Source: Wickerhamiella versatilis
Taxonomy: Eukaryota
Assembly (NCBI GenBank): GCA_030867685.1
Contig: JAQOWU010000007.1
Location: 2,232,001-2,296,000 of the forward strand
Length of the DNA: 64,000 nucleotides
Direction: 5' to 3'
Part shown: in pieces, positions 1-64,000 of the stretch
Position numbering within the stretch: position 1 is the stretch's first letter
Layout of the letters: every line of letters starts with the position of its first letter
Made by a program: the position numbers and the translations under genes
The notes under the pieces: model-generated
The model's database searches: none
What the model saw: the letters and a program-made list of their open reading frames with translations, nothing else
Told to the model about the DNA's origin: nothing

Positions 1-2
1 GT

Positions 3-797
3 CTTATTATAGCAGGTGGAATTGGTATCACAGGAGTATTAGGTTATGTTGAGAAAATGGCGCACTCCAGTAGGTACGGCGAAATACCTAAGCGTGTTAC
101 TCTCGTATGGACAATCAGAAAAATGAACGACATAGATCCAGTAGTCTGGAGACTATCCAAGCTTAAGCAAATGCCTGGTGTTGAGATTTGCATCTACTGC
201 AGATCTCCAAGGGAGCATGTTTGGTATACTGACCCCTTAAACCAGATCACAGGTGGATATAATGATCTGGAGTCACAAAATCCATCGAAGTTTTCTCATC
301 ATATACCTGAATCGAACAACTATTCTCCCACCAGAAGAACTTCTGAAGATAGTACTGAGGTTAATCCATTTCATGACAGAAACATTAGTGAAATATATGT
401 GTCGCAGCGCGAGATCCAGCAGAGGTTCCAGGAACCCCATTTTATACAGTCAGGACTCGCAGACCGTATGGTCGATCGCAACGGCAGCAGCGTGACCCTG
501 CCAGAGCCTTTGGAGTTCACACAACTCGAAAAAGTGTTTGGGGGGTCATCTGAGACACCTAATTACATCCAACGTCTAGAAGCCGCCAAAAGTGAAATTT
601 ACCCAATAGCCCGGGCAGGACGCGCCGACATACATTCATTGGTAAAGGACCATATCTACCACGCAGAAGGATCAATTGGAGTAATAGGATGCGGCCCAGA
701 CAAGATGATGGATGCTTTAAATCAAGCGGTCTGCGCATACCTTGACGGTGCAGAACATGGGCGTGTTGACTACTATGAGGAAGCTTACACTTGGTAA
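3..797 (+). CDS. Ferric/cupric reductase (FRE/NOX family), C-terminal NAD(P)H-binding domain; 5'-partial, runs off the window edge
   Basis: The frame is open from base 3 (LIIAGGIGITGV, the GGIGIT nucleotide-binding motif), followed by VTLVW, GRADI, VIGCGP..MMD and a C-terminal YYEEAYTW, all typical of fungal FRE proteins. Confidence 0.85.
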   Translation, partial: LIIAGGIGITGVLGYVEKMAHSSRYGEIPKRVTLVWTIRKMNDIDPVVWRLSKLKQMPGVEICIYCRSPREHVWYTDPLNQITGGYNDLESQNPSKFSHHIPESNNYSPTRRTSEDSTEVNPFHDRNISEIYVSQREIQQRFQEPHFIQSGLADRMVDRNGSSVTLPEPLEFTQLEKVFGGSSETPNYIQRLEAAKSEIYPIARAGRADIHSLVKDHIYHAEGSIGVIGCGPDKMMDALNQAVCAYLDGAEHGRVDYYEEAYTW

Positions 798-1272
798 GAA
801 CCCTAACACTTCAACCGCCAGTTTTATAAAGCCACTTTTTGTTTTTATTTTCTTTGGTAGCTTTTATGATACGAACCCTTGAGCATTTTTGATACTTTCC
901 TTAGCTAGAGCCCATTCTTACGTATTGTTTTAGAGTCATAAATAGTCTGGAATGACTTGAATGTGCTCTATTTATAAGAATCTGAAAGTGGCAGAAACCT
1001 AAACAGCGCATCACCTGTAGTCACGACTATCTTCAAGAATTTATGTGTCTTAATTTTTTTTCACCAGTAACACCCATATTTCTATTACTATAAATGCATT
1101 TCTTAATTTCGTATGGCGAAATTCACCAATTAGAAGACCACAGAAATCTTTGTATTCTTGAACTTTCGGTGATCCAATACTTGGTTTATCCAGAGTCGCC
1201 AAGGATAATAAAAGCACACTATTTGTGATTAACAATTGTGCAACTGTATGCTCTGGAAGTGAATAATCGATG

Positions 1273-3012
1273 CTATATAACTATCTTTGACCACCAACTT
1301 TTGATAGTATATATAATACTCTTTAACCATGGCAATAATAGGATCATAGTTAAAACAGTTGCAGCAGGGGCCGCAACTTTCCAGTAGTGGTGTACATCTG
1401 TTTGAATTTCGGTGAATTCCTGAAAATTCATACCGTAATAACCAGTCAAAAAAGTCAATGGCATGAAGATTGTAGCAACCACAGAAAGCATGCTCAAACT
1501 ATCATTTGCTGAGGTAGATATCGTGTTAAAAATTAGTCCCGAAAGGGCCTTTGCTTGCTGGGACATCGTCTCAATTCTGTCAACATATCGCTCTGTATGG
1601 TTGACGACATCGCGATAGTACATGTTTGCAGCTGTAGAAGCCGTGCATGTAGTTTGGGAACCAATAGATGATAAAAGGGACATCATCGACGAAGCAAACG
1701 ACCTCAGCGCTCCTAAGTCCGTAACTAGGTTATGGAGAACATATGTTTGATGAAGAGTAGGCCTGTTCAGAGAGTCTTGCTGCAAGCTACTAAGACGGTG
1801 TTGGTAATTCGTGGAAATTGGATCAAGCATATCAACCGCAGCATCTAAAATTGCCTGTACTAGCACATTGGGATCATTGGATTCACGAAGCATAGACTTT
1901 GGCGACCTTAACTTCTGACTCAAAGGCTCTAGAATCTCATTTGCACCATACTCAAAAAAAGTTAAAACCGAGTTATCCTTTGTCAAGAACATCGAGACCT
2001 GCTCAACCTCAACATAATGTGAAGCCTTTTTTGTCCTCTTCTGCGCCAATTTTCCCTGCCATGAGTGTATTGTTCTGTGTGGGATTTGTGAAAGCAACTG
2101 AGAAACTGATGTGGATTCTGCATTTTCTATGCTATCTGTATTCAGTGTTGATGTCAATGTTGATGATGAATATGCCGTTGTCGAAGAATACGGCACCGAG
2201 TGACTTGATGTTTCTGGGCTATCCCACTTTTTTCTCATGCTGGACTCTTCAGGCATGAAATTCTTGTCAGTATTGCTGTGATCTGGTACTTTCTCACGAT
2301 TAAAGCTTCTTATCAATTTCAAGAGACGCAAAAGCACTCTCTGCACGGCATTGGGTTGTATTCTCGACCTCACCAGGCGATAGAGGTTGAAGCAGCAAAA
2401 TATCTGCTCCTTAAAAACTTCAACCTTTGCTCTTTGAGGTATATCTAGCGTGGCTTCAACTGCTAGCGGATGCAAATCGTAGAAAGTAGCAAGTGGGCCT
2501 ATGGCCTCCCATGATAATCCATTTACTATTATCCATCTCACGCCATCGTCTAGCTTTTGTTCGCCATCCAGAATATCATAAAGTCGCGTGCTCACGGTTT
2601 CACCGGGTCCACAAATGCAACAAGGACCCACTGGTTGTACCTGAGCTCTGAGTTCGAAACTTTGAGATTCCATGTGGTCCCTGCTATAATCGACTATTGT
2701 TACAATGGATCCCACAGAATCAGGTAATTCTACTACGGTGTTTTGTATATCAATTCCAGGCTCTTCCCCAACAACATCTTCCAGGTCACTTGCGTCTAGT
2801 TGTGTGGTAAATCGGCGTCGACTAACGTGTGTTTGGCTAGTTCGTGAAGACATCATGGACAGTCTCGAGTGCTGCCTAGCATGACCTAGTTTCTGTGGTG
2901 CCGGAACACCTGGGTCAGTGTTCTGGCTCTCCTCCTCAGAAAGTGGGTCGTCATGGTCATGTAAATATTTGTCGTGGATCCCAGGATCAATGGAAACGGT
3001 AAACTGGCTCAT
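1273..3012 (-). CDS. CorA-family Mg2+/divalent cation transporter
   Basis: LHPLAVE motif; two C-terminal TM helices with the signature FMPLTFLTGYYGMNF (GMN). Confidence 0.9.
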   Translation of the reverse strand: MSQFTVSIDPGIHDKYLHDHDDPLSEEESQNTDPGVPAPQKLGHARQHSRLSMMSSRTSQTHVSRRRFTTQLDASDLEDVVGEEPGIDIQNTVVELPDSVGSIVTIVDYSRDHMESQSFELRAQVQPVGPCCICGPGETVSTRLYDILDGEQKLDDGVRWIIVNGLSWEAIGPLATFYDLHPLAVEATLDIPQRAKVEVFKEQIFCCFNLYRLVRSRIQPNAVQRVLLRLLKLIRSFNREKVPDHSNTDKNFMPEESSMRKKWDSPETSSHSVPYSSTTAYSSSTLTSTLNTDSIENAESTSVSQLLSQIPHRTIHSWQGKLAQKRTKKASHYVEVEQVSMFLTKDNSVLTFFEYGANEILEPLSQKLRSPKSMLRESNDPNVLVQAILDAAVDMLDPISTNYQHRLSSLQQDSLNRPTLHQTYVLHNLVTDLGALRSFASSMMSLLSSIGSQTTCTASTAANMYYRDVVNHTERYVDRIETMSQQAKALSGLIFNTISTSANDSLSMLSVVATIFMPLTFLTGYYGMNFQEFTEIQTDVHHYWKVAAPAATVLTMILLLPWLKSIIYTIKSWWSKIVI

Positions 3013-3419
3013 CTGGGAATCCTTAGAAAAGAATGTGTGACCTAGTTGTGAATTGGGTCCAAATAATAGCCTTTGACCCAGAAATATTAAACTTTAATTC
3101 AACTAAGTTTAAAGGTTACTTGACCTTAAGACCGATCGACCGATCGGCTGTCTACCGATTGAAAACTATATTGTGGTTAAATTTTGGAAGCTAGTAGCTG
3201 ATCCTTCGTATATCCCGAGATCTATATGGACTTGAGATTTCTAGCGACTGGTTGGATAATGCGAAATTTCTCACAGATAAAAAGATACTTTTACCACTTG
3301 ATTCCGGCTTTCTGATTAGTTTCAAGTATCAAGAACTTTTTGTAGAGTATTTATATTTTCCAATTTCCCCCTCCTACCCATTATACATTATACCCGTCCT
3401 AAACACGCTCTGATTTGTC

Positions 3420-4892
3420 ATGATACCTTGGGGAGTGCTTGCAAGTATATTCTCGGTAGCCTTTTGGCTAGATTTCCTAAGAGAACGAGATTCTGAACGA
3501 GAAGGTAATACGGAGAGTTTGTTTCTCAGTCATGTGTTCCACAGAAGTACTGACCCATCGCTTTATCTTGGTCAGTTCTCGTTGAACACCGTTCATACGT
3601 TGACCCAATCTTATGCCCCATTGAAGTATACAACCAAAAACCTGCCTAGGCAATCAAGTGAATTGGGTGCATGGAAGCTCAGTGAACACCTAGTTCCTGA
3701 TGTTACGGACAAGGATACTGTTATAACGCTTGCCCTACTAGCAGCGAATGCGTATGTCCCTACTCCGCATGAAGGCGATTGGACAAATGTTAGCAAGAGT
3801 GGATGGAACCATAATGGTAATGGCTTCGGCTGGGACTCTGATGGCGTGAGGGGATATGTGTTTTCTTCTAAAGATAAGAAGCAGGTTGTAATTTCTCTGA
3901 AAGGTACCAGTACTGCTATAATGGATGACGGTGGACCTACGGCTCCCAACGACCAAATCAATGATAATCTATTCTTTAGTTGCTGTTGTGCTCGGGTCTC
4001 TCGCTTGTGGACCACGGTTTGTGATTGCTACCTAGGTTCGAATCAAAAATGTGATGAACAATGCCTCGAGCGCGAACTATGGCGTGAGGATAGATATTAT
4101 TCTGCTATTCTTGATATATACAGGAACACCACTGCTCTATTTCCTCATGCAAATATTTGGTTGACAGGCCACTCTTTGGGAGGCGCTTTGTCCAGCTTGT
4201 TAGGCAGGACGTTCGGGCTTCCTGCCGTAACGTTTGAGGCGCCTGGAGAGGAATTGGCAGTGAAAAGACTTCATCTCCCTGTAGCCCCTGGGCTGGCACC
4301 TTGGGAGGATCACATTTGGCATTTTGGCCACAATGCAGACCCCCTATTTTTGGGAACTTGTAATGGGGCAGGGTCGACCTGTGCTATGCGAAACTATGCG
4401 ATGGAGACTAAATGTCATTCAGGTATGGTGTGCGTTTACGACGCCAAAGGCGATATGGGCTGGCGTGAAAGCATCGTGAATCACCGCATCCATGTAGTGA
4501 TTGATGACTTGATGACCCAGTATGAAAAGCCTGCTGTTTGCGAATTTCCTGAGCCTTGTGAAGATTGTTCTGACTGGGAGTTCATAGACCCTATAGCAGT
4601 ACCCACTGAAACGGACACGTTGACTATCACTGCCACGCGTACTAAAACCAAACATAAGTCAACGGAGACCATCACTGAGACCTCCACCGAGACTGCAACC
4701 AGCTCGTGTGTTAAAAGAGCCTGGTGGGGCGCGTGCCAAACATGGACAACCCTTCCACCAGCATCCACAAGCAGCACAACCTCAACCACTGTCGCATCAT
4801 CGTGTGCTCGCAGGAATCTTTGGCAGCAGTGTGAAGAATGGGTTACTTTCACCAGCACCCTCAAAGGTTTACCCCTTGTTACACCTACTTAA
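3420..4892 (+). CDS. ATG15: Autophagy lipase Atg15
   Basis: N-terminal hydrophobic anchor, NDNLFFSCCCARVS, lipase motif LTGHSLGG, Cys-rich region and Thr-rich tail. Confidence 0.93.
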   Translation: MIPWGVLASIFSVAFWLDFLRERDSEREGNTESLFLSHVFHRSTDPSLYLGQFSLNTVHTLTQSYAPLKYTTKNLPRQSSELGAWKLSEHLVPDVTDKDTVITLALLAANAYVPTPHEGDWTNVSKSGWNHNGNGFGWDSDGVRGYVFSSKDKKQVVISLKGTSTAIMDDGGPTAPNDQINDNLFFSCCCARVSRLWTTVCDCYLGSNQKCDEQCLERELWREDRYYSAILDIYRNTTALFPHANIWLTGHSLGGALSSLLGRTFGLPAVTFEAPGEELAVKRLHLPVAPGLAPWEDHIWHFGHNADPLFLGTCNGAGSTCAMRNYAMETKCHSGMVCVYDAKGDMGWRESIVNHRIHVVIDDLMTQYEKPAVCEFPEPCEDCSDWEFIDPIAVPTETDTLTITATRTKTKHKSTETITETSTETATSSCVKRAWWGACQTWTTLPPASTSSTTSTTVASSCARRNLWQQCEEWVTFTSTLKGLPLVTPT

Positions 4893-5241
4893 TATTTATT
4901 TACCGCACCTTTGAGAGTAGACCAGTTGTTCAGTCTGTGCCCCGCCAGAAAATCTCAAGATAATAAAAATAAAAAAACCAATTTCTTTTTTAATTACGAT
5001 TTAGATTCGCTCATGTGCTGTTGTTTGTCGTCGCAAATATGACAAATAAGTAGACTTATTGGGGACAGATGAAAGGAAAGACTACGAAATATAACGAGAT
5101 AAAGAAAACGTTGAACCCACGAATTCTCTCTAGAAGTAGATAGAAATTTGAAAATACTTTGTAACCGACTTCAATTTCGGTTAAACAAAGTGGGCTCCGC
5201 TGGCTCATCACATCTTGGCTCTTTACTAATTTGACGTCTAG

Positions 5242-6102
5242 ATGGCAGATGGGGTACTTGTTATTGATAGCAATGTGGTTCTAACGAGCCTGGTATTAGT
5301 GAAGGATCTAGCTATGAACGCAAACGAAAATAACTGTGAGGTTATAATCCCACAAGCCGTTATAAGTGAGCTTGATGGAATGAAATCTAGTAGCCCTAGT
5401 GCGCGCGCATTTGCTCGGTGGCTGCAAACTGAATTAGAAGTTGAAGCTCCTGGAATTAGGCTACAGCGCTTGAATGAAATAACTGGTACTGGCGCACATG
5501 GTGATGATGGAATCTTGGATTGTTGCCTATATTTCAAAAAGATATCGAAGGTCGTCGTACTTGTGAGTGATGATCGCTTGCTTGCATCACGGGCTATGGC
5601 AGAAAACATACTGACTGCATCATTATTTAGTGGACTGACTGCTGCTCTTATTTATCGGGAAATGTCTCTGAGACTAAACCCTCAGTCACCAGCAGAGATG
5701 GACGTGTGGTCTGAAGATATAGATATGTATGATGATCCTCTGCAAGCGCAGACAGCAAGAACAGAACTTCCTGGGGCTGAGGAGCTAAAAATACCTAATG
5801 TTGTCTCTTTGAATGGGGATGAATCACCTAAAAACAACTTGTTTGAAACTGCTGTCCAGCTTTGTGACAGGCGGATTCGACAGGTTTACGACCCCTCAGA
5901 GCTAGATTATTTGGAGTATCAGCTGCCGAAGAAGCCAAGGGACCTACGACGACTCGTAAAAAAATTTGGCTTGGCATGCTTATCTGAATACTTGCCGCGA
6001 CAGTTGCAGAAAGAAATTGACCAATGGCCTTCTAATCTAAAGGATGAGAATGATATACTGAGTGCGATAATTATCCATCTCGGAGGGGAGGTACCTCAAT
6101 GA
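5242..6102 (+). CDS. PIN-domain RNA endonuclease, Swt1-like
   Basis: VIDSN, ELDGMK, DDGILDCCLYF and VLVSDD..L match the Swt1-type PIN acidic motifs. Confidence 0.7.
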   Translation: MADGVLVIDSNVVLTSLVLVKDLAMNANENNCEVIIPQAVISELDGMKSSSPSARAFARWLQTELEVEAPGIRLQRLNEITGTGAHGDDGILDCCLYFKKISKVVVLVSDDRLLASRAMAENILTASLFSGLTAALIYREMSLRLNPQSPAEMDVWSEDIDMYDDPLQAQTARTELPGAEELKIPNVVSLNGDESPKNNLFETAVQLCDRRIRQVYDPSELDYLEYQLPKKPRDLRRLVKKFGLACLSEYLPRQLQKEIDQWPSNLKDENDILSAIIIHLGGEVPQ

Positions 6103-6122
6103 TTTCACCATATGAGTAAATT

Positions 6123-6129
6123 TTTCGCG
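6123..6129 (-). promoter_or_regulatory. SCB-like cell-cycle element (CGCGAAA) upstream of CHL1
   Basis: TTTCGCG about 155 bp upstream of the CHL1 ATG. Confidence 0.3.
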
Positions 6130-6283
6130 CTCATGAACTGCAATTGGTGTATCGATCGGCAATAACTCAGGTATATCCAATAAATTATTCGCACCCTGTT
6201 TACTATTTGCATCTGAACTTACTAAATTTTTTTTTCGTTGTTATTCTGTTGTTCAAAGAAATTTAATAGGTACCTACTCAGGT

Positions 6284-8617
6284 ATGACGAAGCATCCTAA
6301 GATGGCTATGGAGGGCCGCAGGGATTATTGCCATCCTTATGAACCCTATGAGGTCCAAAAAGATTTTATGGATGCCCTCTATCGTGTGCTATGTTCAAAA
6401 AAAGTTGGTATATTTGAATCACCCACAGGAACGGGCAAAACGTTGTCACTTATATGCCCGTCAGTGACATGGCTTCGTGAACGCGAGGAGCGTACTCTGC
6501 TTTATGATATAAAAGAAATAGAAAAAGGCAAAGGACCCCAGTGGATTAAGGAGAATGCTAAAATCCTTCGGTATAATCAACACAAGCTTAAAGGCAAGAC
6601 AACAAAACAAATTATAGCTGACGCCCAAGCAGCAGCTAAGGAGCAGGAAGTAAAGAAAACGGAGAAATTTAAGCCCCATGCTAAGAAGTTCAAGCCCAAT
6701 GAACCTTCCTATGTCATTGAAGACACTGTTGAAGAAAGCTTTTTAGATAACACTTCTCTAGAGGAATTGGAAGGTCTTGAAACGCCTTCGAAAATCTTTT
6801 TCGCGAGCCGTACGCATTCGCAGCTCAGCCAGCTGTCTGATGCCCTCAAAAAACTCAATATTCCTGTTTCTTGGTCGGACGATACGGCCCCTGTGCGGTA
6901 TGTTCCCCTGGGTAGCCGTCGGCAATTGTGCATCAACCCACAGGTTTCAAAGCTACAAAACGTTCAAGCAATCAATGATCGTTGTGCTGAGCTTGGTAAA
7001 AAGTGCGAATTTCGTTCTGATGACAGTAGGATAGCTGCTGTAAGAAATATGGCTTTGGCAGACATAGAGGATATTGGTGAACTTGCCGCGAGTGGTAGAA
7101 AGCTTGGTGGCTGTTCATTTTATGGCTCTCGAGCTGCTTTGGCCTATGCTGAGGTAGTGAGCCTTCCCTATCAATTGCTGATACAATCTGAAACTCGTCG
7201 GGCGTTGGGTATTAATTTGGAAGATTCAGTGGTGATAATTGATGAAGCTCATAATCTTATGGATACAATTTCTAGCTCTTACTCTGAGAAATGCTCATGC
7301 GCAGATGCCCAACAGGCATTGAAAGGCTTAAAAGCGTATGCTAAACGGGTTGGGGCACGGCTTTCTTCCAATAACCGAACGAAAGTATTCCAGACGACTA
7401 AACTTATAGAAAGCTTATTGATTTTTTTTGAGAAGAATTCCTCGGAAGAACTTACTATCGGAAAGGAAGTGCAACGGCAGGACCTTTTTGCCTATGGCAA
7501 TGTGGATACGCTGAATATCCAAGAGCTTTCCAACTTTATTCATGAATCGAAGCTGGTATTCAAAGTGGATTCGTACTTGAAGTCTGAAGAGCCACAAGCT
7601 AGTCTTTCAGGTCAGGTTCTTGGAAAGGTACTACAATTTTTACAAGCAGCTACGGATCCTTTGGCTGAGGGTAAGCTTTTCTGGGATAAATCAGATAAAA
7701 AGGGGGAGTGGTCACTAAGCTACCTATTATTGGATACTGAGAACAGCTTTAGAGACATAGTAGATGAGGCCCGCTGTGTGATCTTGGCTGGGGGTACCAT
7801 GGAGCCTATAAAGGAATTTCTCAATAACCTCTTTCCCTATTTAAACCGTGACGAAATTGAAATTTTTACCTGCGGCCACATAATACCACGAGAGAACTTG
7901 CTTGTACAGCCAGTGACGGACAAGAACCTACAGTTAACATTTTCAGAACGTAGTAGACCAGGAACTCTGGACACCCTCTCTCATTACCTGCTGAAAATTG
8001 CTGAGGTGGTTCCAGCTGGGCTTGTCTTATTTTTTCCTGGGTACGATTATCTGAATAAAGTCGTTGCGTATCTTAGGAATTCTGGGAAGTATAACCAGCT
8101 CCTGAAGTGCAAGAAAGTATTCGTAGAAAATCCTCAAGAGACCACTATACTTGAAAAGTTCACTAAGGAAGCCAGGAATGGAGCCTGCCTTTTCGCGGTG
8201 GTAGGTGGGAGGCTGAGTGAAGGTATTAATTTCAGCGATGACCTTGCTCGAGGAGTCGTGATGGTGGGACTTCCATTTCCTAATGCATTTTCGGCAGAAT
8301 TAGCCGCTAAAAGACAACATGTAGAAACAAAAGCATTGAAAAGAGGCCTTTCTATCTCACAAGCACGTGAAGCTGCACGTGAATATTATGAGAGCTTGGC
8401 TATGCGAGCTGTAAACCAAAGTGTCGGTCGCGCGATCCGCCATGCACAAGATTATGCGGCAATTTATCTTTTGGATTCAAGGTATGCAAACGAAAGAGTT
8501 AAGAGTAAATTATCGCGTTGGGTTCGCGATTGCCTTCCACAGGAAGAAAAAGGAGAAGGAGAGGAAACGAGCCTACTGAATCGATCACTCGCCTTTTTCG
8601 CTAAGACTCGTGACTAG
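6284..8617 (+). CDS. CHL1: Fe-S DNA helicase Chl1/DDX11
   Basis: HPYEPY..Q, GIFESPTGTGKTLSL, SRTHSQLSQ, Fe-S cysteines, DEAH, GGRLSEGINFSD, NQSVGRAIRH. Confidence 0.95.
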   Translation: MTKHPKMAMEGRRDYCHPYEPYEVQKDFMDALYRVLCSKKVGIFESPTGTGKTLSLICPSVTWLREREERTLLYDIKEIEKGKGPQWIKENAKILRYNQHKLKGKTTKQIIADAQAAAKEQEVKKTEKFKPHAKKFKPNEPSYVIEDTVEESFLDNTSLEELEGLETPSKIFFASRTHSQLSQLSDALKKLNIPVSWSDDTAPVRYVPLGSRRQLCINPQVSKLQNVQAINDRCAELGKKCEFRSDDSRIAAVRNMALADIEDIGELAASGRKLGGCSFYGSRAALAYAEVVSLPYQLLIQSETRRALGINLEDSVVIIDEAHNLMDTISSSYSEKCSCADAQQALKGLKAYAKRVGARLSSNNRTKVFQTTKLIESLLIFFEKNSSEELTIGKEVQRQDLFAYGNVDTLNIQELSNFIHESKLVFKVDSYLKSEEPQASLSGQVLGKVLQFLQAATDPLAEGKLFWDKSDKKGEWSLSYLLLDTENSFRDIVDEARCVILAGGTMEPIKEFLNNLFPYLNRDEIEIFTCGHIIPRENLLVQPVTDKNLQLTFSERSRPGTLDTLSHYLLKIAEVVPAGLVLFFPGYDYLNKVVAYLRNSGKYNQLLKCKKVFVENPQETTILEKFTKEARNGACLFAVVGGRLSEGINFSDDLARGVVMVGLPFPNAFSAELAAKRQHVETKALKRGLSISQAREAAREYYESLAMRAVNQSVGRAIRHAQDYAAIYLLDSRYANERVKSKLSRWVRDCLPQEEKGEGEETSLLNRSLAFFAKTRD

Positions 8618-9355
8618 TTGACGTAGTGCCTCACCTTCCGCAGAGGTGGCCTGACCTGCAGCGGCCCACCTCACTTTGCATTTTGCATCCACAACGTACA
8701 AGTAACCACCAAAAGTATTGGTTGCCCACAGAGCAGCCCGGTCCTCCTTAGGAATAGAACCAATTAGATAGTTTACCCGAGGGGATAATGTCTTCAGTAT
8801 TTTTCCTGCAAAGAGTCGAACTAGGAGGCCATTAAACCAGCTTGTGGGTGCGTTTACGTCTACAATGGGGAAGTTCTCAGGAATGTACTCAAGATAGGAC
8901 TGAAGTTGCTTGAACGAGGCATCTGACGAGAATATTCGCACCACAGTAGCTCTGCCTGGTGGTAATTCTTTAATTAGTTCAGTATCCCCTCCGGTACGTA
9001 AAGATCTTGCACTGAAATTTGGCATATATAACGCCTTTTGGGAGGGCCATACAGCTGGTGGAGATGTGAACATTTTGCCACCTGTATCCCGAAACTCGTA
9101 GATCGGTTGAAAGCGGGATTCCGAAAGTTCACTCTTAAGTTCTTCCCGACGTAGCCTATTTTTTTTAGGGTCGAGAAGATCCCGCTTGCGTTCCGCAAAC
9201 GTTGGCGTGTTAGGAATCCCATTTAACAACGTCGGTTTGTTCTTAAGGCCAATCGGAGCTAAAAGCTTCTTAATCGCAGCCGGATTTTCCGCCTTGAAAG
9301 CAAAGTGACGGCAGAACAATCTGGGCATGAGCTGGTGACTTTTGCTCATGACCAA
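8585..9355 (-). CDS. ATP10: Mitochondrial ATPase assembly factor Atp10
   Basis: Mitochondrial-type N-terminus, L..PIG, GKMF.SP, ALYMPNF, GYLYVVD..KVRWAAAG. Confidence 0.88.
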   Translation of the reverse strand: MVMSKSHQLMPRLFCRHFAFKAENPAAIKKLLAPIGLKNKPTLLNGIPNTPTFAERKRDLLDPKKNRLRREELKSELSESRFQPIYEFRDTGGKMFTSPPAVWPSQKALYMPNFSARSLRTGGDTELIKELPPGRATVVRIFSSDASFKQLQSYLEYIPENFPIVDVNAPTSWFNGLLVRLFAGKILKTLSPRVNYLIGSIPKEDRAALWATNTFGGYLYVVDAKCKVRWAAAGQATSAEGEALRQLVTSLSEKGE

Positions 9356-9751
9356 CTATATAGCTGGGTCGCTGGCTGGAAAATTTGTCAGATCAAAAAG
9401 ACGGAGACAGCCACGACGTCTCGGCGTGCCCTGCCGTTGCGTTGCCAGCGCTTATCAGCGTCAGTCCCCCAGAAAAAAACTCCCGACTAATAGGAAGTCC
9501 GCTTGCCCTTATGGCTTGGGGACGTCGAAGGAAGGAAACATTCGAAAACAAAAAAAAATTCTATTTGGGCTTTTAGAGATAAGTCTTCTATCTTAGCGCA
9601 CTACTTAGATGTGTCAGTAGAGCACGTGTATATTTATACTGTTTCTTCGTTTAGGACTGGGTACAAATCACCCGTGGATTGTGACGAACAGAGAGGCGCG
9701 TCGTGATTACCGGTGGGTCCTGAATTATTATTCATCGACAGTCGCGTATGG

Positions 9752-11038
9752 ATGGATCCGCTAGAAGTTCTGCAGGAGCGATTCAAGCAGAAAGAATTTA
9801 GAACTTGTCAGAGGGAAATCGTAGAAGCTGCCTTGAATGGTGCGGATATTCTTGTTCTACTTCCCACTGGATATGGTAAAAGTTTGACTTTTCAGGTTCC
9901 GGCGGTCATGACAATTGGCTGGACATTGGTTATTTCGCCGCTTCTGGCATTGATACAGAATCAAGTGGACACGTTGCAGCAGCTTGGAATACCAACAGCG
10001 ACTGTAAATGGAACAATGACTTATTCTGAGCGTCAGGCGGCATTAGATCTAACTGCGAAGCCGGATCCATCTATACTGTACGTTGCACCGGAGCAGGTGA
10101 ACACCACTGAGTTTAGTCGATGGATATTGACCCACCGGCCCTCGCGTATTGTTGTGGATGAGGCCCACTGCGCTGTGGAATGGGGTCGGGACTTCCGTCC
10201 TGACTATGCTCGGCTTGGAGACCTAAGAAAACGGATTCCTGGTGTACCAATGACAGCACTAACAGGTACAGCGAGTCCTGCCATGCGTGATCAAATCTTG
10301 AAGGTTCTTCGACTTCCCTCAGAAACAACTAATGTGTTCACGACTTCCATGGCCCGTCCCAACATCCACTACGAAGTACGATATGTTGAAGACCCAGATG
10401 AGAGGCTCGCTAATATGATTCGTTTCTTAAGAACATATCGTGCAAGAATCGCGCATGTGTATGGTCCACCTAAAAAACCATATCCAGGGTGTGGCATTGT
10501 ATATTGCCGTCAACGTGCAACGACAGAAAAGATTGCCGCAAGATTGAGACAAGCGGGGATTGGTGCGCAGCCTTTTCACGCAGGGCTAGATAATCCTGTT
10601 AAAACTGCAGTATTAAATAGATGGATCGAGGGTGATCCCCATTGTTGCGTCGTGGTTGCAACTGTTGCGTTTGGAATGGGTGTTGATAAGCCCTCCACGA
10701 GATTTGTGATCCACTACGAAATGCCGGCTAATATAGAGGCTTTTGCACAGCAAAGTGGGAGAGCAGGGAGGGATAGGAAAGCATCAAGATCCATACTTTA
10801 TTATTCAATGCGCGATCGATCTGTCTGCGCACGATTTTCTGGCGATAACCCTAATGAGCGCGAGAGCCTTAAAGCTCTCCTCAAACTAGCTGTAAGCACA
10901 GACAAATGCAGGCATGAGCTGCTTAATGAATACTTTGATCCGGAGGCGATAAGTAACTGTGAATTTGCTTGTGATTACTGCAAGAACGCGAAACGCACGC
11001 AACAGCGTTATGATGACTGGCTATATTCCATTTCCTAG
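9752..11038 (+). CDS. Compact RecQ-family helicase (RECQ5/RecQ2-like): helicase core plus Zn-binding module only
   Basis: LPTGYGKSL, VVDEAHC..WG.DFRPDY, GCGIVYC, ATVAFGMGVDK, Q.SGRAGRD, CRH...CDYC. The first in-frame ATG is 9752; the ORF track start at 9713 is GTG. Confidence 0.88.
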   Translation: MDPLEVLQERFKQKEFRTCQREIVEAALNGADILVLLPTGYGKSLTFQVPAVMTIGWTLVISPLLALIQNQVDTLQQLGIPTATVNGTMTYSERQAALDLTAKPDPSILYVAPEQVNTTEFSRWILTHRPSRIVVDEAHCAVEWGRDFRPDYARLGDLRKRIPGVPMTALTGTASPAMRDQILKVLRLPSETTNVFTTSMARPNIHYEVRYVEDPDERLANMIRFLRTYRARIAHVYGPPKKPYPGCGIVYCRQRATTEKIAARLRQAGIGAQPFHAGLDNPVKTAVLNRWIEGDPHCCVVVATVAFGMGVDKPSTRFVIHYEMPANIEAFAQQSGRAGRDRKASRSILYYSMRDRSVCARFSGDNPNERESLKALLKLAVSTDKCRHELLNEYFDPEAISNCEFACDYCKNAKRTQQRYDDWLYSIS

Positions 11039-11179
11039 CCGTTTTTATGAAATATAAGAATATCCAAATATTATAATACCGGTCCTAATTGCATAAATCC
11101 GTAGATAAAAACAATACCTCTTGTCTGTAGTTTGTTCATTCATACATATATACATATATACGTGGAATTAAGTTTGAAA

Positions 11180-12037
11180 TCATGGATTCTCATTATCTTG
11201 AGCCAAACCCGATAGAAGGGTTTCTTTGTTGATAGCCCATGGAAGGAAGAAGTCTCTCTCAAGTTCATGGATCCTGCTACCCAGTATAACTAGTGAATGA
11301 AGAGGTTCGCCACTATCTATCTCGGCAAGCTCAGCTAGTGTTCCGGCAACGAATTTTTGGTTTGGCGAGCCTAGTCGTGAGACGCCTATACAAGGGGTCT
11401 GAGGAGTGTAGGCCTTCTCCTTACGCTTTTCCTCCACTTCCAACAATTGCTGTGCAGCCAGCTCGATACTCATATACCGCGGTGGCTCAAAAATCTTGCG
11501 TCCACGGAGAAGGTTTTCGATACTCTGTTCCTTGACCTTAATGTCGAGAAGTACAAGAGTGTGCAGACCAATACGTCGATTATCCGCTATCTTGTCATAA
11601 AAACTATCTGGGCGCCAAGTATCAGTGAAGAATACGAGCGAAACAGTTTGACCAAAGTTGTAAAGTTGTACACCACAGGCAGCTACGGCATTCATAACAC
11701 TGGCATTATGAATAGCTTTTACAGTGATGCCCAATTCCCTGGCCCGCAAAACAAGGTCTGTATGTGTAGTAGCACCAAACGGATCTCCAACAACAAGGAA
11801 AGCTACATCCTCTTTTTCTGCACCATCTAAAATCTCATCCGAACCCTGCTCAACCAATTCTCGATCGGCAAGAAGCACTGGCCTGCCGTAAAATTCTTCC
11901 AGTGCCTTATTATCGGCTGTCATTAAAATACTTGTGTATGCCTCAAGGTAGACCCTTGATGCACCTTTGACCACCTGTAATCCTTCGACTGTGATATCTT
12001 GAGGTGAACTCAATCCAAGACCTATTAAATACAGCAT
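11180..12037 (-). CDS. DPH5: Diphthine methyl ester synthase Dph5
   Basis: [42 protein letters not shown]. Confidence 0.97.
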
Positions 12038-12272
12038 TTATTACGTAACCTTTTTCCATGTCCTGGGGTGTAGAAGAAAAGAGCTACTGAAAGTCCTAGA
12101 AATTTGAGAAAAGAAGAATTTCCTGTGGCCGTATTACACTCTAGCTTTCAGTGATAGGCATCACATGCATGGGTGAAAGAAATTTACGTGACGTGATATA
12201 CGTTGGTGCTATCAAGCAAGCACCCTCACCCAGTCCCACATTAATAATTTATTGTTAAAAATTGGTCGAAAA

Positions 12273-13859
12273 ATGCCTACGGCGCCAACAGAGAACACGG
12301 CATTGCTTGACGAATTCAATGAAGTAAGGCGAGAGTTTGATCATGATATTGGAGAGTATGAGCCTGATTCAGGTGAGACCTTCTACTCGTTGCTGTTTAA
12401 GCGTCCTGCAGCCACTTTATTCCTGCTAGCACTCTTTGCATTAGTCTTGCTTTTGAGCCAGTCTGTTCCCCAAATTGCGCGCGAATTGCCCGATGTTCCC
12501 ATAGCTTCGGTGGAAGCTATTGATTTAGTTGCGATTCGGACCCATGAGATCGAGGCTAACGTAACTCTAAGCATATTTCTTAATTATTCAAAATTGGGGG
12601 ATTCTATTGCAGCAAAGCTGTTGGTACTTGGTGCTGGTCTACTAGGTACGGTATCTATCCAGTTTCCGGAGACCACGGAGCTTCTTGATGAGCAACTCCG
12701 ACATCTCGCAGATGTTCAATTGAGTCCCCTGGACGAAGTGAGCTTAATGCCAGATTCACATCAATATATTGAAACAACGCTACTCATTCAAAATTTGGGA
12801 TCCTCAGATGCTTTAGGGTCAGTGGTCAAAAAGTTCCTAACCAGTGAACCAGCGACATTTGTTTTGAGAGGTCAGCCTGTAATTGCGAAATGGGGTCTGA
12901 CATTTGGTATTAACCTTGATATCAGAAAGGAAGTTACCTTGCCCCAGTATCAAGAGAACATTGACGCCTGCCTCAAAAGTATCGATCTGGATCAAAGCCA
13001 GTCAGGACAAATCGACGTTGATGCTAAAATCAATGCTACGGTAAGCATTCCCCTGACTGGTGATATCCCAATGATCAATTGGACGTTCAAGTTGTCTGGT
13101 TGTAGCGGGTTAGTGGTTGTGGGTGAGGGCTCTAGCGATGTGGTGAACGTTCGCAAGGAATCAGATGAAACTGACCTTAGTATTCAAAGCACTATCGGAA
13201 AACTTGCCGAGGAGCTTAAGACTGAATGTGGTGATGGGCTTAAAAGTCCGCTAGATAATTGGATCTCCCGCTACCTGAATGGTGAATCTTCGGTGGTCTA
13301 CATTGCTGGGAGGCCTGAGGATGATGGCATTGTAAGTCGTTTCTTGGAAAGCCTTAATGATATTCCTCTGCCAGTAATGGGTAAGCCATCCACAGAAAAG
13401 GTTATCGATAGCATTGAACTTAAGAATGTCCTTTTCCAAGGTGTGACCATGAGAGATCCCAAGCATGGTAGATTCACTGGTGAAGTATTGGCCTCCTTAA
13501 TACTTCCGAGCATCATTCAGATTCAACAAGAAAGGCTTATATTGGCCGCGACCGAAGTTCGTGGTGAAATAAATCTGTTTTCAAGAGGACAAAAGTTCGG
13601 TGTCATTACGGCCAGCCGCTGGATACCTACGATTACAGTGGGAACGGATACTGGCTATAATGTCCGATGCTTTCTCGACAGGGTCCCTTTCGAGGTAGTG
13701 AACTCCGGGGAATTCGGTTATGTATCCCAGCATCTTCTAATAGAAGGCCACGTTGAAGTTCAATATGATGCGATTCTTGATTTTGAATTAGCAACCCCTG
13801 TGGGGTCATTTGAGCTTAAAGAAATTTATCTGGATGGACATACCACTTTAAAGTCATAG
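12273..13859 (+). CDS. Single-pass membrane protein, Tag1 (YLR173W)-like
   Basis: N-terminal E..ALL dileucine-like signal, one TM, then a beta-rich lumenal domain with a C..G..SPLD..IS.YLNG motif; first ATG at 12273. Confidence 0.55.
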   Translation: MPTAPTENTALLDEFNEVRREFDHDIGEYEPDSGETFYSLLFKRPAATLFLLALFALVLLLSQSVPQIARELPDVPIASVEAIDLVAIRTHEIEANVTLSIFLNYSKLGDSIAAKLLVLGAGLLGTVSIQFPETTELLDEQLRHLADVQLSPLDEVSLMPDSHQYIETTLLIQNLGSSDALGSVVKKFLTSEPATFVLRGQPVIAKWGLTFGINLDIRKEVTLPQYQENIDACLKSIDLDQSQSGQIDVDAKINATVSIPLTGDIPMINWTFKLSGCSGLVVVGEGSSDVVNVRKESDETDLSIQSTIGKLAEELKTECGDGLKSPLDNWISRYLNGESSVVYIAGRPEDDGIVSRFLESLNDIPLPVMGKPSTEKVIDSIELKNVLFQGVTMRDPKHGRFTGEVLASLILPSIIQIQQERLILAATEVRGEINLFSRGQKFGVITASRWIPTITVGTDTGYNVRCFLDRVPFEVVNSGEFGYVSQHLLIEGHVEVQYDAILDFELATPVGSFELKEIYLDGHTTLKS

Positions 13860-13939
13860 TGTAGCCTATTTATTTTTTTAATCTTTGTACAAAGTGAAGT
13901 AAATGTTTTTTTGTTATCCTGCGGAGGACTCCTGGACAC

Positions 13940-14839
13940 TTAGCCAGGTGGCAAGTCTTGAACCTCGGGATCTGGGACTTCAGCAGACGATTCAGCCTCC
14001 TCCTCAATGTCCAAAGGTGTACGAGTAAGGGCCGACATACCAGAGCGGACAACCTCTATCACACCGAATGGCTGTACTAGATGCACAAATCGTGTGATTT
14101 CTTCAGGGGAGGCGCATAGCTCGACAATACAGTTGCGATCACTTATATCTGCGACCTTACCACCATAGTGCTCCGCTATCTGTTTTATCGCTTGTAAATG
14201 TTCACTTTTATGCCTGAGAGCCTGGCTGATCGGGATGTTGCTTGGGTGGAAGTCATGAACCGCCGGCTTCTCGTCTCCCTTCATAGCTGAGTCGGGGCTT
14301 TCTCCCAATCGTACTTTCTGGGCTTTAGCATGGTGTCTGACCAGCTGTTCAAAATATTCAGGACCAAGCAGAGATATCTTTGCAAGAAGCAGCTCACGTT
14401 CGACAAGAGGCGCATCACTGTAGTCAAGAACAGCCCAAACGGGTACCAGGTCCTCAACCTGACGTCTTGCCTGCTCAATGACGCCTGGCTGTCCATGAAG
14501 AACTATAGTCATTCGTGACAGGTTCTTGACTTCTGTGGAGCACACCACTAAACTTTCAATGTTAAAACCCCGGGCTGCCAATGTCCCCGAAACTCGGCTC
14601 AACACACCAGGTTCATTCTGAACCAGGCACTGGAGAATCTTAGGTTTCTTCGGAATTTTCCTGGGGGAGGGAGTTTCATAGAGGATCGAAGAAATCGCCG
14701 CATCTGTTGACCACTTCGGGCTCGCAATAGTGGGTAAAGGTGGTCTTTGCATATTGCGATGCAAGACTTTATATGCAAGCGCTGAGATTGAGCTGGACTT
14801 GTAACGCAAGCCCAGCGTTCTAACCGTCCCGCGAAGCAT
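13940..14839 (-). CDS. ILV6: Acetolactate synthase regulatory subunit
   Basis: ACT domain CLVQNEPGVLSRVSGTLAARGFNIESLVVC, C-terminal LPPG, mitochondrial presequence. Confidence 0.96.
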   Translation of the reverse strand: MLRGTVRTLGLRYKSSSISALAYKVLHRNMQRPPLPTIASPKWSTDAAISSILYETPSPRKIPKKPKILQCLVQNEPGVLSRVSGTLAARGFNIESLVVCSTEVKNLSRMTIVLHGQPGVIEQARRQVEDLVPVWAVLDYSDAPLVERELLLAKISLLGPEYFEQLVRHHAKAQKVRLGESPDSAMKGDEKPAVHDFHPSNIPISQALRHKSEHLQAIKQIAEHYGGKVADISDRNCIVELCASPEEITRFVHLVQPFGVIEVVRSGMSALTRTPLDIEEEAESSAEVPDPEVQDLPPG

Positions 14840-14863
14840 TCCAGTGGAGTGGTGCTTTTTTCA

Positions 14864-14872
14864 ATGAGTCAT
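14864..14872. promoter_or_regulatory. Gcn4/AP-1-type site upstream of ILV6
   Basis: Perfect ATGAGTCAT 25 bp upstream of an amino-acid biosynthesis gene. Confidence 0.6.
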
Positions 14873-15189
14873 CGCATCATCACCTTGACCTGGGTTTTTG
14901 TCAAGGTACACCAGGACTGACCGTTTATTCTAGTCTCGCTTTTCAACATTAATCAATAAATTTAATTGATAGCATTTTTTATATCAAAATGGAAATTGCC
15001 CACTATTCACTACCGGTGTACCAGGAGTTCTTGTTCACAGGCATAGGTAAGAGGCATGTGCATTAGCTCAGGCATAATCTACTGAGAATATCATTGGCTT
15101 ATACTGGAATATTTTTTTAGGCAAAGTTCTCTGATTGACGTCTCGATCACGGCCACGACTTCGGTCGGGTTACGTAATTAATTGATCGG

Positions 15190-15195
15190 ACGCGT
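15190..15195. promoter_or_regulatory. MCB element (ACGCGT) upstream of thymidylate synthase
   Basis: ACGCGT just upstream of the CDC21 ATG; CDC21 is a classic MBF target. Confidence 0.5.
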
Positions 15196-15201
15196 CATTA
15201 A

Positions 15202-16092
<891 letters not shown>

Positions 16093-16159
16093 ACAAAAGA
16101 ATATATTATATGTATAAATAATATCAACGTGAATATCAATATCGATATGGGTATCGATA

Positions 16160-17656
16160 TCAATATGCATGCTTCGTAAATGCAGGTGCCCATTCAGCCC
16201 GGATTTCTCCTAGATGTTCGAGTTCCTGGTATATTTTCTTGTGAACCTGTCGAACATGTCTCTCGACTCTTTGTAATTGTAACTCTGGCCTGTCAACATG
16301 GGCGAATCTCCCCAATAGCTGTATTAGGACCTTTAGTGTTGAAGGGATGGGCTGGCTTCGGCCCGCATATCTGGTAAGATGCAAATAGGGCAGACCCGGC
16401 ACGTCGCCTGCCCTAGGGTCCGGTTTGCGCTCGGTTCCCGGCTCTGTTTCAGGCTCTACTGGTACTTCAGTCCAGAGCATCATATTAAGTTCATCAAATA
16501 TTGCTGAATTAGGATAATCTGCTACGACATGGGATCCCTCGGCAGACGGTGCGCTAGGGGCTGGAAATAGCCTCTCCAATTGGATATCAAGGGTTTTTGT
16601 TGCATGCTGTTCCTGATACCAGTCAACGAAGTGATCGATTTTAGACTCCTGCCATAATATTGCCAACCTTTCGTCCTCACGATCGAGTTGCTCCTCTTCG
16701 AGCCAAACCTTTCTCATAATATCAGCCCACACGCCCTGGTGCATCCGATCAACAGCCACATCGTCCTCAGGGTATGAATGGGGGACCTCATCGAATCCGT
16801 AGAGTAGCCTAGCGGCAAAGAAAACCAATGTAATGTAGTAAATCTCCGGAGATTCGTTGGACTCCCCTAACTTTGGTATCTTGTCGCGCAAAAATTTCTG
16901 CAGTCGGAATGTAGCCTGATATACATAAGGTGGTAGCATTAAGTCGTGAACTAGCTGGTAAACCAGGGCCTGCCATGGCGGTTCAGGAAACGTAACACCG
17001 TATTTACTAGCGAGCATTACTGCCAATTCCATCGTCCGTCGATGAATGCGCAGGAAATTACCTGTCATGTCCTTAGGGCGCATTCCTGGCGCTATTCTCG
17101 CCAGTTTCGACTTATCTAGCCACTTCGAGGTGTCGTAGTACGGCATTTCATACCTCGAGATCCATCGTGCAATGTTCAGGGCGAAAATGGGTAGTCGCAT
17201 TCGTATGCAGCCAAGTAAAACGATAGATGGGGCCAGCACATACGTTACGGTTTTGTACTGCGTGACCGAGTCCTCTAATATGAGCCCCCATATTGACTTG
17301 ACCGTGGTATTTAGCTCTGGAGGTGCACGCTTCGTTCGGACCAACCAAGCCACTTGAGCCTTCAACAGGTCTTGTACTAGTTGACGAACGATACGAGACG
17401 CTTCTTCACCATGAAAAACCTCCTCTGATTCCGCCTGCTGACTTGCAAGTACAATGGCAGCCTCCTTACGTGCCCGGTCATGCTGCTGCCGGATCCGACT
17501 TCCAAGTGCTAGCGTTTCTCCCTCATCCTCCACTGTTTCAACTCCTTGGCGAACATGCCCGTTCTGACACTGTTGCACTCCGTTTACAGTTGACCATAGG
17601 TAGGAAGGGCAATTGTCGACGTTGCAGCGCGGGCCCTTCCTCCATGTACGGGCCAT
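16160..17656 (-). CDS. RRN7: RNA polymerase I core factor subunit Rrn7 (TAF1B)
   Basis: N-terminal Zn ribbon GPRC.VDNCPS.LW...G...C.NGH, followed by a cyclin-fold-like region. Confidence 0.85.
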   Translation of the reverse strand: MARTWRKGPRCNVDNCPSYLWSTVNGVQQCQNGHVRQGVETVEDEGETLALGSRIRQQHDRARKEAAIVLASQQAESEEVFHGEEASRIVRQLVQDLLKAQVAWLVRTKRAPPELNTTVKSIWGLILEDSVTQYKTVTYVLAPSIVLLGCIRMRLPIFALNIARWISRYEMPYYDTSKWLDKSKLARIAPGMRPKDMTGNFLRIHRRTMELAVMLASKYGVTFPEPPWQALVYQLVHDLMLPPYVYQATFRLQKFLRDKIPKLGESNESPEIYYITLVFFAARLLYGFDEVPHSYPEDDVAVDRMHQGVWADIMRKVWLEEEQLDREDERLAILWQESKIDHFVDWYQEQHATKTLDIQLERLFPAPSAPSAEGSHVVADYPNSAIFDELNMMLWTEVPVEPETEPGTERKPDPRAGDVPGLPYLHLTRYAGRSQPIPSTLKVLIQLLGRFAHVDRPELQLQRVERHVRQVHKKIYQELEHLGEIRAEWAPAFTKHAY

Positions 17657-17782
17657 GTGTGTCAGCCGTCAAGCACTGCCGGCTCCCTTCTTCTCCTCAG
17701 AAAAGTCCCTAGCGTGATGGCATTTACAATTTAAAGTAATTTAGGCAATTCGTAGCATAGCGTTATGTGTAGCAATAAATAG

Positions 17783-18262
17783 TTATCTCAAACTAAAGAT
17801 TCCATCGATTTCTTCAAGGGCGAGATCGAGTTCCTTGAGCTCCACATCGATGTCAAGCTTGGATGGAGACAAGAACATGGCTTCCAGCGGGTCTGTGCCT
17901 GGTGGGGTAAGTGGAAGCTCTAAATCGGAATTGATAGATTCATCATGCACCAGCATGTCAGAAGAATCCTGCGAATTCTGTGACGACGTTTCGACCCAGC
18001 GGTAGGTGAGACGGCCAGAAGGATCCGTGCTTCTTTCACAGATAAAAGGAAGCAGCTCTGAGCCTGGCTCGTATTTCCTGAACATCACACGAAGACGGGC
18101 TACCAGTGTTCTTGGGGGGCAGTGGACACCGAGCTCATGCGAAAGCTCATGAGAAAGTTCATGTGCTGTCATACACTGGGGATATGCTCCTTGAAGGATC
18201 TCTCCACATTCCTTAGCCAGCTTGAGAGTTTCGTCGGGTTTCTTGACTTGTCTGCGCACCAT
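17783..18262 (-). CDS. Small hypothetical protein, possibly a Gds1-like winged helix
   Basis: 159-aa ATG ORF; MTAHELS...ERSTDPSGRLTYRW and an acidic C-terminal SP...LEEIDGIF recall Gds1-family proteins (weak, recalled similarity). Confidence 0.45.
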   Translation of the reverse strand: MVRRQVKKPDETLKLAKECGEILQGAYPQCMTAHELSHELSHELGVHCPPRTLVARLRVMFRKYEPGSELLPFICERSTDPSGRLTYRWVETSSQNSQDSSDMLVHDESINSDLELPLTPPGTDPLEAMFLSPSKLDIDVELKELDLALEEIDGIFSLR

Positions 18263-18493
18263 TGAAAGGTAACTTTTAAATTTCGCGCCAAGTCTCAGGA
18301 CTTACGACTCAATAATAAACCGAGCGAGAGCCTGGCTAATCATCATATCACTTATTTATGCGGAATTCTATACTATTAAGGAAAAGGAAGAGGAAAGAAG
18401 AAGAAGGGAGAGAAAAGTAAAGGAGAAAGCTTACATAGAACAATAAATATTTTTTTTTGGATATAATAAATAATAATAATAATAAAGACATTA

Positions 18494-20611
18494 CTAGCGC
18501 ACCTCAGACGACGATGACGATGAAGAGACCTTGAGATGCGCAACACGTTGTTCAATCTTACCCATGAGACGAGTGACAACTATACGGTCATCGGCACTTA
18601 TATCATCCTCTGGGCTTCCCTTGATCAACAGGGCCCGCAACATCCACAATGCAGTACCGTAATTTAGTTCACAGGCAGCCAAGTCTGAGGGCTGGGCCAA
18701 TTCTTGCACGGCGGCTGCCCGCGCCATTTCCAAGGCGCGCTCAAAAATCAGCCGCTCGGCACTCTCATCACAGGTGTCCTCTGAGGCCCCTAGCCGTGAT
18801 CTAACCTCCTCTGCCTGACTTACACACTCATTGAACTTGTCCCGCACCCATTGTACCAAGGCAGATACGCCAGGGCTCGCGCCAACGCTTTCCTGTGCTG
18901 TGTGGGACCACCATTCCCCGGCTATATCCATTGTATGGGCGAATATAGACAATGCCTTGACATAGAGAGCCAGCGACTCCCGGGCAAGCCTTTCATGCTC
19001 AGCATCTGATACGGCTTCGAGCTGGGTGAACTTGACTTCGGCGTACAGGGAGACCACCTTGCCGATTGTGGCACCAGACTCAATTTCATCAAGAACTTTC
19101 TTGTTCGGCTCCTCACCTATCGGTGGTTCCGGTCTCAACGAGGATACAGGATGAGAACCCAAGGTGACGTTGCCCTGGGAATCCGCCTTCGAGCCAAACA
19201 ACCTGGCAGATGACCTTAGCAGAGTTTGAGCCAATACGTTCGTGGGCGAAGCCCCGTACGCTATAGAACTAAGTCGGCGTCGTCGGGTATTATTTGCTTC
19301 AGTCTGCGGGACCGCCTGTGTCATACGGTCAGCGGCTGAATTCACCTCAATGGTCCGGCGTGAAACCATAACATAGTCGTCGCTACCGTCGCTAACCGCA
19401 GCGCTTGCAATACCACTTCCAGCCCCGCTGGCCGGGCCACTATGGTCATCACTGGCCGAAGAGGTATGCGAGAGGTTTCGACCCCATCCACGACCAGTTT
19501 CATTCTTAAACACGGATGATGACGTCTGAGATGCATCACCCGTTTGTGGCGACTGCGACGGGGTCAACGTAAAACTTCGACTATTCACTTTACTGTCCTT
19601 TGACGCCTCCGGCTCAGGACTCACAAGTTCGCGACCTTGGACGATATCTGAGTCCAGCTTGAGCGCTGAATGCGCGAAAAACCCATCAAACCCAAGGCGC
19701 TCAGACGGCATGCGCTTCAAAAGGGCGCGAATCAGGTTGTCAATGTCTGGGGCCACCCCGGAAGGCAGGCTGATTTGATCCTGCGCCTGGTCTATCCGCT
19801 TCAGGAGTTCTATATGATTAGCGGCAGGGAACGGGGGTCTTCCGGTGACCATTTCAAACACCACGGCACCTACTGACCAAAGATCGGCCTTTGCGTTATA
19901 TTTTTCGTAGCGAAGTATCTCCGGCGCCATATATAGCGGGCTGCCACAAAGGGTTTCAGCCATTGACGCAGCTGGCAGAATGCGAGCAAAGCCAAAGTCA
20001 GCCAGTTTCAAGGTAGGCAGAAACCAGATACCCACGTAGCCTGCCTCACGCGCCGTAGCTGGCGACGAAGGCGCATCGCAAAGCAGTAGGTTCTGAGGCT
20101 TAATGTCTCGGTGTATGAGATTATGCGACCTCAGGAACTCTAAAGAGCTCGCCAATTGAACCAGAAAGTGTCTTGTCAACGTTTCATTCAGACCACCGTA
20201 ATGGTTCGAGGGATACCGCTCCAGAATCTGGGCCGCAGAGGCATCCTTGCGGCGTATGAAGCGGCTCAAGTCACCCAACGCGCAAAACTCCATAATTAGG
20301 TTGTAATCCTTTGCAGTTTGGACTACATCAATGAGAGACACGACATGAGGATGGCTCATCTTCTTGAGTATAGCCATTTCGGCCTCAAAGTTCTCTAGAA
20401 GACGTTTATCACGATTTAGGTGTGTGCGATGAACGCATTTGATTGCAACTGGGGCGCTGCGGCCTTGCAATTGGCCCCGGTACACGGTGGCGAATGACCC
20501 TTTACCAATAGTCTGCCCCAAAATGAATTGTGGTGTTTTCTTGGTTGGTACAGCTGGAGGTGGCCGGACAGGTCCACTTGGGAGACCCTCACCTGAGTGT
20601 CTTCGGTCCAT
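18494..20611 (-). CDS. ATG1: Ser/Thr kinase Atg1
   Basis: IGKGSFATVY, HRDIKPQNLLL, LKLADFGFAR, ETLCGSPLYMAPEILRYEKYNAKADLWS, DDYVMV AIM and C-terminal MIT region. Probable start 20611; the upstream in-frame ATG at 20842 is only ~20 bp from the previous gene's stop. Confidence 0.95.
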   Translation of the reverse strand: MDRRHSGEGLPSGPVRPPPAVPTKKTPQFILGQTIGKGSFATVYRGQLQGRSAPVAIKCVHRTHLNRDKRLLENFEAEMAILKKMSHPHVVSLIDVVQTAKDYNLIMEFCALGDLSRFIRRKDASAAQILERYPSNHYGGLNETLTRHFLVQLASSLEFLRSHNLIHRDIKPQNLLLCDAPSSPATAREAGYVGIWFLPTLKLADFGFARILPAASMAETLCGSPLYMAPEILRYEKYNAKADLWSVGAVVFEMVTGRPPFPAANHIELLKRIDQAQDQISLPSGVAPDIDNLIRALLKRMPSERLGFDGFFAHSALKLDSDIVQGRELVSPEPEASKDSKVNSRSFTLTPSQSPQTGDASQTSSSVFKNETGRGWGRNLSHTSSASDDHSGPASGAGSGIASAAVSDGSDDYVMVSRRTIEVNSAADRMTQAVPQTEANNTRRRRLSSIAYGASPTNVLAQTLLRSSARLFGSKADSQGNVTLGSHPVSSLRPEPPIGEEPNKKVLDEIESGATIGKVVSLYAEVKFTQLEAVSDAEHERLARESLALYVKALSIFAHTMDIAGEWWSHTAQESVGASPGVSALVQWVRDKFNECVSQAEEVRSRLGASEDTCDESAERLIFERALEMARAAAVQELAQPSDLAACELNYGTALWMLRALLIKGSPEDDISADDRIVVTRLMGKIEQRVAHLKVSSSSSSSEVR

Positions 20612-20862
20612 CCTTGGAGAAAGCCGACCTGTGGGAATGCGTGATAAGGCTTGGGACTGGTGGACTGTAAGAAGACCAGAAGGGTTATCTGATGAGTCAC
20701 CTCTTGTCACGTGAGAGGACTCCACATGACGTAACCGGGTCCGGAGCGGACAGGTTAAGCAGATTGGTGCACGGGGCGCGCGGATTGGGCCCGGCCTGGT
20801 GGGATTGAGGTGGAAAAACTGCATGGTTATTTTGTTTAACATCTAGTCATATTTATCGAATG

Positions 20863-22437
20863 CTAAATTATGCGGTGCTCACAGCTTTTCTCTCCAGAGC
20901 TGTGGGTACTTTTTGTTTCGTCATCTAAATCCGTGGACTGAGATGCCTCAGTTCGTGGACTAGTCCTGCGAGGCATCCTAACCTTTCCCTCATATGCCTC
21001 GACTGCTGTGAAACAAACCAGCAGAAATAGTGCCATGGCGCTCAACCCTACCCCGAAGTACATTGCAGACCGCAGGGCCAACAAGGGCTTTCCGGGTATC
21101 CTGCTCTGAACTTCATTCGATACTGTTTGAGACATGCCAAGGAACAGCGAGTTCGAATAGTTAACTATAGCATTGATAAGTGACCCGGCCATTCCCTGGC
21201 ACTCGGGTGGTAAGTGCTCGCTTAAGACGATTGAGCCAGAGGGAAATGACCAATCCATACCAAATACCCCTACTATCCAAATACCAAATGTCAAACCGAA
21301 GTATGATTGGTCTACTGGCGTCACAGCTAACATTGCATTCGCGGCACAGAAGCAACACATCGACATCAATAGAACAAAGTGGATTGGAAAATAGCGCATA
21401 GATAAACCGCAGGTTAGTGCTGCAACTGCGCCAAAAACTACCACAATTGATTGCGAAGCACCAGCTTGCAATGGGTTATAGTGGCGGAAGTCCTCCACAA
21501 ATGTGAAGTAGTGAAAAATCAGCACCCCGAACGAGCCCCACCCCAAGATTTTTGCCGCAATCACAACAAGAAGCCTTGGTGATCTGAGCAATGGCTGGGG
21601 AATCAGTGGATTGCTGGGAACATGCAGCTCATACCACACAAATACGGCAATGCAGACCACCGAAATAACAAGAAGAGCAATAATATAAGGAGTCTGCCAT
21701 CCCACGACTGGTGCTTGATTAAATGTGAAGTTTAAGAGCACCAACCCGACAGTGACGAGTCCACAGCCTATCCAATCCATTGAGCTCGTTTGGTTTGAGG
21801 AGGGCAGATTGGGCACTGTCCACCATGCCAGCGCCATAGCAGCACCCATGGCTATAGCAGTCACCCAGTATGCCCAATTGAAGTATTTTGTTGTCTGGGT
21901 AATTAAACCGCTAAACAGTACGGTTAGTCCAGCGCCAATTGGGGCAGCAACACCTATGAGCACGAAGATGGTGCTTTTGCGTTGACTTCCTGGTCGGTAA
22001 ATGCGGCCAACGACCCCCATGAAGTTTGGTAGCACAAATGCCATTCCTGCCCCCTGGAATGCCCGGCATATAATGTAGAAGTTGATGTTTTCGGCCCAGT
22101 ATGAGGCACTTAGAAGGATTGTCCATATAATGGACCAGCCATATCCCCAGAGCGCTGTGGCCTTAAGACCGAATACGTCCCCAAAGCGCCCACTGATCAA
22201 GATCAGTACACCAGTACTCAATGCGAAGCTTGATTGGAACCAGCCGCGCTGCAGTTCCGATGCACCGTAATGATCGTTGATGGCCAGGAACTGCACTAGT
22301 GGCGCATACGTGCATCCCTGGGTGAACACCTGGGATAGAAGAACTGCCAGTATAAAACAATACTCCTTCCATCTGTTTTGAAAGAGATACCTAGAGTATA
22401 TCAGGTCATCTGTCTCTTTCACTGGTTCCGCAGACAT
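20863..22437 (-). CDS. MFS drug:H+ antiporter, DHA2 (Atr1-like, 14 TMS)
   Basis: ILISGRFGDVFG motif A, CRAFQGAG, MDWIG, QAPVVGWQTPY, GMDWSFP. Confidence 0.88.
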   Translation of the reverse strand: MSAEPVKETDDLIYSRYLFQNRWKEYCFILAVLLSQVFTQGCTYAPLVQFLAINDHYGASELQRGWFQSSFALSTGVLILISGRFGDVFGLKATALWGYGWSIIWTILLSASYWAENINFYIICRAFQGAGMAFVLPNFMGVVGRIYRPGSQRKSTIFVLIGVAAPIGAGLTVLFSGLITQTTKYFNWAYWVTAIAMGAAMALAWWTVPNLPSSNQTSSMDWIGCGLVTVGLVLLNFTFNQAPVVGWQTPYIIALLVISVVCIAVFVWYELHVPSNPLIPQPLLRSPRLLVVIAAKILGWGSFGVLIFHYFTFVEDFRHYNPLQAGASQSIVVVFGAVAALTCGLSMRYFPIHFVLLMSMCCFCAANAMLAVTPVDQSYFGLTFGIWIVGVFGMDWSFPSGSIVLSEHLPPECQGMAGSLINAIVNYSNSLFLGMSQTVSNEVQSRIPGKPLLALRSAMYFGVGLSAMALFLLVCFTAVEAYEGKVRMPRRTSPRTEASQSTDLDDETKSTHSSGEKSCEHRII

Positions 22438-23355
22438 CAACTGTGAAAAAAACTGACTGACGTGAATTCAATTCAACTCTGTTAGGTAAATGGATGTTGC
22501 AGGTTTTATGAATGGGTTTTTAAGCAATCCTGATCAGACGCATCTCATAGAGTTTGGACCCAAATGTAGAGTGCAAAGTTAGAAGCATTTACCCGGACCG
22601 ATCAATACTGTAATGCGAAGTATAGAGAATTACGAACATAATCAAACAACTTATTCTAGAGTACTCAGACACTAACCTTTTCTAGGTGATACGAGCTAAT
22701 TGAAAGCTTGGATGAACCTTAATTTCTCAAAAAGAGGACTCACCGGCAGGGAAGATCATGACGCCTCTACCACGTGATCAATCAATTATAGTAGAGTAGA
22801 GTATGGAGTAAAAAAGTAAAAATATCAGATGCTGTTTCTCGAAAAGAAGTGAGATAAGATGAATACGAAAATTAAAGCTGGCTATAACAGAAATTGCTAC
22901 CCCACATTACGCTCCGAGAAATTGAAGGATTATCGACGCACAATGAATATAGGACTACATTTGTTTCATTTATTCAGACGTCCTCGCAATTTTTCTAAAT
23001 GTATTTTCCATTCATCTTTTTTTAGAATGTGGGATGCAAATGAAGTGGTGACCTGCATAGCATAACACGTTTGGGTTGGGATTAGCTATCTCCTAAAATT
23101 AAAGGAAGCTTACCAACAAGAAAAAATGAACAATAGCTACATATCAAAGTTAAATAATACAGCACAGCATATGTTCATCGGGCTTGGTGTAGCAGCATTG
23201 TACTAGATGATGTGTGGGGTAGGCAGGACCACTGGAAGGGAAATAATCTAGGCCCCGAAATCAGGTTAATTGGTAGCAATGGCAACCATCATTGGCTTTA
23301 TCTAATGCCTAATAAAGTTCTTTAAAAACCGATTCTAGATAAAAGCACTACCATA

Positions 23356-24216
23356 CTAGGACCAGTGCTCCTTCCCCCATTTAGTCGGGTCCCAGTTCGG
23401 ATTCGAAACATAGTAATCATCGGGGCTTCCTAGACTAGAAAAATCCTCCTTAGAAAGTTCGAAGTCGAAAATTTGAAGATTTTCCCGCATTCTGTCCTCA
23501 TGAGTTGTCTTCGGGAGAGGAATTACGCCATATTGCACCGACCAACGAAGAAGAATCTGGGCCGGTGACTTGCCATACTTCTTGGCAAGGGCATTTAGTT
23601 CCTCATCATCCGATAGCCGGTAGCCTCGCGTGAGAGGTGAGTAGGCTTCAACGATAGTGCCACTCTTACGGCTTAAAGCCACGATGTCTTGATGCTGGAG
23701 CCACGGGTTCAGCTCAATTTGATTTACGGCAGGCGCAGGCAGCGACGCCTGAAGGATTTCCTCCAAATGGTCAGTACCGTAATTCGATACACCGACGTGT
23801 TTTATCCAGCCCTCCTTCTGGGCATCCAGCAGCGCCCGATAGGTATCCAATCTCGTCTTAGTGTTTCCTGATGGAAAATGTATCAGAACAAGGTCAATGT
23901 ATTCCAAAGGTTTGACCCGGTCGAACATTTCGCGAAGCGTCTTCGCAGCCTCATCGTAGGTGTATTGGGCGCCCCTTATCTTCGTGGTATAAAACACATC
24001 GCTCCGCTTAACCTCCGAATGGTCGGCCAGGAAACTTTTAATGCCCTCGCCGACCTCGCGCTCGTTGTTATAAGCCTGAGCACTGTCAATCAGTCGATAA
24101 CCGGTAGCTAATGCGCTATAGGCCACCTTTGCCCCCTCATGGGCATTGACTTTGTAAACCCCAAATCCAATTTGCGGGATGGGTTTTCCAGATGACAATT
24201 TAAATACCGACGACAT
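23356..24216 (-). CDS. Aldo-keto reductase
   Basis: IPQIGFGVY, GYRLIDSAQAYNNE, DLVLIHFP, GVSNY, NQIELNP, PLPKT. Confidence 0.93.
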   Translation of the reverse strand: MSSVFKLSSGKPIPQIGFGVYKVNAHEGAKVAYSALATGYRLIDSAQAYNNEREVGEGIKSFLADHSEVKRSDVFYTTKIRGAQYTYDEAAKTLREMFDRVKPLEYIDLVLIHFPSGNTKTRLDTYRALLDAQKEGWIKHVGVSNYGTDHLEEILQASLPAPAVNQIELNPWLQHQDIVALSRKSGTIVEAYSPLTRGYRLSDDEELNALAKKYGKSPAQILLRWSVQYGVIPLPKTTHEDRMRENLQIFDFELSKEDFSSLGSPDDYYVSNPNWDPTKWGKEHWS

Positions 24217-24501
24217 ACTATGACTGCTGATAATCAATCTACAACGTCACCGGCAACAGCAACAAAATGGACTGTTCCAAGTTTGTAATCTGGCAGACAA
24301 TGCACAAAGCAAATAAGAATTGAACCGCAATTCAAAAGAAAAACGGACTGCTTAACAAGTCAACATATGCCTATTTTTAAACAGAAGGGGGTATCAAATT
24401 ATTCTACAAAAATAAAACTGCCGCAAGAATCGATGAGGACTTCGAAATATGCCACCGATGAAAGGAGAGAATTAAAGTGGGAAATTCACAAAGCTCGTTG
24501 T

Positions 24502-25257
24502 TTAACAATCAACGAATTCCTGGATAGTCAGCTCAACTGGAGAGCACTGGGCACCAATGCTCTCGTCGTAGAGGTTGGAGAAGTCACCAGACTTACACTG
24601 GTAAAACGTGGTCTGGTCACCCAATGCAAGTAGACCGTCAGCAATGGACCAGCCAGCAGCGTAGATGCTGCCAGCTTGAGGGGGAGGACCATCAAACTGG
24701 AATTGACGGTTGGCCACAATGGCACCCACGCGGCCGTGAGAGTCGGTCAGCAAAGAATCCTTGAGGGTCAATGTGAGGACATTGTCGCCCTTGCAGGTCT
24801 TGCCATAGGCATCGGCACGCTTGTGCTGCTGGATCTGACCGTCACCAATCTGGATCACGCCCTGGCCCTTGCCGGAGGCGGCAGGAGCGGGGGCCGCGCT
24901 CTTTTCGGGTTTGGCACCCTCGGGCTTGGCAGCCTCGCTAGTCTCGGGCTTGGGGATCTTGGTGGAGATGGCCTTTGCAGAGGACGCGTGGGAGGTGGAC
25001 GCAACACTGGTGGTGTTCAACGACGTAGAGTTCGAAGCACTGGCGGTGACAGATGGAACTGCACTGGACGCGCTAGTGGTCTTCTTCAATGAACTCGAGG
25101 TTGAGGTAGCCAGGGTCTTCACGGAAATTCCGAAGCTGGAAGTAGCGTCCGTGTTACCAGCAGGAGCAGCACTTGGGGTGAGAGTGCTCCATGGCTTGTC
25201 AGCAGCACGCGTCACTGCGAGAAGAGCGAGAGAAGAAACGATTGGACTGAAATGCAT
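24502..25257 (-). CDS. Pir-family cell wall protein with one internal repeat
   Basis: Signal peptide, WSTLTPS, one IQIGDGQIQ repeat, C-terminal four-Cys domain [19 protein letters not shown]...C. Confidence 0.92.
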
Positions 25258-26074
25258 GCTACTTACAAATTACCTAGTGGCACCGACGCGCGGCAGCTGC
25301 CTTATAAACCGGATTTCCATTTGTTTACAGTACACTAATCAATACCAACTTTTTGTGGCTCGGATCTGTCTGGCTTACGTATGAAACGAAATTGAAACAT
25401 ACTGCGGGTAGCGTTCTGTGGTAACGAGCCCCAAATTGCTGGGGAAAAAGATGGATGATAAGATTTTTTATTACTTGCTAACCGTAATTACATTAAATAC
25501 CGACATATTACAGCCTGTTGTCCCCGAATGGAATCCATCCTGGGGGCCCTGTGGTATGCAGCTGACTCATTGATCCCGAGCTGTGGCAGCGGTATGTGAA
25601 AGGCTTCGCTAAGAGCCTAAGAATGATGGGGCTCAGCTTATGAGCAAATAATCATCCAAGCCATTTGCCATAGTAGCGATGTATTTTCATTAAATTGTTG
25701 ATTACTATTCCACCAAAATGTTTAGTACCTAGATATGCAATCGTTTATCCTGATCCAAGCTTAACAACGACAGAGGGCAAAATTACGGGATTCAGGCAGC
25801 TATGCTATTAGATAAAGACCCTGCCATGCCTGCCATGCCTGCTATGCCGAAATTAACCGTTTCGAGCGTGAAACACTTCCACAAAGATGCGTTATACAAC
25901 CAATGCGGGCTTTCTCCTCCAAAGAATTAAACTCACATATCACATAAACATCGTTGAAATAAATAAGGGAAATGGCTATTAGTTTTCAGTAGTTTTGGAA
26001 GATTATGCCATATCCAACCAGCCCTCACGTGATCTGTACTTCTCCAACAAACTAGTGTCAGAAAAGTCTGAGTC

Positions 26075-27052
26075 TCAATCCTCGGCAAGATCGTTATCAT
26101 GGTGTCGCACCGACCTCTTTGTCCTCATTCGCCTCCAGAGATTTCGTGTTCTTGACCTTCCAGAAAGTATGTACTGGTAAAATGCCAGTTGCGCATATAG
26201 GAACGTAAATATAAGGGCAATTATTAAAAGCGCGAAGAGAATTGGGTGCTTTTCAATGAAAAGAAAATAGAATGCATCTCCCTCGTGCCATGAGGAGCCT
26301 TCAACGCGGTATACAAGCCGGCTAACATCATCACCGGCTTCACTGGGATAGAGAAATCTTATTTGCTCGCTCGCTGCCAAGAGATTGTTCTTGAACTTTT
26401 GAGCTATGATGGAGACAAATAAGGGACCCGTCGAATACATCACTGTTAGATAGGGAAACCACCAGACTCGGCAATGTTTCTCGAGAGAGTGAATTAACAA
26501 CTTGTAAAAAGGGTGCCCCGGGATCGTTCCTAACATATCATTCGATACACCAGTCGGATGAGTTTTGCGAAGCCAGGCTGGATACACCAAAAGCCTGTCG
26601 AAACTTTCGCTAGCGCCATAGTCGAGATCGATATACATACCTCCATAATGATAAAGGAAGAAATACCTGAGGGCATCAATCCGCATCATACGGAGCGGAT
26701 AGGCATCATAAGTAGGGAGAAACCAAGGATAGTTCTCCTCCATAAACTCGTGAGCCATGCCCTCATCCCAAAGTACGTACTTATAGTCAGGATGATGTTT
26801 CTTGATAGATTGTTGGGCTTCCTGCCACGATTCGGGCATGGTGCCATTCTCTGGCTTAAAGTACACTTGATGAATGATTTTCGGGATCTTTAAGTCCGCT
26901 TTTACATCCCATTCGCCTTCGAAAACGCGACTTGGGACTTTATACTCCCCAAAGCCATCATGCAGCAGCCTGATAAGATCAAAAAAAGTATATCCAATCA
27001 ACAGGATAATAATAGCGTTCACCCATAATAAAATAGTGAACTTCGCCTTCAT
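26075..27052 (-). CDS. Mannosyl-inositolphosphorylceramide synthase (GT32, Sur1/Csh1-like)
   Basis: IPKIIHQ, RIDALRYFFLYHYGGMYIDLD (DXD), PTGVSND, YSTGPLF, SSWH; N- and C-terminal TMs. Confidence 0.9.
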   Translation of the reverse strand: MKAKFTILLWVNAIIILLIGYTFFDLIRLLHDGFGEYKVPSRVFEGEWDVKADLKIPKIIHQVYFKPENGTMPESWQEAQQSIKKHHPDYKYVLWDEGMAHEFMEENYPWFLPTYDAYPLRMMRIDALRYFFLYHYGGMYIDLDYGASESFDRLLVYPAWLRKTHPTGVSNDMLGTIPGHPFYKLLIHSLEKHCRVWWFPYLTVMYSTGPLFVSIIAQKFKNNLLAASEQIRFLYPSEAGDDVSRLVYRVEGSSWHEGDAFYFLFIEKHPILFALLIIALIFTFLYAQLAFYQYILSGRSRTRNLWRRMRTKRSVRHHDNDLAED

Positions 27053-27453
27053 AGTTAAATCCAAATGAATGAATGTCGTTAGTACGATATTTGGAAGTGT
27101 TGTAAGTGAATGTGTTTGGGTAGGGGTCTTCGAGGATTAGTGATATGCTATCTTTAGCCAAACAACCTACCACGTGTTTGGATCGGTATACGTTGGAACT
27201 ATCAGTGAGATGTGGCAGGTTACAGTGCCACAGAGTCACGACTTTTTCTTTAGCTAGCTAGGAAAAATGATCCACGGGTCGCATTGCCCACCACGTTAAG
27301 CTATCGAGGCGTAGACAACGCTCTGTCATGTCACAGTAATCAGGAATGCGACCTTTTTGTTGGCGGACGCTCCACGATCGCAATACGCATGAGCACATCT
27401 TATGATGAAATTATTCGAATATTTACAGCTATTTCTGCTGTTGCCTAAATGTT

Positions 27454-27455
27454 TA

Positions 27456-27477
<22 letters not shown>
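27454..27477. repeat. (TA)12 microsatellite
   Basis: Read directly from the sequence. Confidence 0.9.
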
Positions 27478-27486
<9 letters not shown>

Positions 27487-28744
27487 CGGCACACCAGGAT
27501 AAAACTGCTTGAGACTGGTGGGATTTGAGTCTTTCCACTTGATACAGTACATCAACGATTGATCAAGCAATCTATGTGCGACACATTTTTAAAGTCTATT
27601 AAGAGCTTATAATTAGCTCTCGAGGTACCATGACAAGCTTCACGTGCTCCTCAGTGCTAAATACGTAATGAGGACGATAATGCATAGCCCTTACCTTTTT
27701 TTGTCTTGCCTTTGGCTGCATGATGGTCCTAGTCCAAAGTCCTTTAACATGACACAAAGCGTTGTTGAACGGGATGATATCTGTTACTTCACTTATTTAG
27801 TATATATAGCTGATCCGCGTTACCCGATCTCTTGTCCTATCAATTTCACGGCATAGCAAGGTGGCTTGAATATATGTCCTGTTACAAATACGTCATCGCG
27901 TGGCTGAGATAATGTAGGAATTGTAGTGTGAGTTCCTGAAGATATCTGCAACGATGGACAGTAGCAGTCAGATGCAGAGGCTATATTTCAACGTGCATGG
28001 TCTTGTTTTTGTCGAAGTAACTTATCTCTGAATCGCTATCGATGTTAAGGTCCTATAGGAAACACTCATAGTCTAGTGCTCATTAACCGACAGAAGGTAG
28101 ATACTTACTGGCATATACTTGAAACTTTCTTACTCTATGGCACATTAGGACCGTTTTAATAGGCTTAGGATTAGTGCACACCAATCTTTTGTTCAGGCTG
28201 AGGCGGCCTGTGATAGTTAGCTAATATGGCCAATCAATTATCAGGTTATTCCTGCATATAAAGATTTCTGGGGAAGTTTCCATATCAACCTAAAAATTAT
28301 AACTGCAGGTTTTGGCAATATCTGCTAGAGATTTAGTCGCTGTGTTTGTTAAGTTGTTCACGGTAAGAGAAAAGTATCAGAGTAGGATTATTCCAGCCCC
28401 CAGAGCCTTGTTTAGCCTGCTTTTGAATACCAGATTGTCAGCTGTACCGTTCTATGACCTGACAAAGCTCCGGTACTCACCCATTGTATCCTCTGTATCC
28501 TGTAAAGCGCATCCGACATTACGACATCAACACTATTTACTATCTTTCATTTTGATGCCACACTATGAAAATCTATATTCCGACTGACTGGCACACAATA
28601 TTACAAGCACAGAGACAGTGCCGACTCATCATCTTCAAAACCCGGATAGACAATTATCTTATCTCGGGATGCGATAATTAGTAATAGTGGTAAGTACTTA
28701 CCGCAATAGCCCTCCCTCGGAATCCGAGTTTTGAAATTTTCACG

Positions 28745-30421
28745 ATGGGTAAGGATGCAGAGAGAGAAACTCATGATATGCAGGCGGTGACATCTGGTAC
28801 CAAGCTGGAAAAAGACTTTCATGGTATGGACGCTACAGAAGGGACCCTTGTCGAGCTGGGTTACAGATCAGAGCTGAAGCGAGAGTTCTCTCTGTTTTCA
28901 GCATTCTCTTTTGCGCTTTCTGTGTCGGGGCTTTTCTCAACAATTGGCACAACGTTTAGTTATCCTTTCTTAGCCGGTGGATCGGCTTCAGTGGTGTGGT
29001 GCTGGCTTATATCAGGAGTTGGCTGTCTGTGTATTGCGTTTTCAGTTGCAGAGCTTGTGAGTGCTTATCCTACATCTGGCGGCCTTTACTATTCTTGCAG
29101 CCGTGTGTTCCCCGCCAAAGCTGCCCCTTTCCTGTGTTGGGTTGACGGCTGGGTAAATCTCCTCGGACAAATTGCCGGGGTTGCTTCGAGTGATTATGGT
29201 GCCGCAGGAATGATTCTTACTGCTGCTAGCATAGGATCAGGCCTCAAAGAGGACACGGAGTCCGGTCCAGTTTTCAATTACGAGCCCACAGATAATCATA
29301 CCGTTGGAGTTATGGCAGGTGTCTTAATCTTTCAGGGTATTATCAGCTGTCTACCAACGAAATATCTTGAAAAGGTCACAAAATGGTATGTTGTCTTTCA
29401 CTACGCAGCGCTCATTTCAGCCGTGATCGCCTTGTTGGTCAAAACCGAACCTAGGCAGAATGCGGACTACGTTTTCACAAATGTCGAGTCCCAGAGTGGG
29501 TGGAAACCAATAGGATGGTCATTTGTCTTTGGATTTTTGAGCGTTAGCTGGACAATGACAGATTACGATGCCACGGCCCACATATGTGAGGAGATGGAGG
29601 AGCCAGAACGTAAGGCGCCATGGGCTATCTCGATGGCTATGGTCTTCACTTTTGTCACTGGCTTCCTTTATAATATTGTACTCTGTTTCTGCATTCCTAA
29701 ACATAAAGAGGAGGTATTGGCCAATGCAAGTCAACCAGTCGTAATGCTGTATTATTACTCACTCGGCAAAGGTGGTAGTATCGCGTTTGCAGTGTTCATG
29801 TTCGTGGTCATGAACTTCTTAGGCTTGGCAGCACTTCAAGCTACAAGCCGTACCATGTGGGCACAGGCACGAGACCAAATGTTCCCTTGGGCCTGGAAGT
29901 ATTTGTATCACGTAAATAGAATTACTACCACCCCGGTCAATGCTGTTGCGCTTTCTACGGCGCTTTGTATTGCCATAAATTTGATTGCTCTGGGAAGTCA
30001 GGAAACGATCAATGCTATTTTCAACGTTACCGCCATTGCACTGGACTGGTCGTACTGTTTGCCCATCCTCGGAAAGTGTCTTTATCCTAAGTTATACAAG
30101 AAGGGCCCCTGGAATCTTGGAGTATTTTCCACCTTCATCAACTGGTATGCATGTATATGGACTTTGTTTGCTAGTATTATATTTTTTATGCCCACAGAAA
30201 TGCCAGTTACAAAAGATAACATGAACTACGCAGTTGTGTTTTTCGTCTTTGTGATTGGCGGATCTATTTTGTGCTGGTTTCTGGGAGGCTCGAAAATATA
30301 TACTGGACCTAAGCCCACGGCAGGTGACCCTGAAGCTGAAGTCAAAGCACAAAAAGCTGCAGAGAAACAACACATGATTCTAGAAGAAAAGGAATCGGAA
30401 AATAGCAGTACGACAAACTAA
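28745..30421 (+). CDS. APC-superfamily ACT-type permease (GABA/polyamine/choline, Uga4/Tpo5-like)
   Basis: LGYRSELKREFS, AELVSAYPTSGGLY, TDYDATAHICEE, GPW.LG, NMNYA; about 12 TMs. Confidence 0.9.
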   Translation: MGKDAERETHDMQAVTSGTKLEKDFHGMDATEGTLVELGYRSELKREFSLFSAFSFALSVSGLFSTIGTTFSYPFLAGGSASVVWCWLISGVGCLCIAFSVAELVSAYPTSGGLYYSCSRVFPAKAAPFLCWVDGWVNLLGQIAGVASSDYGAAGMILTAASIGSGLKEDTESGPVFNYEPTDNHTVGVMAGVLIFQGIISCLPTKYLEKVTKWYVVFHYAALISAVIALLVKTEPRQNADYVFTNVESQSGWKPIGWSFVFGFLSVSWTMTDYDATAHICEEMEEPERKAPWAISMAMVFTFVTGFLYNIVLCFCIPKHKEEVLANASQPVVMLYYYSLGKGGSIAFAVFMFVVMNFLGLAALQATSRTMWAQARDQMFPWAWKYLYHVNRITTTPVNAVALSTALCIAINLIALGSQETINAIFNVTAIALDWSYCLPILGKCLYPKLYKKGPWNLGVFSTFINWYACIWTLFASIIFFMPTEMPVTKDNMNYAVVFFVFVIGGSILCWFLGGSKIYTGPKPTAGDPEAEVKAQKAAEKQHMILEEKESENSSTTN

Positions 30422-30755
30422 CATGAATCAAAGCCTTAAATATTAGCTTAAAAAGAATTATGAATCAATAAATAGTATGATATGTTTTGTAACGCATTGC
30501 TTTGGTCCAATTTGGTCGATAATGATCTCCTTACCGTGGGCTATCTTGCATTGTTTCACCTACGTATGTCCACTTTCATAATGATGGACAAATAGACGAT
30601 CCTCGAGATTCGAATGATTATTTACAAAACCAATGGAAAATTAAATCTCTGCTGGATCAACTTGCACGTGAAGATATATATTTAAGATGAGTATGTGTCA
30701 GTAAGCAGTAAGCTCGGGCTGCCCCCACCACAGGCACCACTCCTGGCGTGGTGAA

Positions 30756-31679
30756 ATGTCTTTGGGTATAGACTTGGATCTGCTCCAGGAAAGTGAAAGC
30801 CTCCATCAGCAAGGAAATGTGGCCAAAGATCTACTTTCAGGTACGGTGGCAGGAATTGCAAGAGTCATCACAGGCCAACCCTTTGACACAGTCAAGGTCC
30901 GCTTACAATCTGCCCCAGCAGGCACATATAAGGGGTCTACAGATCTAGTGCGGCAAATAATTCGGCATGAAGGGGCTAGTGGGTTTTATAAAGGCTCGTT
31001 TCTTCCTATAATAGGGGCTGGTGCGTGCATGAGTGTTCAGTTTGCAGTGAATGAAGGGGTAAAGCGGATGTTTGCGCAGAAGGAGAATAGCCAGGGGCTA
31101 CATTCAGCACTCAACTACAAGCAGCTGTACATAGCTGGCCTTGCTGCTGGTTTTGCTAGTGCCTTTCAGGCGGCACCAACTGAGCAGGTCAGGATTCGGA
31201 TGCAAGCTCAAGCGAAAAAGACATTTCAGGGTAATCTCGATCTCATTGTCAAGATTTGGCAAAATGGTGGGCTATTTCGAGGTATTTTTCACGGCCTTGG
31301 TCCCACTATACTACGTGACACACACGGCAATGGGATGTATTTTCTTGGTGCCGAAGCTTGTGTCCAATATGACATGCAAATAAACGCTTTGGATAGGTCA
31401 GAAATCCCGCCGTGGAGAGTATGTATATATGGAAGTATTGCGGGAGTCGTTATGTGGCTTTCAGTGTATCCTCTTGATGTGCTTAAATCAAGAATGCAAA
31501 CTGACAGCCTTGGTCCGTCTCGTCGTGCATTTCCCACACTGTATTCGTGCTACAAAATGACGGTAAATGGTGGGTATGGTCAGCTTTTTGCTGGATTTTG
31601 GCCTGCAATTCTTCGTGCTGCACCCGTTAATGCGGTTATTTTCTTAACTTTTGAACTTACAAGAAAGGCATTGGGTTAA
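30756..31679 (+). CDS. Mitochondrial carrier (Ymc1/Ymc2-like)
   Basis: Three PxD/ExxK/R repeats: QPFDTVKVRLQ, APTEQVRIRMQ, YPLDVLKSRMQ. Confidence 0.9.
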   Translation: MSLGIDLDLLQESESLHQQGNVAKDLLSGTVAGIARVITGQPFDTVKVRLQSAPAGTYKGSTDLVRQIIRHEGASGFYKGSFLPIIGAGACMSVQFAVNEGVKRMFAQKENSQGLHSALNYKQLYIAGLAAGFASAFQAAPTEQVRIRMQAQAKKTFQGNLDLIVKIWQNGGLFRGIFHGLGPTILRDTHGNGMYFLGAEACVQYDMQINALDRSEIPPWRVCIYGSIAGVVMWLSVYPLDVLKSRMQTDSLGPSRRAFPTLYSCYKMTVNGGYGQLFAGFWPAILRAAPVNAVIFLTFELTRKALG

Positions 31680-32229
31680 TTGAGATTTTATAGCAACTTT
31701 AATAATTATTGGCTGGTGGTATGTTACTTCCCGCGGTAGATATGAAACTAATTAATGAAGCAGATGTAGCGAATATTTGGGAGGCTATGATCAGCATCAT
31801 ACTACCAGCATGAACTTGTGGATAGTATTTTTGTTCTTACCACGTGACCAAAGACCTGAACTTTGGTCCCGGTCAAAAGTAATGCCATACTATACTAGAA
31901 AGTCATTTAATCATTCTTGATCAGTCGTAGACTTTCATGTAACCTGTAACAAAATATGCCGGGCGGATGACATGTGATCTATTATTGGCATCCATAATTT
32001 GGTGCATTCTTATAAATTTGCGCAAATTATTCACGGTACATATACTTTGTGCAACCTAGAAAATAAAGATTATATGCTGATAAAGTAGCTCCTGCCGTCA
32101 TTTGCCTGGTATTATAGGAACTTCTGCGGTAACCCTGAGGACTGATCGTCCTACGCGTGAAAAACAGATCGAAACATTATTAGTAATCCACACTGTTTGG
32201 CGCGACGTCTTTCAGCTGCCTTTTTAGAA

Positions 32230-33786
32230 ATGCGCGTGCGAAGCAGTATTTTGCTGGCTGCGTTCATCAGCGTTGCCCTTGTGTTTGTTTTCCTGTCAGG
32301 TAATCTGTCGAAGGTAAAGATGCCCTCGATATCTGCCAACTTCCCTAAAAACGGCGGAGGCCAATCAGTGTCGCAAGATCAAGCATCAGCTAGTACAGAT
32401 GTACATACGCATGCGTTTAACGGCACCGGACCACTCGACCCTTATGCGAATAAAGTCTTCTTGATGCTGAAGAGCGGTGCCACGGTCGTTCAGAATAGAC
32501 TACCTCCGCACATTCGGTCCACTTTGAAGCGTTGGCCAAATCACCAGGTTTATGCTGACGTTGAGACCCGTGTTGGTGGCCAGGATGTGATTGACATCAT
32601 CAAATGGCTTCCCGACAACGTACAGATACAACATAGAAAAGCTTTGCAGGACTATTTCACTCTTCGACGGAGCTTGGAAGAGGATTGGATATGGGAATTG
32701 GATTCCCTTGCACAGTATAAAGGCTGGGACCTTGATAGGTTCAAGAATGTGCCCATGCTTGCACATGCCTGGCTGAATGCTCCTGACGATATAGACTGGT
32801 TCTTTTTCATGGATATGGATACATATATGTTCCAACGTGGTTTATTGGACTATCTTAAAAGACATGATCCTTCTAAGCCTTATTATCTCGGCAGAGCTGC
32901 CGACTGGGAAACTATCGGCCGCGATAAGAACGGGGTAGAGCATTCAATTCCGTTCGCTCATGGAGGCTCCGGAGTAGCACTTAGTCGAGCCGCTATGGCC
33001 GCGTTGTTTGGGCCTGATCCCAAGAATGACAGGAGGAGGCTTGATGAGATTGTCGCTGAGAGTATGAATCATGGTGAAGGAAACTGTTGTGGAGATGCAG
33101 TTTTGTCAGTAATGCTGTTTGAAAAAGTAAATCAGCTGACTGTTTCGCTTGATTGGGGTAGATATCCGACTTATAGCATACCATTCCAAGGGTCTAATAT
33201 AAAGGATATCGCCGTGAGCCAAGAGGGATGGTGCCTTCCTTATTATGGCTGGCATCATCTGACACCTAGAGACGTTGATATACTTTTCGAGTACGAGGAG
33301 AGTTTGCCGAAGGACCATGTGAATGTTACCTTTGCTAATATCTATAAAGACTTCATATTGCCCTATGTCGTACCGGAGCGTGAATCATGGAATGCCATAT
33401 GGGGTCACACCCACGGTTATTGGGAGGATAAAAACTCAGTGAGATTCTATAGCAACGAGGGACACGAATACTATGGGAGTGAAGACCCTACAGTCTCAAA
33501 GGAGGCGTGTATTTTACAATGCGAGCGCGATCCACAATGTCTGCTGTGGGTATTTGAAGAGGGACATTGCCAATATGAAAAATCTGTAGTTTATCGTGGG
33601 GTTTCAGTGGACTCACACAAAAAAGACTATTCCCAAGATACTAACACTGGCTGGATGGTTGACCGGATTAGAAAGTTTCGAGCGGAATCTCCATGTGACA
33701 GCTTAAAACTACTTGATGATGGCACATATAATGACAATAATCAAACGTCGGAAGGCTGGTTTGTTCGATCGCTCAATGAGCTTTAG
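32230..33786 (+). CDS. Type II membrane glycosyltransferase, GT31/Fringe-like, with a C-terminal PAN/apple-like Cys module
   Basis: N-terminal TM, MLKSGAT, GWDLDRFK, WFFFMDMDTY (DXD), FAHGGSG, CCGD, C...C..DP.C..W....G.C. Confidence 0.8.
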   Translation: MRVRSSILLAAFISVALVFVFLSGNLSKVKMPSISANFPKNGGGQSVSQDQASASTDVHTHAFNGTGPLDPYANKVFLMLKSGATVVQNRLPPHIRSTLKRWPNHQVYADVETRVGGQDVIDIIKWLPDNVQIQHRKALQDYFTLRRSLEEDWIWELDSLAQYKGWDLDRFKNVPMLAHAWLNAPDDIDWFFFMDMDTYMFQRGLLDYLKRHDPSKPYYLGRAADWETIGRDKNGVEHSIPFAHGGSGVALSRAAMAALFGPDPKNDRRRLDEIVAESMNHGEGNCCGDAVLSVMLFEKVNQLTVSLDWGRYPTYSIPFQGSNIKDIAVSQEGWCLPYYGWHHLTPRDVDILFEYEESLPKDHVNVTFANIYKDFILPYVVPERESWNAIWGHTHGYWEDKNSVRFYSNEGHEYYGSEDPTVSKEACILQCERDPQCLLWVFEEGHCQYEKSVVYRGVSVDSHKKDYSQDTNTGWMVDRIRKFRAESPCDSLKLLDDGTYNDNNQTSEGWFVRSLNEL

Positions 33787-34087
33787 ACTGCTATGAAGCC
33801 TCTAGTCGGCTGCTGAAATGCCATAATCTAAGTCACTTTTGATATCTGATTGATTGATTTTTTTTCCTCACACGGAGCAACTTAAGTTTTATCTATTGAC
33901 TCTAACGCCCATCAGCTTTTGTTACTTCAGTTTCGTTTCCCTCGGAACGGTATTTAAATATCATAGATGTTAGGCTAAAAACAGAGTTGTATAACCCGTG
34001 ACGTGGTCTGTATAAGAAATGCGTGTTATTTGATCGACGTACCAAGGTTTAGGCTAACTATATGTATTTATTTGAAAGCCTCTAGAT

Positions 34088-34714
34088 CTACAGATTTTTT
34101 TTCCTGGCCTCTTCACGCGCAAAATCTCGCTCAGCATAGATGCGAGCTGTGAATGGCTCCTCTAACTTCAGAGCGATGTAATACATGACCCAGACAAAAC
34201 AACTCAACAGAATGCCCATTACCTTACCAAAATATAGTGCAGTGCCAAGAAAACTAAGAAAAGATCCAACGTACATGGGGTTGTCGCAGACATTGAATGG
34301 GAATGATGTTAATTTTTCGTTCTTTAAAATGCCAAAGTAGTCACCCATGTATGTTCCAGTAATCCCAAGGGCTAGCATAGAGCTAAGCACAAGGATATTT
34401 CCCGTGGCAAATAGACCAATACCTGCAGCTTTGACTCCTGCCGACGCTAACAGAGGCGCTTCAGGCTGGCTCGAAAGTGCACGCTCATAGAGCCAATCAC
34501 GTAGGATACCCAGGCTGAATATACTAATTGCGAGAAGATAGCATCCTCGAAACTTGCTCCCAGTCAAGCGAGTCAGGGGCTTGTAACGAAACTCCAGTTG
34601 TGCAACAGCATTCCACAGCAGTGGATTGAACGCAATCATTTGTGCCGACTTCACAACTTTTGTTTCGAATTCATAGGGCACTTGGGTTTCAATAAAGGTC
34701 ATCAGTGAATCCAT
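34088..34714 (-). CDS. OPI3: Phosphatidyl-N-methylethanolamine N-methyltransferase
   Basis: IAFNPL.WN..A, LGITGTYMGDYFGIL, FPFNV.DNPMY.GS, EEPFTA.IYA. Confidence 0.95.
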   Translation of the reverse strand: MDSLMTFIETQVPYEFETKVVKSAQMIAFNPLLWNAVAQLEFRYKPLTRLTGSKFRGCYLLAISIFSLGILRDWLYERALSSQPEAPLLASAGVKAAGIGLFATGNILVLSSMLALGITGTYMGDYFGILKNEKLTSFPFNVCDNPMYVGSFLSFLGTALYFGKVMGILLSCFVWVMYYIALKLEEPFTARIYAERDFAREEARKKNL

Positions 34715-36434
34715 TGTCTTGTTTTACGTCTCGCACCCGTAAATAACAACTTGGGAAGGAAGAGTGACGATTTCCGAGAGTGGTGCTTCCTTCTATATAA
34801 GTTAATTTCCCCCAACAATACCTGCTCGCGTGGTTCACATGTATCTACCCTAGCCTTTAGCTTGATTGTCGAGACAATTCGACGTTGTCAACGTTGTGTT
34901 CGAATGTTTGTAGCTTCGCGGGGTAAGGACATTACCGAGTATACAAACCAATTCCCGTGCAGCAAGCGACGAAAAATTTCAATTTTCACTACAAAACTAA
35001 AATTTAAAAAGCAGTAACAGCGACACATGCTTCCTACCCTAAGCCTTGGTTACAATCACATGCTTCTACCCTTGCCTATTCAGGTACGCCCAGTCCAAGC
35101 ACTTTAGTAACACAAACTGGCCACACCAGCGCCCACTGAACGCCCATTTTCTGTAATGTGAGCTATTTTAGGAATATGTGGTGTCATTATATGGTTATAG
35201 ATAATATAAGGCCTATTTGTTTACGGCTATTCATGCTACTCTTCATCGTTGGTTAAGCAAAGTCAAACACAATATAAACACAACTGCTCATAGGGTGCTC
35301 CGAGCGATCATGTAATGTATGCTGTCTTGTCTGAGCTCTCTTAATAACCAGTGTTTTCTTTTCACACTAGTATTTTATGCCTATGCCACCCAATTAGTCG
35401 TTTAGCGTGATAACCTCTCTGGTGAAATTTCAATTAGATGACAGTATTGTGTTTCATGCTAGCCCAAAGGAATGGTAAGAACTAGAATTTTATGTCAAGT
35501 ATGCTCTATAAGTCATGCCATGCCACGCCGTGCCACGAAACAATTCGATATTTTACGTGTTATGAGGGGAGCTTTCACCTCGTAATCTCGGAAAAAGACA
35601 AATGAAATCAAATTCTATGGAAGACGCGATAATCCCCCTTTTTTCAGAGCCCCTCCTCCGAAGGTTCCTCTAACCCCTTTCTAATGTCTCCTCCGGGACA
35701 GTTATTAAGAGTTGCCTGGGTAACTCAGAGAAAAGGGTTTAGACGCCACAATCAGCCTCGGCAGGGTGGAAAGGGAATCTGAAACGGCTTAGAATGTGCT
35801 TGATTCAGAAATAAGACGTCTATAATCTGCTAATTGACCAAAACATTTTAAATATAAAGGTAGAGCAGTTAATTGTTTTGAATACTATAACTATTCTCAA
35901 GGAAAACAAAATATAACCATCGACAATTATAATTATCACTCCACAGCATCGGCTCCTTCACCTTTGCCGACAATACCCTAACCATGGGCGCGCCGTGGTT
36001 CAAAGAGGGTTGTGGTTAGGATGGTACCACGGTCACAACACAGGGGAGGAGGGATTAGTTACTTTCCGGTCCCCCCAAAATAGTTGAAGGATGAATTAAT
36101 CATTTCTCATTGTGGTAGTAATGCACTGGGCTTGGGCACATTTTTTTGAAACTAAACTAACAGAATTTTTAGCATAATTCTTCACTTGCAGAACTTCACG
36201 GGTGTGAAAAATGACATAAGCGCTTACAGTATTTCCCAAAACGTACACCAAGCACAGGGGAGGGGTACGCCTAGTCGCGTCGGTAAGCAAGGGACAAACG
36301 CGCTGACGCGCTTATACTTAGTCACTATATTGGTTTTCGCGTTAACCTTAACCCGGGGTCAAAGTATATTTATATGGTTACTGTACCCACCACATGCCTC
36401 ACATACCTCACATACCTCACCAACTAACAAGGAT

Positions 36435-37004
36435 ATGAAGTTCACCTCGGTTTTTGCGTCTTCTCTTCTGCTTGGATCTGCTGCTGCGCAGACGTCCACC
36501 GGTTCTGTGAGCATTGCCTCGGATGGCATCGAGCCAACCTGGAGTACCTTGACCCCCAACGGCTCAATTCCTACCGCCGCTACTACCGACTTCAGCGGTA
36601 CTTTGGGATTGTCCATTAAGATGCTTGGCAATGCTTCGAGCTTCACCTCCACTGGTACTGCTGCCGTCACCTCGACCGCCAAGCCCACTCAGACATCGTT
36701 GCCAAAGTCTTGCAAGGGCGCTGGCTTCCTGAACATGACCCTGTCAGACTCTCTGCTGAGGGACTCCCATGGCCGTGCTGGTGCCATTGTCGCCAACAAG
36801 CAGTTCCAGTTCGACGGTCCCCCACCCCAGTCGGGCACTATCTACGCAGCTGGCTGGTCCATCTACAACGGTGCTCTCGCCCTGGGTAACCAGACCACAT
36901 TCTACGAGTGCAAGTCTGGTGACTTCTTCAACCTGTACTCTGAGTTGATCGGTGACCAGTGCTACGCCGTTGAGTTCTCCCTCTTGGAGTTTGTTGATTG
37001 CTAA
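36435..37004 (+). CDS. Pir-like secreted cell wall protein without an internal repeat
   Basis: MKF signal peptide at ATG 36435, WSTLTP, four-Cys domain [19 protein letters not shown]...VDC; paralog of 24502..25257. Confidence 0.88.
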   Translation: MKFTSVFASSLLLGSAAAQTSTGSVSIASDGIEPTWSTLTPNGSIPTAATTDFSGTLGLSIKMLGNASSFTSTGTAAVTSTAKPTQTSLPKSCKGAGFLNMTLSDSLLRDSHGRAGAIVANKQFQFDGPPPQSGTIYAAGWSIYNGALALGNQTTFYECKSGDFFNLYSELIGDQCYAVEFSLLEFVDC

Positions 37005-37630
37005 ATCAATACTTCCCACTACGCATCATGTTCGCCAAACTTATGGCATCTGAACGAAGAAAGAAGAAGTTAATTTTTTTCCTCTATTGTTTTATAAAAG
37101 CCGAGGCTTCTTATTGTATCCTAGTAATTATATAGAGTAATTTTTGCTCTTCTTGAGATTTAAGTGGCTTTGATGATTAGTGATCGGGCTTTATCTCGGC
37201 TGAAAAGAAACCCCATTCAAGGCCAAGTTCTGACTGCGATGCAATGTTCAAGAGAAACGAAATCGTTGGATAGCACATTAGAGTTAAGGGGCACCATTCG
37301 ATCCAAATTTCTTAATATTTATCCGAGCATGTGTGTGACGATCAGGGTATTAGTAATTAACGTGACCCAAACCACATCTAGCCTAAAAATTAACTTCATC
37401 TGGCACTAAACAGCAGCATCAGCAGCATCAGCACGGCAAGCACTTGATTCATGCTCAAATCATCAATATTTCACTGTTACATGCACTTATGAGGGCATGA
37501 ACAATACTGCCAAATCTGGACCGGACCGGAGCATCAATTTCGAGTGAGAGATTTCCCCTCATTTTTAGTAATTGGTGAGAAAAAGAATAAATTTTGGGGA
37601 GAGCGCCAATCGTCAATTTAAATTGGTAAA

Positions 37631-38446
37631 ATGAGTGACGATATCGAATCCCAGAAGGCGAATTCTTTTTATTCTCCACATGAAGAGGAACCCGTCCAGA
37701 CAGTGAAAACTTCGGGTAATGACGACGAATACTTGCACATCGGGGACACCAAAATCCGGCGAACAGACCTGATGCTGGCATTTGGTGGTGAAATGCGGCC
37801 CGGTGTCTATACACCACCTTCACGAAAGTTTGCCAACCCCACGCCCATGGGATTGATGGCTTTCGGTATCACCACCTTCGTCCTCAGTCTTTGCAATGCA
37901 CATGCACGCCATGTCGCCACGCCAAACATAGCCGTTGGGCTTGCCTATGCCTTTGGGGGACTTGTACAGCTGCTTGCTGGGATGTGGGAAATGGCTGTAG
38001 AGAATACGTTCGGTGCAACGTCTTTGTCAAGTTTCGGCGGGTTCTGGCTGAGCTTTGCAATCATTCAGACAGGCGGGTTTGGAATCACTGCAGCATATGA
38101 AGATGAGGCTGAACTAAATAGCGCGCTGGGCTTCTACATGATGGGCTGGTTTATGTTCACTTTTATGCTTATGCTTTGTACCGTTCGATCCACAGTTGCC
38201 TTTTTTGGGCTCTTCTTCACTTTAACTTTGACATTCTTGCTTTTAGGATGTTTCTATTTCACCGGGAAAGTCGGAGTCCAAAAGGCCGCTGGATGGTTAG
38301 GGATCGTAACCTCATTTTTTTCGTTCTATAATGCGATGGCAGGTCTGGCTAACTATGAGAACAGTTACATCGACATGACGAGGATTATGGTGCCTATGCC
38401 TGGTGCACAGCATCTTCGTCAGTTGAAGAAGATGCGTTCCGATTAA
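37631..38446 (+). CDS. GPR1/FUN34/SatP family acetate/ammonium transporter (Ady2/Ato-like)
   Basis: AFGGEMRPG and FANPTPMGL (NPAPLGL-type) motifs, six TMs. Confidence 0.93.
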   Translation: MSDDIESQKANSFYSPHEEEPVQTVKTSGNDDEYLHIGDTKIRRTDLMLAFGGEMRPGVYTPPSRKFANPTPMGLMAFGITTFVLSLCNAHARHVATPNIAVGLAYAFGGLVQLLAGMWEMAVENTFGATSLSSFGGFWLSFAIIQTGGFGITAAYEDEAELNSALGFYMMGWFMFTFMLMLCTVRSTVAFFGLFFTLTLTFLLLGCFYFTGKVGVQKAAGWLGIVTSFFSFYNAMAGLANYENSYIDMTRIMVPMPGAQHLRQLKKMRSD

Positions 38447-39202
38447 ATCTAACTGGAAAACAACTCCTTATTACGACTACATTATAATTGTTGTTTGATA
38501 GAAAAGAAAATCATTCTAAAGTTCATACAATGTTTGAAGCGAGATAATAGTATAAGGTGCTGCTGTTCTTAGCTAAGGGGTAATTAATTACAACAGCCAA
38601 GCTTGGGGGTAGTGTTGGTACCACGCAGATTTAGCTAACGATATTTTTAACATGGGTAGTATATGAGAATGTCCGGGCCGCATCTTAATTTACGTGCAGA
38701 ACCAGGGATTATTGGAGGAGTCAATGTAGATTACTTCATGGCTGGTGCTGTCGTCGAGGAGATCACAAATGTAAGCAGGAAAGGTCGCAAATGCGAGATC
38801 TCAGAGAGTACAGTGCATTCAAGCGAAATTATACAAACAGCTGCTGAGTACTAGGCATATCTCAGACATTCAGCCAACATATTTGGTCTCAACCCCCCTT
38901 GCATGTCCTCCTAGGAATAGAAGGTGTCGTATGCAAAGGTGTCAAGGAGAAAAGACTTCAGGCGAAAAAACGAAATCACCAGTGGGCGAACAGTACAACC
39001 ACGGGTGACCTCTATTGTTACACGCAGTAAATCTTCATCGGTTCATTTTAGCACACCGTGACATGAAGTTTATGACAGACCAAGCTCTAATTGCATCGCG
39101 AAAAAAAACCTTTAATCAATTGAATATTCGAATCTGATAGTGAGATCCTCATGTTTTTTACCATATGCTTATATATCCAATCGCATTTCGAATATCATCT
39201 TT

Positions 39203-40396
39203 TCATTTTGTGGGTGAATTACATGTCCCAGATGTGAACGATGACTCTGCGCTATGATGAGGTAAGGTTATTTCTTCAAGTTCCATCTCACTTGGTTCCG
39301 TCTCAAGCAATCGCTTTTTACTGCGTTCGACTAGATCTTGCACATAACCTGTTATCCGCATCTCGTAGTCACGCATAAGCCATTGTCTCGCTAACTCCAA
39401 TAGCGAGCAAACGCTGTAAACCATTATAAGGGAAAATATGCAGTAAAGCGGAAGAGATGGCTTATTCTGATATTCATGTGACCTTATTATTTCATGCCAT
39501 AGTTTCTCTCTCCAAATGTCATTATCGTGGATAAAGTACACACCCAAGGTACAATTAGCCAGCACGTTAATCAAATTGGACTGCACATTTATTCGCGAAA
39601 ACAAAAGGAACACCAATACAGCCAAGATAAGGGCACATGGGCTATTCATATCAGAGGCGACGGCAGTGGCTCCTCCCCGATCTCGCGCCCACTGAATCTC
39701 GGGGTGTACTGCGAAGTATAAAATGCTACTAATACTGATAGTTGCAACAGCCACAAGAGCGAAAAGTATCGTTGACGTTTTAATACGGGCCAGCCGACTA
39801 TTAAAGCGCCTGATTGAAGCCCCAAGCAATGTCATATAGATGAACCAAAAAACATGACTGAAAGCGTATTCATTCCACGACAACACAGACATGACAAGAA
39901 ATTGCGTGGTCAAAATGGTTAAGAGATCGAATTCTGACGTTTGTACCGATACAATGGCAGTGCCACTCGATATTAACATAGCTGCGATGTAGCTCGATAC
40001 AAACCAGTACGAATACGTCGCGATGGGGAAGAGTCCTCGAAAGAAACTCCATTCAGATAGATCACGGTTACTGTAATAAGCCAAAAAGAACAGGGTATAC
40101 GACCACACAATGGCCTGGATCCAAGTGCGCATCAACGATCCAAGCTTTACGCCTTTACCGTTCAAAAAGTATCCTGAAAGAAGTAGGAATATATTCACAC
40201 TAACCTTCCCCCCAAGAAACAGCACATTAAAGAAATTCTTGTTAAATATATGCGTCGGTATTTCATTCTCGTCCTCTTCAAAGTTGTGAATTGAGTGCAC
40301 TTGCAAATGATGGGCTACAATTAGAAACATTGCCACAATCCTCAGCAGCTCGAAGTTCGACTGCCGTCCCGAGGCACCCTTCTGTTTCTCCGCCAT
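39203..40396 (-). CDS. Membrane-bound acyltransferase-3 (OafA-like TM domain), bacterial-like
   Basis: RQSNFELLRIVAMFLIVAHH, V.IF.L.SGYF, YWFV..Y, TLGVYFIH; about 10 TMs. Confidence 0.85.
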   Translation of the reverse strand: MAEKQKGASGRQSNFELLRIVAMFLIVAHHLQVHSIHNFEEDENEIPTHIFNKNFFNVLFLGGKVSVNIFLLLSGYFLNGKGVKLGSLMRTWIQAIVWSYTLFFLAYYSNRDLSEWSFFRGLFPIATYSYWFVSSYIAAMLISSGTAIVSVQTSEFDLLTILTTQFLVMSVLSWNEYAFSHVFWFIYMTLLGASIRRFNSRLARIKTSTILFALVAVATISISSILYFAVHPEIQWARDRGGATAVASDMNSPCALILAVLVFLLFSRINVQSNLINVLANCTLGVYFIHDNDIWREKLWHEIIRSHEYQNKPSLPLYCIFSLIMVYSVCSLLELARQWLMRDYEMRITGYVQDLVERSKKRLLETEPSEMELEEITLPHHSAESSFTSGTCNSPTK

Positions 40397-40969
40397 GTTT
40401 CACGCAAAGAAATAAGTTTGGCAGTACACTGTACACAACGCGAACTGTTCGGATGCGTCCCGTGATGAATAATCAAAACTGTTAGCGCAGAAGGGTTGAG
40501 AAATTCAGCAGGCTCAGCCAACTTAGGTAACCTAACGGGGGGCCATGTTAAACAAGCTGCCTGTAATAAGTAAGAAGTTATAGATAATAGTAAATTACAG
40601 CTGCTTTTTCACTGAATGAAATTCTGTTTCTATTTTAGGTTCTGATGTGCTTGTTTCAGTTCACGTCGCATAGTTATAGGAATATTCATAAGAGTGTTAA
40701 ATCAAACAGCTAAATGCATAGAAATCTTATGGACGTGCTTATCAACTTGCTTTTCCTCCCAGAGACACACTCTTGCTATATATCGAAGTCTCGTAGTATG
40801 ATTCACGGTCACCAACTTCCAGGAAAATAAATTGTATCTGGCGACAAATTGGAACATGCATCACAAAATAATCCCCAAATTCATAACAAAATCTATATCT
40901 TAACGTTTAACCATTGTGCCACGTGCCCACAAAGACCTCCGACATTAGTTTCTGAGTAATGAAACAATC

Positions 40970-41557
40970 ATGAGACTCGCGGTCTTTTGTGGGTCTTCTC
41001 CGGGAAATAATGCCGATTATCGGGAGAAAGCGTATAAATTTGGGCAATTTATCGCCAGTAGAGGAATAGATATGGTCTACGGTGGCGGAAATTTAGGTTT
41101 AATGGGGGCTTGTGCTGATGGCTGTCTTGCCGGTGGAGGCAAAGTCATTGGCATCATGCCGCAGGATTTATTTGACAAGGAGGTCGGGCACAAGGGCGTT
41201 ACTGAGCTTATCGTTGTTCCAAGTATGCATGTTCGCAAGGAACGGATGGCGGATCTTGCCGATGGTTTCGTAGCTTTACCTGGGGGACCTGGAACACTGG
41301 AGGAGATATTTGAGCAATGGACTTGGGCACAATTAGGTATCCACAGAAAGCCCTGTTCATTTCTAAATGTTCGTGGCTACTTTAACCCTGTCCTAAACAT
41401 GGCTGACTCAATGGTAGAAGCTGGTTTCATGAAAGCAGATCATCGCGACATGTTGATATTTACGGAAGACATGGCTGATTTGGTTGATAGATTGAAAAAT
41501 TATAAGCCGGTTTTGGACAAATGGGGTCGTAAAGGGGATAATAATATCAAACCGTGA
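40970..41557 (+). CDS. LOG-family (TIGR00730-type) nucleotide/cytokinin riboside 5'-monophosphate phosphoribohydrolase, bacterial-like
   Basis: VFCGSS.G, VYGGG..GLMG, MHVRK, PGGPGTLEE, TWAQLGIH.KP; 195 aa. Confidence 0.93.
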   Translation: MRLAVFCGSSPGNNADYREKAYKFGQFIASRGIDMVYGGGNLGLMGACADGCLAGGGKVIGIMPQDLFDKEVGHKGVTELIVVPSMHVRKERMADLADGFVALPGGPGTLEEIFEQWTWAQLGIHRKPCSFLNVRGYFNPVLNMADSMVEAGFMKADHRDMLIFTEDMADLVDRLKNYKPVLDKWGRKGDNNIKP

Positions 41558-41867
41558 GTTGAATTGAAGACCTTCTTTTGTTCTTTTTTGATTAGCTTTT
41601 GTTGTGGGAATCGCTTTATAAGGTCCTATAGGGACATTGGAAGCTTCGAGTTTTCTGAGTCTTCCGTGAGAAACACCAATAGAAAAGCTAATTCTTCAGA
41701 CGTAGTAATCTATGATCTAGCCAAAACATTGACGATGAAACAAGGGATGGGATTACTGGCTGGTTGTAAGCCGCTCTAATGATGTTTTACTTGTAGTACT
41801 CCTTGTAAACTAGTCATCGAACAGACATCACAGGTTGCTCTCGAAAGTACTGACTGTTGTATTTCAC

Positions 41868-42402
41868 TCAACTTACTCTTCTGGGCTCCAAATTGCTTGG
41901 TTTAAGCCATTTATCTATTTTTCGTGACAATAAATGCCACACCTCGTTGAAAGATTACTTCGAACTTGAATCCGAGACGAGTGACGCAATTACAAGAAGG
42001 TTGATCAAAATCGTCGCATTCACAGCGTTTATAACCGAGCTCGTTGAATAAGTATCGCATCAGTAAGTACAGCGTCTCGGTAAAATGTACAGAACGCTGA
42101 AGAAGAGTGGTGGGCATCACCCACCCTATTTCAATAACTCCATTTGAACGGTCATCTCTTATCGACGCTATAGAACCCATAGCCTTATTAGTGGACGAAT
42201 CAATGACAAAGTAATGAGGAGGATCGATAGAACTACACTTTTTTCTACCGAGCTTTATGAATCTTCACTAGCGGAAGGCCCCACCAAATGGTGCATCCGT
42301 ATGCTTGAATTTGCTTGTCATATAGCATTGGATGGCCTGGGAAAGGGCTTTATAGAATAGTTTCGAGCATGAAGGTCGCTTGGAAGGTGACCAGTCAAAA
42401 TC
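41868..42402 (-). pseudogene. Decayed RimJ/RimL-type GNAT acetyltransferase (YdaF/YIR042C-like)
   Basis: Fragments in different frames: DWSPSKRP; LVGPSASEDS* (TAA 42257-42255); DPPHYFVID...NGVIEIG...YLLMRYLFNELGYKRCE-CD...RLGFKFEVIF; then, frameshifted, NEVWHLLSRKIDKWLKPSNL. Confidence 0.8.
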
Positions 42403-42556
42403 TTATCCTCTCTGACGCACATATTCCTTAGCTGGAATCTCAGCATAAGATAAATAATCAATCCTATCAGTCTTTTACGAGTCAATCAAGTCGTCAAACA
42501 TACAGTCAACGGTGTATCTTTATTATATCAGATTCGTGAGTGAGCTTGGGTATAAA

Positions 42557-42580
42557 TATATATATATATATATATATATA
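42557..42580. repeat. (TA)12 microsatellite at the 3' end of the transcription factor gene
   Basis: Read directly from the sequence. Confidence 0.9.
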
Positions 42581-42589
42581 ATTTACAAA

Positions 42590-44830
42590 TTAAGTCAAAT
42601 CCTCTGTGTTAAAGGTCCAAGCTAGTACTCTGAAAAGAGGGTCTTCAAAATCTGGGACAGCGGTACCTGGCATACTGGGATCAACATTCCTATTAATACC
42701 AACTTCTTGAGATGACAGCACCTCTTCTTGGAATTTGTCGCGCTGTATGCTCGATAATGAATTAGTGAAGTAATCTGTATCAGCATTCCAATTGTTATCA
42801 GGAAAGAACGACCCTACCAGACTACTAGGGGTTTTGAATGATGGTTGTGAATTCTTGGGTACAAAGTCTTCCTGAGCCTGGCCTCGCAATGCCTTCCCCA
42901 GTATATCATAAAAGATATCTTTCATTTGAGATTTCGCTGGTCCCTTAGCGGCTTCTGCCATCTTATTCATGTTCTCAGTTTGAGAAAAAACCTCCCTCAC
43001 CTTATGCTCAGCAGATAAAAGTTCACTGAGCACTCTTTGCGAGATTTTTGCAGCTTGGCTACTACTTCCAACAGAATCGAGTAGTTCTATAGCACTTTTA
43101 ATGTATTCGCGACAAAAAGCAAGGTTTGATGTCGCGTCGGTCGAACAACATAGTTCAATAACTAGCGTTGTTGCTGCACCAAGAACATATAATGATGTTA
43201 ACCAATATTTGAGTACGGCAGGTGTTTTTTCAGAAATATCTTTAAGGATAAGAACAATACTCTGCGCCGCGTTCACAGAAGCAATGCGCGCAAACTTCCA
43301 CCTATCATCCTGATAACCGGCAAGTTGGAATGTACGATTTAGCCGAAGTAACCGATTATGATACATTAGCTCGAGTGTGATACTTTCCATCAAGCGGGAT
43401 TTATCATGGTCTTTTGAAAACTTAGATGTGATATCCTCAGCCCTATAGCTCAAACAAGAAGGAGTTGAGCTACGGATCTCATTATAAAGAGCAGTGTATT
43501 TCTCAACATGTTCTCTCCCAAGAGGACCGCCAGCCTTGTTAGAGTCATCAATAATATTGCGCAGTATCTCCACGTAGCGGCATGAAAAAATTAAATATAA
43601 ACTTGTAGTATACTCTTCCGGGCTCTTCGGAACAAGTTGAGATCCGTTAAAAGCACAATTTGAGGGGAGCGCTGTATGACTTTGGGAGGGGTGGATGGAG
43701 TACATTCCTCCGTTGGAAGAGGCATGAGACCAATCAAGCCAAATAAGATTCCAATAGATGCGACGGCCAACCTCCCTCTCTGTCGGTAGCGAAAAACGAG
43801 AGTGCGTGGACACTACACTTTTATCGTCAAGCATATGGCATCCAAGCCCTTGTGCTACCTTTATCGCCATTCCTAAAAAAACCCAATGGTCTCTAGAGTA
43901 CTTCTTGCGATCATGCTGGTATATGCTCATCAGAATAATACAAGACAAATGCTCTAGTTCGCCCGACCCGATAATGTCAGAGAAGAGAAGAAGCTTATAG
44001 CAGCCTTCATAAATACTATCGCAAAGTACTTGTGCCTGTGATTCACTCATTCCAATAGCTTGTAAAACACCAGGAGTAGCAAAATGAAGGCCAAGTACAA
44101 CAACAATTAAATAACAACATAAAACAGGTGGATGGCATTGCATCGCTGTATCTTCAGGTGACACCATAGCTAATCTCTGAAAGGAAATTTGGGTTCTTTC
44201 TGGATGAAGCACGCGCGTAATCCAATCAACATTGTCAAAATAATAATCGACAAGTAGCTTAGACTGCTGAGGCCCAGGAAGTAAGCGAAGAAACTGAAGT
44301 GCAACACTTCTGAATCCTTCTGAGTTTTGTGGCTGCTTAACTAGTTTCGATGGAATGCCCAGCACTGTATTTTCAATTAACGACTGAATCTGCTCTCCTA
44401 TAAATACTGGACCATCAGAATCTACTCTTCTCTTCTTTGCTGGCGATGCATCGTGTGGCATTGATCTACCTCTGGTAATTTCCTCACGTAACTCAGAGAC
44501 TGTAGATGCTAATATGCTCATATTATTAGAGGTACTCTCAAGCAAGTCTTCCAGCCTGTCTATTCGAGCATTTGAATTCTGAGGCCGAAGATTTCCAGTT
44601 CTATATTCCTCTTCTTGAGTTGAAACAGAAGAAGGGGTGGCTAACGGTGATGTCTGCCCAAGCCGAGGGTCCATCTCATCCAATAATACCGTCTGCTTGA
44701 TAGGTGTACAGTTCGATCCCTGGCCTCGCATTGAGCATTGTCCACACGGAAACGTTTTATCACATTTCGTTTTTCGCTTCCTGCATTGCACACAGCTCAA
44801 TATTTTGGCGGTCGGGCAACGTTTAGGCAT
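42590..44830 (-). CDS. Zn(II)2Cys6 transcription factor with fungal-specific middle homology domain
   Basis: CVQCRKRKTKCDKTFPCGQCSMRGQGSNC, coiled coil, A..LG.H and EREVGRRIYW motifs; first ATG at 44830. Confidence 0.93.
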   Translation of the reverse strand: MPKRCPTAKILSCVQCRKRKTKCDKTFPCGQCSMRGQGSNCTPIKQTVLLDEMDPRLGQTSPLATPSSVSTQEEEYRTGNLRPQNSNARIDRLEDLLESTSNNMSILASTVSELREEITRGRSMPHDASPAKKRRVDSDGPVFIGEQIQSLIENTVLGIPSKLVKQPQNSEGFRSVALQFLRLLPGPQQSKLLVDYYFDNVDWITRVLHPERTQISFQRLAMVSPEDTAMQCHPPVLCCYLIVVVLGLHFATPGVLQAIGMSESQAQVLCDSIYEGCYKLLLFSDIIGSGELEHLSCIILMSIYQHDRKKYSRDHWVFLGMAIKVAQGLGCHMLDDKSVVSTHSRFSLPTEREVGRRIYWNLIWLDWSHASSNGGMYSIHPSQSHTALPSNCAFNGSQLVPKSPEEYTTSLYLIFSCRYVEILRNIIDDSNKAGGPLGREHVEKYTALYNEIRSSTPSCLSYRAEDITSKFSKDHDKSRLMESITLELMYHNRLLRLNRTFQLAGYQDDRWKFARIASVNAAQSIVLILKDISEKTPAVLKYWLTSLYVLGAATTLVIELCCSTDATSNLAFCREYIKSAIELLDSVGSSSQAAKISQRVLSELLSAEHKVREVFSQTENMNKMAEAAKGPAKSQMKDIFYDILGKALRGQAQEDFVPKNSQPSFKTPSSLVGSFFPDNNWNADTDYFTNSLSSIQRDKFQEEVLSSQEVGINRNVDPSMPGTAVPDFEDPLFRVLAWTFNTEDLT

Positions 44831-45270
44831 AGCCAAATTTCCGATATATTACTAAGATAACGTTTTCTGCGTTTATCTAATGCAGTTGCGAATAGAAATA
44901 AAACTCAAGTCAATTAAGATGATAGATACCAATTTATAACGTATGATAGTTTCTCAATAGCTGGGCAAAAATTAAATGACAGGAGCATCCCAGAATATAG
45001 GGAGATGTACGACACCAACTGATCTACTTGAAACTCCCTCTAACAAGCATCAATATAACCGTACATAGAGAAACATTTTTTTTATCTCTAAAGAATGAAC
45101 ATCATTTACCCCAAGAATTAATAGAATTTGGCTGTCAACAATAAACACCGGTGTTATAGTTACGTTACCCTAGCCCTCTTACGGACTCGGACCCGCGGGC
45201 TTTGGGAGGTTATCAACCTGGTAGCGTCAAAATATTTCACCGTTACGTTAGTCACGTGTTGTTGTTGACC

Positions 45271-46944
45271 ATGAATCACAACAATAGAAGGGACGAATAT
45301 GATTCTTCCTCTGGTGAGGTTAAGGAGGCCACTCAGCCACTTAATGAGTTCGTGGTGGTCCCTGGTGAGCCATTTCCAGAAACCCCTGGTCCTCAAGAGA
45401 AATATCTTGTGACCTTTGCTGAGGATGATCCTGACAGACCCTTAAACTGGCCTATGTGGAAGCGGGTAATGATTAAAGCCATCGCAACCCTTAATATTGT
45501 AGTTGTTACTTGGGGTTCATCTGCGATATCTCCGGCTTTAGCGCCTATTTGTGAAGAGTTTCATATCGGTCAAGTGCCGGCTACTTTGACTATTTCGCTT
45601 TACGTTACAGGATTTGCCGTAGGCCCAATTGTTTGGGGTCCAGCGTCAGAAATGTTTGGTCGCCGGGTGCCATTGATCGTGGGTATGTTTGGATTTATCT
45701 GTTTTACATTCGCCACTGCCACTGCAAAGGATGTCCAGACGTTGATGCTTTCCCGTTTCTTCATGGGAGCTTTCGGAACTTGCACTCTGGTCGTTGGACC
45801 AGCAATTAGTGCAGATATCTTTACCACGTCTCAACGTGGTAAGTCCATTTCATTGGTTATTCTTGCCATTGTCTGTGGTCCAATGATAGCACCAGTGGTG
45901 AGTGCATATATCGTCAACTCATATCTTAGCTGGAGATGGACTATGTATATTACTGGCATCTTCGCTTCTCTCGCGCTCGTCCTGAAACTTCTTTTGGTAG
46001 AAGAAACCTATCCACAAGCGCATTTGCGAGCCCGTGCTGTTAAGATCCGAGCGGCTACAGGTAACTGGGCTGTTAGTGCACCTCTTGAGAATATGGAACT
46101 TGATACCAAAAATTTGATACACCGAACTATCTTGAAGCCTTTCAGAATGCTTATGGTAGAACCAATTTTGTTGCTGCTGAGCATCTATCATGGCTTTATA
46201 TACGGTATTCTTTATCTTTGCCTAATTGCTGTTCCCTTGATTTTCTCTGAAGGTTATAAATGGCACGGTGGTAACCAGTACCTTCCATATTTAGGTATGT
46301 TTGTCGGCTCCCTACTTGTTGTGCTTGTAAACCTATTTGTATTTGACAAAATGACCGAGAGAGAATTGAAGCGTAACAATGGTGACGTCCCTCCAGAAAC
46401 TCGTTTGCCCCTTATGATGATGTGTGGCGTTGCCTTTGCCATGGGTATCTTCCTTATGTGCTGGGCTGGTGCCTATCCTCAAGTTGAGGGTAAGTCCGGA
46501 GGCGCACATTGGATTGCACCAGTCATAGGTGCAGCATTGATTGGTTATGGGCTTATCGGAATTTTCCAGGCAGCTATGATCTATATTATTGATACCTATT
46601 TGCTAGTAGCAGCATCTGCTATAGCTGCAAACACCTTCCTCCGTTCAGGAATGGCTGCTGCATTCCCCCTTTTCGCCTCTGCCATGTTCCACAATCTCGG
46701 AACTCAGTGGGCAGGCACCCTCCTGGGATGTCTTGCATCCTTATTGGCCCCCGTACCATTCTGCTTTTACTTTTTCGGTAAGCAGATTCGGGCAAAATCT
46801 AAGTATGCTGCAGGTGATGATGAATTGGACCGTGAGGACCTCATGGTTGAAATCAGTGCTGACCCTGCAACAAGAAACTCGCAGGGCACTCATTCCTATA
46901 ATGATATCTCCAGAGTGAATTCCCGTGCTTCAGGGGCACTTTAA
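45271..46944 (+). CDS. MFS drug:H+ antiporter, DHA1 (Tpo1/Flr1-like, 12 TMS)
   Basis: DDPDRPLNWP, WGPASEMFGRR, SWRW, EETY, PETRL, ASAIAANTFLRS; first ATG at 45271. Confidence 0.92.
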   Translation: MNHNNRRDEYDSSSGEVKEATQPLNEFVVVPGEPFPETPGPQEKYLVTFAEDDPDRPLNWPMWKRVMIKAIATLNIVVVTWGSSAISPALAPICEEFHIGQVPATLTISLYVTGFAVGPIVWGPASEMFGRRVPLIVGMFGFICFTFATATAKDVQTLMLSRFFMGAFGTCTLVVGPAISADIFTTSQRGKSISLVILAIVCGPMIAPVVSAYIVNSYLSWRWTMYITGIFASLALVLKLLLVEETYPQAHLRARAVKIRAATGNWAVSAPLENMELDTKNLIHRTILKPFRMLMVEPILLLLSIYHGFIYGILYLCLIAVPLIFSEGYKWHGGNQYLPYLGMFVGSLLVVLVNLFVFDKMTERELKRNNGDVPPETRLPLMMMCGVAFAMGIFLMCWAGAYPQVEGKSGGAHWIAPVIGAALIGYGLIGIFQAAMIYIIDTYLLVAASAIAANTFLRSGMAAAFPLFASAMFHNLGTQWAGTLLGCLASLLAPVPFCFYFFGKQIRAKSKYAAGDDELDREDLMVEISADPATRNSQGTHSYNDISRVNSRASGAL

Positions 46945-47052
46945 GAACATAATTCATTGTTTTTGGTTCTAATTTTTTTTGTAGAAGAACCGAATAATCC
47001 AACTAGATTTTACATTTTAAGCTTGATTCGATTTAGGTCACCCGCTGTCATT

Positions 47053-48639
47053 TTAGTATTCGCTAGCATCTTCGGCGGTATGATCATCGCGTTTGTGTGC
47101 TAAGTATACTAAACGAGGCCAATCCGTTTCATGAATGAAATAGAGTGAAGCGGTATTAATAGCGAGAAGACCAGCGATAATTGCCAGCCACATTCCCTGA
47201 AGCTCAAGGTCGAGCTTGAAGGCAAGAACCACACCCAAAGGCAAGCTCAATGCATAATAACCTATTGTATTGAGATATCCACCAATGTACTGGCGGCCTT
47301 GTCCTCGTAGTATACCAGCTAACTGACAGCACATGCCATCAAACACATTCATGAGGGCAGCGAGCGGCATGACTTGAGCAGTAAGCTCTATCACCTCTTG
47401 TTCATTTGAAAATAGCCCTGCTACAGAGTATCGTGTGAAATAGAGTAGCACAGCATTATTTAGTGTGATACCTAAGCCAACTAGAATCGATACACGAGTA
47501 CAGAGCTTTGCGGCATCAATTGCACTAGCACCGATAAAGTTAGCTACACGCGTAGCTATGGCAACTGAAACTGCAAAAGGGACTTCATATGCCAAAGAAA
47601 CTACCGAGGCAAGTATTGTCTGCGCAGCAAGGACCGTGGTACCAAAGTATGAAGATCCCAGGGTCATAACCTCATAAGCGAAGAATTCAGCCTCAACCAT
47701 AATGACTCCTGGTATGGCCAAGTGAATCAAAGGACTCCAATCCTTAAAAACATCGATACTAAACCCATTCCAACACTTTTTCCCATCGATAAATAAGACA
47801 TAAGCCACAAGCAGACAGGCCAATAGCCAGTCCGTGATGGCTACAGCAATAGGTGCACCGTAGAAACCGAGACCAATTTTTTCATCCCACACAAGAAGGT
47901 AGTTGAGTGCAATGTTTATTGGGGCGCTAATAATCAAAACTAGAGTTGAAGCATGATAAATTCCCTGTGCCTGCAAAAAGCGCTTCCCACATTCAAACAA
48001 AATATATCCAGGAACTCCAATTAATGTGATACGCAGATAATTGGTGGTGAGGTTCAGAAGTTTAACTTCTTTGGAAGAGACAACATAAGGCAGTAATGCA
48101 TCCGCCCTATACCACAATAGAAATATGGGGATCATGAATACTAATGTGAGCACCACACACTTCTGAACATAGAGACCAACCAGCTTAGGCTTTCCAGCTC
48201 CATATGCCTGGGAGCAGAGGGTGTCAAGACAGGTCGCTATGCCTTGAATCATCGCAAACCCTGTGACATTTGCGGTCATGGAAGCAAGGGAAACAGCACC
48301 TAGTTCTACCTTACCAAGGTGTCCAACCGAAAAAAGTGCTGCCATTTCAAGTGAGTATTGCAGGAAGAAAGTGACTATCAGAGGTGCACTACTGCGAACA
48401 ATGAATCCGACCTCGTTCCAAGCAGATACATTACCGAGTTTTAGAAGAGCAGCTCGACTAGCTATAGGGTCCTCCTGTGCATCAATGGTTGCTCCGTGGA
48501 AATTCGCCGAATCAATGGCACTTAAGAGCTGACGCTGCTCCCCCTGTGGCGTACTACTATCAACTATCACAACATCATCTATAAGTTGTGGCGCAGGGAC
48601 CCATAAATTCACATTCTGACGGCCATAGGAGCCCACCAA
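47053..48639 (-). CDS. MATE efflux transporter (Erc1-like); start codon unresolved
   Basis: GHLGKVELGAVSL, CLDTLCSQAYGA, RFLQAQG, GILRGQGRQ..G, TDW; there is no in-frame ATG before TM1 (see findings). Confidence 0.85.
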   Translation of the reverse strand: MVGSYGRQNVNLWVPAPQLIDDVVIVDSSTPQGEQRQLLSAIDSANFHGATIDAQEDPIASRAALLKLGNVSAWNEVGFIVRSSAPLIVTFFLQYSLEMAALFSVGHLGKVELGAVSLASMTANVTGFAMIQGIATCLDTLCSQAYGAGKPKLVGLYVQKCVVLTLVFMIPIFLLWYRADALLPYVVSSKEVKLLNLTTNYLRITLIGVPGYILFECGKRFLQAQGIYHASTLVLIISAPINIALNYLLVWDEKIGLGFYGAPIAVAITDWLLACLLVAYVLFIDGKKCWNGFSIDVFKDWSPLIHLAIPGVIMVEAEFFAYEVMTLGSSYFGTTVLAAQTILASVVSLAYEVPFAVSVAIATRVANFIGASAIDAAKLCTRVSILVGLGITLNNAVLLYFTRYSVAGLFSNEQEVIELTAQVMPLAALMNVFDGMCCQLAGILRGQGRQYIGGYLNTIGYYALSLPLGVVLAFKLDLELQGMWLAIIAGLLAINTASLYFIHETDWPRLVYLAHKRDDHTAEDASEY

Positions 48640-49714
48640 AGAGTTAGCTTGTGGCTTGGGCCCGCCAGGCCGCAGCGGAATGGACCTTGGCCTAGTAGTC
48701 GGAATTGTAGTTTGGGTTAGGAAACAAAATCAGCTTAGCAAGACTTGGTTAGGTGTCTCGCTAATCATGCCGAATTAGGTGGCACATTTCATGTCTGACA
48801 ACTAGCCTGAAATTCTAAGCATCACAGTAAATATGGTTAGTTCAATGAAGAAATCAAATAGCCAATGTAAATATAAGCCCCACTAGTCAGGTACATAAAT
48901 TAGCGAGTCTGAGTAAGCATATGAACCTTGCAATCAGCCAAGACAATATTTAATATAATCGAAGAGTGAAGAGGGTATTTGAGCACTTCATCGCACTCCA
49001 GCTCAGGGGTCTTAGTTTATTTACTATGTAAGTCCTCTCTTGAAGGTACAAGCATGTACACACAGGTCCGATATTAGTAGAATACACATATGGCATTCTA
49101 ACCTACCCTATCTCTCGAAATTGGCTTAAAAATTACCATTGAAGGCCAAGGGTAATGATGTGTCTACTCTACATTCCCTTGAATAGATGCCTGACACCAA
49201 CAAGGGATGCTATTCAATGATAATTCGCTTCAAGCTACAGAGAGGAGTACTTCACTTTCGCTACTGAATTAGATACATTCTAGGTTAAACAATAAATAAG
49301 AATGCTTCATATAGAAATTGACAAGTTTTCAGCATGTTGAATATAAGCTTGATCTTCTTTTCTGAACTCGCGCTATGAACAACGGAGTATTAGTCTTCGA
49401 ATGGGCGCACTTCGTTCTTAATTTCGCACAGTTGCATAGATTCTGAGGGTCGCTAAAAGGCTCTCGTGATTCGAGAGGTTGAAAGCTTAGCTAGCCATCC
49501 TCTGTAAATTGAGATAAAGTCAGCCCACCTATCTCAGAGCATGCTCTGCCCCACATCAGTTAATTCTGCAAACCTGGTTTTTGCCTCGAGCAGAATAATA
49601 AAAAACGAGCACCGATAGCAATATTTACTATGCAGGTTAACTATGTAAGTCTATATCTGCAGATAAATTGATCTTTGCTACTATATTGCCTTGCTTAAAT
49701 CGGAGCTTACAAAA

Positions 49715-49724
49715 CTAAAAATAG
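49715..49724. promoter_or_regulatory. Rlm1/MEF2-type site upstream of the GH76 gene
   Basis: CTAAAAATAG matches CTA(A/T)4TAG, about 460 bp upstream of a DFG5/DCW1-like gene. Confidence 0.4.
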
Positions 49725-50183
49725 CTTCTTTCATTATCGCATTCTGAGGGGACAAAAGTGTGAGTTTTCATGTTTCGCACTAGTATAAAGACTTGAAACT
49801 GTAAATTAAATGCTGGATCTACGGCGCAGAGACCTATGAGCCATGGGTCCTTGGGTCCTCGAGAGGATACCCCTACCCATTCATAAAATAATTAATTACT
49901 GTATATTAATTGTTTTGAAGGACAATGAAGAAAGATAAGTGGACAATTTTACTAGCTGGTATGATCGTCTATTCCTTCTTTTGCAATGGCTGGTCTTTTT
50001 TTTAAATCTAAGTCATATTTACCTGTCGACTCATTGGCAAAATGACGCAGCTAGTTACATAGATTGACGATCGGATACGGATCCATGATTTGTCATCTCT
50101 CGCAGGAAACGAAAGAAACCTATATAACTAGGACAAGCTCTTAACGAAGTTGTTATAATTTACGAAAAAATTAAAAAAAAATC

Positions 50184-51962
50184 ATGATTTTATTTCTATT
50201 GGCTCAACTTTTGGATGTTGCTGCCATTCATCTCGACCCGAATAATACAGAAAGTATCCTGAACGGGGCAAACCTTGTCATCGAAGGTCTTCTTCCATAT
50301 TCACCATATTATCTCAATAAAAGTGGAGCTATTCCCGGTATAATGCAAGAACCGTATTATTGGTATGAATCCGGAGTAGCTTGGGGTGCGCTTCTCGATT
50401 GGTCTATAGCGAGTGGTAACACTAGCCTCGATAATTTTCTTCGCCATTCGATTGAGTACCAGTCCGGTAAGTATTGGAACTTTCTCACCGTAAATCAAAG
50501 TATGGTCGAGGCGAATGATGACCAGGTCGTTTGGGGGATGATCACCATGGACGCTGCAGAGAAGAACTTTTCTGCACCCAATTCAGAAGGTGACGATGCC
50601 TATCCCGATAACTGGCTTTATCCTGCACAAGCGATATTCAATTCTATTGTTCCGAGATGGGATACATCCCTATGCGGTGGTGGTCTGCGATGGCAAATAT
50701 ATGAATGGAATAATGGATATGATTATAAGAGCATGGTTGCCAACGGAGGGTTCTTCCAACTAGCGGCAAGATTAGCCCGTTTCACAAACAATGAAACTTA
50801 TGTTGACTGGGCCGAACGAATATATTCTTGGGCTAACGAAACCAATCTTATTAGTGCAGTCAGTCCCGATGAGGATTGGCCATACAAGATGGTTAGAGTC
50901 AGAGATGGCGTGAATGGCAAAAACAACTGTTCAGACATCGCACCTTATGAATGGACTTACGATCAGGGATTCATGATGAGTGGGTGTGCATACCTCTACA
51001 ATCACACCGGTAATCAAATCTGGCGTGACCGTCTAAGTGGTTTGTGGAGCCGCGCACAAGTGTTTTTCAGCAATGACACTCTATATGAGGCCTCTTGTAA
51101 CCCATTAAACGGCAAAGTCACATGTAACAACGATCAGAGGTGCTTTAAAGGTATATTCCTCCGTAGTCTTGGTCTTGTGATGCGCCTTGTACCTGAAACA
51201 AGGGAATGGGATGGAATGTGGAAAAAAGTTGTAACTTCTGCTGAAAAGGCCGCACAGAGCTGTTCCGGTGGTATCGACAATCATACATGTGGACTGAACT
51301 GGTTGAAGGATGGCTGGGATGGCTGGTATGGTTTAGGCGAGCAAATTAATGCGCTTGATGCTTTTAATACACTGTTAATTGATCAATATCCAGCGCCTTT
51401 CACAGCCAGCGATTTACCCCATATCTATGCAAATGACATCTCCGGACTTATCGCAGGCAATTGGTCCCTTGCCAACGACTCATCGATAGCGAATATGACC
51501 ATTTCCAACAGCTCGCTGGCGAACCTCACTGAAACCTACAATCTGACAGCATCTAACTACACAATCTCAACATCCCTTGACTTTAATACCACGAAAATCA
51601 CATTTGCCAACATATCCTTCGTTAATATCTCTTATACGAACATTTCTTTCGCGAATAACAGCTGCAATGGGACTGAATCTTCTGACTGTGTTGAGCCTAT
51701 TTATGGATTCGGCACAGCCGGATCAAATAGCACGGACATTGGAAAGTGTCTAAATTTATCTCATGTCGAGAATTGTTTGAACGAGACGTCGAACATGACA
51801 CTTTGTTTCAACGTCTCAAATCTCGAAGGTTGTCTCGGGGTAAAGGACGTCCGAACCTACGTTAACCTAACAAAACTTGAAGATTATCTGACCTCAGCAG
51901 CTAGTACCTACGACGACGAAAGCTCAGATGATGAAAAGTATGCAACAATCTCGATTGATTAG
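50184..51962 (+). CDS. GH76 mannan endo-1,6-alpha-mannosidase/transglycosidase (Dfg5/Dcw1-like) with an atypical C-terminus
   Basis: Signal peptide, PYYW..SG, catalytic NDDQ, CGGGLRWQI, NDQRCFKG, CSGG....CGL.W, GLGEQ. Confidence 0.9.
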   Translation: MILFLLAQLLDVAAIHLDPNNTESILNGANLVIEGLLPYSPYYLNKSGAIPGIMQEPYYWYESGVAWGALLDWSIASGNTSLDNFLRHSIEYQSGKYWNFLTVNQSMVEANDDQVVWGMITMDAAEKNFSAPNSEGDDAYPDNWLYPAQAIFNSIVPRWDTSLCGGGLRWQIYEWNNGYDYKSMVANGGFFQLAARLARFTNNETYVDWAERIYSWANETNLISAVSPDEDWPYKMVRVRDGVNGKNNCSDIAPYEWTYDQGFMMSGCAYLYNHTGNQIWRDRLSGLWSRAQVFFSNDTLYEASCNPLNGKVTCNNDQRCFKGIFLRSLGLVMRLVPETREWDGMWKKVVTSAEKAAQSCSGGIDNHTCGLNWLKDGWDGWYGLGEQINALDAFNTLLIDQYPAPFTASDLPHIYANDISGLIAGNWSLANDSSIANMTISNSSLANLTETYNLTASNYTISTSLDFNTTKITFANISFVNISYTNISFANNSCNGTESSDCVEPIYGFGTAGSNSTDIGKCLNLSHVENCLNETSNMTLCFNVSNLEGCLGVKDVRTYVNLTKLEDYLTSAASTYDDESSDDEKYATISID

Positions 51963-52215
51963 ATTACTTTGGCAAACTTTCCCCGTCAGTTCCCCTCATA
52001 CCGGAAGAATATCTCTAAAAATGACTGAGATCAAAGTCAAACTAGAATTTGAATACCCAATAGCATACGAACATCTTCAAACTTTAGATCATTGTAAATT
52101 CATTCTATTAAGAAAATGTCCAAATTTCCTTTAAGTTGTGTCCATCGTGATTAATCAAATCACGTGAATCGAAGTGCCCAGACTAGATCACGGTTTATAT
52201 CTTTGAGAGAGTGTA

Positions 52216-53220
52216 ATGGCAGAAAACAATACCTCGCAGAATGTAGAGAGTACTTCTTGCTGCAGTGCAGGCTCCTTCAACAAAATGGGCCCTGAAGCTG
52301 TTTCCCAGCAAGTCCATGCTGGTGCAGGTCGGGAAATTCATAGCATACAACAGGCATTGGTTCCAAGGCAGACTTTTCTAATGGGAGATGTCCATGGGGA
52401 CGGATACAGGGGAGATGGTGAAACACCAATACATCCTGTATCTTTAGATGCATTTATGATCGACTCCACAAGCGTTACCAACGCTGACTTTCAGAAGTTT
52501 GTTGATTCAACAGGATACGTGACAGAAGCAGAAGCTTTTGGTTTCTCTGCAGTGTTTCACCTTCTACTCGCTGCAGATGATAAGGATGTGATGGGTCAGC
52601 CTCCCTTGACTCCCTGGTGGCTAGGAGTGAAGGGAGCCAACTGGAAGCATCCACATGGCGGCAACTCGACAATAAAGGGTCTTGAAAGCCATCCTGTTGT
52701 TCACATTAGCTGGAATGATGCTATGGCCTATTGCAAATGGGCTGGCCGTTCGCTACCCACGGAGGCACAGTGGGAAGCAGCGTCTCGTGGTGGTAAAGAA
52801 GCACAGAGATATTCTTGGGGCAATCGATTAGATTTAACAGATGATGGGCATTGGAGGCTCAACATTTGGCAGGGTGAGTTTCCCACACATAACACTCTTG
52901 AAGATGGCTATCTTGCGACAGCACCAGTGCGTACTTTTACTCCTAATGAGTATGGTTTGTGGCAAACTTTGGGAAATGTATGGGAGTGGTGTCACGATTT
53001 TTTCTCCCCACGAACTTATTCACTTGATGCCGCTAAAGGCATAGTCCACGACCCACATGGACCTTCGAACGGAACAGCGAGAATTTTACGAGGAGGTTCA
53101 TTTCTCTGCCATGAATCCTATTGCAATCGAGCCCGTAATGCAGCCCGCTGGTCCAATACCCCTGATTCCTCGATGAGCAACGCTGGATTTCGTACAGTAT
53201 CAAATACAGTCTCTTTGTGA
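52216..53220 (+). CDS. Formylglycine-generating enzyme (FGE/SUMF1), bacterial-like, no signal peptide
   Basis: F.MG, VTNADF..FV..TGY.TEAE, PWW..V.GA.W.HP, HPVVHISWNDA.AYC.WAG..LPTEAQWE, GNVWEW, RGGSFLCHESYCNR.R (both catalytic Cys), GFR. Confidence 0.93.
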   Translation: MAENNTSQNVESTSCCSAGSFNKMGPEAVSQQVHAGAGREIHSIQQALVPRQTFLMGDVHGDGYRGDGETPIHPVSLDAFMIDSTSVTNADFQKFVDSTGYVTEAEAFGFSAVFHLLLAADDKDVMGQPPLTPWWLGVKGANWKHPHGGNSTIKGLESHPVVHISWNDAMAYCKWAGRSLPTEAQWEAASRGGKEAQRYSWGNRLDLTDDGHWRLNIWQGEFPTHNTLEDGYLATAPVRTFTPNEYGLWQTLGNVWEWCHDFFSPRTYSLDAAKGIVHDPHGPSNGTARILRGGSFLCHESYCNRARNAARWSNTPDSSMSNAGFRTVSNTVSL

Positions 53221-53536
53221 TATAAAACTTGCTCTCCTACAAAAACTACCTAGTCGTATGGCTTAGCATAATTTTTTTTATACTTCGTTAAAATGACGTT
53301 TCCGCTCTATTTTACAATTCTTGCAAATCGACGTACTTAAAGAGGCAACGGTGTTAGTTTGGACGAATGTACTATTCAGTTTTTTTACTATAGTTTGTAT
53401 TCAGACGATTAGAAAGACCAGATATGGAATCTTGCATCAAGGCACTACTGGCAACTATGTTAAGGTTGCATATCATGTGACATTAGATCAGCGATTCGAT
53501 TATCTTTGCATTCTTACCTTTGTCTTGTTGGCACAA

Positions 53537-55114
53537 ATGTCTAAGGAAATAGGAAAAGAAGATGTTGAACTAACAACAGCGGAAATTGCGGATGTTGATC
53601 CTGAAACTGGTGTTAAACGAGGGCTTAGAACACGACATGTTTCTATGATCGCTTTGGCTGGTATCATAGGAAGTGGCCTCATAGTGGGCAGCGGAAATGC
53701 TCTAGAATTGGGTGGGCCTGCATCGACACTTATCTGTGTAGTAGTAGTGGGCTTTATTGTGCTCTCTGTCATGCAAAGTATCGGAGAAACTGTTACACTA
53801 TATCCAGGTGGGGGTGGTTTCTTAACCATCGCGAGCCGCTTTGTCAATCGTCCCCTCTGCGCGGTGATCTGCTTCAATTACTTTGTAGCTTGGATCATGG
53901 TCTTAGCAAATGAGTATAATGTCTTGACCCAAGTGCTGCACTCTTGGGATTCGTCAGGTGGGGAAGGTACTGGCACTGAAAAGGTTCCAATATATGGATA
54001 TTTCTTACTATTTTTCGCATTTTTTCAATCTTTCCAGATGTTAGGAGTGAAAAGCTTTGGTGAGGCAGAGTTTTGGCTTGCTCTTGTAAAGATCCTAGCA
54101 CTAATCGCCTTCTATATTTTTGCTTTGATCTATGTCTGTGGTGGAATCAAAAATAGGCCAGCTTTCGGATTCCATTACTTCAACGATCCTGGCGCTTTTC
54201 ACCAAGGATTTCGCGGACTTGCACAGTGTTTCGTTTTTTTCTCAACGTTCTACGTAGGTACAGAGGCAGTCGCTCTCACAGCCACTGAGGCAAGAAACCC
54301 AGGTACAGCCATTCCTAAGACAATTTCGCAAGTAATGGTACGAATTTTGTTGATTTACGTTCTGTGCATTTTATTTATGGGAATGACCTGTCCCTACGAC
54401 GACCCCCAATTGTCGAGCGGAGCAACGAAAGCTCTGCTGAGTCCAATGACCATTGCAATCCAGAATGCCGGGCTAGAACAGGGCTATCATATTATAAACG
54501 TGCTTCTTTTGGTTGTGCTGTTATCAGCTATCAACTCCAGTATATACTTTGGATCACGAAGCATCTTTTATTTGGCCGACAATGGCCTGTTGCCTCCCAA
54601 ACGATTTTGGACTTACACTTTACCTAATGGAGTACCTCTCGTCTCAGTTACATTTGCACACCTCTTCGGTTTTCTCTCGTTAATGAATATGAGCGAGGGT
54701 GCCGCTCAGGCATATACTTACATCACCAATCTTAGTGGTATATCAATATTCATTGTATGGGCTGGAATTTCGTTCTCACACCTCCGTTTCCGCCGCGGAT
54801 GGCGATTACAAGGTTATGGTACAGGCGATCTCCCGTACAAATCCTTTTTTTATCCAATTACCCCACTTTTTGGGCTCGTTTTGAGCATCTTTCTGGCGTT
54901 TGTTCAGGGTTGGACAACCTTCAGTCCTTTTTCAGCCGGTAACTTCGTAGACTCCTACATTCTGCTGCCAGTTTCTGGCGTCATTTATATCGTGTACGGT
55001 CTTGTTTTACGTGAATTTAAGTGGAAGAAACCAGAGGATATGGACTTCACATCGGGGAAGCGGGCAGACCTAGATATAACGAAGAAGAAGTTGAAATTGT
55101 GGGAATTAATTTGA
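53537..55114 (+). CDS. Yeast amino acid permease (YAT/APC family)
   Basis: KRGLRTRHVSMIALAGIIGSGL, FGEAEFW, GTEAV...A.EA.NP, S..NSSIY..SR; first ATG at 53537. Confidence 0.92.
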   Translation: MSKEIGKEDVELTTAEIADVDPETGVKRGLRTRHVSMIALAGIIGSGLIVGSGNALELGGPASTLICVVVVGFIVLSVMQSIGETVTLYPGGGGFLTIASRFVNRPLCAVICFNYFVAWIMVLANEYNVLTQVLHSWDSSGGEGTGTEKVPIYGYFLLFFAFFQSFQMLGVKSFGEAEFWLALVKILALIAFYIFALIYVCGGIKNRPAFGFHYFNDPGAFHQGFRGLAQCFVFFSTFYVGTEAVALTATEARNPGTAIPKTISQVMVRILLIYVLCILFMGMTCPYDDPQLSSGATKALLSPMTIAIQNAGLEQGYHIINVLLLVVLLSAINSSIYFGSRSIFYLADNGLLPPKRFWTYTLPNGVPLVSVTFAHLFGFLSLMNMSEGAAQAYTYITNLSGISIFIVWAGISFSHLRFRRGWRLQGYGTGDLPYKSFFYPITPLFGLVLSIFLAFVQGWTTFSPFSAGNFVDSYILLPVSGVIYIVYGLVLREFKWKKPEDMDFTSGKRADLDITKKKLKLWELI

Positions 55115-55633
55115 TCAATGGATGGAAATTAACCAAGCGGCTATATCATATCAGCCAGCAGTTCACTACTGGGGTGGGTCACCACCAATATTTTATATTT
55201 AAGGATGTGAAATGCCTTACTTTCTATGATCTCCGTTTGCTTTTTTCTGCCAGTCTGTAAAATGTGATCTACGCCAGCCAGAGCAGACATTAATACCGTA
55301 ACAGATGCGTATTACAAGTGTTATGTTCTACTTATTTTATAATCGCTAATTGTAATGTATAGTATAGAGCAACAAATTCAACCTGACAAATGCAACTAGT
55401 ATATTAATTCTGCAACAATTAGTCTTGAGCTAAAATTTTTTTTCAGATTTAATTGCTGTTGAGCAAGATACACTGGTTGCATTATGCACATACATGACTA
55501 AACCAACCGTAAGGGATATTATTCTATTATGATAACTTCCTGTTCAGGTTATATGAATATCAAGTAATTTTCCTTTTAAAGCAGCTAGTTATGTGTATAT
55601 ATCGCATTACCATTCATCAAGTAGTAGACGAAT

Positions 55634-56227
55634 ATGTTCCTGGCTTCTATCACATTTGCACTGCTGTTGCTTCAAGGCGTTTGTTTCGCTAAAACCACTT
55701 CGACAGCCGAACCCCAAAAGAGTTCGGATGTAACAAATGACGATTCAACGGTCTGCGCTGTAGCAGTTCTGCAAGGTCCTTCAAATGTTAAGGGCACCGT
55801 TACCTTCTTGCAACCATCACAAACGGACACTGTGGCAGTGCACTATAACATATCAGGGAATGATCCCAATGCTCTGAGGGGATTTCATGTTCATGAGTTG
55901 GGAGACCTCCAGGATGGATGCTCTTCGGCTGGAAGTCACTACAACCCGCTTAATCGTCAACATGGGGGTCCGAATTCCGAAAACCGACATATGGGAGATC
56001 TTGGAAATGTCAAAACAGATGAGGACGGCAATGCAATTGGCATCATAAATGATAGCCAGTTAACTCTCTTTGGAGTGCATTCCATTGTGGGTCGATCAAT
56101 AGTGATACATTCTGGTGAAGACGACCTGGGGCAGTTCGATGGTGAGTCGAAAATCACAGGAAACTCAGGCAGCCGTAATGCTTGCGGAACAATAAGCATA
56201 GCAAATAATTCAAGCTTAAATTGGTGA
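55634..56227 (+). CDS. Secreted Cu,Zn superoxide dismutase
   Basis: Signal peptide, GFHVH, SAGSHYNP, HGGP, RHMGDLGNV, IVIHSGEDDLG, GNSGSR.ACG. Confidence 0.92.
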   Translation: MFLASITFALLLLQGVCFAKTTSTAEPQKSSDVTNDDSTVCAVAVLQGPSNVKGTVTFLQPSQTDTVAVHYNISGNDPNALRGFHVHELGDLQDGCSSAGSHYNPLNRQHGGPNSENRHMGDLGNVKTDEDGNAIGIINDSQLTLFGVHSIVGRSIVIHSGEDDLGQFDGESKITGNSGSRNACGTISIANNSSLNW

Positions 56228-56507
56228 TGGAAATAGGCCATCTGTGACCAATTTATAAATGAAGCGTTGCCAGAATAAAAAACTTATTCCATCCAAGACA
56301 TGTACACCGCGCACATATTGCACTTGCACAAGTTTTCGATTCAACTCATTGGTAATAGGGCAAAACACAGCATGACAACCATTAAAACTATCGCTACAAC
56401 GCAGTACGTTAGCAACCCGAGGGAGCTAGCGACTAGAAATTAAATCACCGGAACCGATGGAACTGGTGAAATCTAATGTCATATTACATATATTTGCATT
56501 GGTGATT

Positions 56508-56834
56508 TTAGCAGCCAGTGAGACCTACTAGCAGCTCAATGCACATAGCTAAACTCACGGCACCGTAGAAGCAATCCCAGCAGCCACGGCCACCTCCTCT
56601 ATTGCCACCTCCACCCTGCTGGACATAGACTGGTTGCTGCTGAGCATATCCACCCTGCGGGGGAGGTGCATAATTCTGATAGTTTGGTTGATATTGCGGC
56701 TGTTGATACCCCTGATTCTGTTGTGGCGGAGCACCATAACCCTGCGAAGCATTCGGCTGGCTGTTTTTGCCAGAACTCGCATTAAAACTGGGGGGAGGGC
56801 CCTCAGGTGGTCTGTAGTATTCCTGTTTAGACAT
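56508..56834 (-). CDS. CYSTM-type Gln/Pro/Tyr-rich tail-anchored membrane protein
   Basis: YYRPPEGPPP, Q/Y-rich body, PVYVQQ, Cys-containing hydrophobic C-terminus. Confidence 0.7.
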   Translation of the reverse strand: MSKQEYYRPPEGPPPSFNASSGKNSQPNASQGYGAPPQQNQGYQQPQYQPNYQNYAPPPQGGYAQQQPVYVQQGGGGNRGGGRGCWDCFYGAVSLAMCIELLVGLTGC

Positions 56835-57133
56835 GATCCTATAAAGTCCCGAGGAGGGTGTCGAAGTTACGATCCGCGGTTTACGTAATATATTGCTGGG
56901 GTTGCGGCGGGACGCCTGCGGACGACCGAGCGAAGCGTCTCCTTAAATTGCGCAGCGAATGATACTGGAGGAATAAAAGAATTTAAAAGTTTTTAAGGTT
57001 TCCAGGCAGTACTAACTATTGTCTAAAAGCACACTACAATATTGATTACACTAATTAGACGTACTGTGCTTACCTGCCTAAGAATGATTGTTTCTTTAAC
57101 ATCAAAAATGGGTTTCTCAACTAGCTAAACTGC

Positions 57134-58504
57134 TTAGAACAGTGCAAGAATAGCAACGGCGCCAATGACAAGACCACTGATGGGGCTCACCGCGCTTCCG
57201 GCGTTTGCAACAGCAGGCTGGGAGCTTGGCACGAACTCAGCAGCAGAGGTTGCTGCAGGGACAGTTCCGTTAGATGGAGAGCTCTTAGATGGCAACTTAG
57301 CAGCAGAGGACTCCGGAGCGCTGGCAGCAGGAGCGCTGGCAGCAGGAGCACTAGCAGCAGGAGCGCTGGCCTCAGTGGTGCATGGGGCAGTCACAGTAAC
57401 GGTGACAGTCTCAGGCGTGCACACAGCAGAAGACGAAGGGAGGGCACTCTCCGCAGCAGAGGTTGGCGGGAGAGCAGACTCCGCAGCCGAGGTAGCAGGG
57501 GGAGCCGCCTCAGGGGCCGAGGTAGCAGGGGTAGGAGCCGACTCGGGGGCCGAAGTAGCGGCAGGAGCCGACTCAGGGGCCGAGGTAGCAGGGGTAGGAG
57601 CAGACTCAGGAGCAGACTCAGGGGCCGAAGTAGCAGGAGGAGCGGACTCAGGGGCCGAAGTGGCGGGGGTAGGAGCCGACTCGGGGGCCGAGGTAGCAGG
57701 AGGAGCAGACTCAGGAGCCGACTCAGGGGCCGAGGTGGCAGGAACGCCCTCACTCTCACTGGGGGAAGCCGAAGGCTTGGTAGACATAGTCTTTGTGAGA
57801 GTCAAAGTGGTTGCAGATGAAATGGTGTAGGTCTTGGACTCATGAGTGAAAGTGGTAGGACTTGGGCAGTATGTAGTGAAGTGAGTAACATCAGCTGTGA
57901 CAGTGCTCTCGGCAGGAGCGCTTGAGTTTGCAGACCTGGGGGGAACTGCGCTCTCAGCAGCGGAAGTTGGAGGAATCTCAGAAGATTCGGTGGCTGCTGG
58001 TGCAGACTCAGGTGCGGAGGTTGGGGTGCCAGAGCTTGCCTCAGTCTTGGTGCAGTCACAGTCCTCGATAGTCATAGTCGTAGCCTCGGTAACAGTGTAG
58101 GTGGAGGAACCGTGAGTGAACACAGTAGGAGAAGAGCAGTAGGTAGTAATGTAATTAGTGACCTCTGCAGTCTTGGTGACATCAGGACCAGATGATGGGA
58201 CACCAGATCCAGTGGCAGTAGAGGCAGATGATGGGACGGCAGACTCGGCGGCCGAGGTGGCAGGAAGACTGGAGTCAGTCTTGGTACAGTCACAGTCCTC
58301 AATAGTCAATGTGGTTGCCTCAGTCACGGTGTAAGTGGATGAGCCATGAGTGAATGTAGTTGGTGATGGACAGTATGTCGTGAAGTGGGTAACATCAGCA
58401 GTAGCAGTGGCAACAGCTGGAACGGTAGTGTTCCAGTATAGGCTGTTACCAGCTACAGCCTGCAAAGCAGCGACAAGAACCACAGGAGCGACGTTGCTAA
58501 TCAT
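57134..58504 (-). CDS. GPI-anchored Ser/Thr-rich cell wall mannoprotein (Sed1/Ccw12-type repeats)
   Basis: Signal peptide, three TTYC(P/S)SPT.FTH..TYT...ATT.T domains, ATSAPES repeats, C-terminal ANAG plus hydrophobic GPI signal. Confidence 0.9.
   Translation of the reverse strand: MISNVAPVVLVAALQAVAGNSLYWNTTVPAVATATADVTHFTTYCPSPTTFTHGSSTYTVTEATTLTIEDCDCTKTDSSLPATSAAESAVPSSASTATGSGVPSSGPDVTKTAEVTNYITTYCSSPTVFTHGSSTYTVTEATTMTIEDCDCTKTEASSGTPTSAPESAPAATESSEIPPTSAAESAVPPRSANSSAPAESTVTADVTHFTTYCPSPTTFTHESKTYTISSATTLTLTKTMSTKPSASPSESEGVPATSAPESAPESAPPATSAPESAPTPATSAPESAPPATSAPESAPESAPTPATSAPESAPAATSAPESAPTPATSAPEAAPPATSAAESALPPTSAAESALPSSSAVCTPETVTVTVTAPCTTEASAPAASAPAASAPAASAPESSAAKLPSKSSPSNGTVPAATSAAEFVPSSQPAVANAGSAVSPISGLVIGAVAILALF
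57460..57745 (-). repeat. Intragenic minisatellite encoding (P/A)ATSA(P/A)E(S/A)A repeats
   Basis: Recurrent ~30-45 bp units built on GACTC(A/G)GGGGCCGA(A/G)GT(A/G)GC on the + strand. Confidence 0.85.
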
Positions 58505-59524
58505 AAAGAATGAACTAAAGAACGTTGTGAATCAAAAGGGAAAGGGGACCCCCTGAAATATATATATTTTTTCGAGGCGTAGGGGAATTCCCATCACATC
58601 GCATAAGCAGTATGTGGTAGTGCTGCTCGATATAGGGGTATGCAGACCCCTTACCCGTTGAGCATTCTTCGAAGTAGCGGGTTATAGAATTGCGATGGAA
58701 CGATAATTAGTAGCCCAAATAGACATTAATTTGATTCCATTCTCTTATTCTCGCGATTTAGGTGGGTTCAGACCGTTGTAACGAAGTTGTTGGTATTTAG
58801 CGAGATCCAACGCGTCTAGGTATGTATTAGTAATGACGCGGGGGAGGGGCACACAGGGGTGACATATGACCATCAAAACAATAAATTGGCCTTTTTTCTA
58901 CAATTTATTTCTAGAATGATCTGAAATTGTTAGAATCCCCATAAGAATAGACTGAGGCTTTAAGGAATTACTCGAAAACATGACATTCTTGACGCGCTGG
59001 TATTATACCCTAGCCCCCGAAGACTCCTGGTTGTTAACCACGGGTGGGTTGAAACCAAGAAGTAAACAAAAAAAAAGAGGGTTAATTATAAAGGTTCAGT
59101 AATAGATTGCGAGTTAATTTGTCTTCAACCTACATAGTTATAACGATTTTTTAAATTTTTTTCCCTTGTTCTGATTGACCCCAGTACGTTTAGCGGTATG
59201 TATTACTGGAAGGTTATTTAGCTAGTATGGCTGAGCCCCGGCCTAGGGTAACGAGTTTTTCTAGGTGTTCAGCTTTTTGCAGTTCAATTGATACAATATA
59301 TTCAATAATATGTTTATAGTATGTCGAAATAGAAAAGTCCAAATTATAACGAAGATACGAAAAAAATCTCTGCAAGTAAGACACTATATCAGGTACAATG
59401 TTCTTGTCTTTAAAAAAAAATTATACTTAGAGGGTTAGAAATACTTCAATCAATTAACGAAAAGGCTTCCAAATCAACCGGAATGCCTATTTCTTAGATG
59501 CTATTTGCTCGTCATGCGACTATG

Positions 59525-59534
59525 CTATTTATAG
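59525..59534. promoter_or_regulatory. Rlm1/MEF2-type site upstream of the GPI wall protein gene
   Basis: CTATTTATAG consensus match about 1 kb upstream of 58504; it could instead be part of the NHA 3' UTR. Confidence 0.3.
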
Positions 59535-59626
59535 CAAAAAAGAATTATGAACTATATATAGCATTGCCACTCTAGTAATTGAGATTGATTGAGACATTAG
59601 GAATTAAATATATAGACATTTATTTT

Positions 59627-60970
59627 CTAGGATTTGGCTTTTGACTTATTATTGACCCTTTCGAGAATACGCACGACTCGCACCGATAATCCATGGACTA
59701 TTACAGAACTAAGCACAATAAAACATGTAACTGGCCAAATGCGTGCTAATACATTCATTCCTTTTATCCCACTTGTCGGAATTGTGTCCTCAGGAACATT
59801 CCCATTTCCCTCAAGTCGACTAGAAGCCAAGAGAGACATGTAAATTGCCGCCACCCCGATTGGTCCGAAGTGTCCACATATCAACGCGTCCTTCCAACTA
59901 TGGACTGCTGGAATGACAGGTTTAAGGATTAAAAGAGCTGGAATTCGCCTTCCAACTAAGATTAAGATCGAAATCACTATCAATCGCCATACGGGCATTC
60001 CTAATGCCGTATCATTGAAGCTTTCCCAAGGAATAATAGCACCAAAATAAATGAAATATGATGTGTTTATGACGAAGTCGATAAAACCGGTGACATCAAG
60101 ATCTGCAGTAATATTATGTGCCCATTTGTCCCAAGAAAATGCCGCACCAGCAAAGAAAGAAACCAAAAAATCGTCCACCCCTAACACGGATCCTACTCCC
60201 GCGCACCAAAGTCCCATTATTATATTGAATGCCAGCATATGCTCACCTTTTATTTGATACCACCTTCCGCTGAATTTGAAGATCTCGCGAAAAACAAATC
60301 CTATTACGGCACCTAGGATACAGCCAAATAAAACCTCATAGAGTACTGTTAGTACTATAAAGTCCTTTGCTACCTCATTGGCATGATGCTCATGGAGCAA
60401 TATATGTACAGGTAACATCATGAATGGTAATGCCATTCCATCATTAGAGGCCGATTCTGCAGAGAGCAGAGACGTGATTCTTTGAGGAAGCGATTTTGCG
60501 AAGTCTGAATTGGCAACTACCGCGCTCGCCAACACAGGATCGGTTGCTGTGACACAGCCTGCAATTACAAGCGCCTCAACCCAGCGAAGGGGTGGCAGGA
60601 GCTTCCATATAAAAATAGAATTCAGCATATAGCCTATAACCATGATAGGACCAAGTACCATGACTAGACTAAGCCAATTCTTCATGATATACTTCGGCGG
60701 TAACTCCACGCTGGAACCGAATATCTGAATATTCATAACAATTCTCGACAGTTCGAGTGTAATATAGTAAGTGTTACCCCACTTGTTTGGACTGAGCCAA
60801 TCTAAGCAATGTGGGCCTACAATCAGTCCGTATATTACTGCAATGATTACTTCTGAAAGATCAAAACGTTGCTTAAACGCGAGAGCGACCGAGCCTACGA
60901 TAATCAGGCCAAAGCTCAGACAAGCTAAACCTACATGTGGATATGTACCAGAGATTTCTTCAAAGGCCAT
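59627..60970 (-). CDS. Plasma-membrane Na+(K+)/H+ antiporter, Nha1/Sod2 family, lacking the long hydrophilic tail
   Basis: GPHCL, VELP.KY, TATDPVLA, SAES..NDG, GVDDFL, RRIP, HFGPIGV, S..VHG.S. Confidence 0.92.
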   Translation of the reverse strand: MAFEEISGTYPHVGLACLSFGLIIVGSVALAFKQRFDLSEVIIAVIYGLIVGPHCLDWLSPNKWGNTYYITLELSRIVMNIQIFGSSVELPPKYIMKNWLSLVMVLGPIMVIGYMLNSIFIWKLLPPLRWVEALVIAGCVTATDPVLASAVVANSDFAKSLPQRITSLLSAESASNDGMALPFMMLPVHILLHEHHANEVAKDFIVLTVLYEVLFGCILGAVIGFVFREIFKFSGRWYQIKGEHMLAFNIIMGLWCAGVGSVLGVDDFLVSFFAGAAFSWDKWAHNITADLDVTGFIDFVINTSYFIYFGAIIPWESFNDTALGMPVWRLIVISILILVGRRIPALLILKPVIPAVHSWKDALICGHFGPIGVAAIYMSLLASSRLEGNGNVPEDTIPTSGIKGMNVLARIWPVTCFIVLSSVIVHGLSVRVVRILERVNNKSKAKS

Positions 60971-61122
60971 CTACTCCGCACGTCAGTAATGACCAATATC
61001 GCCCGCGGACTCTTTTTACCCTGCCTGTTAGCCAATCAAATCCTCTTGCTGAATAAGACGATTTTTAATTGCTGAGTATGTCTCACATGGGTGTAAGATG
61101 GAGCAAAAGCATTGAGCCTCAA

Positions 61123-61138
61123 TATATATATATATATA
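61123..61138. repeat. (TA)8 run in the divergent NHA/racemase promoter
   Basis: Read directly from the sequence. Confidence 0.8.
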
Positions 61139-61270
61139 TGCAAATTGGTTAACAGCGACCTAACCAGCTCAATATTTCTCTGCGACTTTTGCTTGTCCGG
61201 CGTTGACGAACGAAGTTATTACCCGCGATGACAAATCATAGAAATGTAGCACAAGAAATTCTTTCTGATA

Positions 61271-62008
61271 ATGCGGATTCACGTTATCAATCCTAATACT
61301 AGTAATAGTATGACAGAAAAAATAGCCGTGGCAGCAAAGAATGCTAGTCGCACAGCGGAAGTTGTGGCCGTGACAAACAGCGAGGGGCCAGCCTCACTCG
61401 AAAGCCATTTTGATGAAGCCTTGGCTGTGCCGGGCCTTCTTAGAACAATTAGGGAAATCAGGGATGGTGAGACTGATGGCATATTGCTTGCTTGTTTCGG
61501 AGATCCCGGTGTCCATGCTGCACGAGAGCTTTCGTCGGTACCCGTCTTTGGAATTGCAGAGGCAGCGATGAGAACAGCAGCTGCCCTCAGCAGTAAGTTT
61601 TCAATTGTCACTACACTTGCCCGTACGATTCCGATAGCCGAAAATATTCTTCAACAAATCGGATTGGAGCGTTGTTGTGCTAGAATTCGCGCTTGCGAAA
61701 TTCCTGTTTCCGATCTAGAAGACAAGGGTGGTGATCCAAAGGCTTTTAACACACTTCTTGAGGAATGCAAACGTGCTGTTGATGAGGATGGTGTCGATGC
61801 TTTGGTTCTTGGATGCGCCGGCATGGCAGACCTGACGGCCAACATCAGCACCGAATTAGGAATTCCAGTTATCGACGGTGTAGCCGCTGGTGTCCAATTA
61901 TTGGAAAGCTTGGCCAATCTAGGACTGAGGCCAGCCAAGATTGGTGATAGAGCTATGCCACCGGCAAAAAATATCATTGGACCCAATGCCGACTTAGGGC
62001 GCGCTTAA
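61271..62008 (+). CDS. Hydantoin/allantoin racemase (Asp/Glu/hydantoin racemase family), HpxA-like, bacterial-like
   Basis: INPNTS..MT, H.DEA, ACFGDPG and LGCAGM (two catalytic Cys), PV.GIAEAAM, FSIVTTL.RT, PVIDGV. Confidence 0.92.
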   Translation: MRIHVINPNTSNSMTEKIAVAAKNASRTAEVVAVTNSEGPASLESHFDEALAVPGLLRTIREIRDGETDGILLACFGDPGVHAARELSSVPVFGIAEAAMRTAAALSSKFSIVTTLARTIPIAENILQQIGLERCCARIRACEIPVSDLEDKGGDPKAFNTLLEECKRAVDEDGVDALVLGCAGMADLTANISTELGIPVIDGVAAGVQLLESLANLGLRPAKIGDRAMPPAKNIIGPNADLGRA

Positions 62009-62168
62009 TATTATCAAAACTCATGCTTGTACACCGTAACACCATTCCTTATTGAAAGAAGGATGGTAGTGCATTATTATAGTTTCAATTATAAGGAAGA
62101 CCGAATAGATCTTAACTAATCCGACACGGATTATTTCGTAGCTTTGTAATTACTTCTCTTTTGATCTA

Positions 62169-62654
62169 TTGTGCACCATTATATCGGCTGCGGAGCGTTT
62201 AGAGCAGTTGCTCCATTCCGTGTCTCGAGTAGAGTTTTTCAGTACTAGTCAAGATGGGTCCAGGACGGGATGGGATGGTAAAGGGACTGGGCGAGTGGTT
62301 ATAGAAGTGGACCCAATATCCTCGGTAAAGCAGGTCCGACTTTATGAAACGGGCGAATTCAAAGGCGACGCGTTCGGTGTGGTGACCTACCGCAATACGT
62401 ATAGATTTGATTGGCTATCAGACCGAATTCGCTTGTACCATGAGAGACTGGGTGCCGACAACGCTGTTTGGCTGGTTGATCTTGTGTTATCAAAGTTGGA
62501 TCCAAGGGTGCTGGTCAGTGAGTCTCCTCATTTGTGTGGAGAAGATACTTATGATGCCTCTTTGAAACTTCTAAATGGCAGGTTTGTTCTAATCTGGGAC
62601 ATCAGAGGACCCCGTAAGAATGAGCATATAGAGTACTATTACGCATCTATTTAG
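62169..62654 (+). CDS. DUF6314-like beta-barrel protein, bacterial-like; no ATG in the open frame
   Basis: TGW.G.G.G.V, E.G.F, N.YR, RL.HER.G...VWL, HLCGED.Y.A, W.I.GP.K.E.I.Y.Y; the 161-codon frame contains no Met. Confidence 0.65.
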   Translation: MCTIISAAERLEQLLHSVSRVEFFSTSQDGSRTGWDGKGTGRVVIEVDPISSVKQVRLYETGEFKGDAFGVVTYRNTYRFDWLSDRIRLYHERLGADNAVWLVDLVLSKLDPRVLVSESPHLCGEDTYDASLKLLNGRFVLIWDIRGPRKNEHIEYYYASI

Positions 62655-62932
62655 TATAACCGATAGAAAGATAAAATTCCAGAAACAATGCACAATATTA
62701 ACCGAATTGGTGCCAATGGCTACAGAAAAATACTCATTAATTGTACCTTCCAGATGGTAAAGTATTTAAATACCACCATAACATTTTAAGCATCCTAACA
62801 TAGGCTAAGGATGTCCATTAAGAATATTTGAGGGCTCAGAAAGCAGCCGCTAGTCCACTCGCCCCAATAATTTATTTCTGCCACTCGGCAACTATTCTCT
62901 TCTGAGATTTAAATATCGGACGTGATCATCAT

Positions 62933-63571
62933 TCAACCACGGCGGCGTCTCCTTCTTCCCCTATTTGGGAAATTTGCCTTTCGTGACCGACGAGAGTGCA
63001 TCACAGGATCATCTGATGAATTCTTGTAGCAATCAGTTGCTCTCTGGATTATTCCCCGTCGGCCTCGTATGTCAGGATTGAGATAGGCAAGACACCACCC
63101 AATTTGATTACTGGTTTGTTCAAACTTTCGTCGTCTCCCTGTGTACTCAGATAGTGGAACCATTGCATTGGGATATATACAGTTCTCCTTACGAAAATCT
63201 TCGTCAAGACTATCCAGATCTACTGTCTCGATATCGCATCGAAGGACGTGGTTTCGTAGCGAACCATACTGCGAATAAGTGAAGGAAAGAGTGGGCTTGG
63301 TCTCGGTAGCTTCGTAGTCTGAAAAGCATGAGTAACTGTCAGACAAAGTACTGGAAACTGAGCCCCGACTAGAGCTAAATGATCCGGGTCTCGGACTAGT
63401 GACATCATGATCTCCAGCTTCTTCTTCTTCACGAAAGAGAGAGGGTAGTAATATATCAGGCTGCGCAGTTAATAAATATATTGGTGAATTCCAATTTAAT
63501 GGGGCAGCTTTCATACCCGCTCCTCGGAGAGTTTGGGGCCGATCCGTCATGTTAAACGGCTGCTCCACCAT
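62933..63571 (-). CDS. Conserved fungal protein of unknown function with a basic C-terminal tail (possible NLS)
   Basis: F.YS...RCDIE.V....L...F..ENC.YP.A......Y.G.R...E...N..GW.LA.LNP..RG.RG.IQRA.D...NS...SRR is a recognisable conserved fungal domain. Confidence 0.75.
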   Translation of the reverse strand: MVEQPFNMTDRPQTLRGAGMKAAPLNWNSPIYLLTAQPDILLPSLFREEEEAGDHDVTSPRPGSFSSSRGSVSSTLSDSYSCFSDYEATETKPTLSFTYSQYGSLRNHVLRCDIETVDLDSLDEDFRKENCIYPNAMVPLSEYTGRRRKFEQTSNQIGWCLAYLNPDIRGRRGIIQRATDCYKNSSDDPVMHSRRSRKANFPNRGRRRRRRG

Positions 63572-64000
63572 TTATCCTGATGGTCCTTCTCGTCAACAAC
63601 TTGATCTTAGAACGCTAGTGGCACCTAGAAGTACCGATGTGAAGAGGCAAATCGTAACAATGCTATATAAGAGTTACGTATTCCTATGCGGAAAACCCGT
63701 GGGAGAGACCCAAACCCATCCCCGCAAGTCCTATAATTTTATGGGCGAATTTCGATGCCCAAAAGCTATGAAAACTTTCTTGAGCATCGTGTATATACTA
63801 CAAATCAACCTGAAAAGAGTAGCGGGATTGTGGATCGTATGTTGTTCCCAGTTGCATCGGTTAAATGCAAGGGGTCCGGCTTTCGTGGGCAAGTCGTTTT
63901 CGAACTAATTTCCACATTAGCTGGATTTTTAACGATATTTAAAAGTACATGGAGTGGTATAATTGCTCCGGTTCTCAATGGTAGAATTTTACAAGTGTGT

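Follow-up and report, generated by a model that had tools for sequence, protein, structure and literature searches.

The window analysed here, a stretch of 64,000 nucleotides from Wickerhamiella versatilis, contains a patch of about 23 kb (39203-62654) in which Pfam searches placed five bacterial-type genes and a broken piece of a GNAT gene among fungal-type genes. The five genes differ in their bacterial affinities, and we consider it very likely that they derive from bacterial DNA of four or more unrelated donor lineages, which entered an ancestor of this yeast on separate occasions and was then kept. The donors would have been Bacillota-like for the acyltransferase-3 gene, Acetobacteraceae-like for LOG, actinobacterial for FGE, and a Carnimonas/Halotalea-like member of the Halomonadaceae for both the racemase and DUF6314. 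Each of the genes would now be a separate, eukaryote-style gene of yeast-like composition between fungal-type genes, and those covered by the RNA reads are transcribed. The accumulation of xenologs in W/S-clade yeasts is an already published pattern; beyond that pattern as described, one gene of the patch (DUF6314) appears still to keep a bacterial non-ATG start.

Gene content of the stretch

The host is a food-fermentation yeast. The predicted features of the window were as follows, with "fungal-type" denoting assignment by Pfam family:

First 20 kb: housekeeping families by domain scan (CorA, Rad3-like helicase, ATP10, RecQ, tetrapyrrole-methylase-family protein (PF00590), acetolactate synthase small subunit, thymidylate synthase, Rrn7, Atg1)
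39203-40396, minus strand: acyltransferase-3 family membrane protein, 397 aa (PF01757, 81 bits)
40970-41557, plus strand: LOG / TIGR00730 phosphoribohydrolase, 195 aa (PF03641, 147 bits; TIGR00730, 192 bits)
41886-42264 (match 41914-42264), minus strand: GNAT (Acetyltransf_3) pseudogene fragment (PF13302, 25.8 bits)
42590-44830, minus strand: Zn(2)Cys(6) factor (Zn_clus and Fungal_trans, Pfam)
45271-46944, plus strand: MFS transporter (MFS_1, Pfam)
47053-48345, minus strand: MATE transporter (MatE, Pfam)
50184-51962, plus strand: GH76 (Pfam)
52216-53220, plus strand: formylglycine-generating enzyme (FGE-sulfatase), 334 aa (PF03781, 246 bits)
53537-55114, plus strand: amino-acid permease (AA_permease, Pfam)
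55634-56227, plus strand: Cu/Zn SOD, secreted-type (Pfam)
57134-58504, minus strand: repeat-rich wall protein (Pfam, repeats)
59627-60970, minus strand: Na/H exchanger (Na_H_Exchanger, Pfam)
61271-62008, plus strand: allantoin/hydantoin-type racemase (Asp_Glu_race), 245 aa (PF01177, 207 bits)
62142-62654 open, 62169-62654 from TTG, plus strand: DUF6314 frame (PF19834, 38.8 bits; cut-off 23.1)

The observation in the original prediction was partly confirmed and its interpretation supported. Pfam and an ORF scan recovered in place every feature it had named, including the interleaved fungal-type genes and the housekeeping genes of the leftmost 20 kb; the GH76, SOD and wall-protein genes were absent from it. 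It had counted five intact genes: the acyltransferase-3, LOG, FGE and racemase genes are indeed intact and begin with ATG, whereas the DUF6314 frame has no ATG. The lengths are of bacterial type, as it had proposed: LOG has 195 aa compared with 186-205 aa in bacterial homologues, the racemase 245 compared with 245-250 aa and FGE 334 compared with about 300-350 aa, and DUF6314 homologues have 154-167 aa.

Affinities of the individual genes

The racemase was placed with strong support. Its identity to Carnimonas and Halotalea proteins was 65-69%, with 68% to Halotalea alkalilenta and 66 and 65% to two Carnimonas genomes. In a careful tree it was sister to the Carnimonas group (97/86, starred) and enclosed in Halomonadaceae clades (98/94 and 97/100, both starred), giving three successive starred nodes, and this nesting strongly supports a putative origin from a Carnimonas/Halotalea-like member of the Halomonadaceae. 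The protein is 51% identical to a Klebsiella cluster, in likeness to the Klebsiella allantoin racemase HpxA, and its cysteine motifs ACFGDPG and LGCAGMA both align with the solved "putative hydantoin racemase" 3qvj (218 bits). The closest homologue, that of Halotalea, is flanked by an allantoin/purine-type permease, a GntR regulator, a polysaccharide-deacetylase-family protein and an amidase; unlike this bacterial context, the yeast gene, with its predicted activity, stands alone beside the Na/H exchanger, and no allantoin gene was found among the scanned ORFs of the window.

For FGE, all 32 organism-named matches (among 120 matches listed) belonged, at 60-67% identity, to genera that we take to be Actinomycetota. 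In the tree it paired with the homologue P0242 (100, starred) among Micrococcales and Streptomyces sequences, with no supported sister group inside the Actinomycetota, and its nearest affinity would be to Actinomycetota (60-68% identity). The best solved relatives were 6muj and 2q17 (383 bits over residues 38-329), presumably the FGEs of Streptomyces coelicolor. Like these copper-dependent actinobacterial enzymes, the yeast protein has the cysteine pair of LCHxSYC (its LCHESYC aligns with LCHDSYC of 6muj); unlike them it carries a 40-aa N-terminal extension, with no evident signal peptide. No sulfatase domain was present among the scanned ORFs of the window.

The LOG protein exceeded the cut-offs of both family profiles (27 bits for PF03641 and 96 bits for TIGR00730). 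PGGxGTxxE is the nucleotide-binding motif of the LOG family, and the translation contains LPGGPGTLEE. It scored 137 bits against NF058542, the specific equivalog for cytokinin-riboside phosphoribohydrolases, below the cut-off of 300; we regard it as a predicted family member and assign it no particular substrate. All 17 organism-named matches (among 120 listed) were bacterial; Acetobacteraceae ranked highest at 58-62% (Gluconacetobacter 62%, Kozakia 60%), and the best six of 80 genome loci were all Acetobacteraceae. Structure entry 5ajt, which we take to be a fungal LOG, scored 104 bits compared with 210 for bacterial entries. In a quick tree the window protein, P0001 and P0002 formed a group (100, starred) that joined the Acetobacteraceae at an SH-aLRT of just 85, suggesting these as the nearest source.

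The predicted GNAT relic beside LOG was borne out as a truncated, frameshifted PF13302 piece. It covers only profile positions 53-138 of 138 and aligns with residues ∼84-190 of bacterial GNATs (236-244 aa), so that the first ∼80 residues are gone; a weak continuation lies in another frame (41939-41886), with the frameshift near 41935. It is a genuine relic, of the middle and C-terminal part only. Its best identity among 201 Acetobacteraceae genomes, 48%, is non-diagnostic.

The acyltransferase match spans profile positions 3-319 of 326, the whole membrane domain; the alignment of 18 relatives has 20 invariant columns, and a C-terminal tail of ∼40 aa is yeast-specific. The 120 matches listed comprised a strain variant at 98%, one homologue at 69% (P0122), which we take to be a sister-yeast protein, and then proteins at ≤32%; the four that carried organism names were all bacterial, and the cluster of the best match bears the name Streptococcus equinus. 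In a profile scan, Bacillota accounted for 61 of 80 loci. The protein thus appears bacterial-type and nearest, at a distance (26-33% identity), to Bacillota surface-polysaccharide O-acyltransferases. Because identity to any bacterial protein is this low, it makes the weakest case of the five, as regards both its donor and its very origin in bacteria.

The donors guessed in the original prediction (Proteobacteria for LOG and the racemase, Actinomycetota for FGE, Bacillota for the acyltransferase) agree with these results. Since the affinities of the five genes imply at least four donor lineages, the patch is not one transferred operon, again as proposed.

The racemase and DUF6314 pair

The racemase and the DUF6314 frame are adjacent, 134 bp apart and in the same orientation. 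Only 3 of 401 Pseudomonadota genomes matched DUF6314, the Halotalea genome best. Among 301 genomes of the family, the lists for both genes were headed by the same five (G411, G431, G407, G001 and G418), three of which are Carnimonas nigrificans, Carnimonas sp. and Halotalea alkalilenta. Because the best DUF6314 matches are Carnimonas (48%) and Halotalea (45-47%), as for the racemase, we assign one donor lineage to the pair, and the transfer events were probably four rather than five. In none of those five genomes are the two genes neighbours: they are either on separate contigs or at distances of 197 and 339 kb. They may have entered the yeast jointly, as unconnected pieces of DNA from a single donor. 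We know of no functional link between them.

Kominek et al. 2019 reportedly described horizontal transfer of an enterobactin operon into W/S-clade yeasts, and Goncalves & Goncalves 2019 that of a thiamine salvage operon. The yeast pair resembles them in being adjacent, co-oriented and from one bacterial lineage; it differs in that its members are unlinked in the five closest donor genomes and that the remaining three genes of the patch have their sources in other phyla.

The DUF6314 frame runs for 170 codons without a stop, 161 counted from the TTG, and contains no in-frame ATG (the 169-residue translation has no Met). Of 13 distinct bacterial loci (from 14 rows, of which L108 and L109 are the same locus), 11 have a TTG at the homologous position. 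The frame keeps 31 of the 32 columns invariant in 12 bacterial homologues, and its predicted structure (pLDDT 91) is a 10-strand barrel like those of nitrobindin and CpeS. Given this bacterial start codon and the retained invariant residues, we infer that DUF6314 is probably still translated from its inherited start, which would be a UUG.

Yeasts do use non-AUG starts, as in GRS1 at UUG and ALA1 at ACG, and the DUF6314 frame likewise could start only at a near-cognate codon such as TTG. In GRS1 and ALA1, however, the non-AUG codon gives rise to an extra isoform of a protein that is also made from an AUG, whereas here it would be the sole start, inherited from a bacterium.

It is possible, if rather doubtful, that the frame is instead an untranslated leftover that came in with the racemase, never acquired an ATG and only appears intact, RNA over it being racemase 3' UTR or the tail of a neighbouring minus-strand gene. 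Besides the missing ATG, this fits the C at -3 of the TTG, a poor initiation context in yeast, and the presence, in the interval from the racemase stop to the TTG, of two short frames that begin with ATG. The RNA libraries seem to be unstranded, so the transcript is not assignable to a strand, and the branch of the frame (1.08) is long compared with ≤0.39 in six of seven near bacterial rows (L120, 1.15). Set against this, the chance of 161 codons without a stop is ∼9e-5 at local composition, and invariant positions were conserved while only 42 of 111 variable columns carried the majority residue. Moreover, the adjoining racemase has a 66% homologue taken as a sister-yeast protein, and if the two entered together a neutral frame had ample time to decay.

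Age of the transfers and alternative histories

Identity of all five genes to bacteria was below 70% (maximum 69%). Their GC3 (0.39-0.48) lies within the native range of 0.456 ± 0.069, whereas the nearest bacterial homologues had GC3 of 0.51-0.85 and the acyltransferase relatives 0.23-0.72. The searches also returned partners at 71% (P0002, LOG), 69% (P0122, acyltransferase), 69% (P0242, FGE) and 66% (P0361, racemase), and P0002, P0242 and P0361 paired with the window genes in trees too. P0002 and P0122 lie on one 116,282-bp contig, and a thymidylate synthase ≥90% identical to that of the window is on a contig also of 116,282 bp. The low identity, the yeast-like composition and the partners at 66-71% indicate that the transfers are old.

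A single entry, as a ligated mix of fragments from a bacterial community into which fungal genes later moved, is very unlikely. Two unlinked fragments of one donor are now adjacent, and the acyltransferase, LOG and GNAT relic fall within 3.1 kb, as a mix would allow; but eight fungal-type genes stand between the groups, the genes range from about 30% to 69% in identity to their nearest bacteria, and a second window gene stood beside LOG or the racemase in 0 of 107 bacterial loci.

Highly improbable, too, is that these are ancient fungal genes, vertically inherited and lost in most yeasts, with only an apparent likeness to bacteria. Proteins of the LOG, Asp/Glu-racemase, FGE-domain and acyltransferase-3 families do occur in fungi, the racemase was initially expected to correspond to S. 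cerevisiae DCG1, and among the 120 listed matches of the acyltransferase there is no close relative from bacteria. Vertical descent is nevertheless hard to reconcile with a racemase several supported nodes deep within one bacterial family, a DUF6314 best matched in the same genomes, LOG and FGE at 58-68% to single bacterial groups with no fungal name among the best 120 of each, and a retained bacterial TTG start. As anticipated, best-match searches and trees did not nest the proteins in fungal clades. The trees included no named fungal sequences, so "not fungal" here means no fungal names among the best 120 matches and nesting in bacterial clades, together with the score of one PDB entry (5ajt).

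Separate transfers into an ancestor, which we favour, accord with Brito et al. 2026 (PMC13376923), who describe xenologs accumulating in chromosome "End" domains, next to the telomere, in Wickerhamiella/Starmerella-clade yeasts. These are many bacterial genes of varied donors, always below 70% identity, common to several species and mostly metabolic enzymes, surrounded by native genes in regions that are richer in AT and weakly expressed. The window genes, at ≤69% to donors and with partners at 66-71%, resemble those xenologs. For comparison with the AT-richness described there, GC was 0.42-0.45 over most of the patch and 0.45-0.51 at 8-26 kb, as known from the 64-kb window alone; by two-kb bins from 38 kb on it was 0.416-0.432 in 10 of 13, 0.439-0.447 in two and 0.518 at 56-58 kb, while each of the nine bins at 8-26 kb had 0.44-0.51. 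Six terms for the genes considered here are absent from the main text of PMC13376923, as are four of them from the main text of Goncalves et al. 2018 (the gene lists of both are in supplements), and the parts of PMC13376923 compared do not mention a common donor of neighbouring xenologs or a retained non-ATG start.

The region may be a chromosome domain under weak constraint, permissive enough for foreign genes to persist there more readily than elsewhere; preferential insertion, the "landing zone" of the original prediction, and preferential retention may fit these data alike. The theme of nutrient scavenging and detoxification proposed there comes from family names only; the genes may act in the scavenging of nitrogen, sulfur and purines and in modifying the cell surface.

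Contiguity and transcription

A 9.9-kb probe of the stretch was found in 20 run rows from 13 studies. One contig (run X4) spans 42701-62700, although this run is possibly the one from which the window itself derives; X10, a metagenome run unrelated to it, covered 30 of 30 bins of the same range. Protein variants of thymidylate synthase, ILV6, LOG and the acyltransferase lie together on a 653,755-bp contig. RNA reads covered 30 of 30 bins in X24 and 29 of 30 in X21; X24 therefore covers every gene of 42701-62700, a range outside which the acyltransferase and LOG genes lie. These reads came from a strain ∼2% divergent (about 392 listed differences in 20 kb).

Contamination or a chimeric assembly join, for which one may cite that the sole contig across the whole 20 kb (X4) is possibly not independent, is already close to refuted by the composition of the genes and their ≤69% identity to any bacterium, the divergent-strain RNA, the presence of the stretch in food-fermentation metagenomes of other studies and the variants on the 653,755-bp contig. 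Contiguity, for which the original prediction asked for long reads, is supported here by independent contigs and RNA reads, which speak for a genuine chromosomal stretch. The Zn(2)Cys(6), MFS, MATE and GH76 genes (42590-51962) were all transcribed, and RNA depth was 12-30 over FGE and 50-66 over the racemase.

Gene content, continuity and age

From about 39 to 63 kb of the window, bacterial-type genes lie scattered between fungal-type genes. ORFs were called there under the standard genetic code, with ATG as the start, and the features are as follows:

39203–40396, minus strand, acyltransferase of the Acyl_transf_3 family
40970–41557, plus strand, LOG family protein
41914–42264, minus strand, GNAT domain fragment, a 117-codon frame holding the C-terminal two thirds of the domain
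42590–44830, minus strand, Zn(2)Cys(6) factor
45271–46944, plus strand, MFS transporter
47053–48345, minus strand, MATE transporter
50184–51962, plus strand, GH76 protein
52216–53220, plus strand, FGE
53537–55114, plus strand, amino-acid permease
55634–56227, plus strand, Cu/Zn SOD
57134–58504, minus strand, repeat-rich wall protein
59627–60970, minus strand, Na/H exchanger
61271–62008, plus strand, Asp/Glu/hydantoin racemase
62142–62654, plus strand, DUF6314 match, a 170-codon open frame with no ATG

The original prediction of five intact bacterial-type genes was right as to the features, which were found as described, but only four of the five are ordinary intact genes, since the DUF6314 frame has no ATG. 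The GNAT piece is frameshifted and shortened (its first ~80 residues are missing). The MATE ORF enters the Pfam profile at position 16, so it may be truncated or have a further exon upstream, and the 1.8-kb gap between MATE and GH76 (48346–50183) had almost no RNA.

A 9.9-kb probe from the stretch was found in 20 run rows from 13 studies, seven of which rows may be the window's own source; the runs were mainly food-fermentation and sediment metagenomes, and isolates. Positions 42701–62700 were spanned by a single contig of one sequencing run (which may be the window's source), and a metagenome filled 30/30 bins of the same interval. The run index listed no RNA run with the stretch; the RNA evidence was taken from raw reads mapped to 42701–62700, where two RNA runs, X24 and X21, from a strain with about 392 listed differences, filled 30/30 and 29/30 bins, respectively. 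RNA depth was 12–30 over FGE and 50–66 over the racemase, compared with 0–8 in intergenic bins. No other part of the stretch came near the depth over the wall-type protein at 57134–58504, which reached about 1000. This protein is rich in Ser, Ala, Thr and Pro, has nested 12–33-nt repeats whose lengths vary between strains, and matched no Pfam family.

Two frame-breaking indels were seen in fungal-type transporters: the amino-acid permease has lost 2 nt at 53799 (29/32 reads in X24, 0/53 in X21), and the Na/H exchanger has gained 1 nt behind 60606 (90/96 reads in X21, 0/161 in X24). These strain-specific changes suggest weak constraint on the native genes of the stretch. Just downstream of the exchanger, at 59224–59643, a 418-nt jump with ends GT..TT occurs in 55 reads of X24 and in no read of X21; either a deletion in that strain or an unusual intron could explain it.

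The five bacterial-type frames had GC3 values of 0.39–0.48, within the native spread (0.456 ± 0.069), and the nearest LOG, racemase and DUF6314 homologues lay above the window's values, at 0.51–0.85. Four of the bacterial-type genes (LOG, acyltransferase, FGE and racemase) pair with partners 66–71% identical to them. Two of these partners are on a 116,282-bp contig, and a thymidylate synthase sharing 90% identity or more with that of the window is on a contig of 116,282 bp; the insertions are therefore older than the split from the lineage that carries the partners.

Donor lineages of the individual genes

LOG matches comprised a 98% identical strain variant, the 71% homologue and then Acetobacteraceae at 58–62%, and bacteria accounted for all 17 organism-named matches among the 120 listed. 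When one genome per prokaryote species was scanned, the top six loci belonged to Gluconacetobacter and Acetobacter. A quick tree grouped the three yeast sequences together (support 100) and joined them to Acetobacteraceae at an SH-aLRT of 85. For FGE, every organism-named match (32 among the 120 listed) was from an actinobacterial genus, at 60–67% identity; the window protein and its 69% homologue paired (support 100) among Micrococcales and Streptomyces with no supported sister. The best solved relatives of FGE scored 383 bits, and the cysteine pair is retained.

The acyltransferase is the weakest of the bacterial-origin cases: identity was 69% to a homologue taken as that of a sister yeast and then at most 32%. 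Its best cluster carries the name Streptococcus equinus, and 61 of the 80 loci in a profile scan were from Bacillota. The GNAT relic reached at best 48% identity, which is not diagnostic of a donor. Transfer of LOG, GNAT and acyltransferase as one block was rejected, as no such neighbours occur at 80 LOG loci and the acyltransferase relatives are from Bacillota, not Acetobacteraceae. An aldo-keto reductase at 23356–24216, considered as an additional xenolog, was set aside at a bacterial identity of only 37–39%.

The racemase was 51% identical to a Klebsiella allantoin-racemase cluster and 67–68% identical to Halotalea alkalilenta. Among 301 family genomes, 249 had a match, the best being G418 (69%), H. 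alkalilenta G001 (68%), Carnimonas nigrificans G411 (66%), Carnimonas sp. G431 (65%) and G407 (64%), followed by G437 and G419 at 59% and the remainder at 55% or less. In a careful tree the window protein and its partner (97/88) had the group of G407 and Carnimonas as their sister (97/86); Halotalea joined these at 98/94, and the whole fell within a Halomonadaceae clade (97/100). In this comparison with bacterial sequences, the nesting contradicts a native DCG1-type fungal origin, the identity first considered.

The adjacent racemase and DUF6314 frames

Relatives of the DUF6314 frame came through genome searches and a profile only, and a single-protein scan of genome contigs gave no match. Three of 401 sampled Pseudomonadota genomes had a match, the best being a Halotalea genome at 47%. 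Matches were present in 100 of the 301 family genomes, and the five best (G411, G431, G407, G001 and G418) are also the five best for the racemase. When all species were scanned with a profile, the leading matches were in Carnimonas nigrificans (48%), Carnimonas sp. (48%) and Halotalea (45%), and a small tree agreed with this affinity at 82/94.

In the yeast a gap of 134 bp separates the two frames, which share a strand. None of the five donor-like genomes has them linked: they are on different contigs in three and 339 kb (G418) and 197 kb (G407) apart in the others. The simplest reading is that a single uptake brought in DNA of one Carnimonas/Halotalea-like cell and that separate pieces of it were joined at integration; two independent hits from one lineage at one spot are a possible alternative.

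The bacterial DUF6314 start was compared over 14 rows, two of which (L108 and L109) are one place, hence 13 distinct loci. In 11 of these, TTG is followed by acN gcN att ata, and six of the TTG-bearing loci have no other in-frame upstream start. At the homologous codon, 62169, the window reads TTG tgc acc att ata. Its frame retains 31 of the 32 columns invariant in 12 bacterial homologues but agrees with the majority at only 42 of 111 variable columns, and the chance of a 161-codon open frame is about 9e-5. RNA depth over 62044–62700 was ~100 in X24 and ~24 in X21, from reads not attributable to one transcript. A minus-strand ORF at 62933–63571 (212 aa, no Pfam family, an arginine run at the C-terminus) faces the frame with its 3' end and may add to the RNA there.

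Two other sources of an ATG were considered. An intron (ATG at 62023, branch-like TTAACTAAT, TAG at 62139) was rejected: its candidate 5' site, GTACAC, is poor, and the RNA reads show no listed joint there, which is weak evidence because the joint list is filtered. A T insertion behind 62127 in the RNA strain (21/30 reads in X24) brings no ATG into an open frame.

The DUF6314 protein is probably made, or recently was. With the donor TTG retained, no AUG gained and the frame probably under purifying selection at the protein level, translation would start at UUG, or the ribosome would re-initiate on a racemase–DUF6314 transcript. Taking this together with a pair that may have been joined from unlinked fragments of one Carnimonas/Halotalea-like genome, DUF6314 may have worked for long in a yeast nucleus without an AUG, and such patches may be fed by whole-cell DNA uptake, not operon capture; we offer this joint reading tentatively, giving it somewhat less than an even chance.

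The DUF6314 model (pLDDT 91) has an N-terminal helix and a ten-strand barrel. Foldseek returned no match at E ≤ 0.001, and the VIA-align matches were all barrel folds, with CpeS lyase (Z 11.6), OlmO (11.2), and Rv2717c and nitrobindin (10.2–10.3) among them. The predicted barrel suggests a small-ligand pocket, no more, and nothing firm on function; a literature search for DUF6314 found no paper. In Halomonadaceae the gene stands back to back with one of ~290–300 aa, and an EamA transporter was present in 5/5 neighbours scanned. At Halomonadaceae loci L116–L126, L108 and L110 the divergent DUF6314/EamA pair is conserved, with ~25–55 bp between the ORFs, and DUF6314 appears TTG-started throughout.

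Putative roles and published xenologs

Family membership suggests that the racemase would let the cell draw nitrogen from either enantiomer of allantoin, and its Halotalea homologue sits in an allantoin-type cluster. By the same token FGE may mature sulfatases for sulfate-ester scavenging, LOG may be a nucleotide or cytokinin-riboside phosphoribohydrolase, and the acyltransferase may O-acylate surface glycans. The donor groups, which are acetic-acid bacteria, food- and waste-associated Halomonadaceae and plant-associated actinobacteria, point to exchange in habitats that are rich in sugar, salty or fermenting.

Such transfers in general have been published before, and the value here is detail, not a new principle. 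Goncalves et al. 2018 count 211 genes of bacterial origin in Candida (now Wickerhamiella) versatilis, against 80 in W. domercqiae. Brito et al. 2026 (PMC13376923) report that xenolog–donor identity is always <70%, that xenologs are common to several species, and that they gather in extended 'End' domains of high AT content and weak expression, most of all in W. versatilis. The stretch fits this description as to donor identity and homologues in another lineage, and may lie in such a domain. By titles and abstract starts, nothing on yeast HGT was among the matches listed for allantoin racemase, yeast and horizontal transfer, and by title nothing relevant was among those listed for HGT, non-AUG, yeast and bacterial gene.

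The stretch is a compact, well-resolved case of a eukaryotic chromosome collecting functional genes from several phyla of bacteria. Of particular interest are the common donor of two genes that are adjacent here but were unlinked before, and the TTG start that has been retained, and each makes a point that can be tested: that xenologs lying next to each other may derive from unlinked parts of the same donor genome, and that a foreign gene can remain under selection with a bacterial TTG start only, which bears on how inter-domain transfers first gain expression.

The window contains 0 tRNAs and no transposon-like repeats, the only such landmarks being (TA)n tracts. These lie at two borders of foreign segments, at 42546–42581 beside the GNAT relic and at 61112–61146, ~125 bp upstream of the racemase ATG. 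GC3 is higher (0.49–0.62) in a run of genes at 16000–27000, which includes Rrn7, Atg1, an MFS transporter, the aldo-keto reductase and a PIR-type wall protein, than in the rest (~0.40–0.45).

Follow-up and report, generated by a model that had tools for sequence, protein, structure and literature searches.

Formylglycine-generating enzymes (FGEs) act on type I sulfatases, which carry a (C/S)-x-(P/A)-x-R motif near the N-terminus (PMC6189696). The best match to the locus described here is found among bacterial FGEs, of which the T. curvata enzyme requires C269, C274, S266, and S290 (Knop et al., PMC5324649). In fungi, arylsulfatases have been reviewed as apparently lacking formylglycine (PMC5857272), and, according to another account, no SUMF sequences had been reported from yeasts with such sulfatases (PMC4659905). 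A choline sulfatase of the Halomonadaceae was described in C. versatilis and W. domercqiae, and FGE is absent from the genes common to at least two species in the available portions of that report (Goncalves 2018, PMC5897096). In W. versatilis, gene 03986 is the same FGE gene and is tabulated as "HGT Bacteria," SUMF1/FGE K13444, and "New function" (Brito et al. 2026, PMC13376923, Supplementary Data 6). The betC gene and three arylsulfatases are also classed there as HGT Bacteria. The terms sulf, sulph, formylglycine, choline, and Actinobacteria do not occur in the main text of that paper, and its accessible portions and supplement hold no donor, client link, promoter analysis, or test. The supplements of Pontes 2024 gave 0 matches. 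No paper discussing a yeast FGE was found in the searchable literature, outside which lie most subscription papers and the Shen 2018 supplement. The foreign origin and annotation of the gene are already tabulated; not found in print was the combined picture of a modifier and candidate clients that come from different bacterial lineages and share a host sulfur motif.

The window is the whole stretch of W. versatilis DNA that was analysed, 64,000 nucleotides in length. Native genes flank the FGE gene on both sides on a contig of 2.64 Mb, and the same order is found in an independent published assembly. The native GH76 flank shows that the gene sits in yeast chromosomal DNA. The amino acid permease reported directly downstream in the preliminary description is present (Table 1), and TCATGTGA lies 64 bp upstream of it at 53473-53480. 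In S. cerevisiae, AGP3 responds to sulfur limitation.

Table 1. Features of the FGE locus and of the type I sulfatases encoded elsewhere in the genome
Feature	Position in window	Strand	Description	Basis or nearest relatives
GH76 gene	50184..51962	+	Native, upstream flank of FGE	Pfam, published table
ATCACGTGA, Cbf1-type E-box	52159..52167	.	48 bases before FGE ATG	
FGE ORF (P0001)	52216..53220	+	334 aa, one frame, no stops, intronless	
N-terminal Cys-Cys	52258..52263	+	Residues 15-16, in probably disordered arm	
Cu(I)-binding motif LCHESYC	53107..53124	+	C298-x4-C303	Alignment to 6S07/6MUJ
Ala306 + Trp312	53131..53151	+	Lineage-specific pair beside active site	Alignment
Amino acid permease	53537..55114	+	Native, AGP3 family, directly downstream of FGE	Published table
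S1 (P0121)			CSATR	Nearest Pseudomonadota (identity comparison)
S2 (P0122), choline sulfatase BetC			CGPAR	Halomonadaceae-like
S3 (P0123)			CMPAR	Named nearest matches Actinomycetota, about 57-62% (identity)

The gene order of the window from ATG1 to a SED1-like gene corresponds to W. versatilis genes 03969-03990 (Brito et al. 2026, PMC13376923). Collinearity with the published numbering stops after the SED1-like gene 03990 (window 58504-59627), and the window then runs towards the block around 05306-05320, which suggests a rearrangement or an assembly difference. Several other genes of the window have a bacterial look or family. A LOG-family gene (40970-41557) with CACGTG at -50 is listed as HGT Bacteria in the published table, an acyltransferase-3 (WecH-like) gene (39203-40396) is listed there as Native and belongs to a family typical of bacteria, and an Asp/Glu/hydantoin racemase-family gene of bacterial look lies at 61271-62008. 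Two genes downstream of the FGE, at 55634-56227, there is a second Cu/Zn SOD that seems to have a signal peptide; it is probably unrelated.

The gene had been read as a full FGE with a CxxxxC copper motif, and this was confirmed by Pfam, by structure matches, and by C298/C303. The PF03781 FGE-sulfatase domain matches residues 50-328 with 246 bits (cut-off 23.3). The fold extends across the whole protein without an extra domain, and the protein is the sole FGE-domain match genome-wide. The closest solved structures are those of the S. coelicolor FGE (6MUJ/2Q17, E 1e-113), followed by T. curvata FGE (E 1e-94) and human SUMF1 (E about 1e-88). An AlphaFold2 model from a 44-row alignment has a pLDDT of 88 and a pTM of 0.87, and it superimposes on 6MUJ with an rmsd of 1.3 Å (Foldseek E 1e-44). 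The protein falls under the equivalog cut-offs for SenA (123 vs 420 bits), EgtB (110 vs 360), GldK (52 vs 500), and PvdO (116 vs 350). Its sequence and fold place it in the bacterial FGE family (EC 1.8.3.7).

In a comparison of sequence only, C298 and C303 align with C269 and C274 of T. curvata FGE. The catalytic S266 and the substrate-groove S290 of that enzyme are both kept, as S295 and S319, and 102 of the 104 strongly conserved columns of the tree alignment are retained. A near-invariant Tyr located three residues past the second cysteine is replaced by Ala306; it is Tyr in 62 of the 63 other tree rows, and the 80 GTDB FGE loci have 79 Tyr, 1 Phe, and 0 Ala at this position. Residue 312 is Trp, where most other FGEs have Ser/Thr. 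The A/W pair is confined to the yeast protein, three of its alleles, and protein P0002. A forced compensation between Ala306 and Trp312 is not supported by the alignment: bulky residues (His, Phe, and Leu) at 312 co-occur with Tyr at 306. No role for the Tyr306 equivalent was found in the available passages of the FGE literature, including PMC5324649.

The loss of a near-invariant residue speaks against a maturation shared by the sulfatases of this genome. It also fits the idea that the chemistry was lost or changed by Tyr306Ala and Trp312 and that the protein was kept for copper binding or another substrate, as in Cys-less FGE-fold proteins; repurposed FGE folds are known in fungi, as in OCTIN (PMC5915273). 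However, the repurposed forms lose the catalytic cysteines, whereas the yeast protein keeps C298, C303, S295, and S319, and P0002 carries the same pair at 69% identity, which indicates a long-tolerated change. A change of chemistry is considered very improbable, and a retained formylglycine-forming activity is preferred.

The N-terminal Cys-Cys pair of the preliminary description is present, and the model gives pLDDT <50 for residues 1-24. As a special feature of the yeast FGE it was rejected: CC occurs within the first 45 residues in 87 of the 119 nearest relatives and is a trait of the donor family. The absence of a signal peptide also held. It was judged by crude Kyte-Doolittle hydropathy, not SignalP; the maximum is 0.29, which means no hydrophobic N-terminal stretch, compared with 1.75-2.88 in five signal-peptide-type eukaryotic FGEs.

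Among the best 120 of 6276 matches to the yeast FGE, all 32 rows that name an organism are Actinomycetota, with about 59-67% identity. The nearest sequence among the matches listed is P0002, with 69% identity; its DNA context was sought in a metagenome scan, where the best match was 61%. With its best named matches at 67% or less, its position nested in bacteria, and a host that is a W/S yeast, the gene agrees with the pattern used for W/S-clade xenologs (<70% donor identity, nested in bacteria). For the FGE tree, 37 of 80 GTDB loci were chosen and two (L027 and L036) were dropped, as the motif pattern was unmatched. The resulting 65 rows (35 GTDB loci, 28 proteins, the yeast FGE, and P0002) were analysed by IQ-TREE under LG+G4, with a bootstrap that was not fully settled. 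The yeast FGE and P0002 are joined at 100/100. They nest in a clade of 36 rows (100/93) and in one of 40 rows (100/100); apart from one Halomonas, the named members of these clades are all Actinomycetota. When the two are constrained to group with nine sequences of eukaryotic origin or signal-peptide type, the log-likelihood falls by 133 units, and the AU test rejects this topology (p=1.5e-4). Four of the nine are named (a fish, two insects, and an alga), and the test is against animal and algal FGEs, as the tree is without a fungal FGE; among the representatives looked up for the tree (20 of 150 listed), 0 had a fungal name.

The proposed horizontal acquisition from actinobacteria is supported by these results, as the yeast FGE nests in Actinomycetota and the SUMF1 grouping is rejected; a grouping with vertically inherited sequences did not appear in the animal and algal comparison. 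By the tree, the donor is placed in Actinomycetota. The tree does not support a narrower placement in Microbacteriaceae, local support around the donor fork being 87/65. Judged by its position outside the eukaryotic clade and its missing signal peptide, the protein is not an SUMF1 ortholog.

The gene has a host-like composition. Its GC3 is 0.39, within the range of eleven native neighbours (0.39-0.54), and six actinobacterial FGEs have 0.79-0.98. Its codon use tracks that of native genes (r=0.62) and runs against that of donor-type genes (r=-0.51). Allele P0124 differs from the protein at 7 of the first 47 residues and at 3 of the remaining 287, which form the core (p=6e-5), a distribution in line with selection. 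Raw RNA reads cover the ORF in 3 of 3 runs from 2 studies, of which two runs are polyA, at a depth of about 18-69. The depth dips ahead of the permease and there are no splice joints; the libraries appear unstranded. In run X12, 8 reads have loose ends at 52162, which places a transcript start inside the E-box. The loose letters before 52162 are presumably a template-switch adapter, which they resemble. In the published table, the FGE is expressed at 50-62 TPM in YNB and 31-34 TPM in YPD and is not differentially expressed (Brito et al. 2026, PMC13376923). Two rival origins, contamination by bacterial DNA and vertical inheritance of a eukaryotic SUMF1, could draw on the missing fungal FGE in the tree and on the representatives without a fungal name. 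Unless the gene belongs to a broad fungal FGE clade, both are refuted by the native flanks and the repeated gene order, the GC3, the polyA-library reads, and the AU test, and their probability is negligible.

No sulfatase had been noticed in the window, and all 5 PF00884 matches of the genome fall outside it, so that sulfatases are, as was expected, encoded elsewhere. A genome search for CxPxR, as had been recommended, found three full type I sulfatases, all of the cysteine type, of which two have CxPxR and one has CxAxR (Table 1). The remaining two PF00884 matches are presumably GPI ethanolamine-phosphate transferases, which they resemble. A signal-peptide-like start, beyond the usual first strand, is absent in S1, S2, and S3. 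No SPASM-domain/anSME match was found in the yeast genome.

The three sulfatases differ in their nearest relatives. The best identity of S1 is 58% among 301 Pseudomonadota genomes and 48% among 301 actinomycete genomes, and its plasmid matches are led by Sphingomonadales. S2 scores 778.6 bits on TIGR03417 (cut-off 433.45), matches structure 6FNY with E 3e-203, and groups with an 84% relative and then with Carnimonas at 100/100. Of 401 actinomycete genomes, 9 contain an S3-like gene. An FGE accompanies it in 8 of the 9, in 3 cases no more than 7 kb away, against an FGE baseline of 45/301 (43/299 without two genomes flagged as unpublished). Because an FGE is present in 8 of the 9 genomes, S3 and the FGE may have arrived together. 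In the set of 80 FGE loci, the only ones with a close S3-like neighbour (37-57%) belong to Bacillota. As judged from these relationships, the clients come from different bacterial groups and are therefore a mosaic, not a single transferred system. A single operon as the source of the FGE and the sulfatases was rejected, as the nearest relatives lie in different phyla. The earlier idea of an acquired sulfatase-maturation system is retained in that all parts are bacterial; it is given up as one system, since the donors differ in phylum. Linkage of FGE and betC, which are 36 kb apart here, was also rejected as clustering, as the published blocks 03969-03990 and 05306-05320 are separate; this linkage may be strain- or assembly-specific.

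Some further observations concern the sulfatase genes. An amino-acid-transporter-like gene (L102, C7:298379-299839) is divergent from S1 and shares TCACGTGA at -82; its product is a candidate importer of the S1 substrate. An Ohr/OsmC-like gene lies beside betC (L002:3387-3884) and has a possible mitochondrial leader, as read by eye. In other records of the same clusters, P0134 (263 aa) is a diverged partial S1 paralog, and P0444/P0135 are split BetC products, a hint that strains differ in the gain and decay of sulfatase copies.

A narrower reading holds that the FGE is active for its cognate S3 only, both from one actinobacterial cluster, while BetC and S1 remain unmodified or use another route, so that there is no shared system. 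The co-occurrence of S3-like genes with FGE, adjacent in 3 genomes, agrees with it. W. domercqiae keeps betC and expresses it at 55-250 TPM without an FGE row in its published table (PMC13376923), which is also evidence against shared maturation. S. meliloti BetC turns over repeatedly even when unmodified, at 0.27 per second (PMC6189696). S1-type donors are mostly without a matching FGE: of 10 Pseudomonadota genomes that carry an S1-like gene, just 1 has an FGE match at E<=1e-50, a count that argues against S1 as a client. However, BetC carries the canonical CxPxR and would share its compartment with the FGE, modification is expected to give 5- to 2500-fold higher activity, and FGE is reported to modify non-cognate clients (PMC6189696). 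In addition, S3 is weakly expressed at 2-13 TPM, compared with 31-62 TPM for the FGE (published table, PMC13376923). On balance, restriction to S3 is unlikely, and maturation of more than one client is favoured.

The E-box reported about 50 bp upstream of the FGE was recovered as ATCACGTGA (Table 1). Its core TCACGTG lies at -56 for the FGE, -18 and -405 for S1, -102 for S2, and -73 for S3. All four genes thus have the motif within 150 bp of the ATG, compared with 5 of 73 other ORFs, one of which shares the S1 promoter; for the sulfatases, 3/3 vs 5/73 gives p=8e-4. Because TCACGTG is not enriched genome-wide (1059 vs 990 in the reversed control), the FGE E-box alone is weak evidence. Among sulfur genes, whose MET/Cys names we assume from Pfam family plus resemblance, MET3, MET16, and a MET17-like gene (L087, L106, L110) also carry TCACGTG, with its CACGTG core at -77 or -78 relative to the start codon, and MET14 and six other Cys/Met PLP genes are without TCACGTG. 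The distance in the former three is unusually fixed and short. TCACGTG is present in 4 of 9 TauD genes and absent in 5 of 9. The TauD dioxygenase family (L088-L097) is itself expanded, with 10 matches, duplicated blocks on C1 and C8, and one stop-broken copy. A bHLH gene (L119), which we take to be Cbf1-like by resemblance, is present, and its own promoter has two TCACGTG sites.

All four genes have gained the TCACGTG motif of host sulfur genes, and it is therefore probable that the FGE and the three sulfatases, besides being expressed at a basal level, belong to the host sulfur regulon. A simple regulon reading is opposed by the transcript start inside the motif, by the S1 site only 18 bp from the ATG, and by the lack of a Met31/32-type site, none of which was found upstream of the FGE, S1, S2, or S3 with the patterns used. 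The FGE and the arylsulfatases show no differential expression between YNB and YPD, neither of which is a sulfur-starvation medium, and betC and, weakly, MET3 are higher in YPD than in YNB, which the FGE does not follow (PMC13376923). Induction of the FGE by sulfur starvation is possible, as its promoter motif suggests.

It can also be hypothesized that maturation is real and serves another purpose: BetC would supply choline for betaine or nitrogen, S3 would desulfate sugars for carbon, and the E-box would be a general promoter element. FGE expression is constitutive in the two published media, the shorter CACGTG occurs often in promoters here, before 6 of the 37 ORFs of the window, the nearest BetC relatives are Halomonadaceae, and one actinomycete S3-like gene adjoins an ABC-transporter cluster, whose sugar type was read by eye from the translation. 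Against this, the fuller TCACGTG is found at 4/4 genes vs 5/73, the E-box distance is nearly that of MET3, MET16, and MET17, and betC moves with MET3 in the W. versatilis and W. domercqiae tables (PMC13376923). This explanation is judged somewhat less likely still than restriction to S3, and a role in sulfur supply remains the preferred reading.

Together with these data, we propose that an actinobacterial FGE gene entered the W. versatilis lineage long ago and was then domesticated. The enzyme would act in the cytosol, as its bacterial relatives do, and would hold Cu(I) at C298/C303 as a bis-thiolate site. It would use O2 to convert the active-site Cys of newly synthesised sulfatases into formylglycine. 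The putative clients are S3, possibly acquired with the FGE, BetC, and, less surely, S1, and formylglycine would raise their activity. The matured sulfatases could then hydrolyse imported sulfate esters, and the sulfate would pass to the native MET3 pathway. To this main reading, in which the FGE matures cytosolic sulfatases at a Cu(I) site and these deliver sulfate to the native MET pathway, we assign a probability of about 0.68. A more ambitious version is offered tentatively, with the odds against it: a complete cytosolic formylglycine system may have been built from at least three bacterial lineages, with an FGE remodelled next to the active site (Tyr to Ala, Ser to Trp) that would mature foreign clients of Halomonadaceae and other Pseudomonadota origin, a CxAxR enzyme included, and its parts may have come independently under the Cbf1 sulfur motif.

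If true, a formylglycine-forming enzyme would be demonstrated in a fungus for the first time, and a working cytosolic yeast FGE would be an exception among fungi. It would mean that genes transferred horizontally from unrelated donors can come to form a modifier-client dependency, and that such a dependency can be tied to a host regulon. The sister species with BetC alone would be a natural knock-out, and the need for modification is directly testable between W. versatilis, where an FGE is listed, and W. domercqiae, where betC is listed and an FGE is not. In the latter, rows 03784/03785 are adjacent, barely expressed "arylsulfatase" entries classed as HGT Bacteria (PMC13376923, Supplementary Data 7); they may represent a single broken gene, in decay since the FGE was lost. 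For aldehyde-tag and sulfatase production in yeast, in which addition of human SUMF1 gave up to 1.8-fold (PMC4932491), a cytosolic FGE adapted to that host is also a candidate tool. The reach of the finding is limited by a well-known enzyme family, by a host that is the best-known yeast recipient of bacterial genes, and by the existing tabulation of the gene.

Compared with known systems, the yeast protein is closest to the FGEs of S. coelicolor and T. curvata (6MUJ, 2Q17, 6S07). Like them, it is a single-domain protein of the cytosolic type with a CxxxxC copper site and S266/S290 equivalents, and it shows 50-58% identity in structural alignment with an rmsd of 1.3-2.2 Å. Unlike them, it is encoded on a yeast chromosome with host codons and an E-box promoter, and it has Ala306 and Trp312. 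Nor does a sulfatase gene adjoin it; of 80 bacterial FGE loci, by contrast, 49 contain a sulfatase-like match at a distance of up to about 4 kb. Human SUMF1 has the same fold and catalytic cysteines at 47-48% identity; however, it acts in the ER, and the yeast protein lacks a signal peptide and falls outside the SUMF1 clade. In the W/S clade, thiamine salvage and a siderophore operon were reportedly rebuilt from several bacterial donors, and these pathways are likewise bacterial genes integrated in yeast metabolism. OCTIN is an FGE domain in fungi that also came from bacteria but lacks the catalytic cysteines (PMC5915273), and Egt1/EgtB-type proteins, unlike the yeast FGE, have the FGE domain fused to DinB. 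S. cerevisiae BDS1 is a sulfur-regulated bacterial sulfatase in yeast, likewise acquired from bacteria (PMC5857272). Bds1 is of the metallo-beta-lactamase type and does not need formylglycine, whereas the W. versatilis unit would consist of a post-translational modifier together with its clients.
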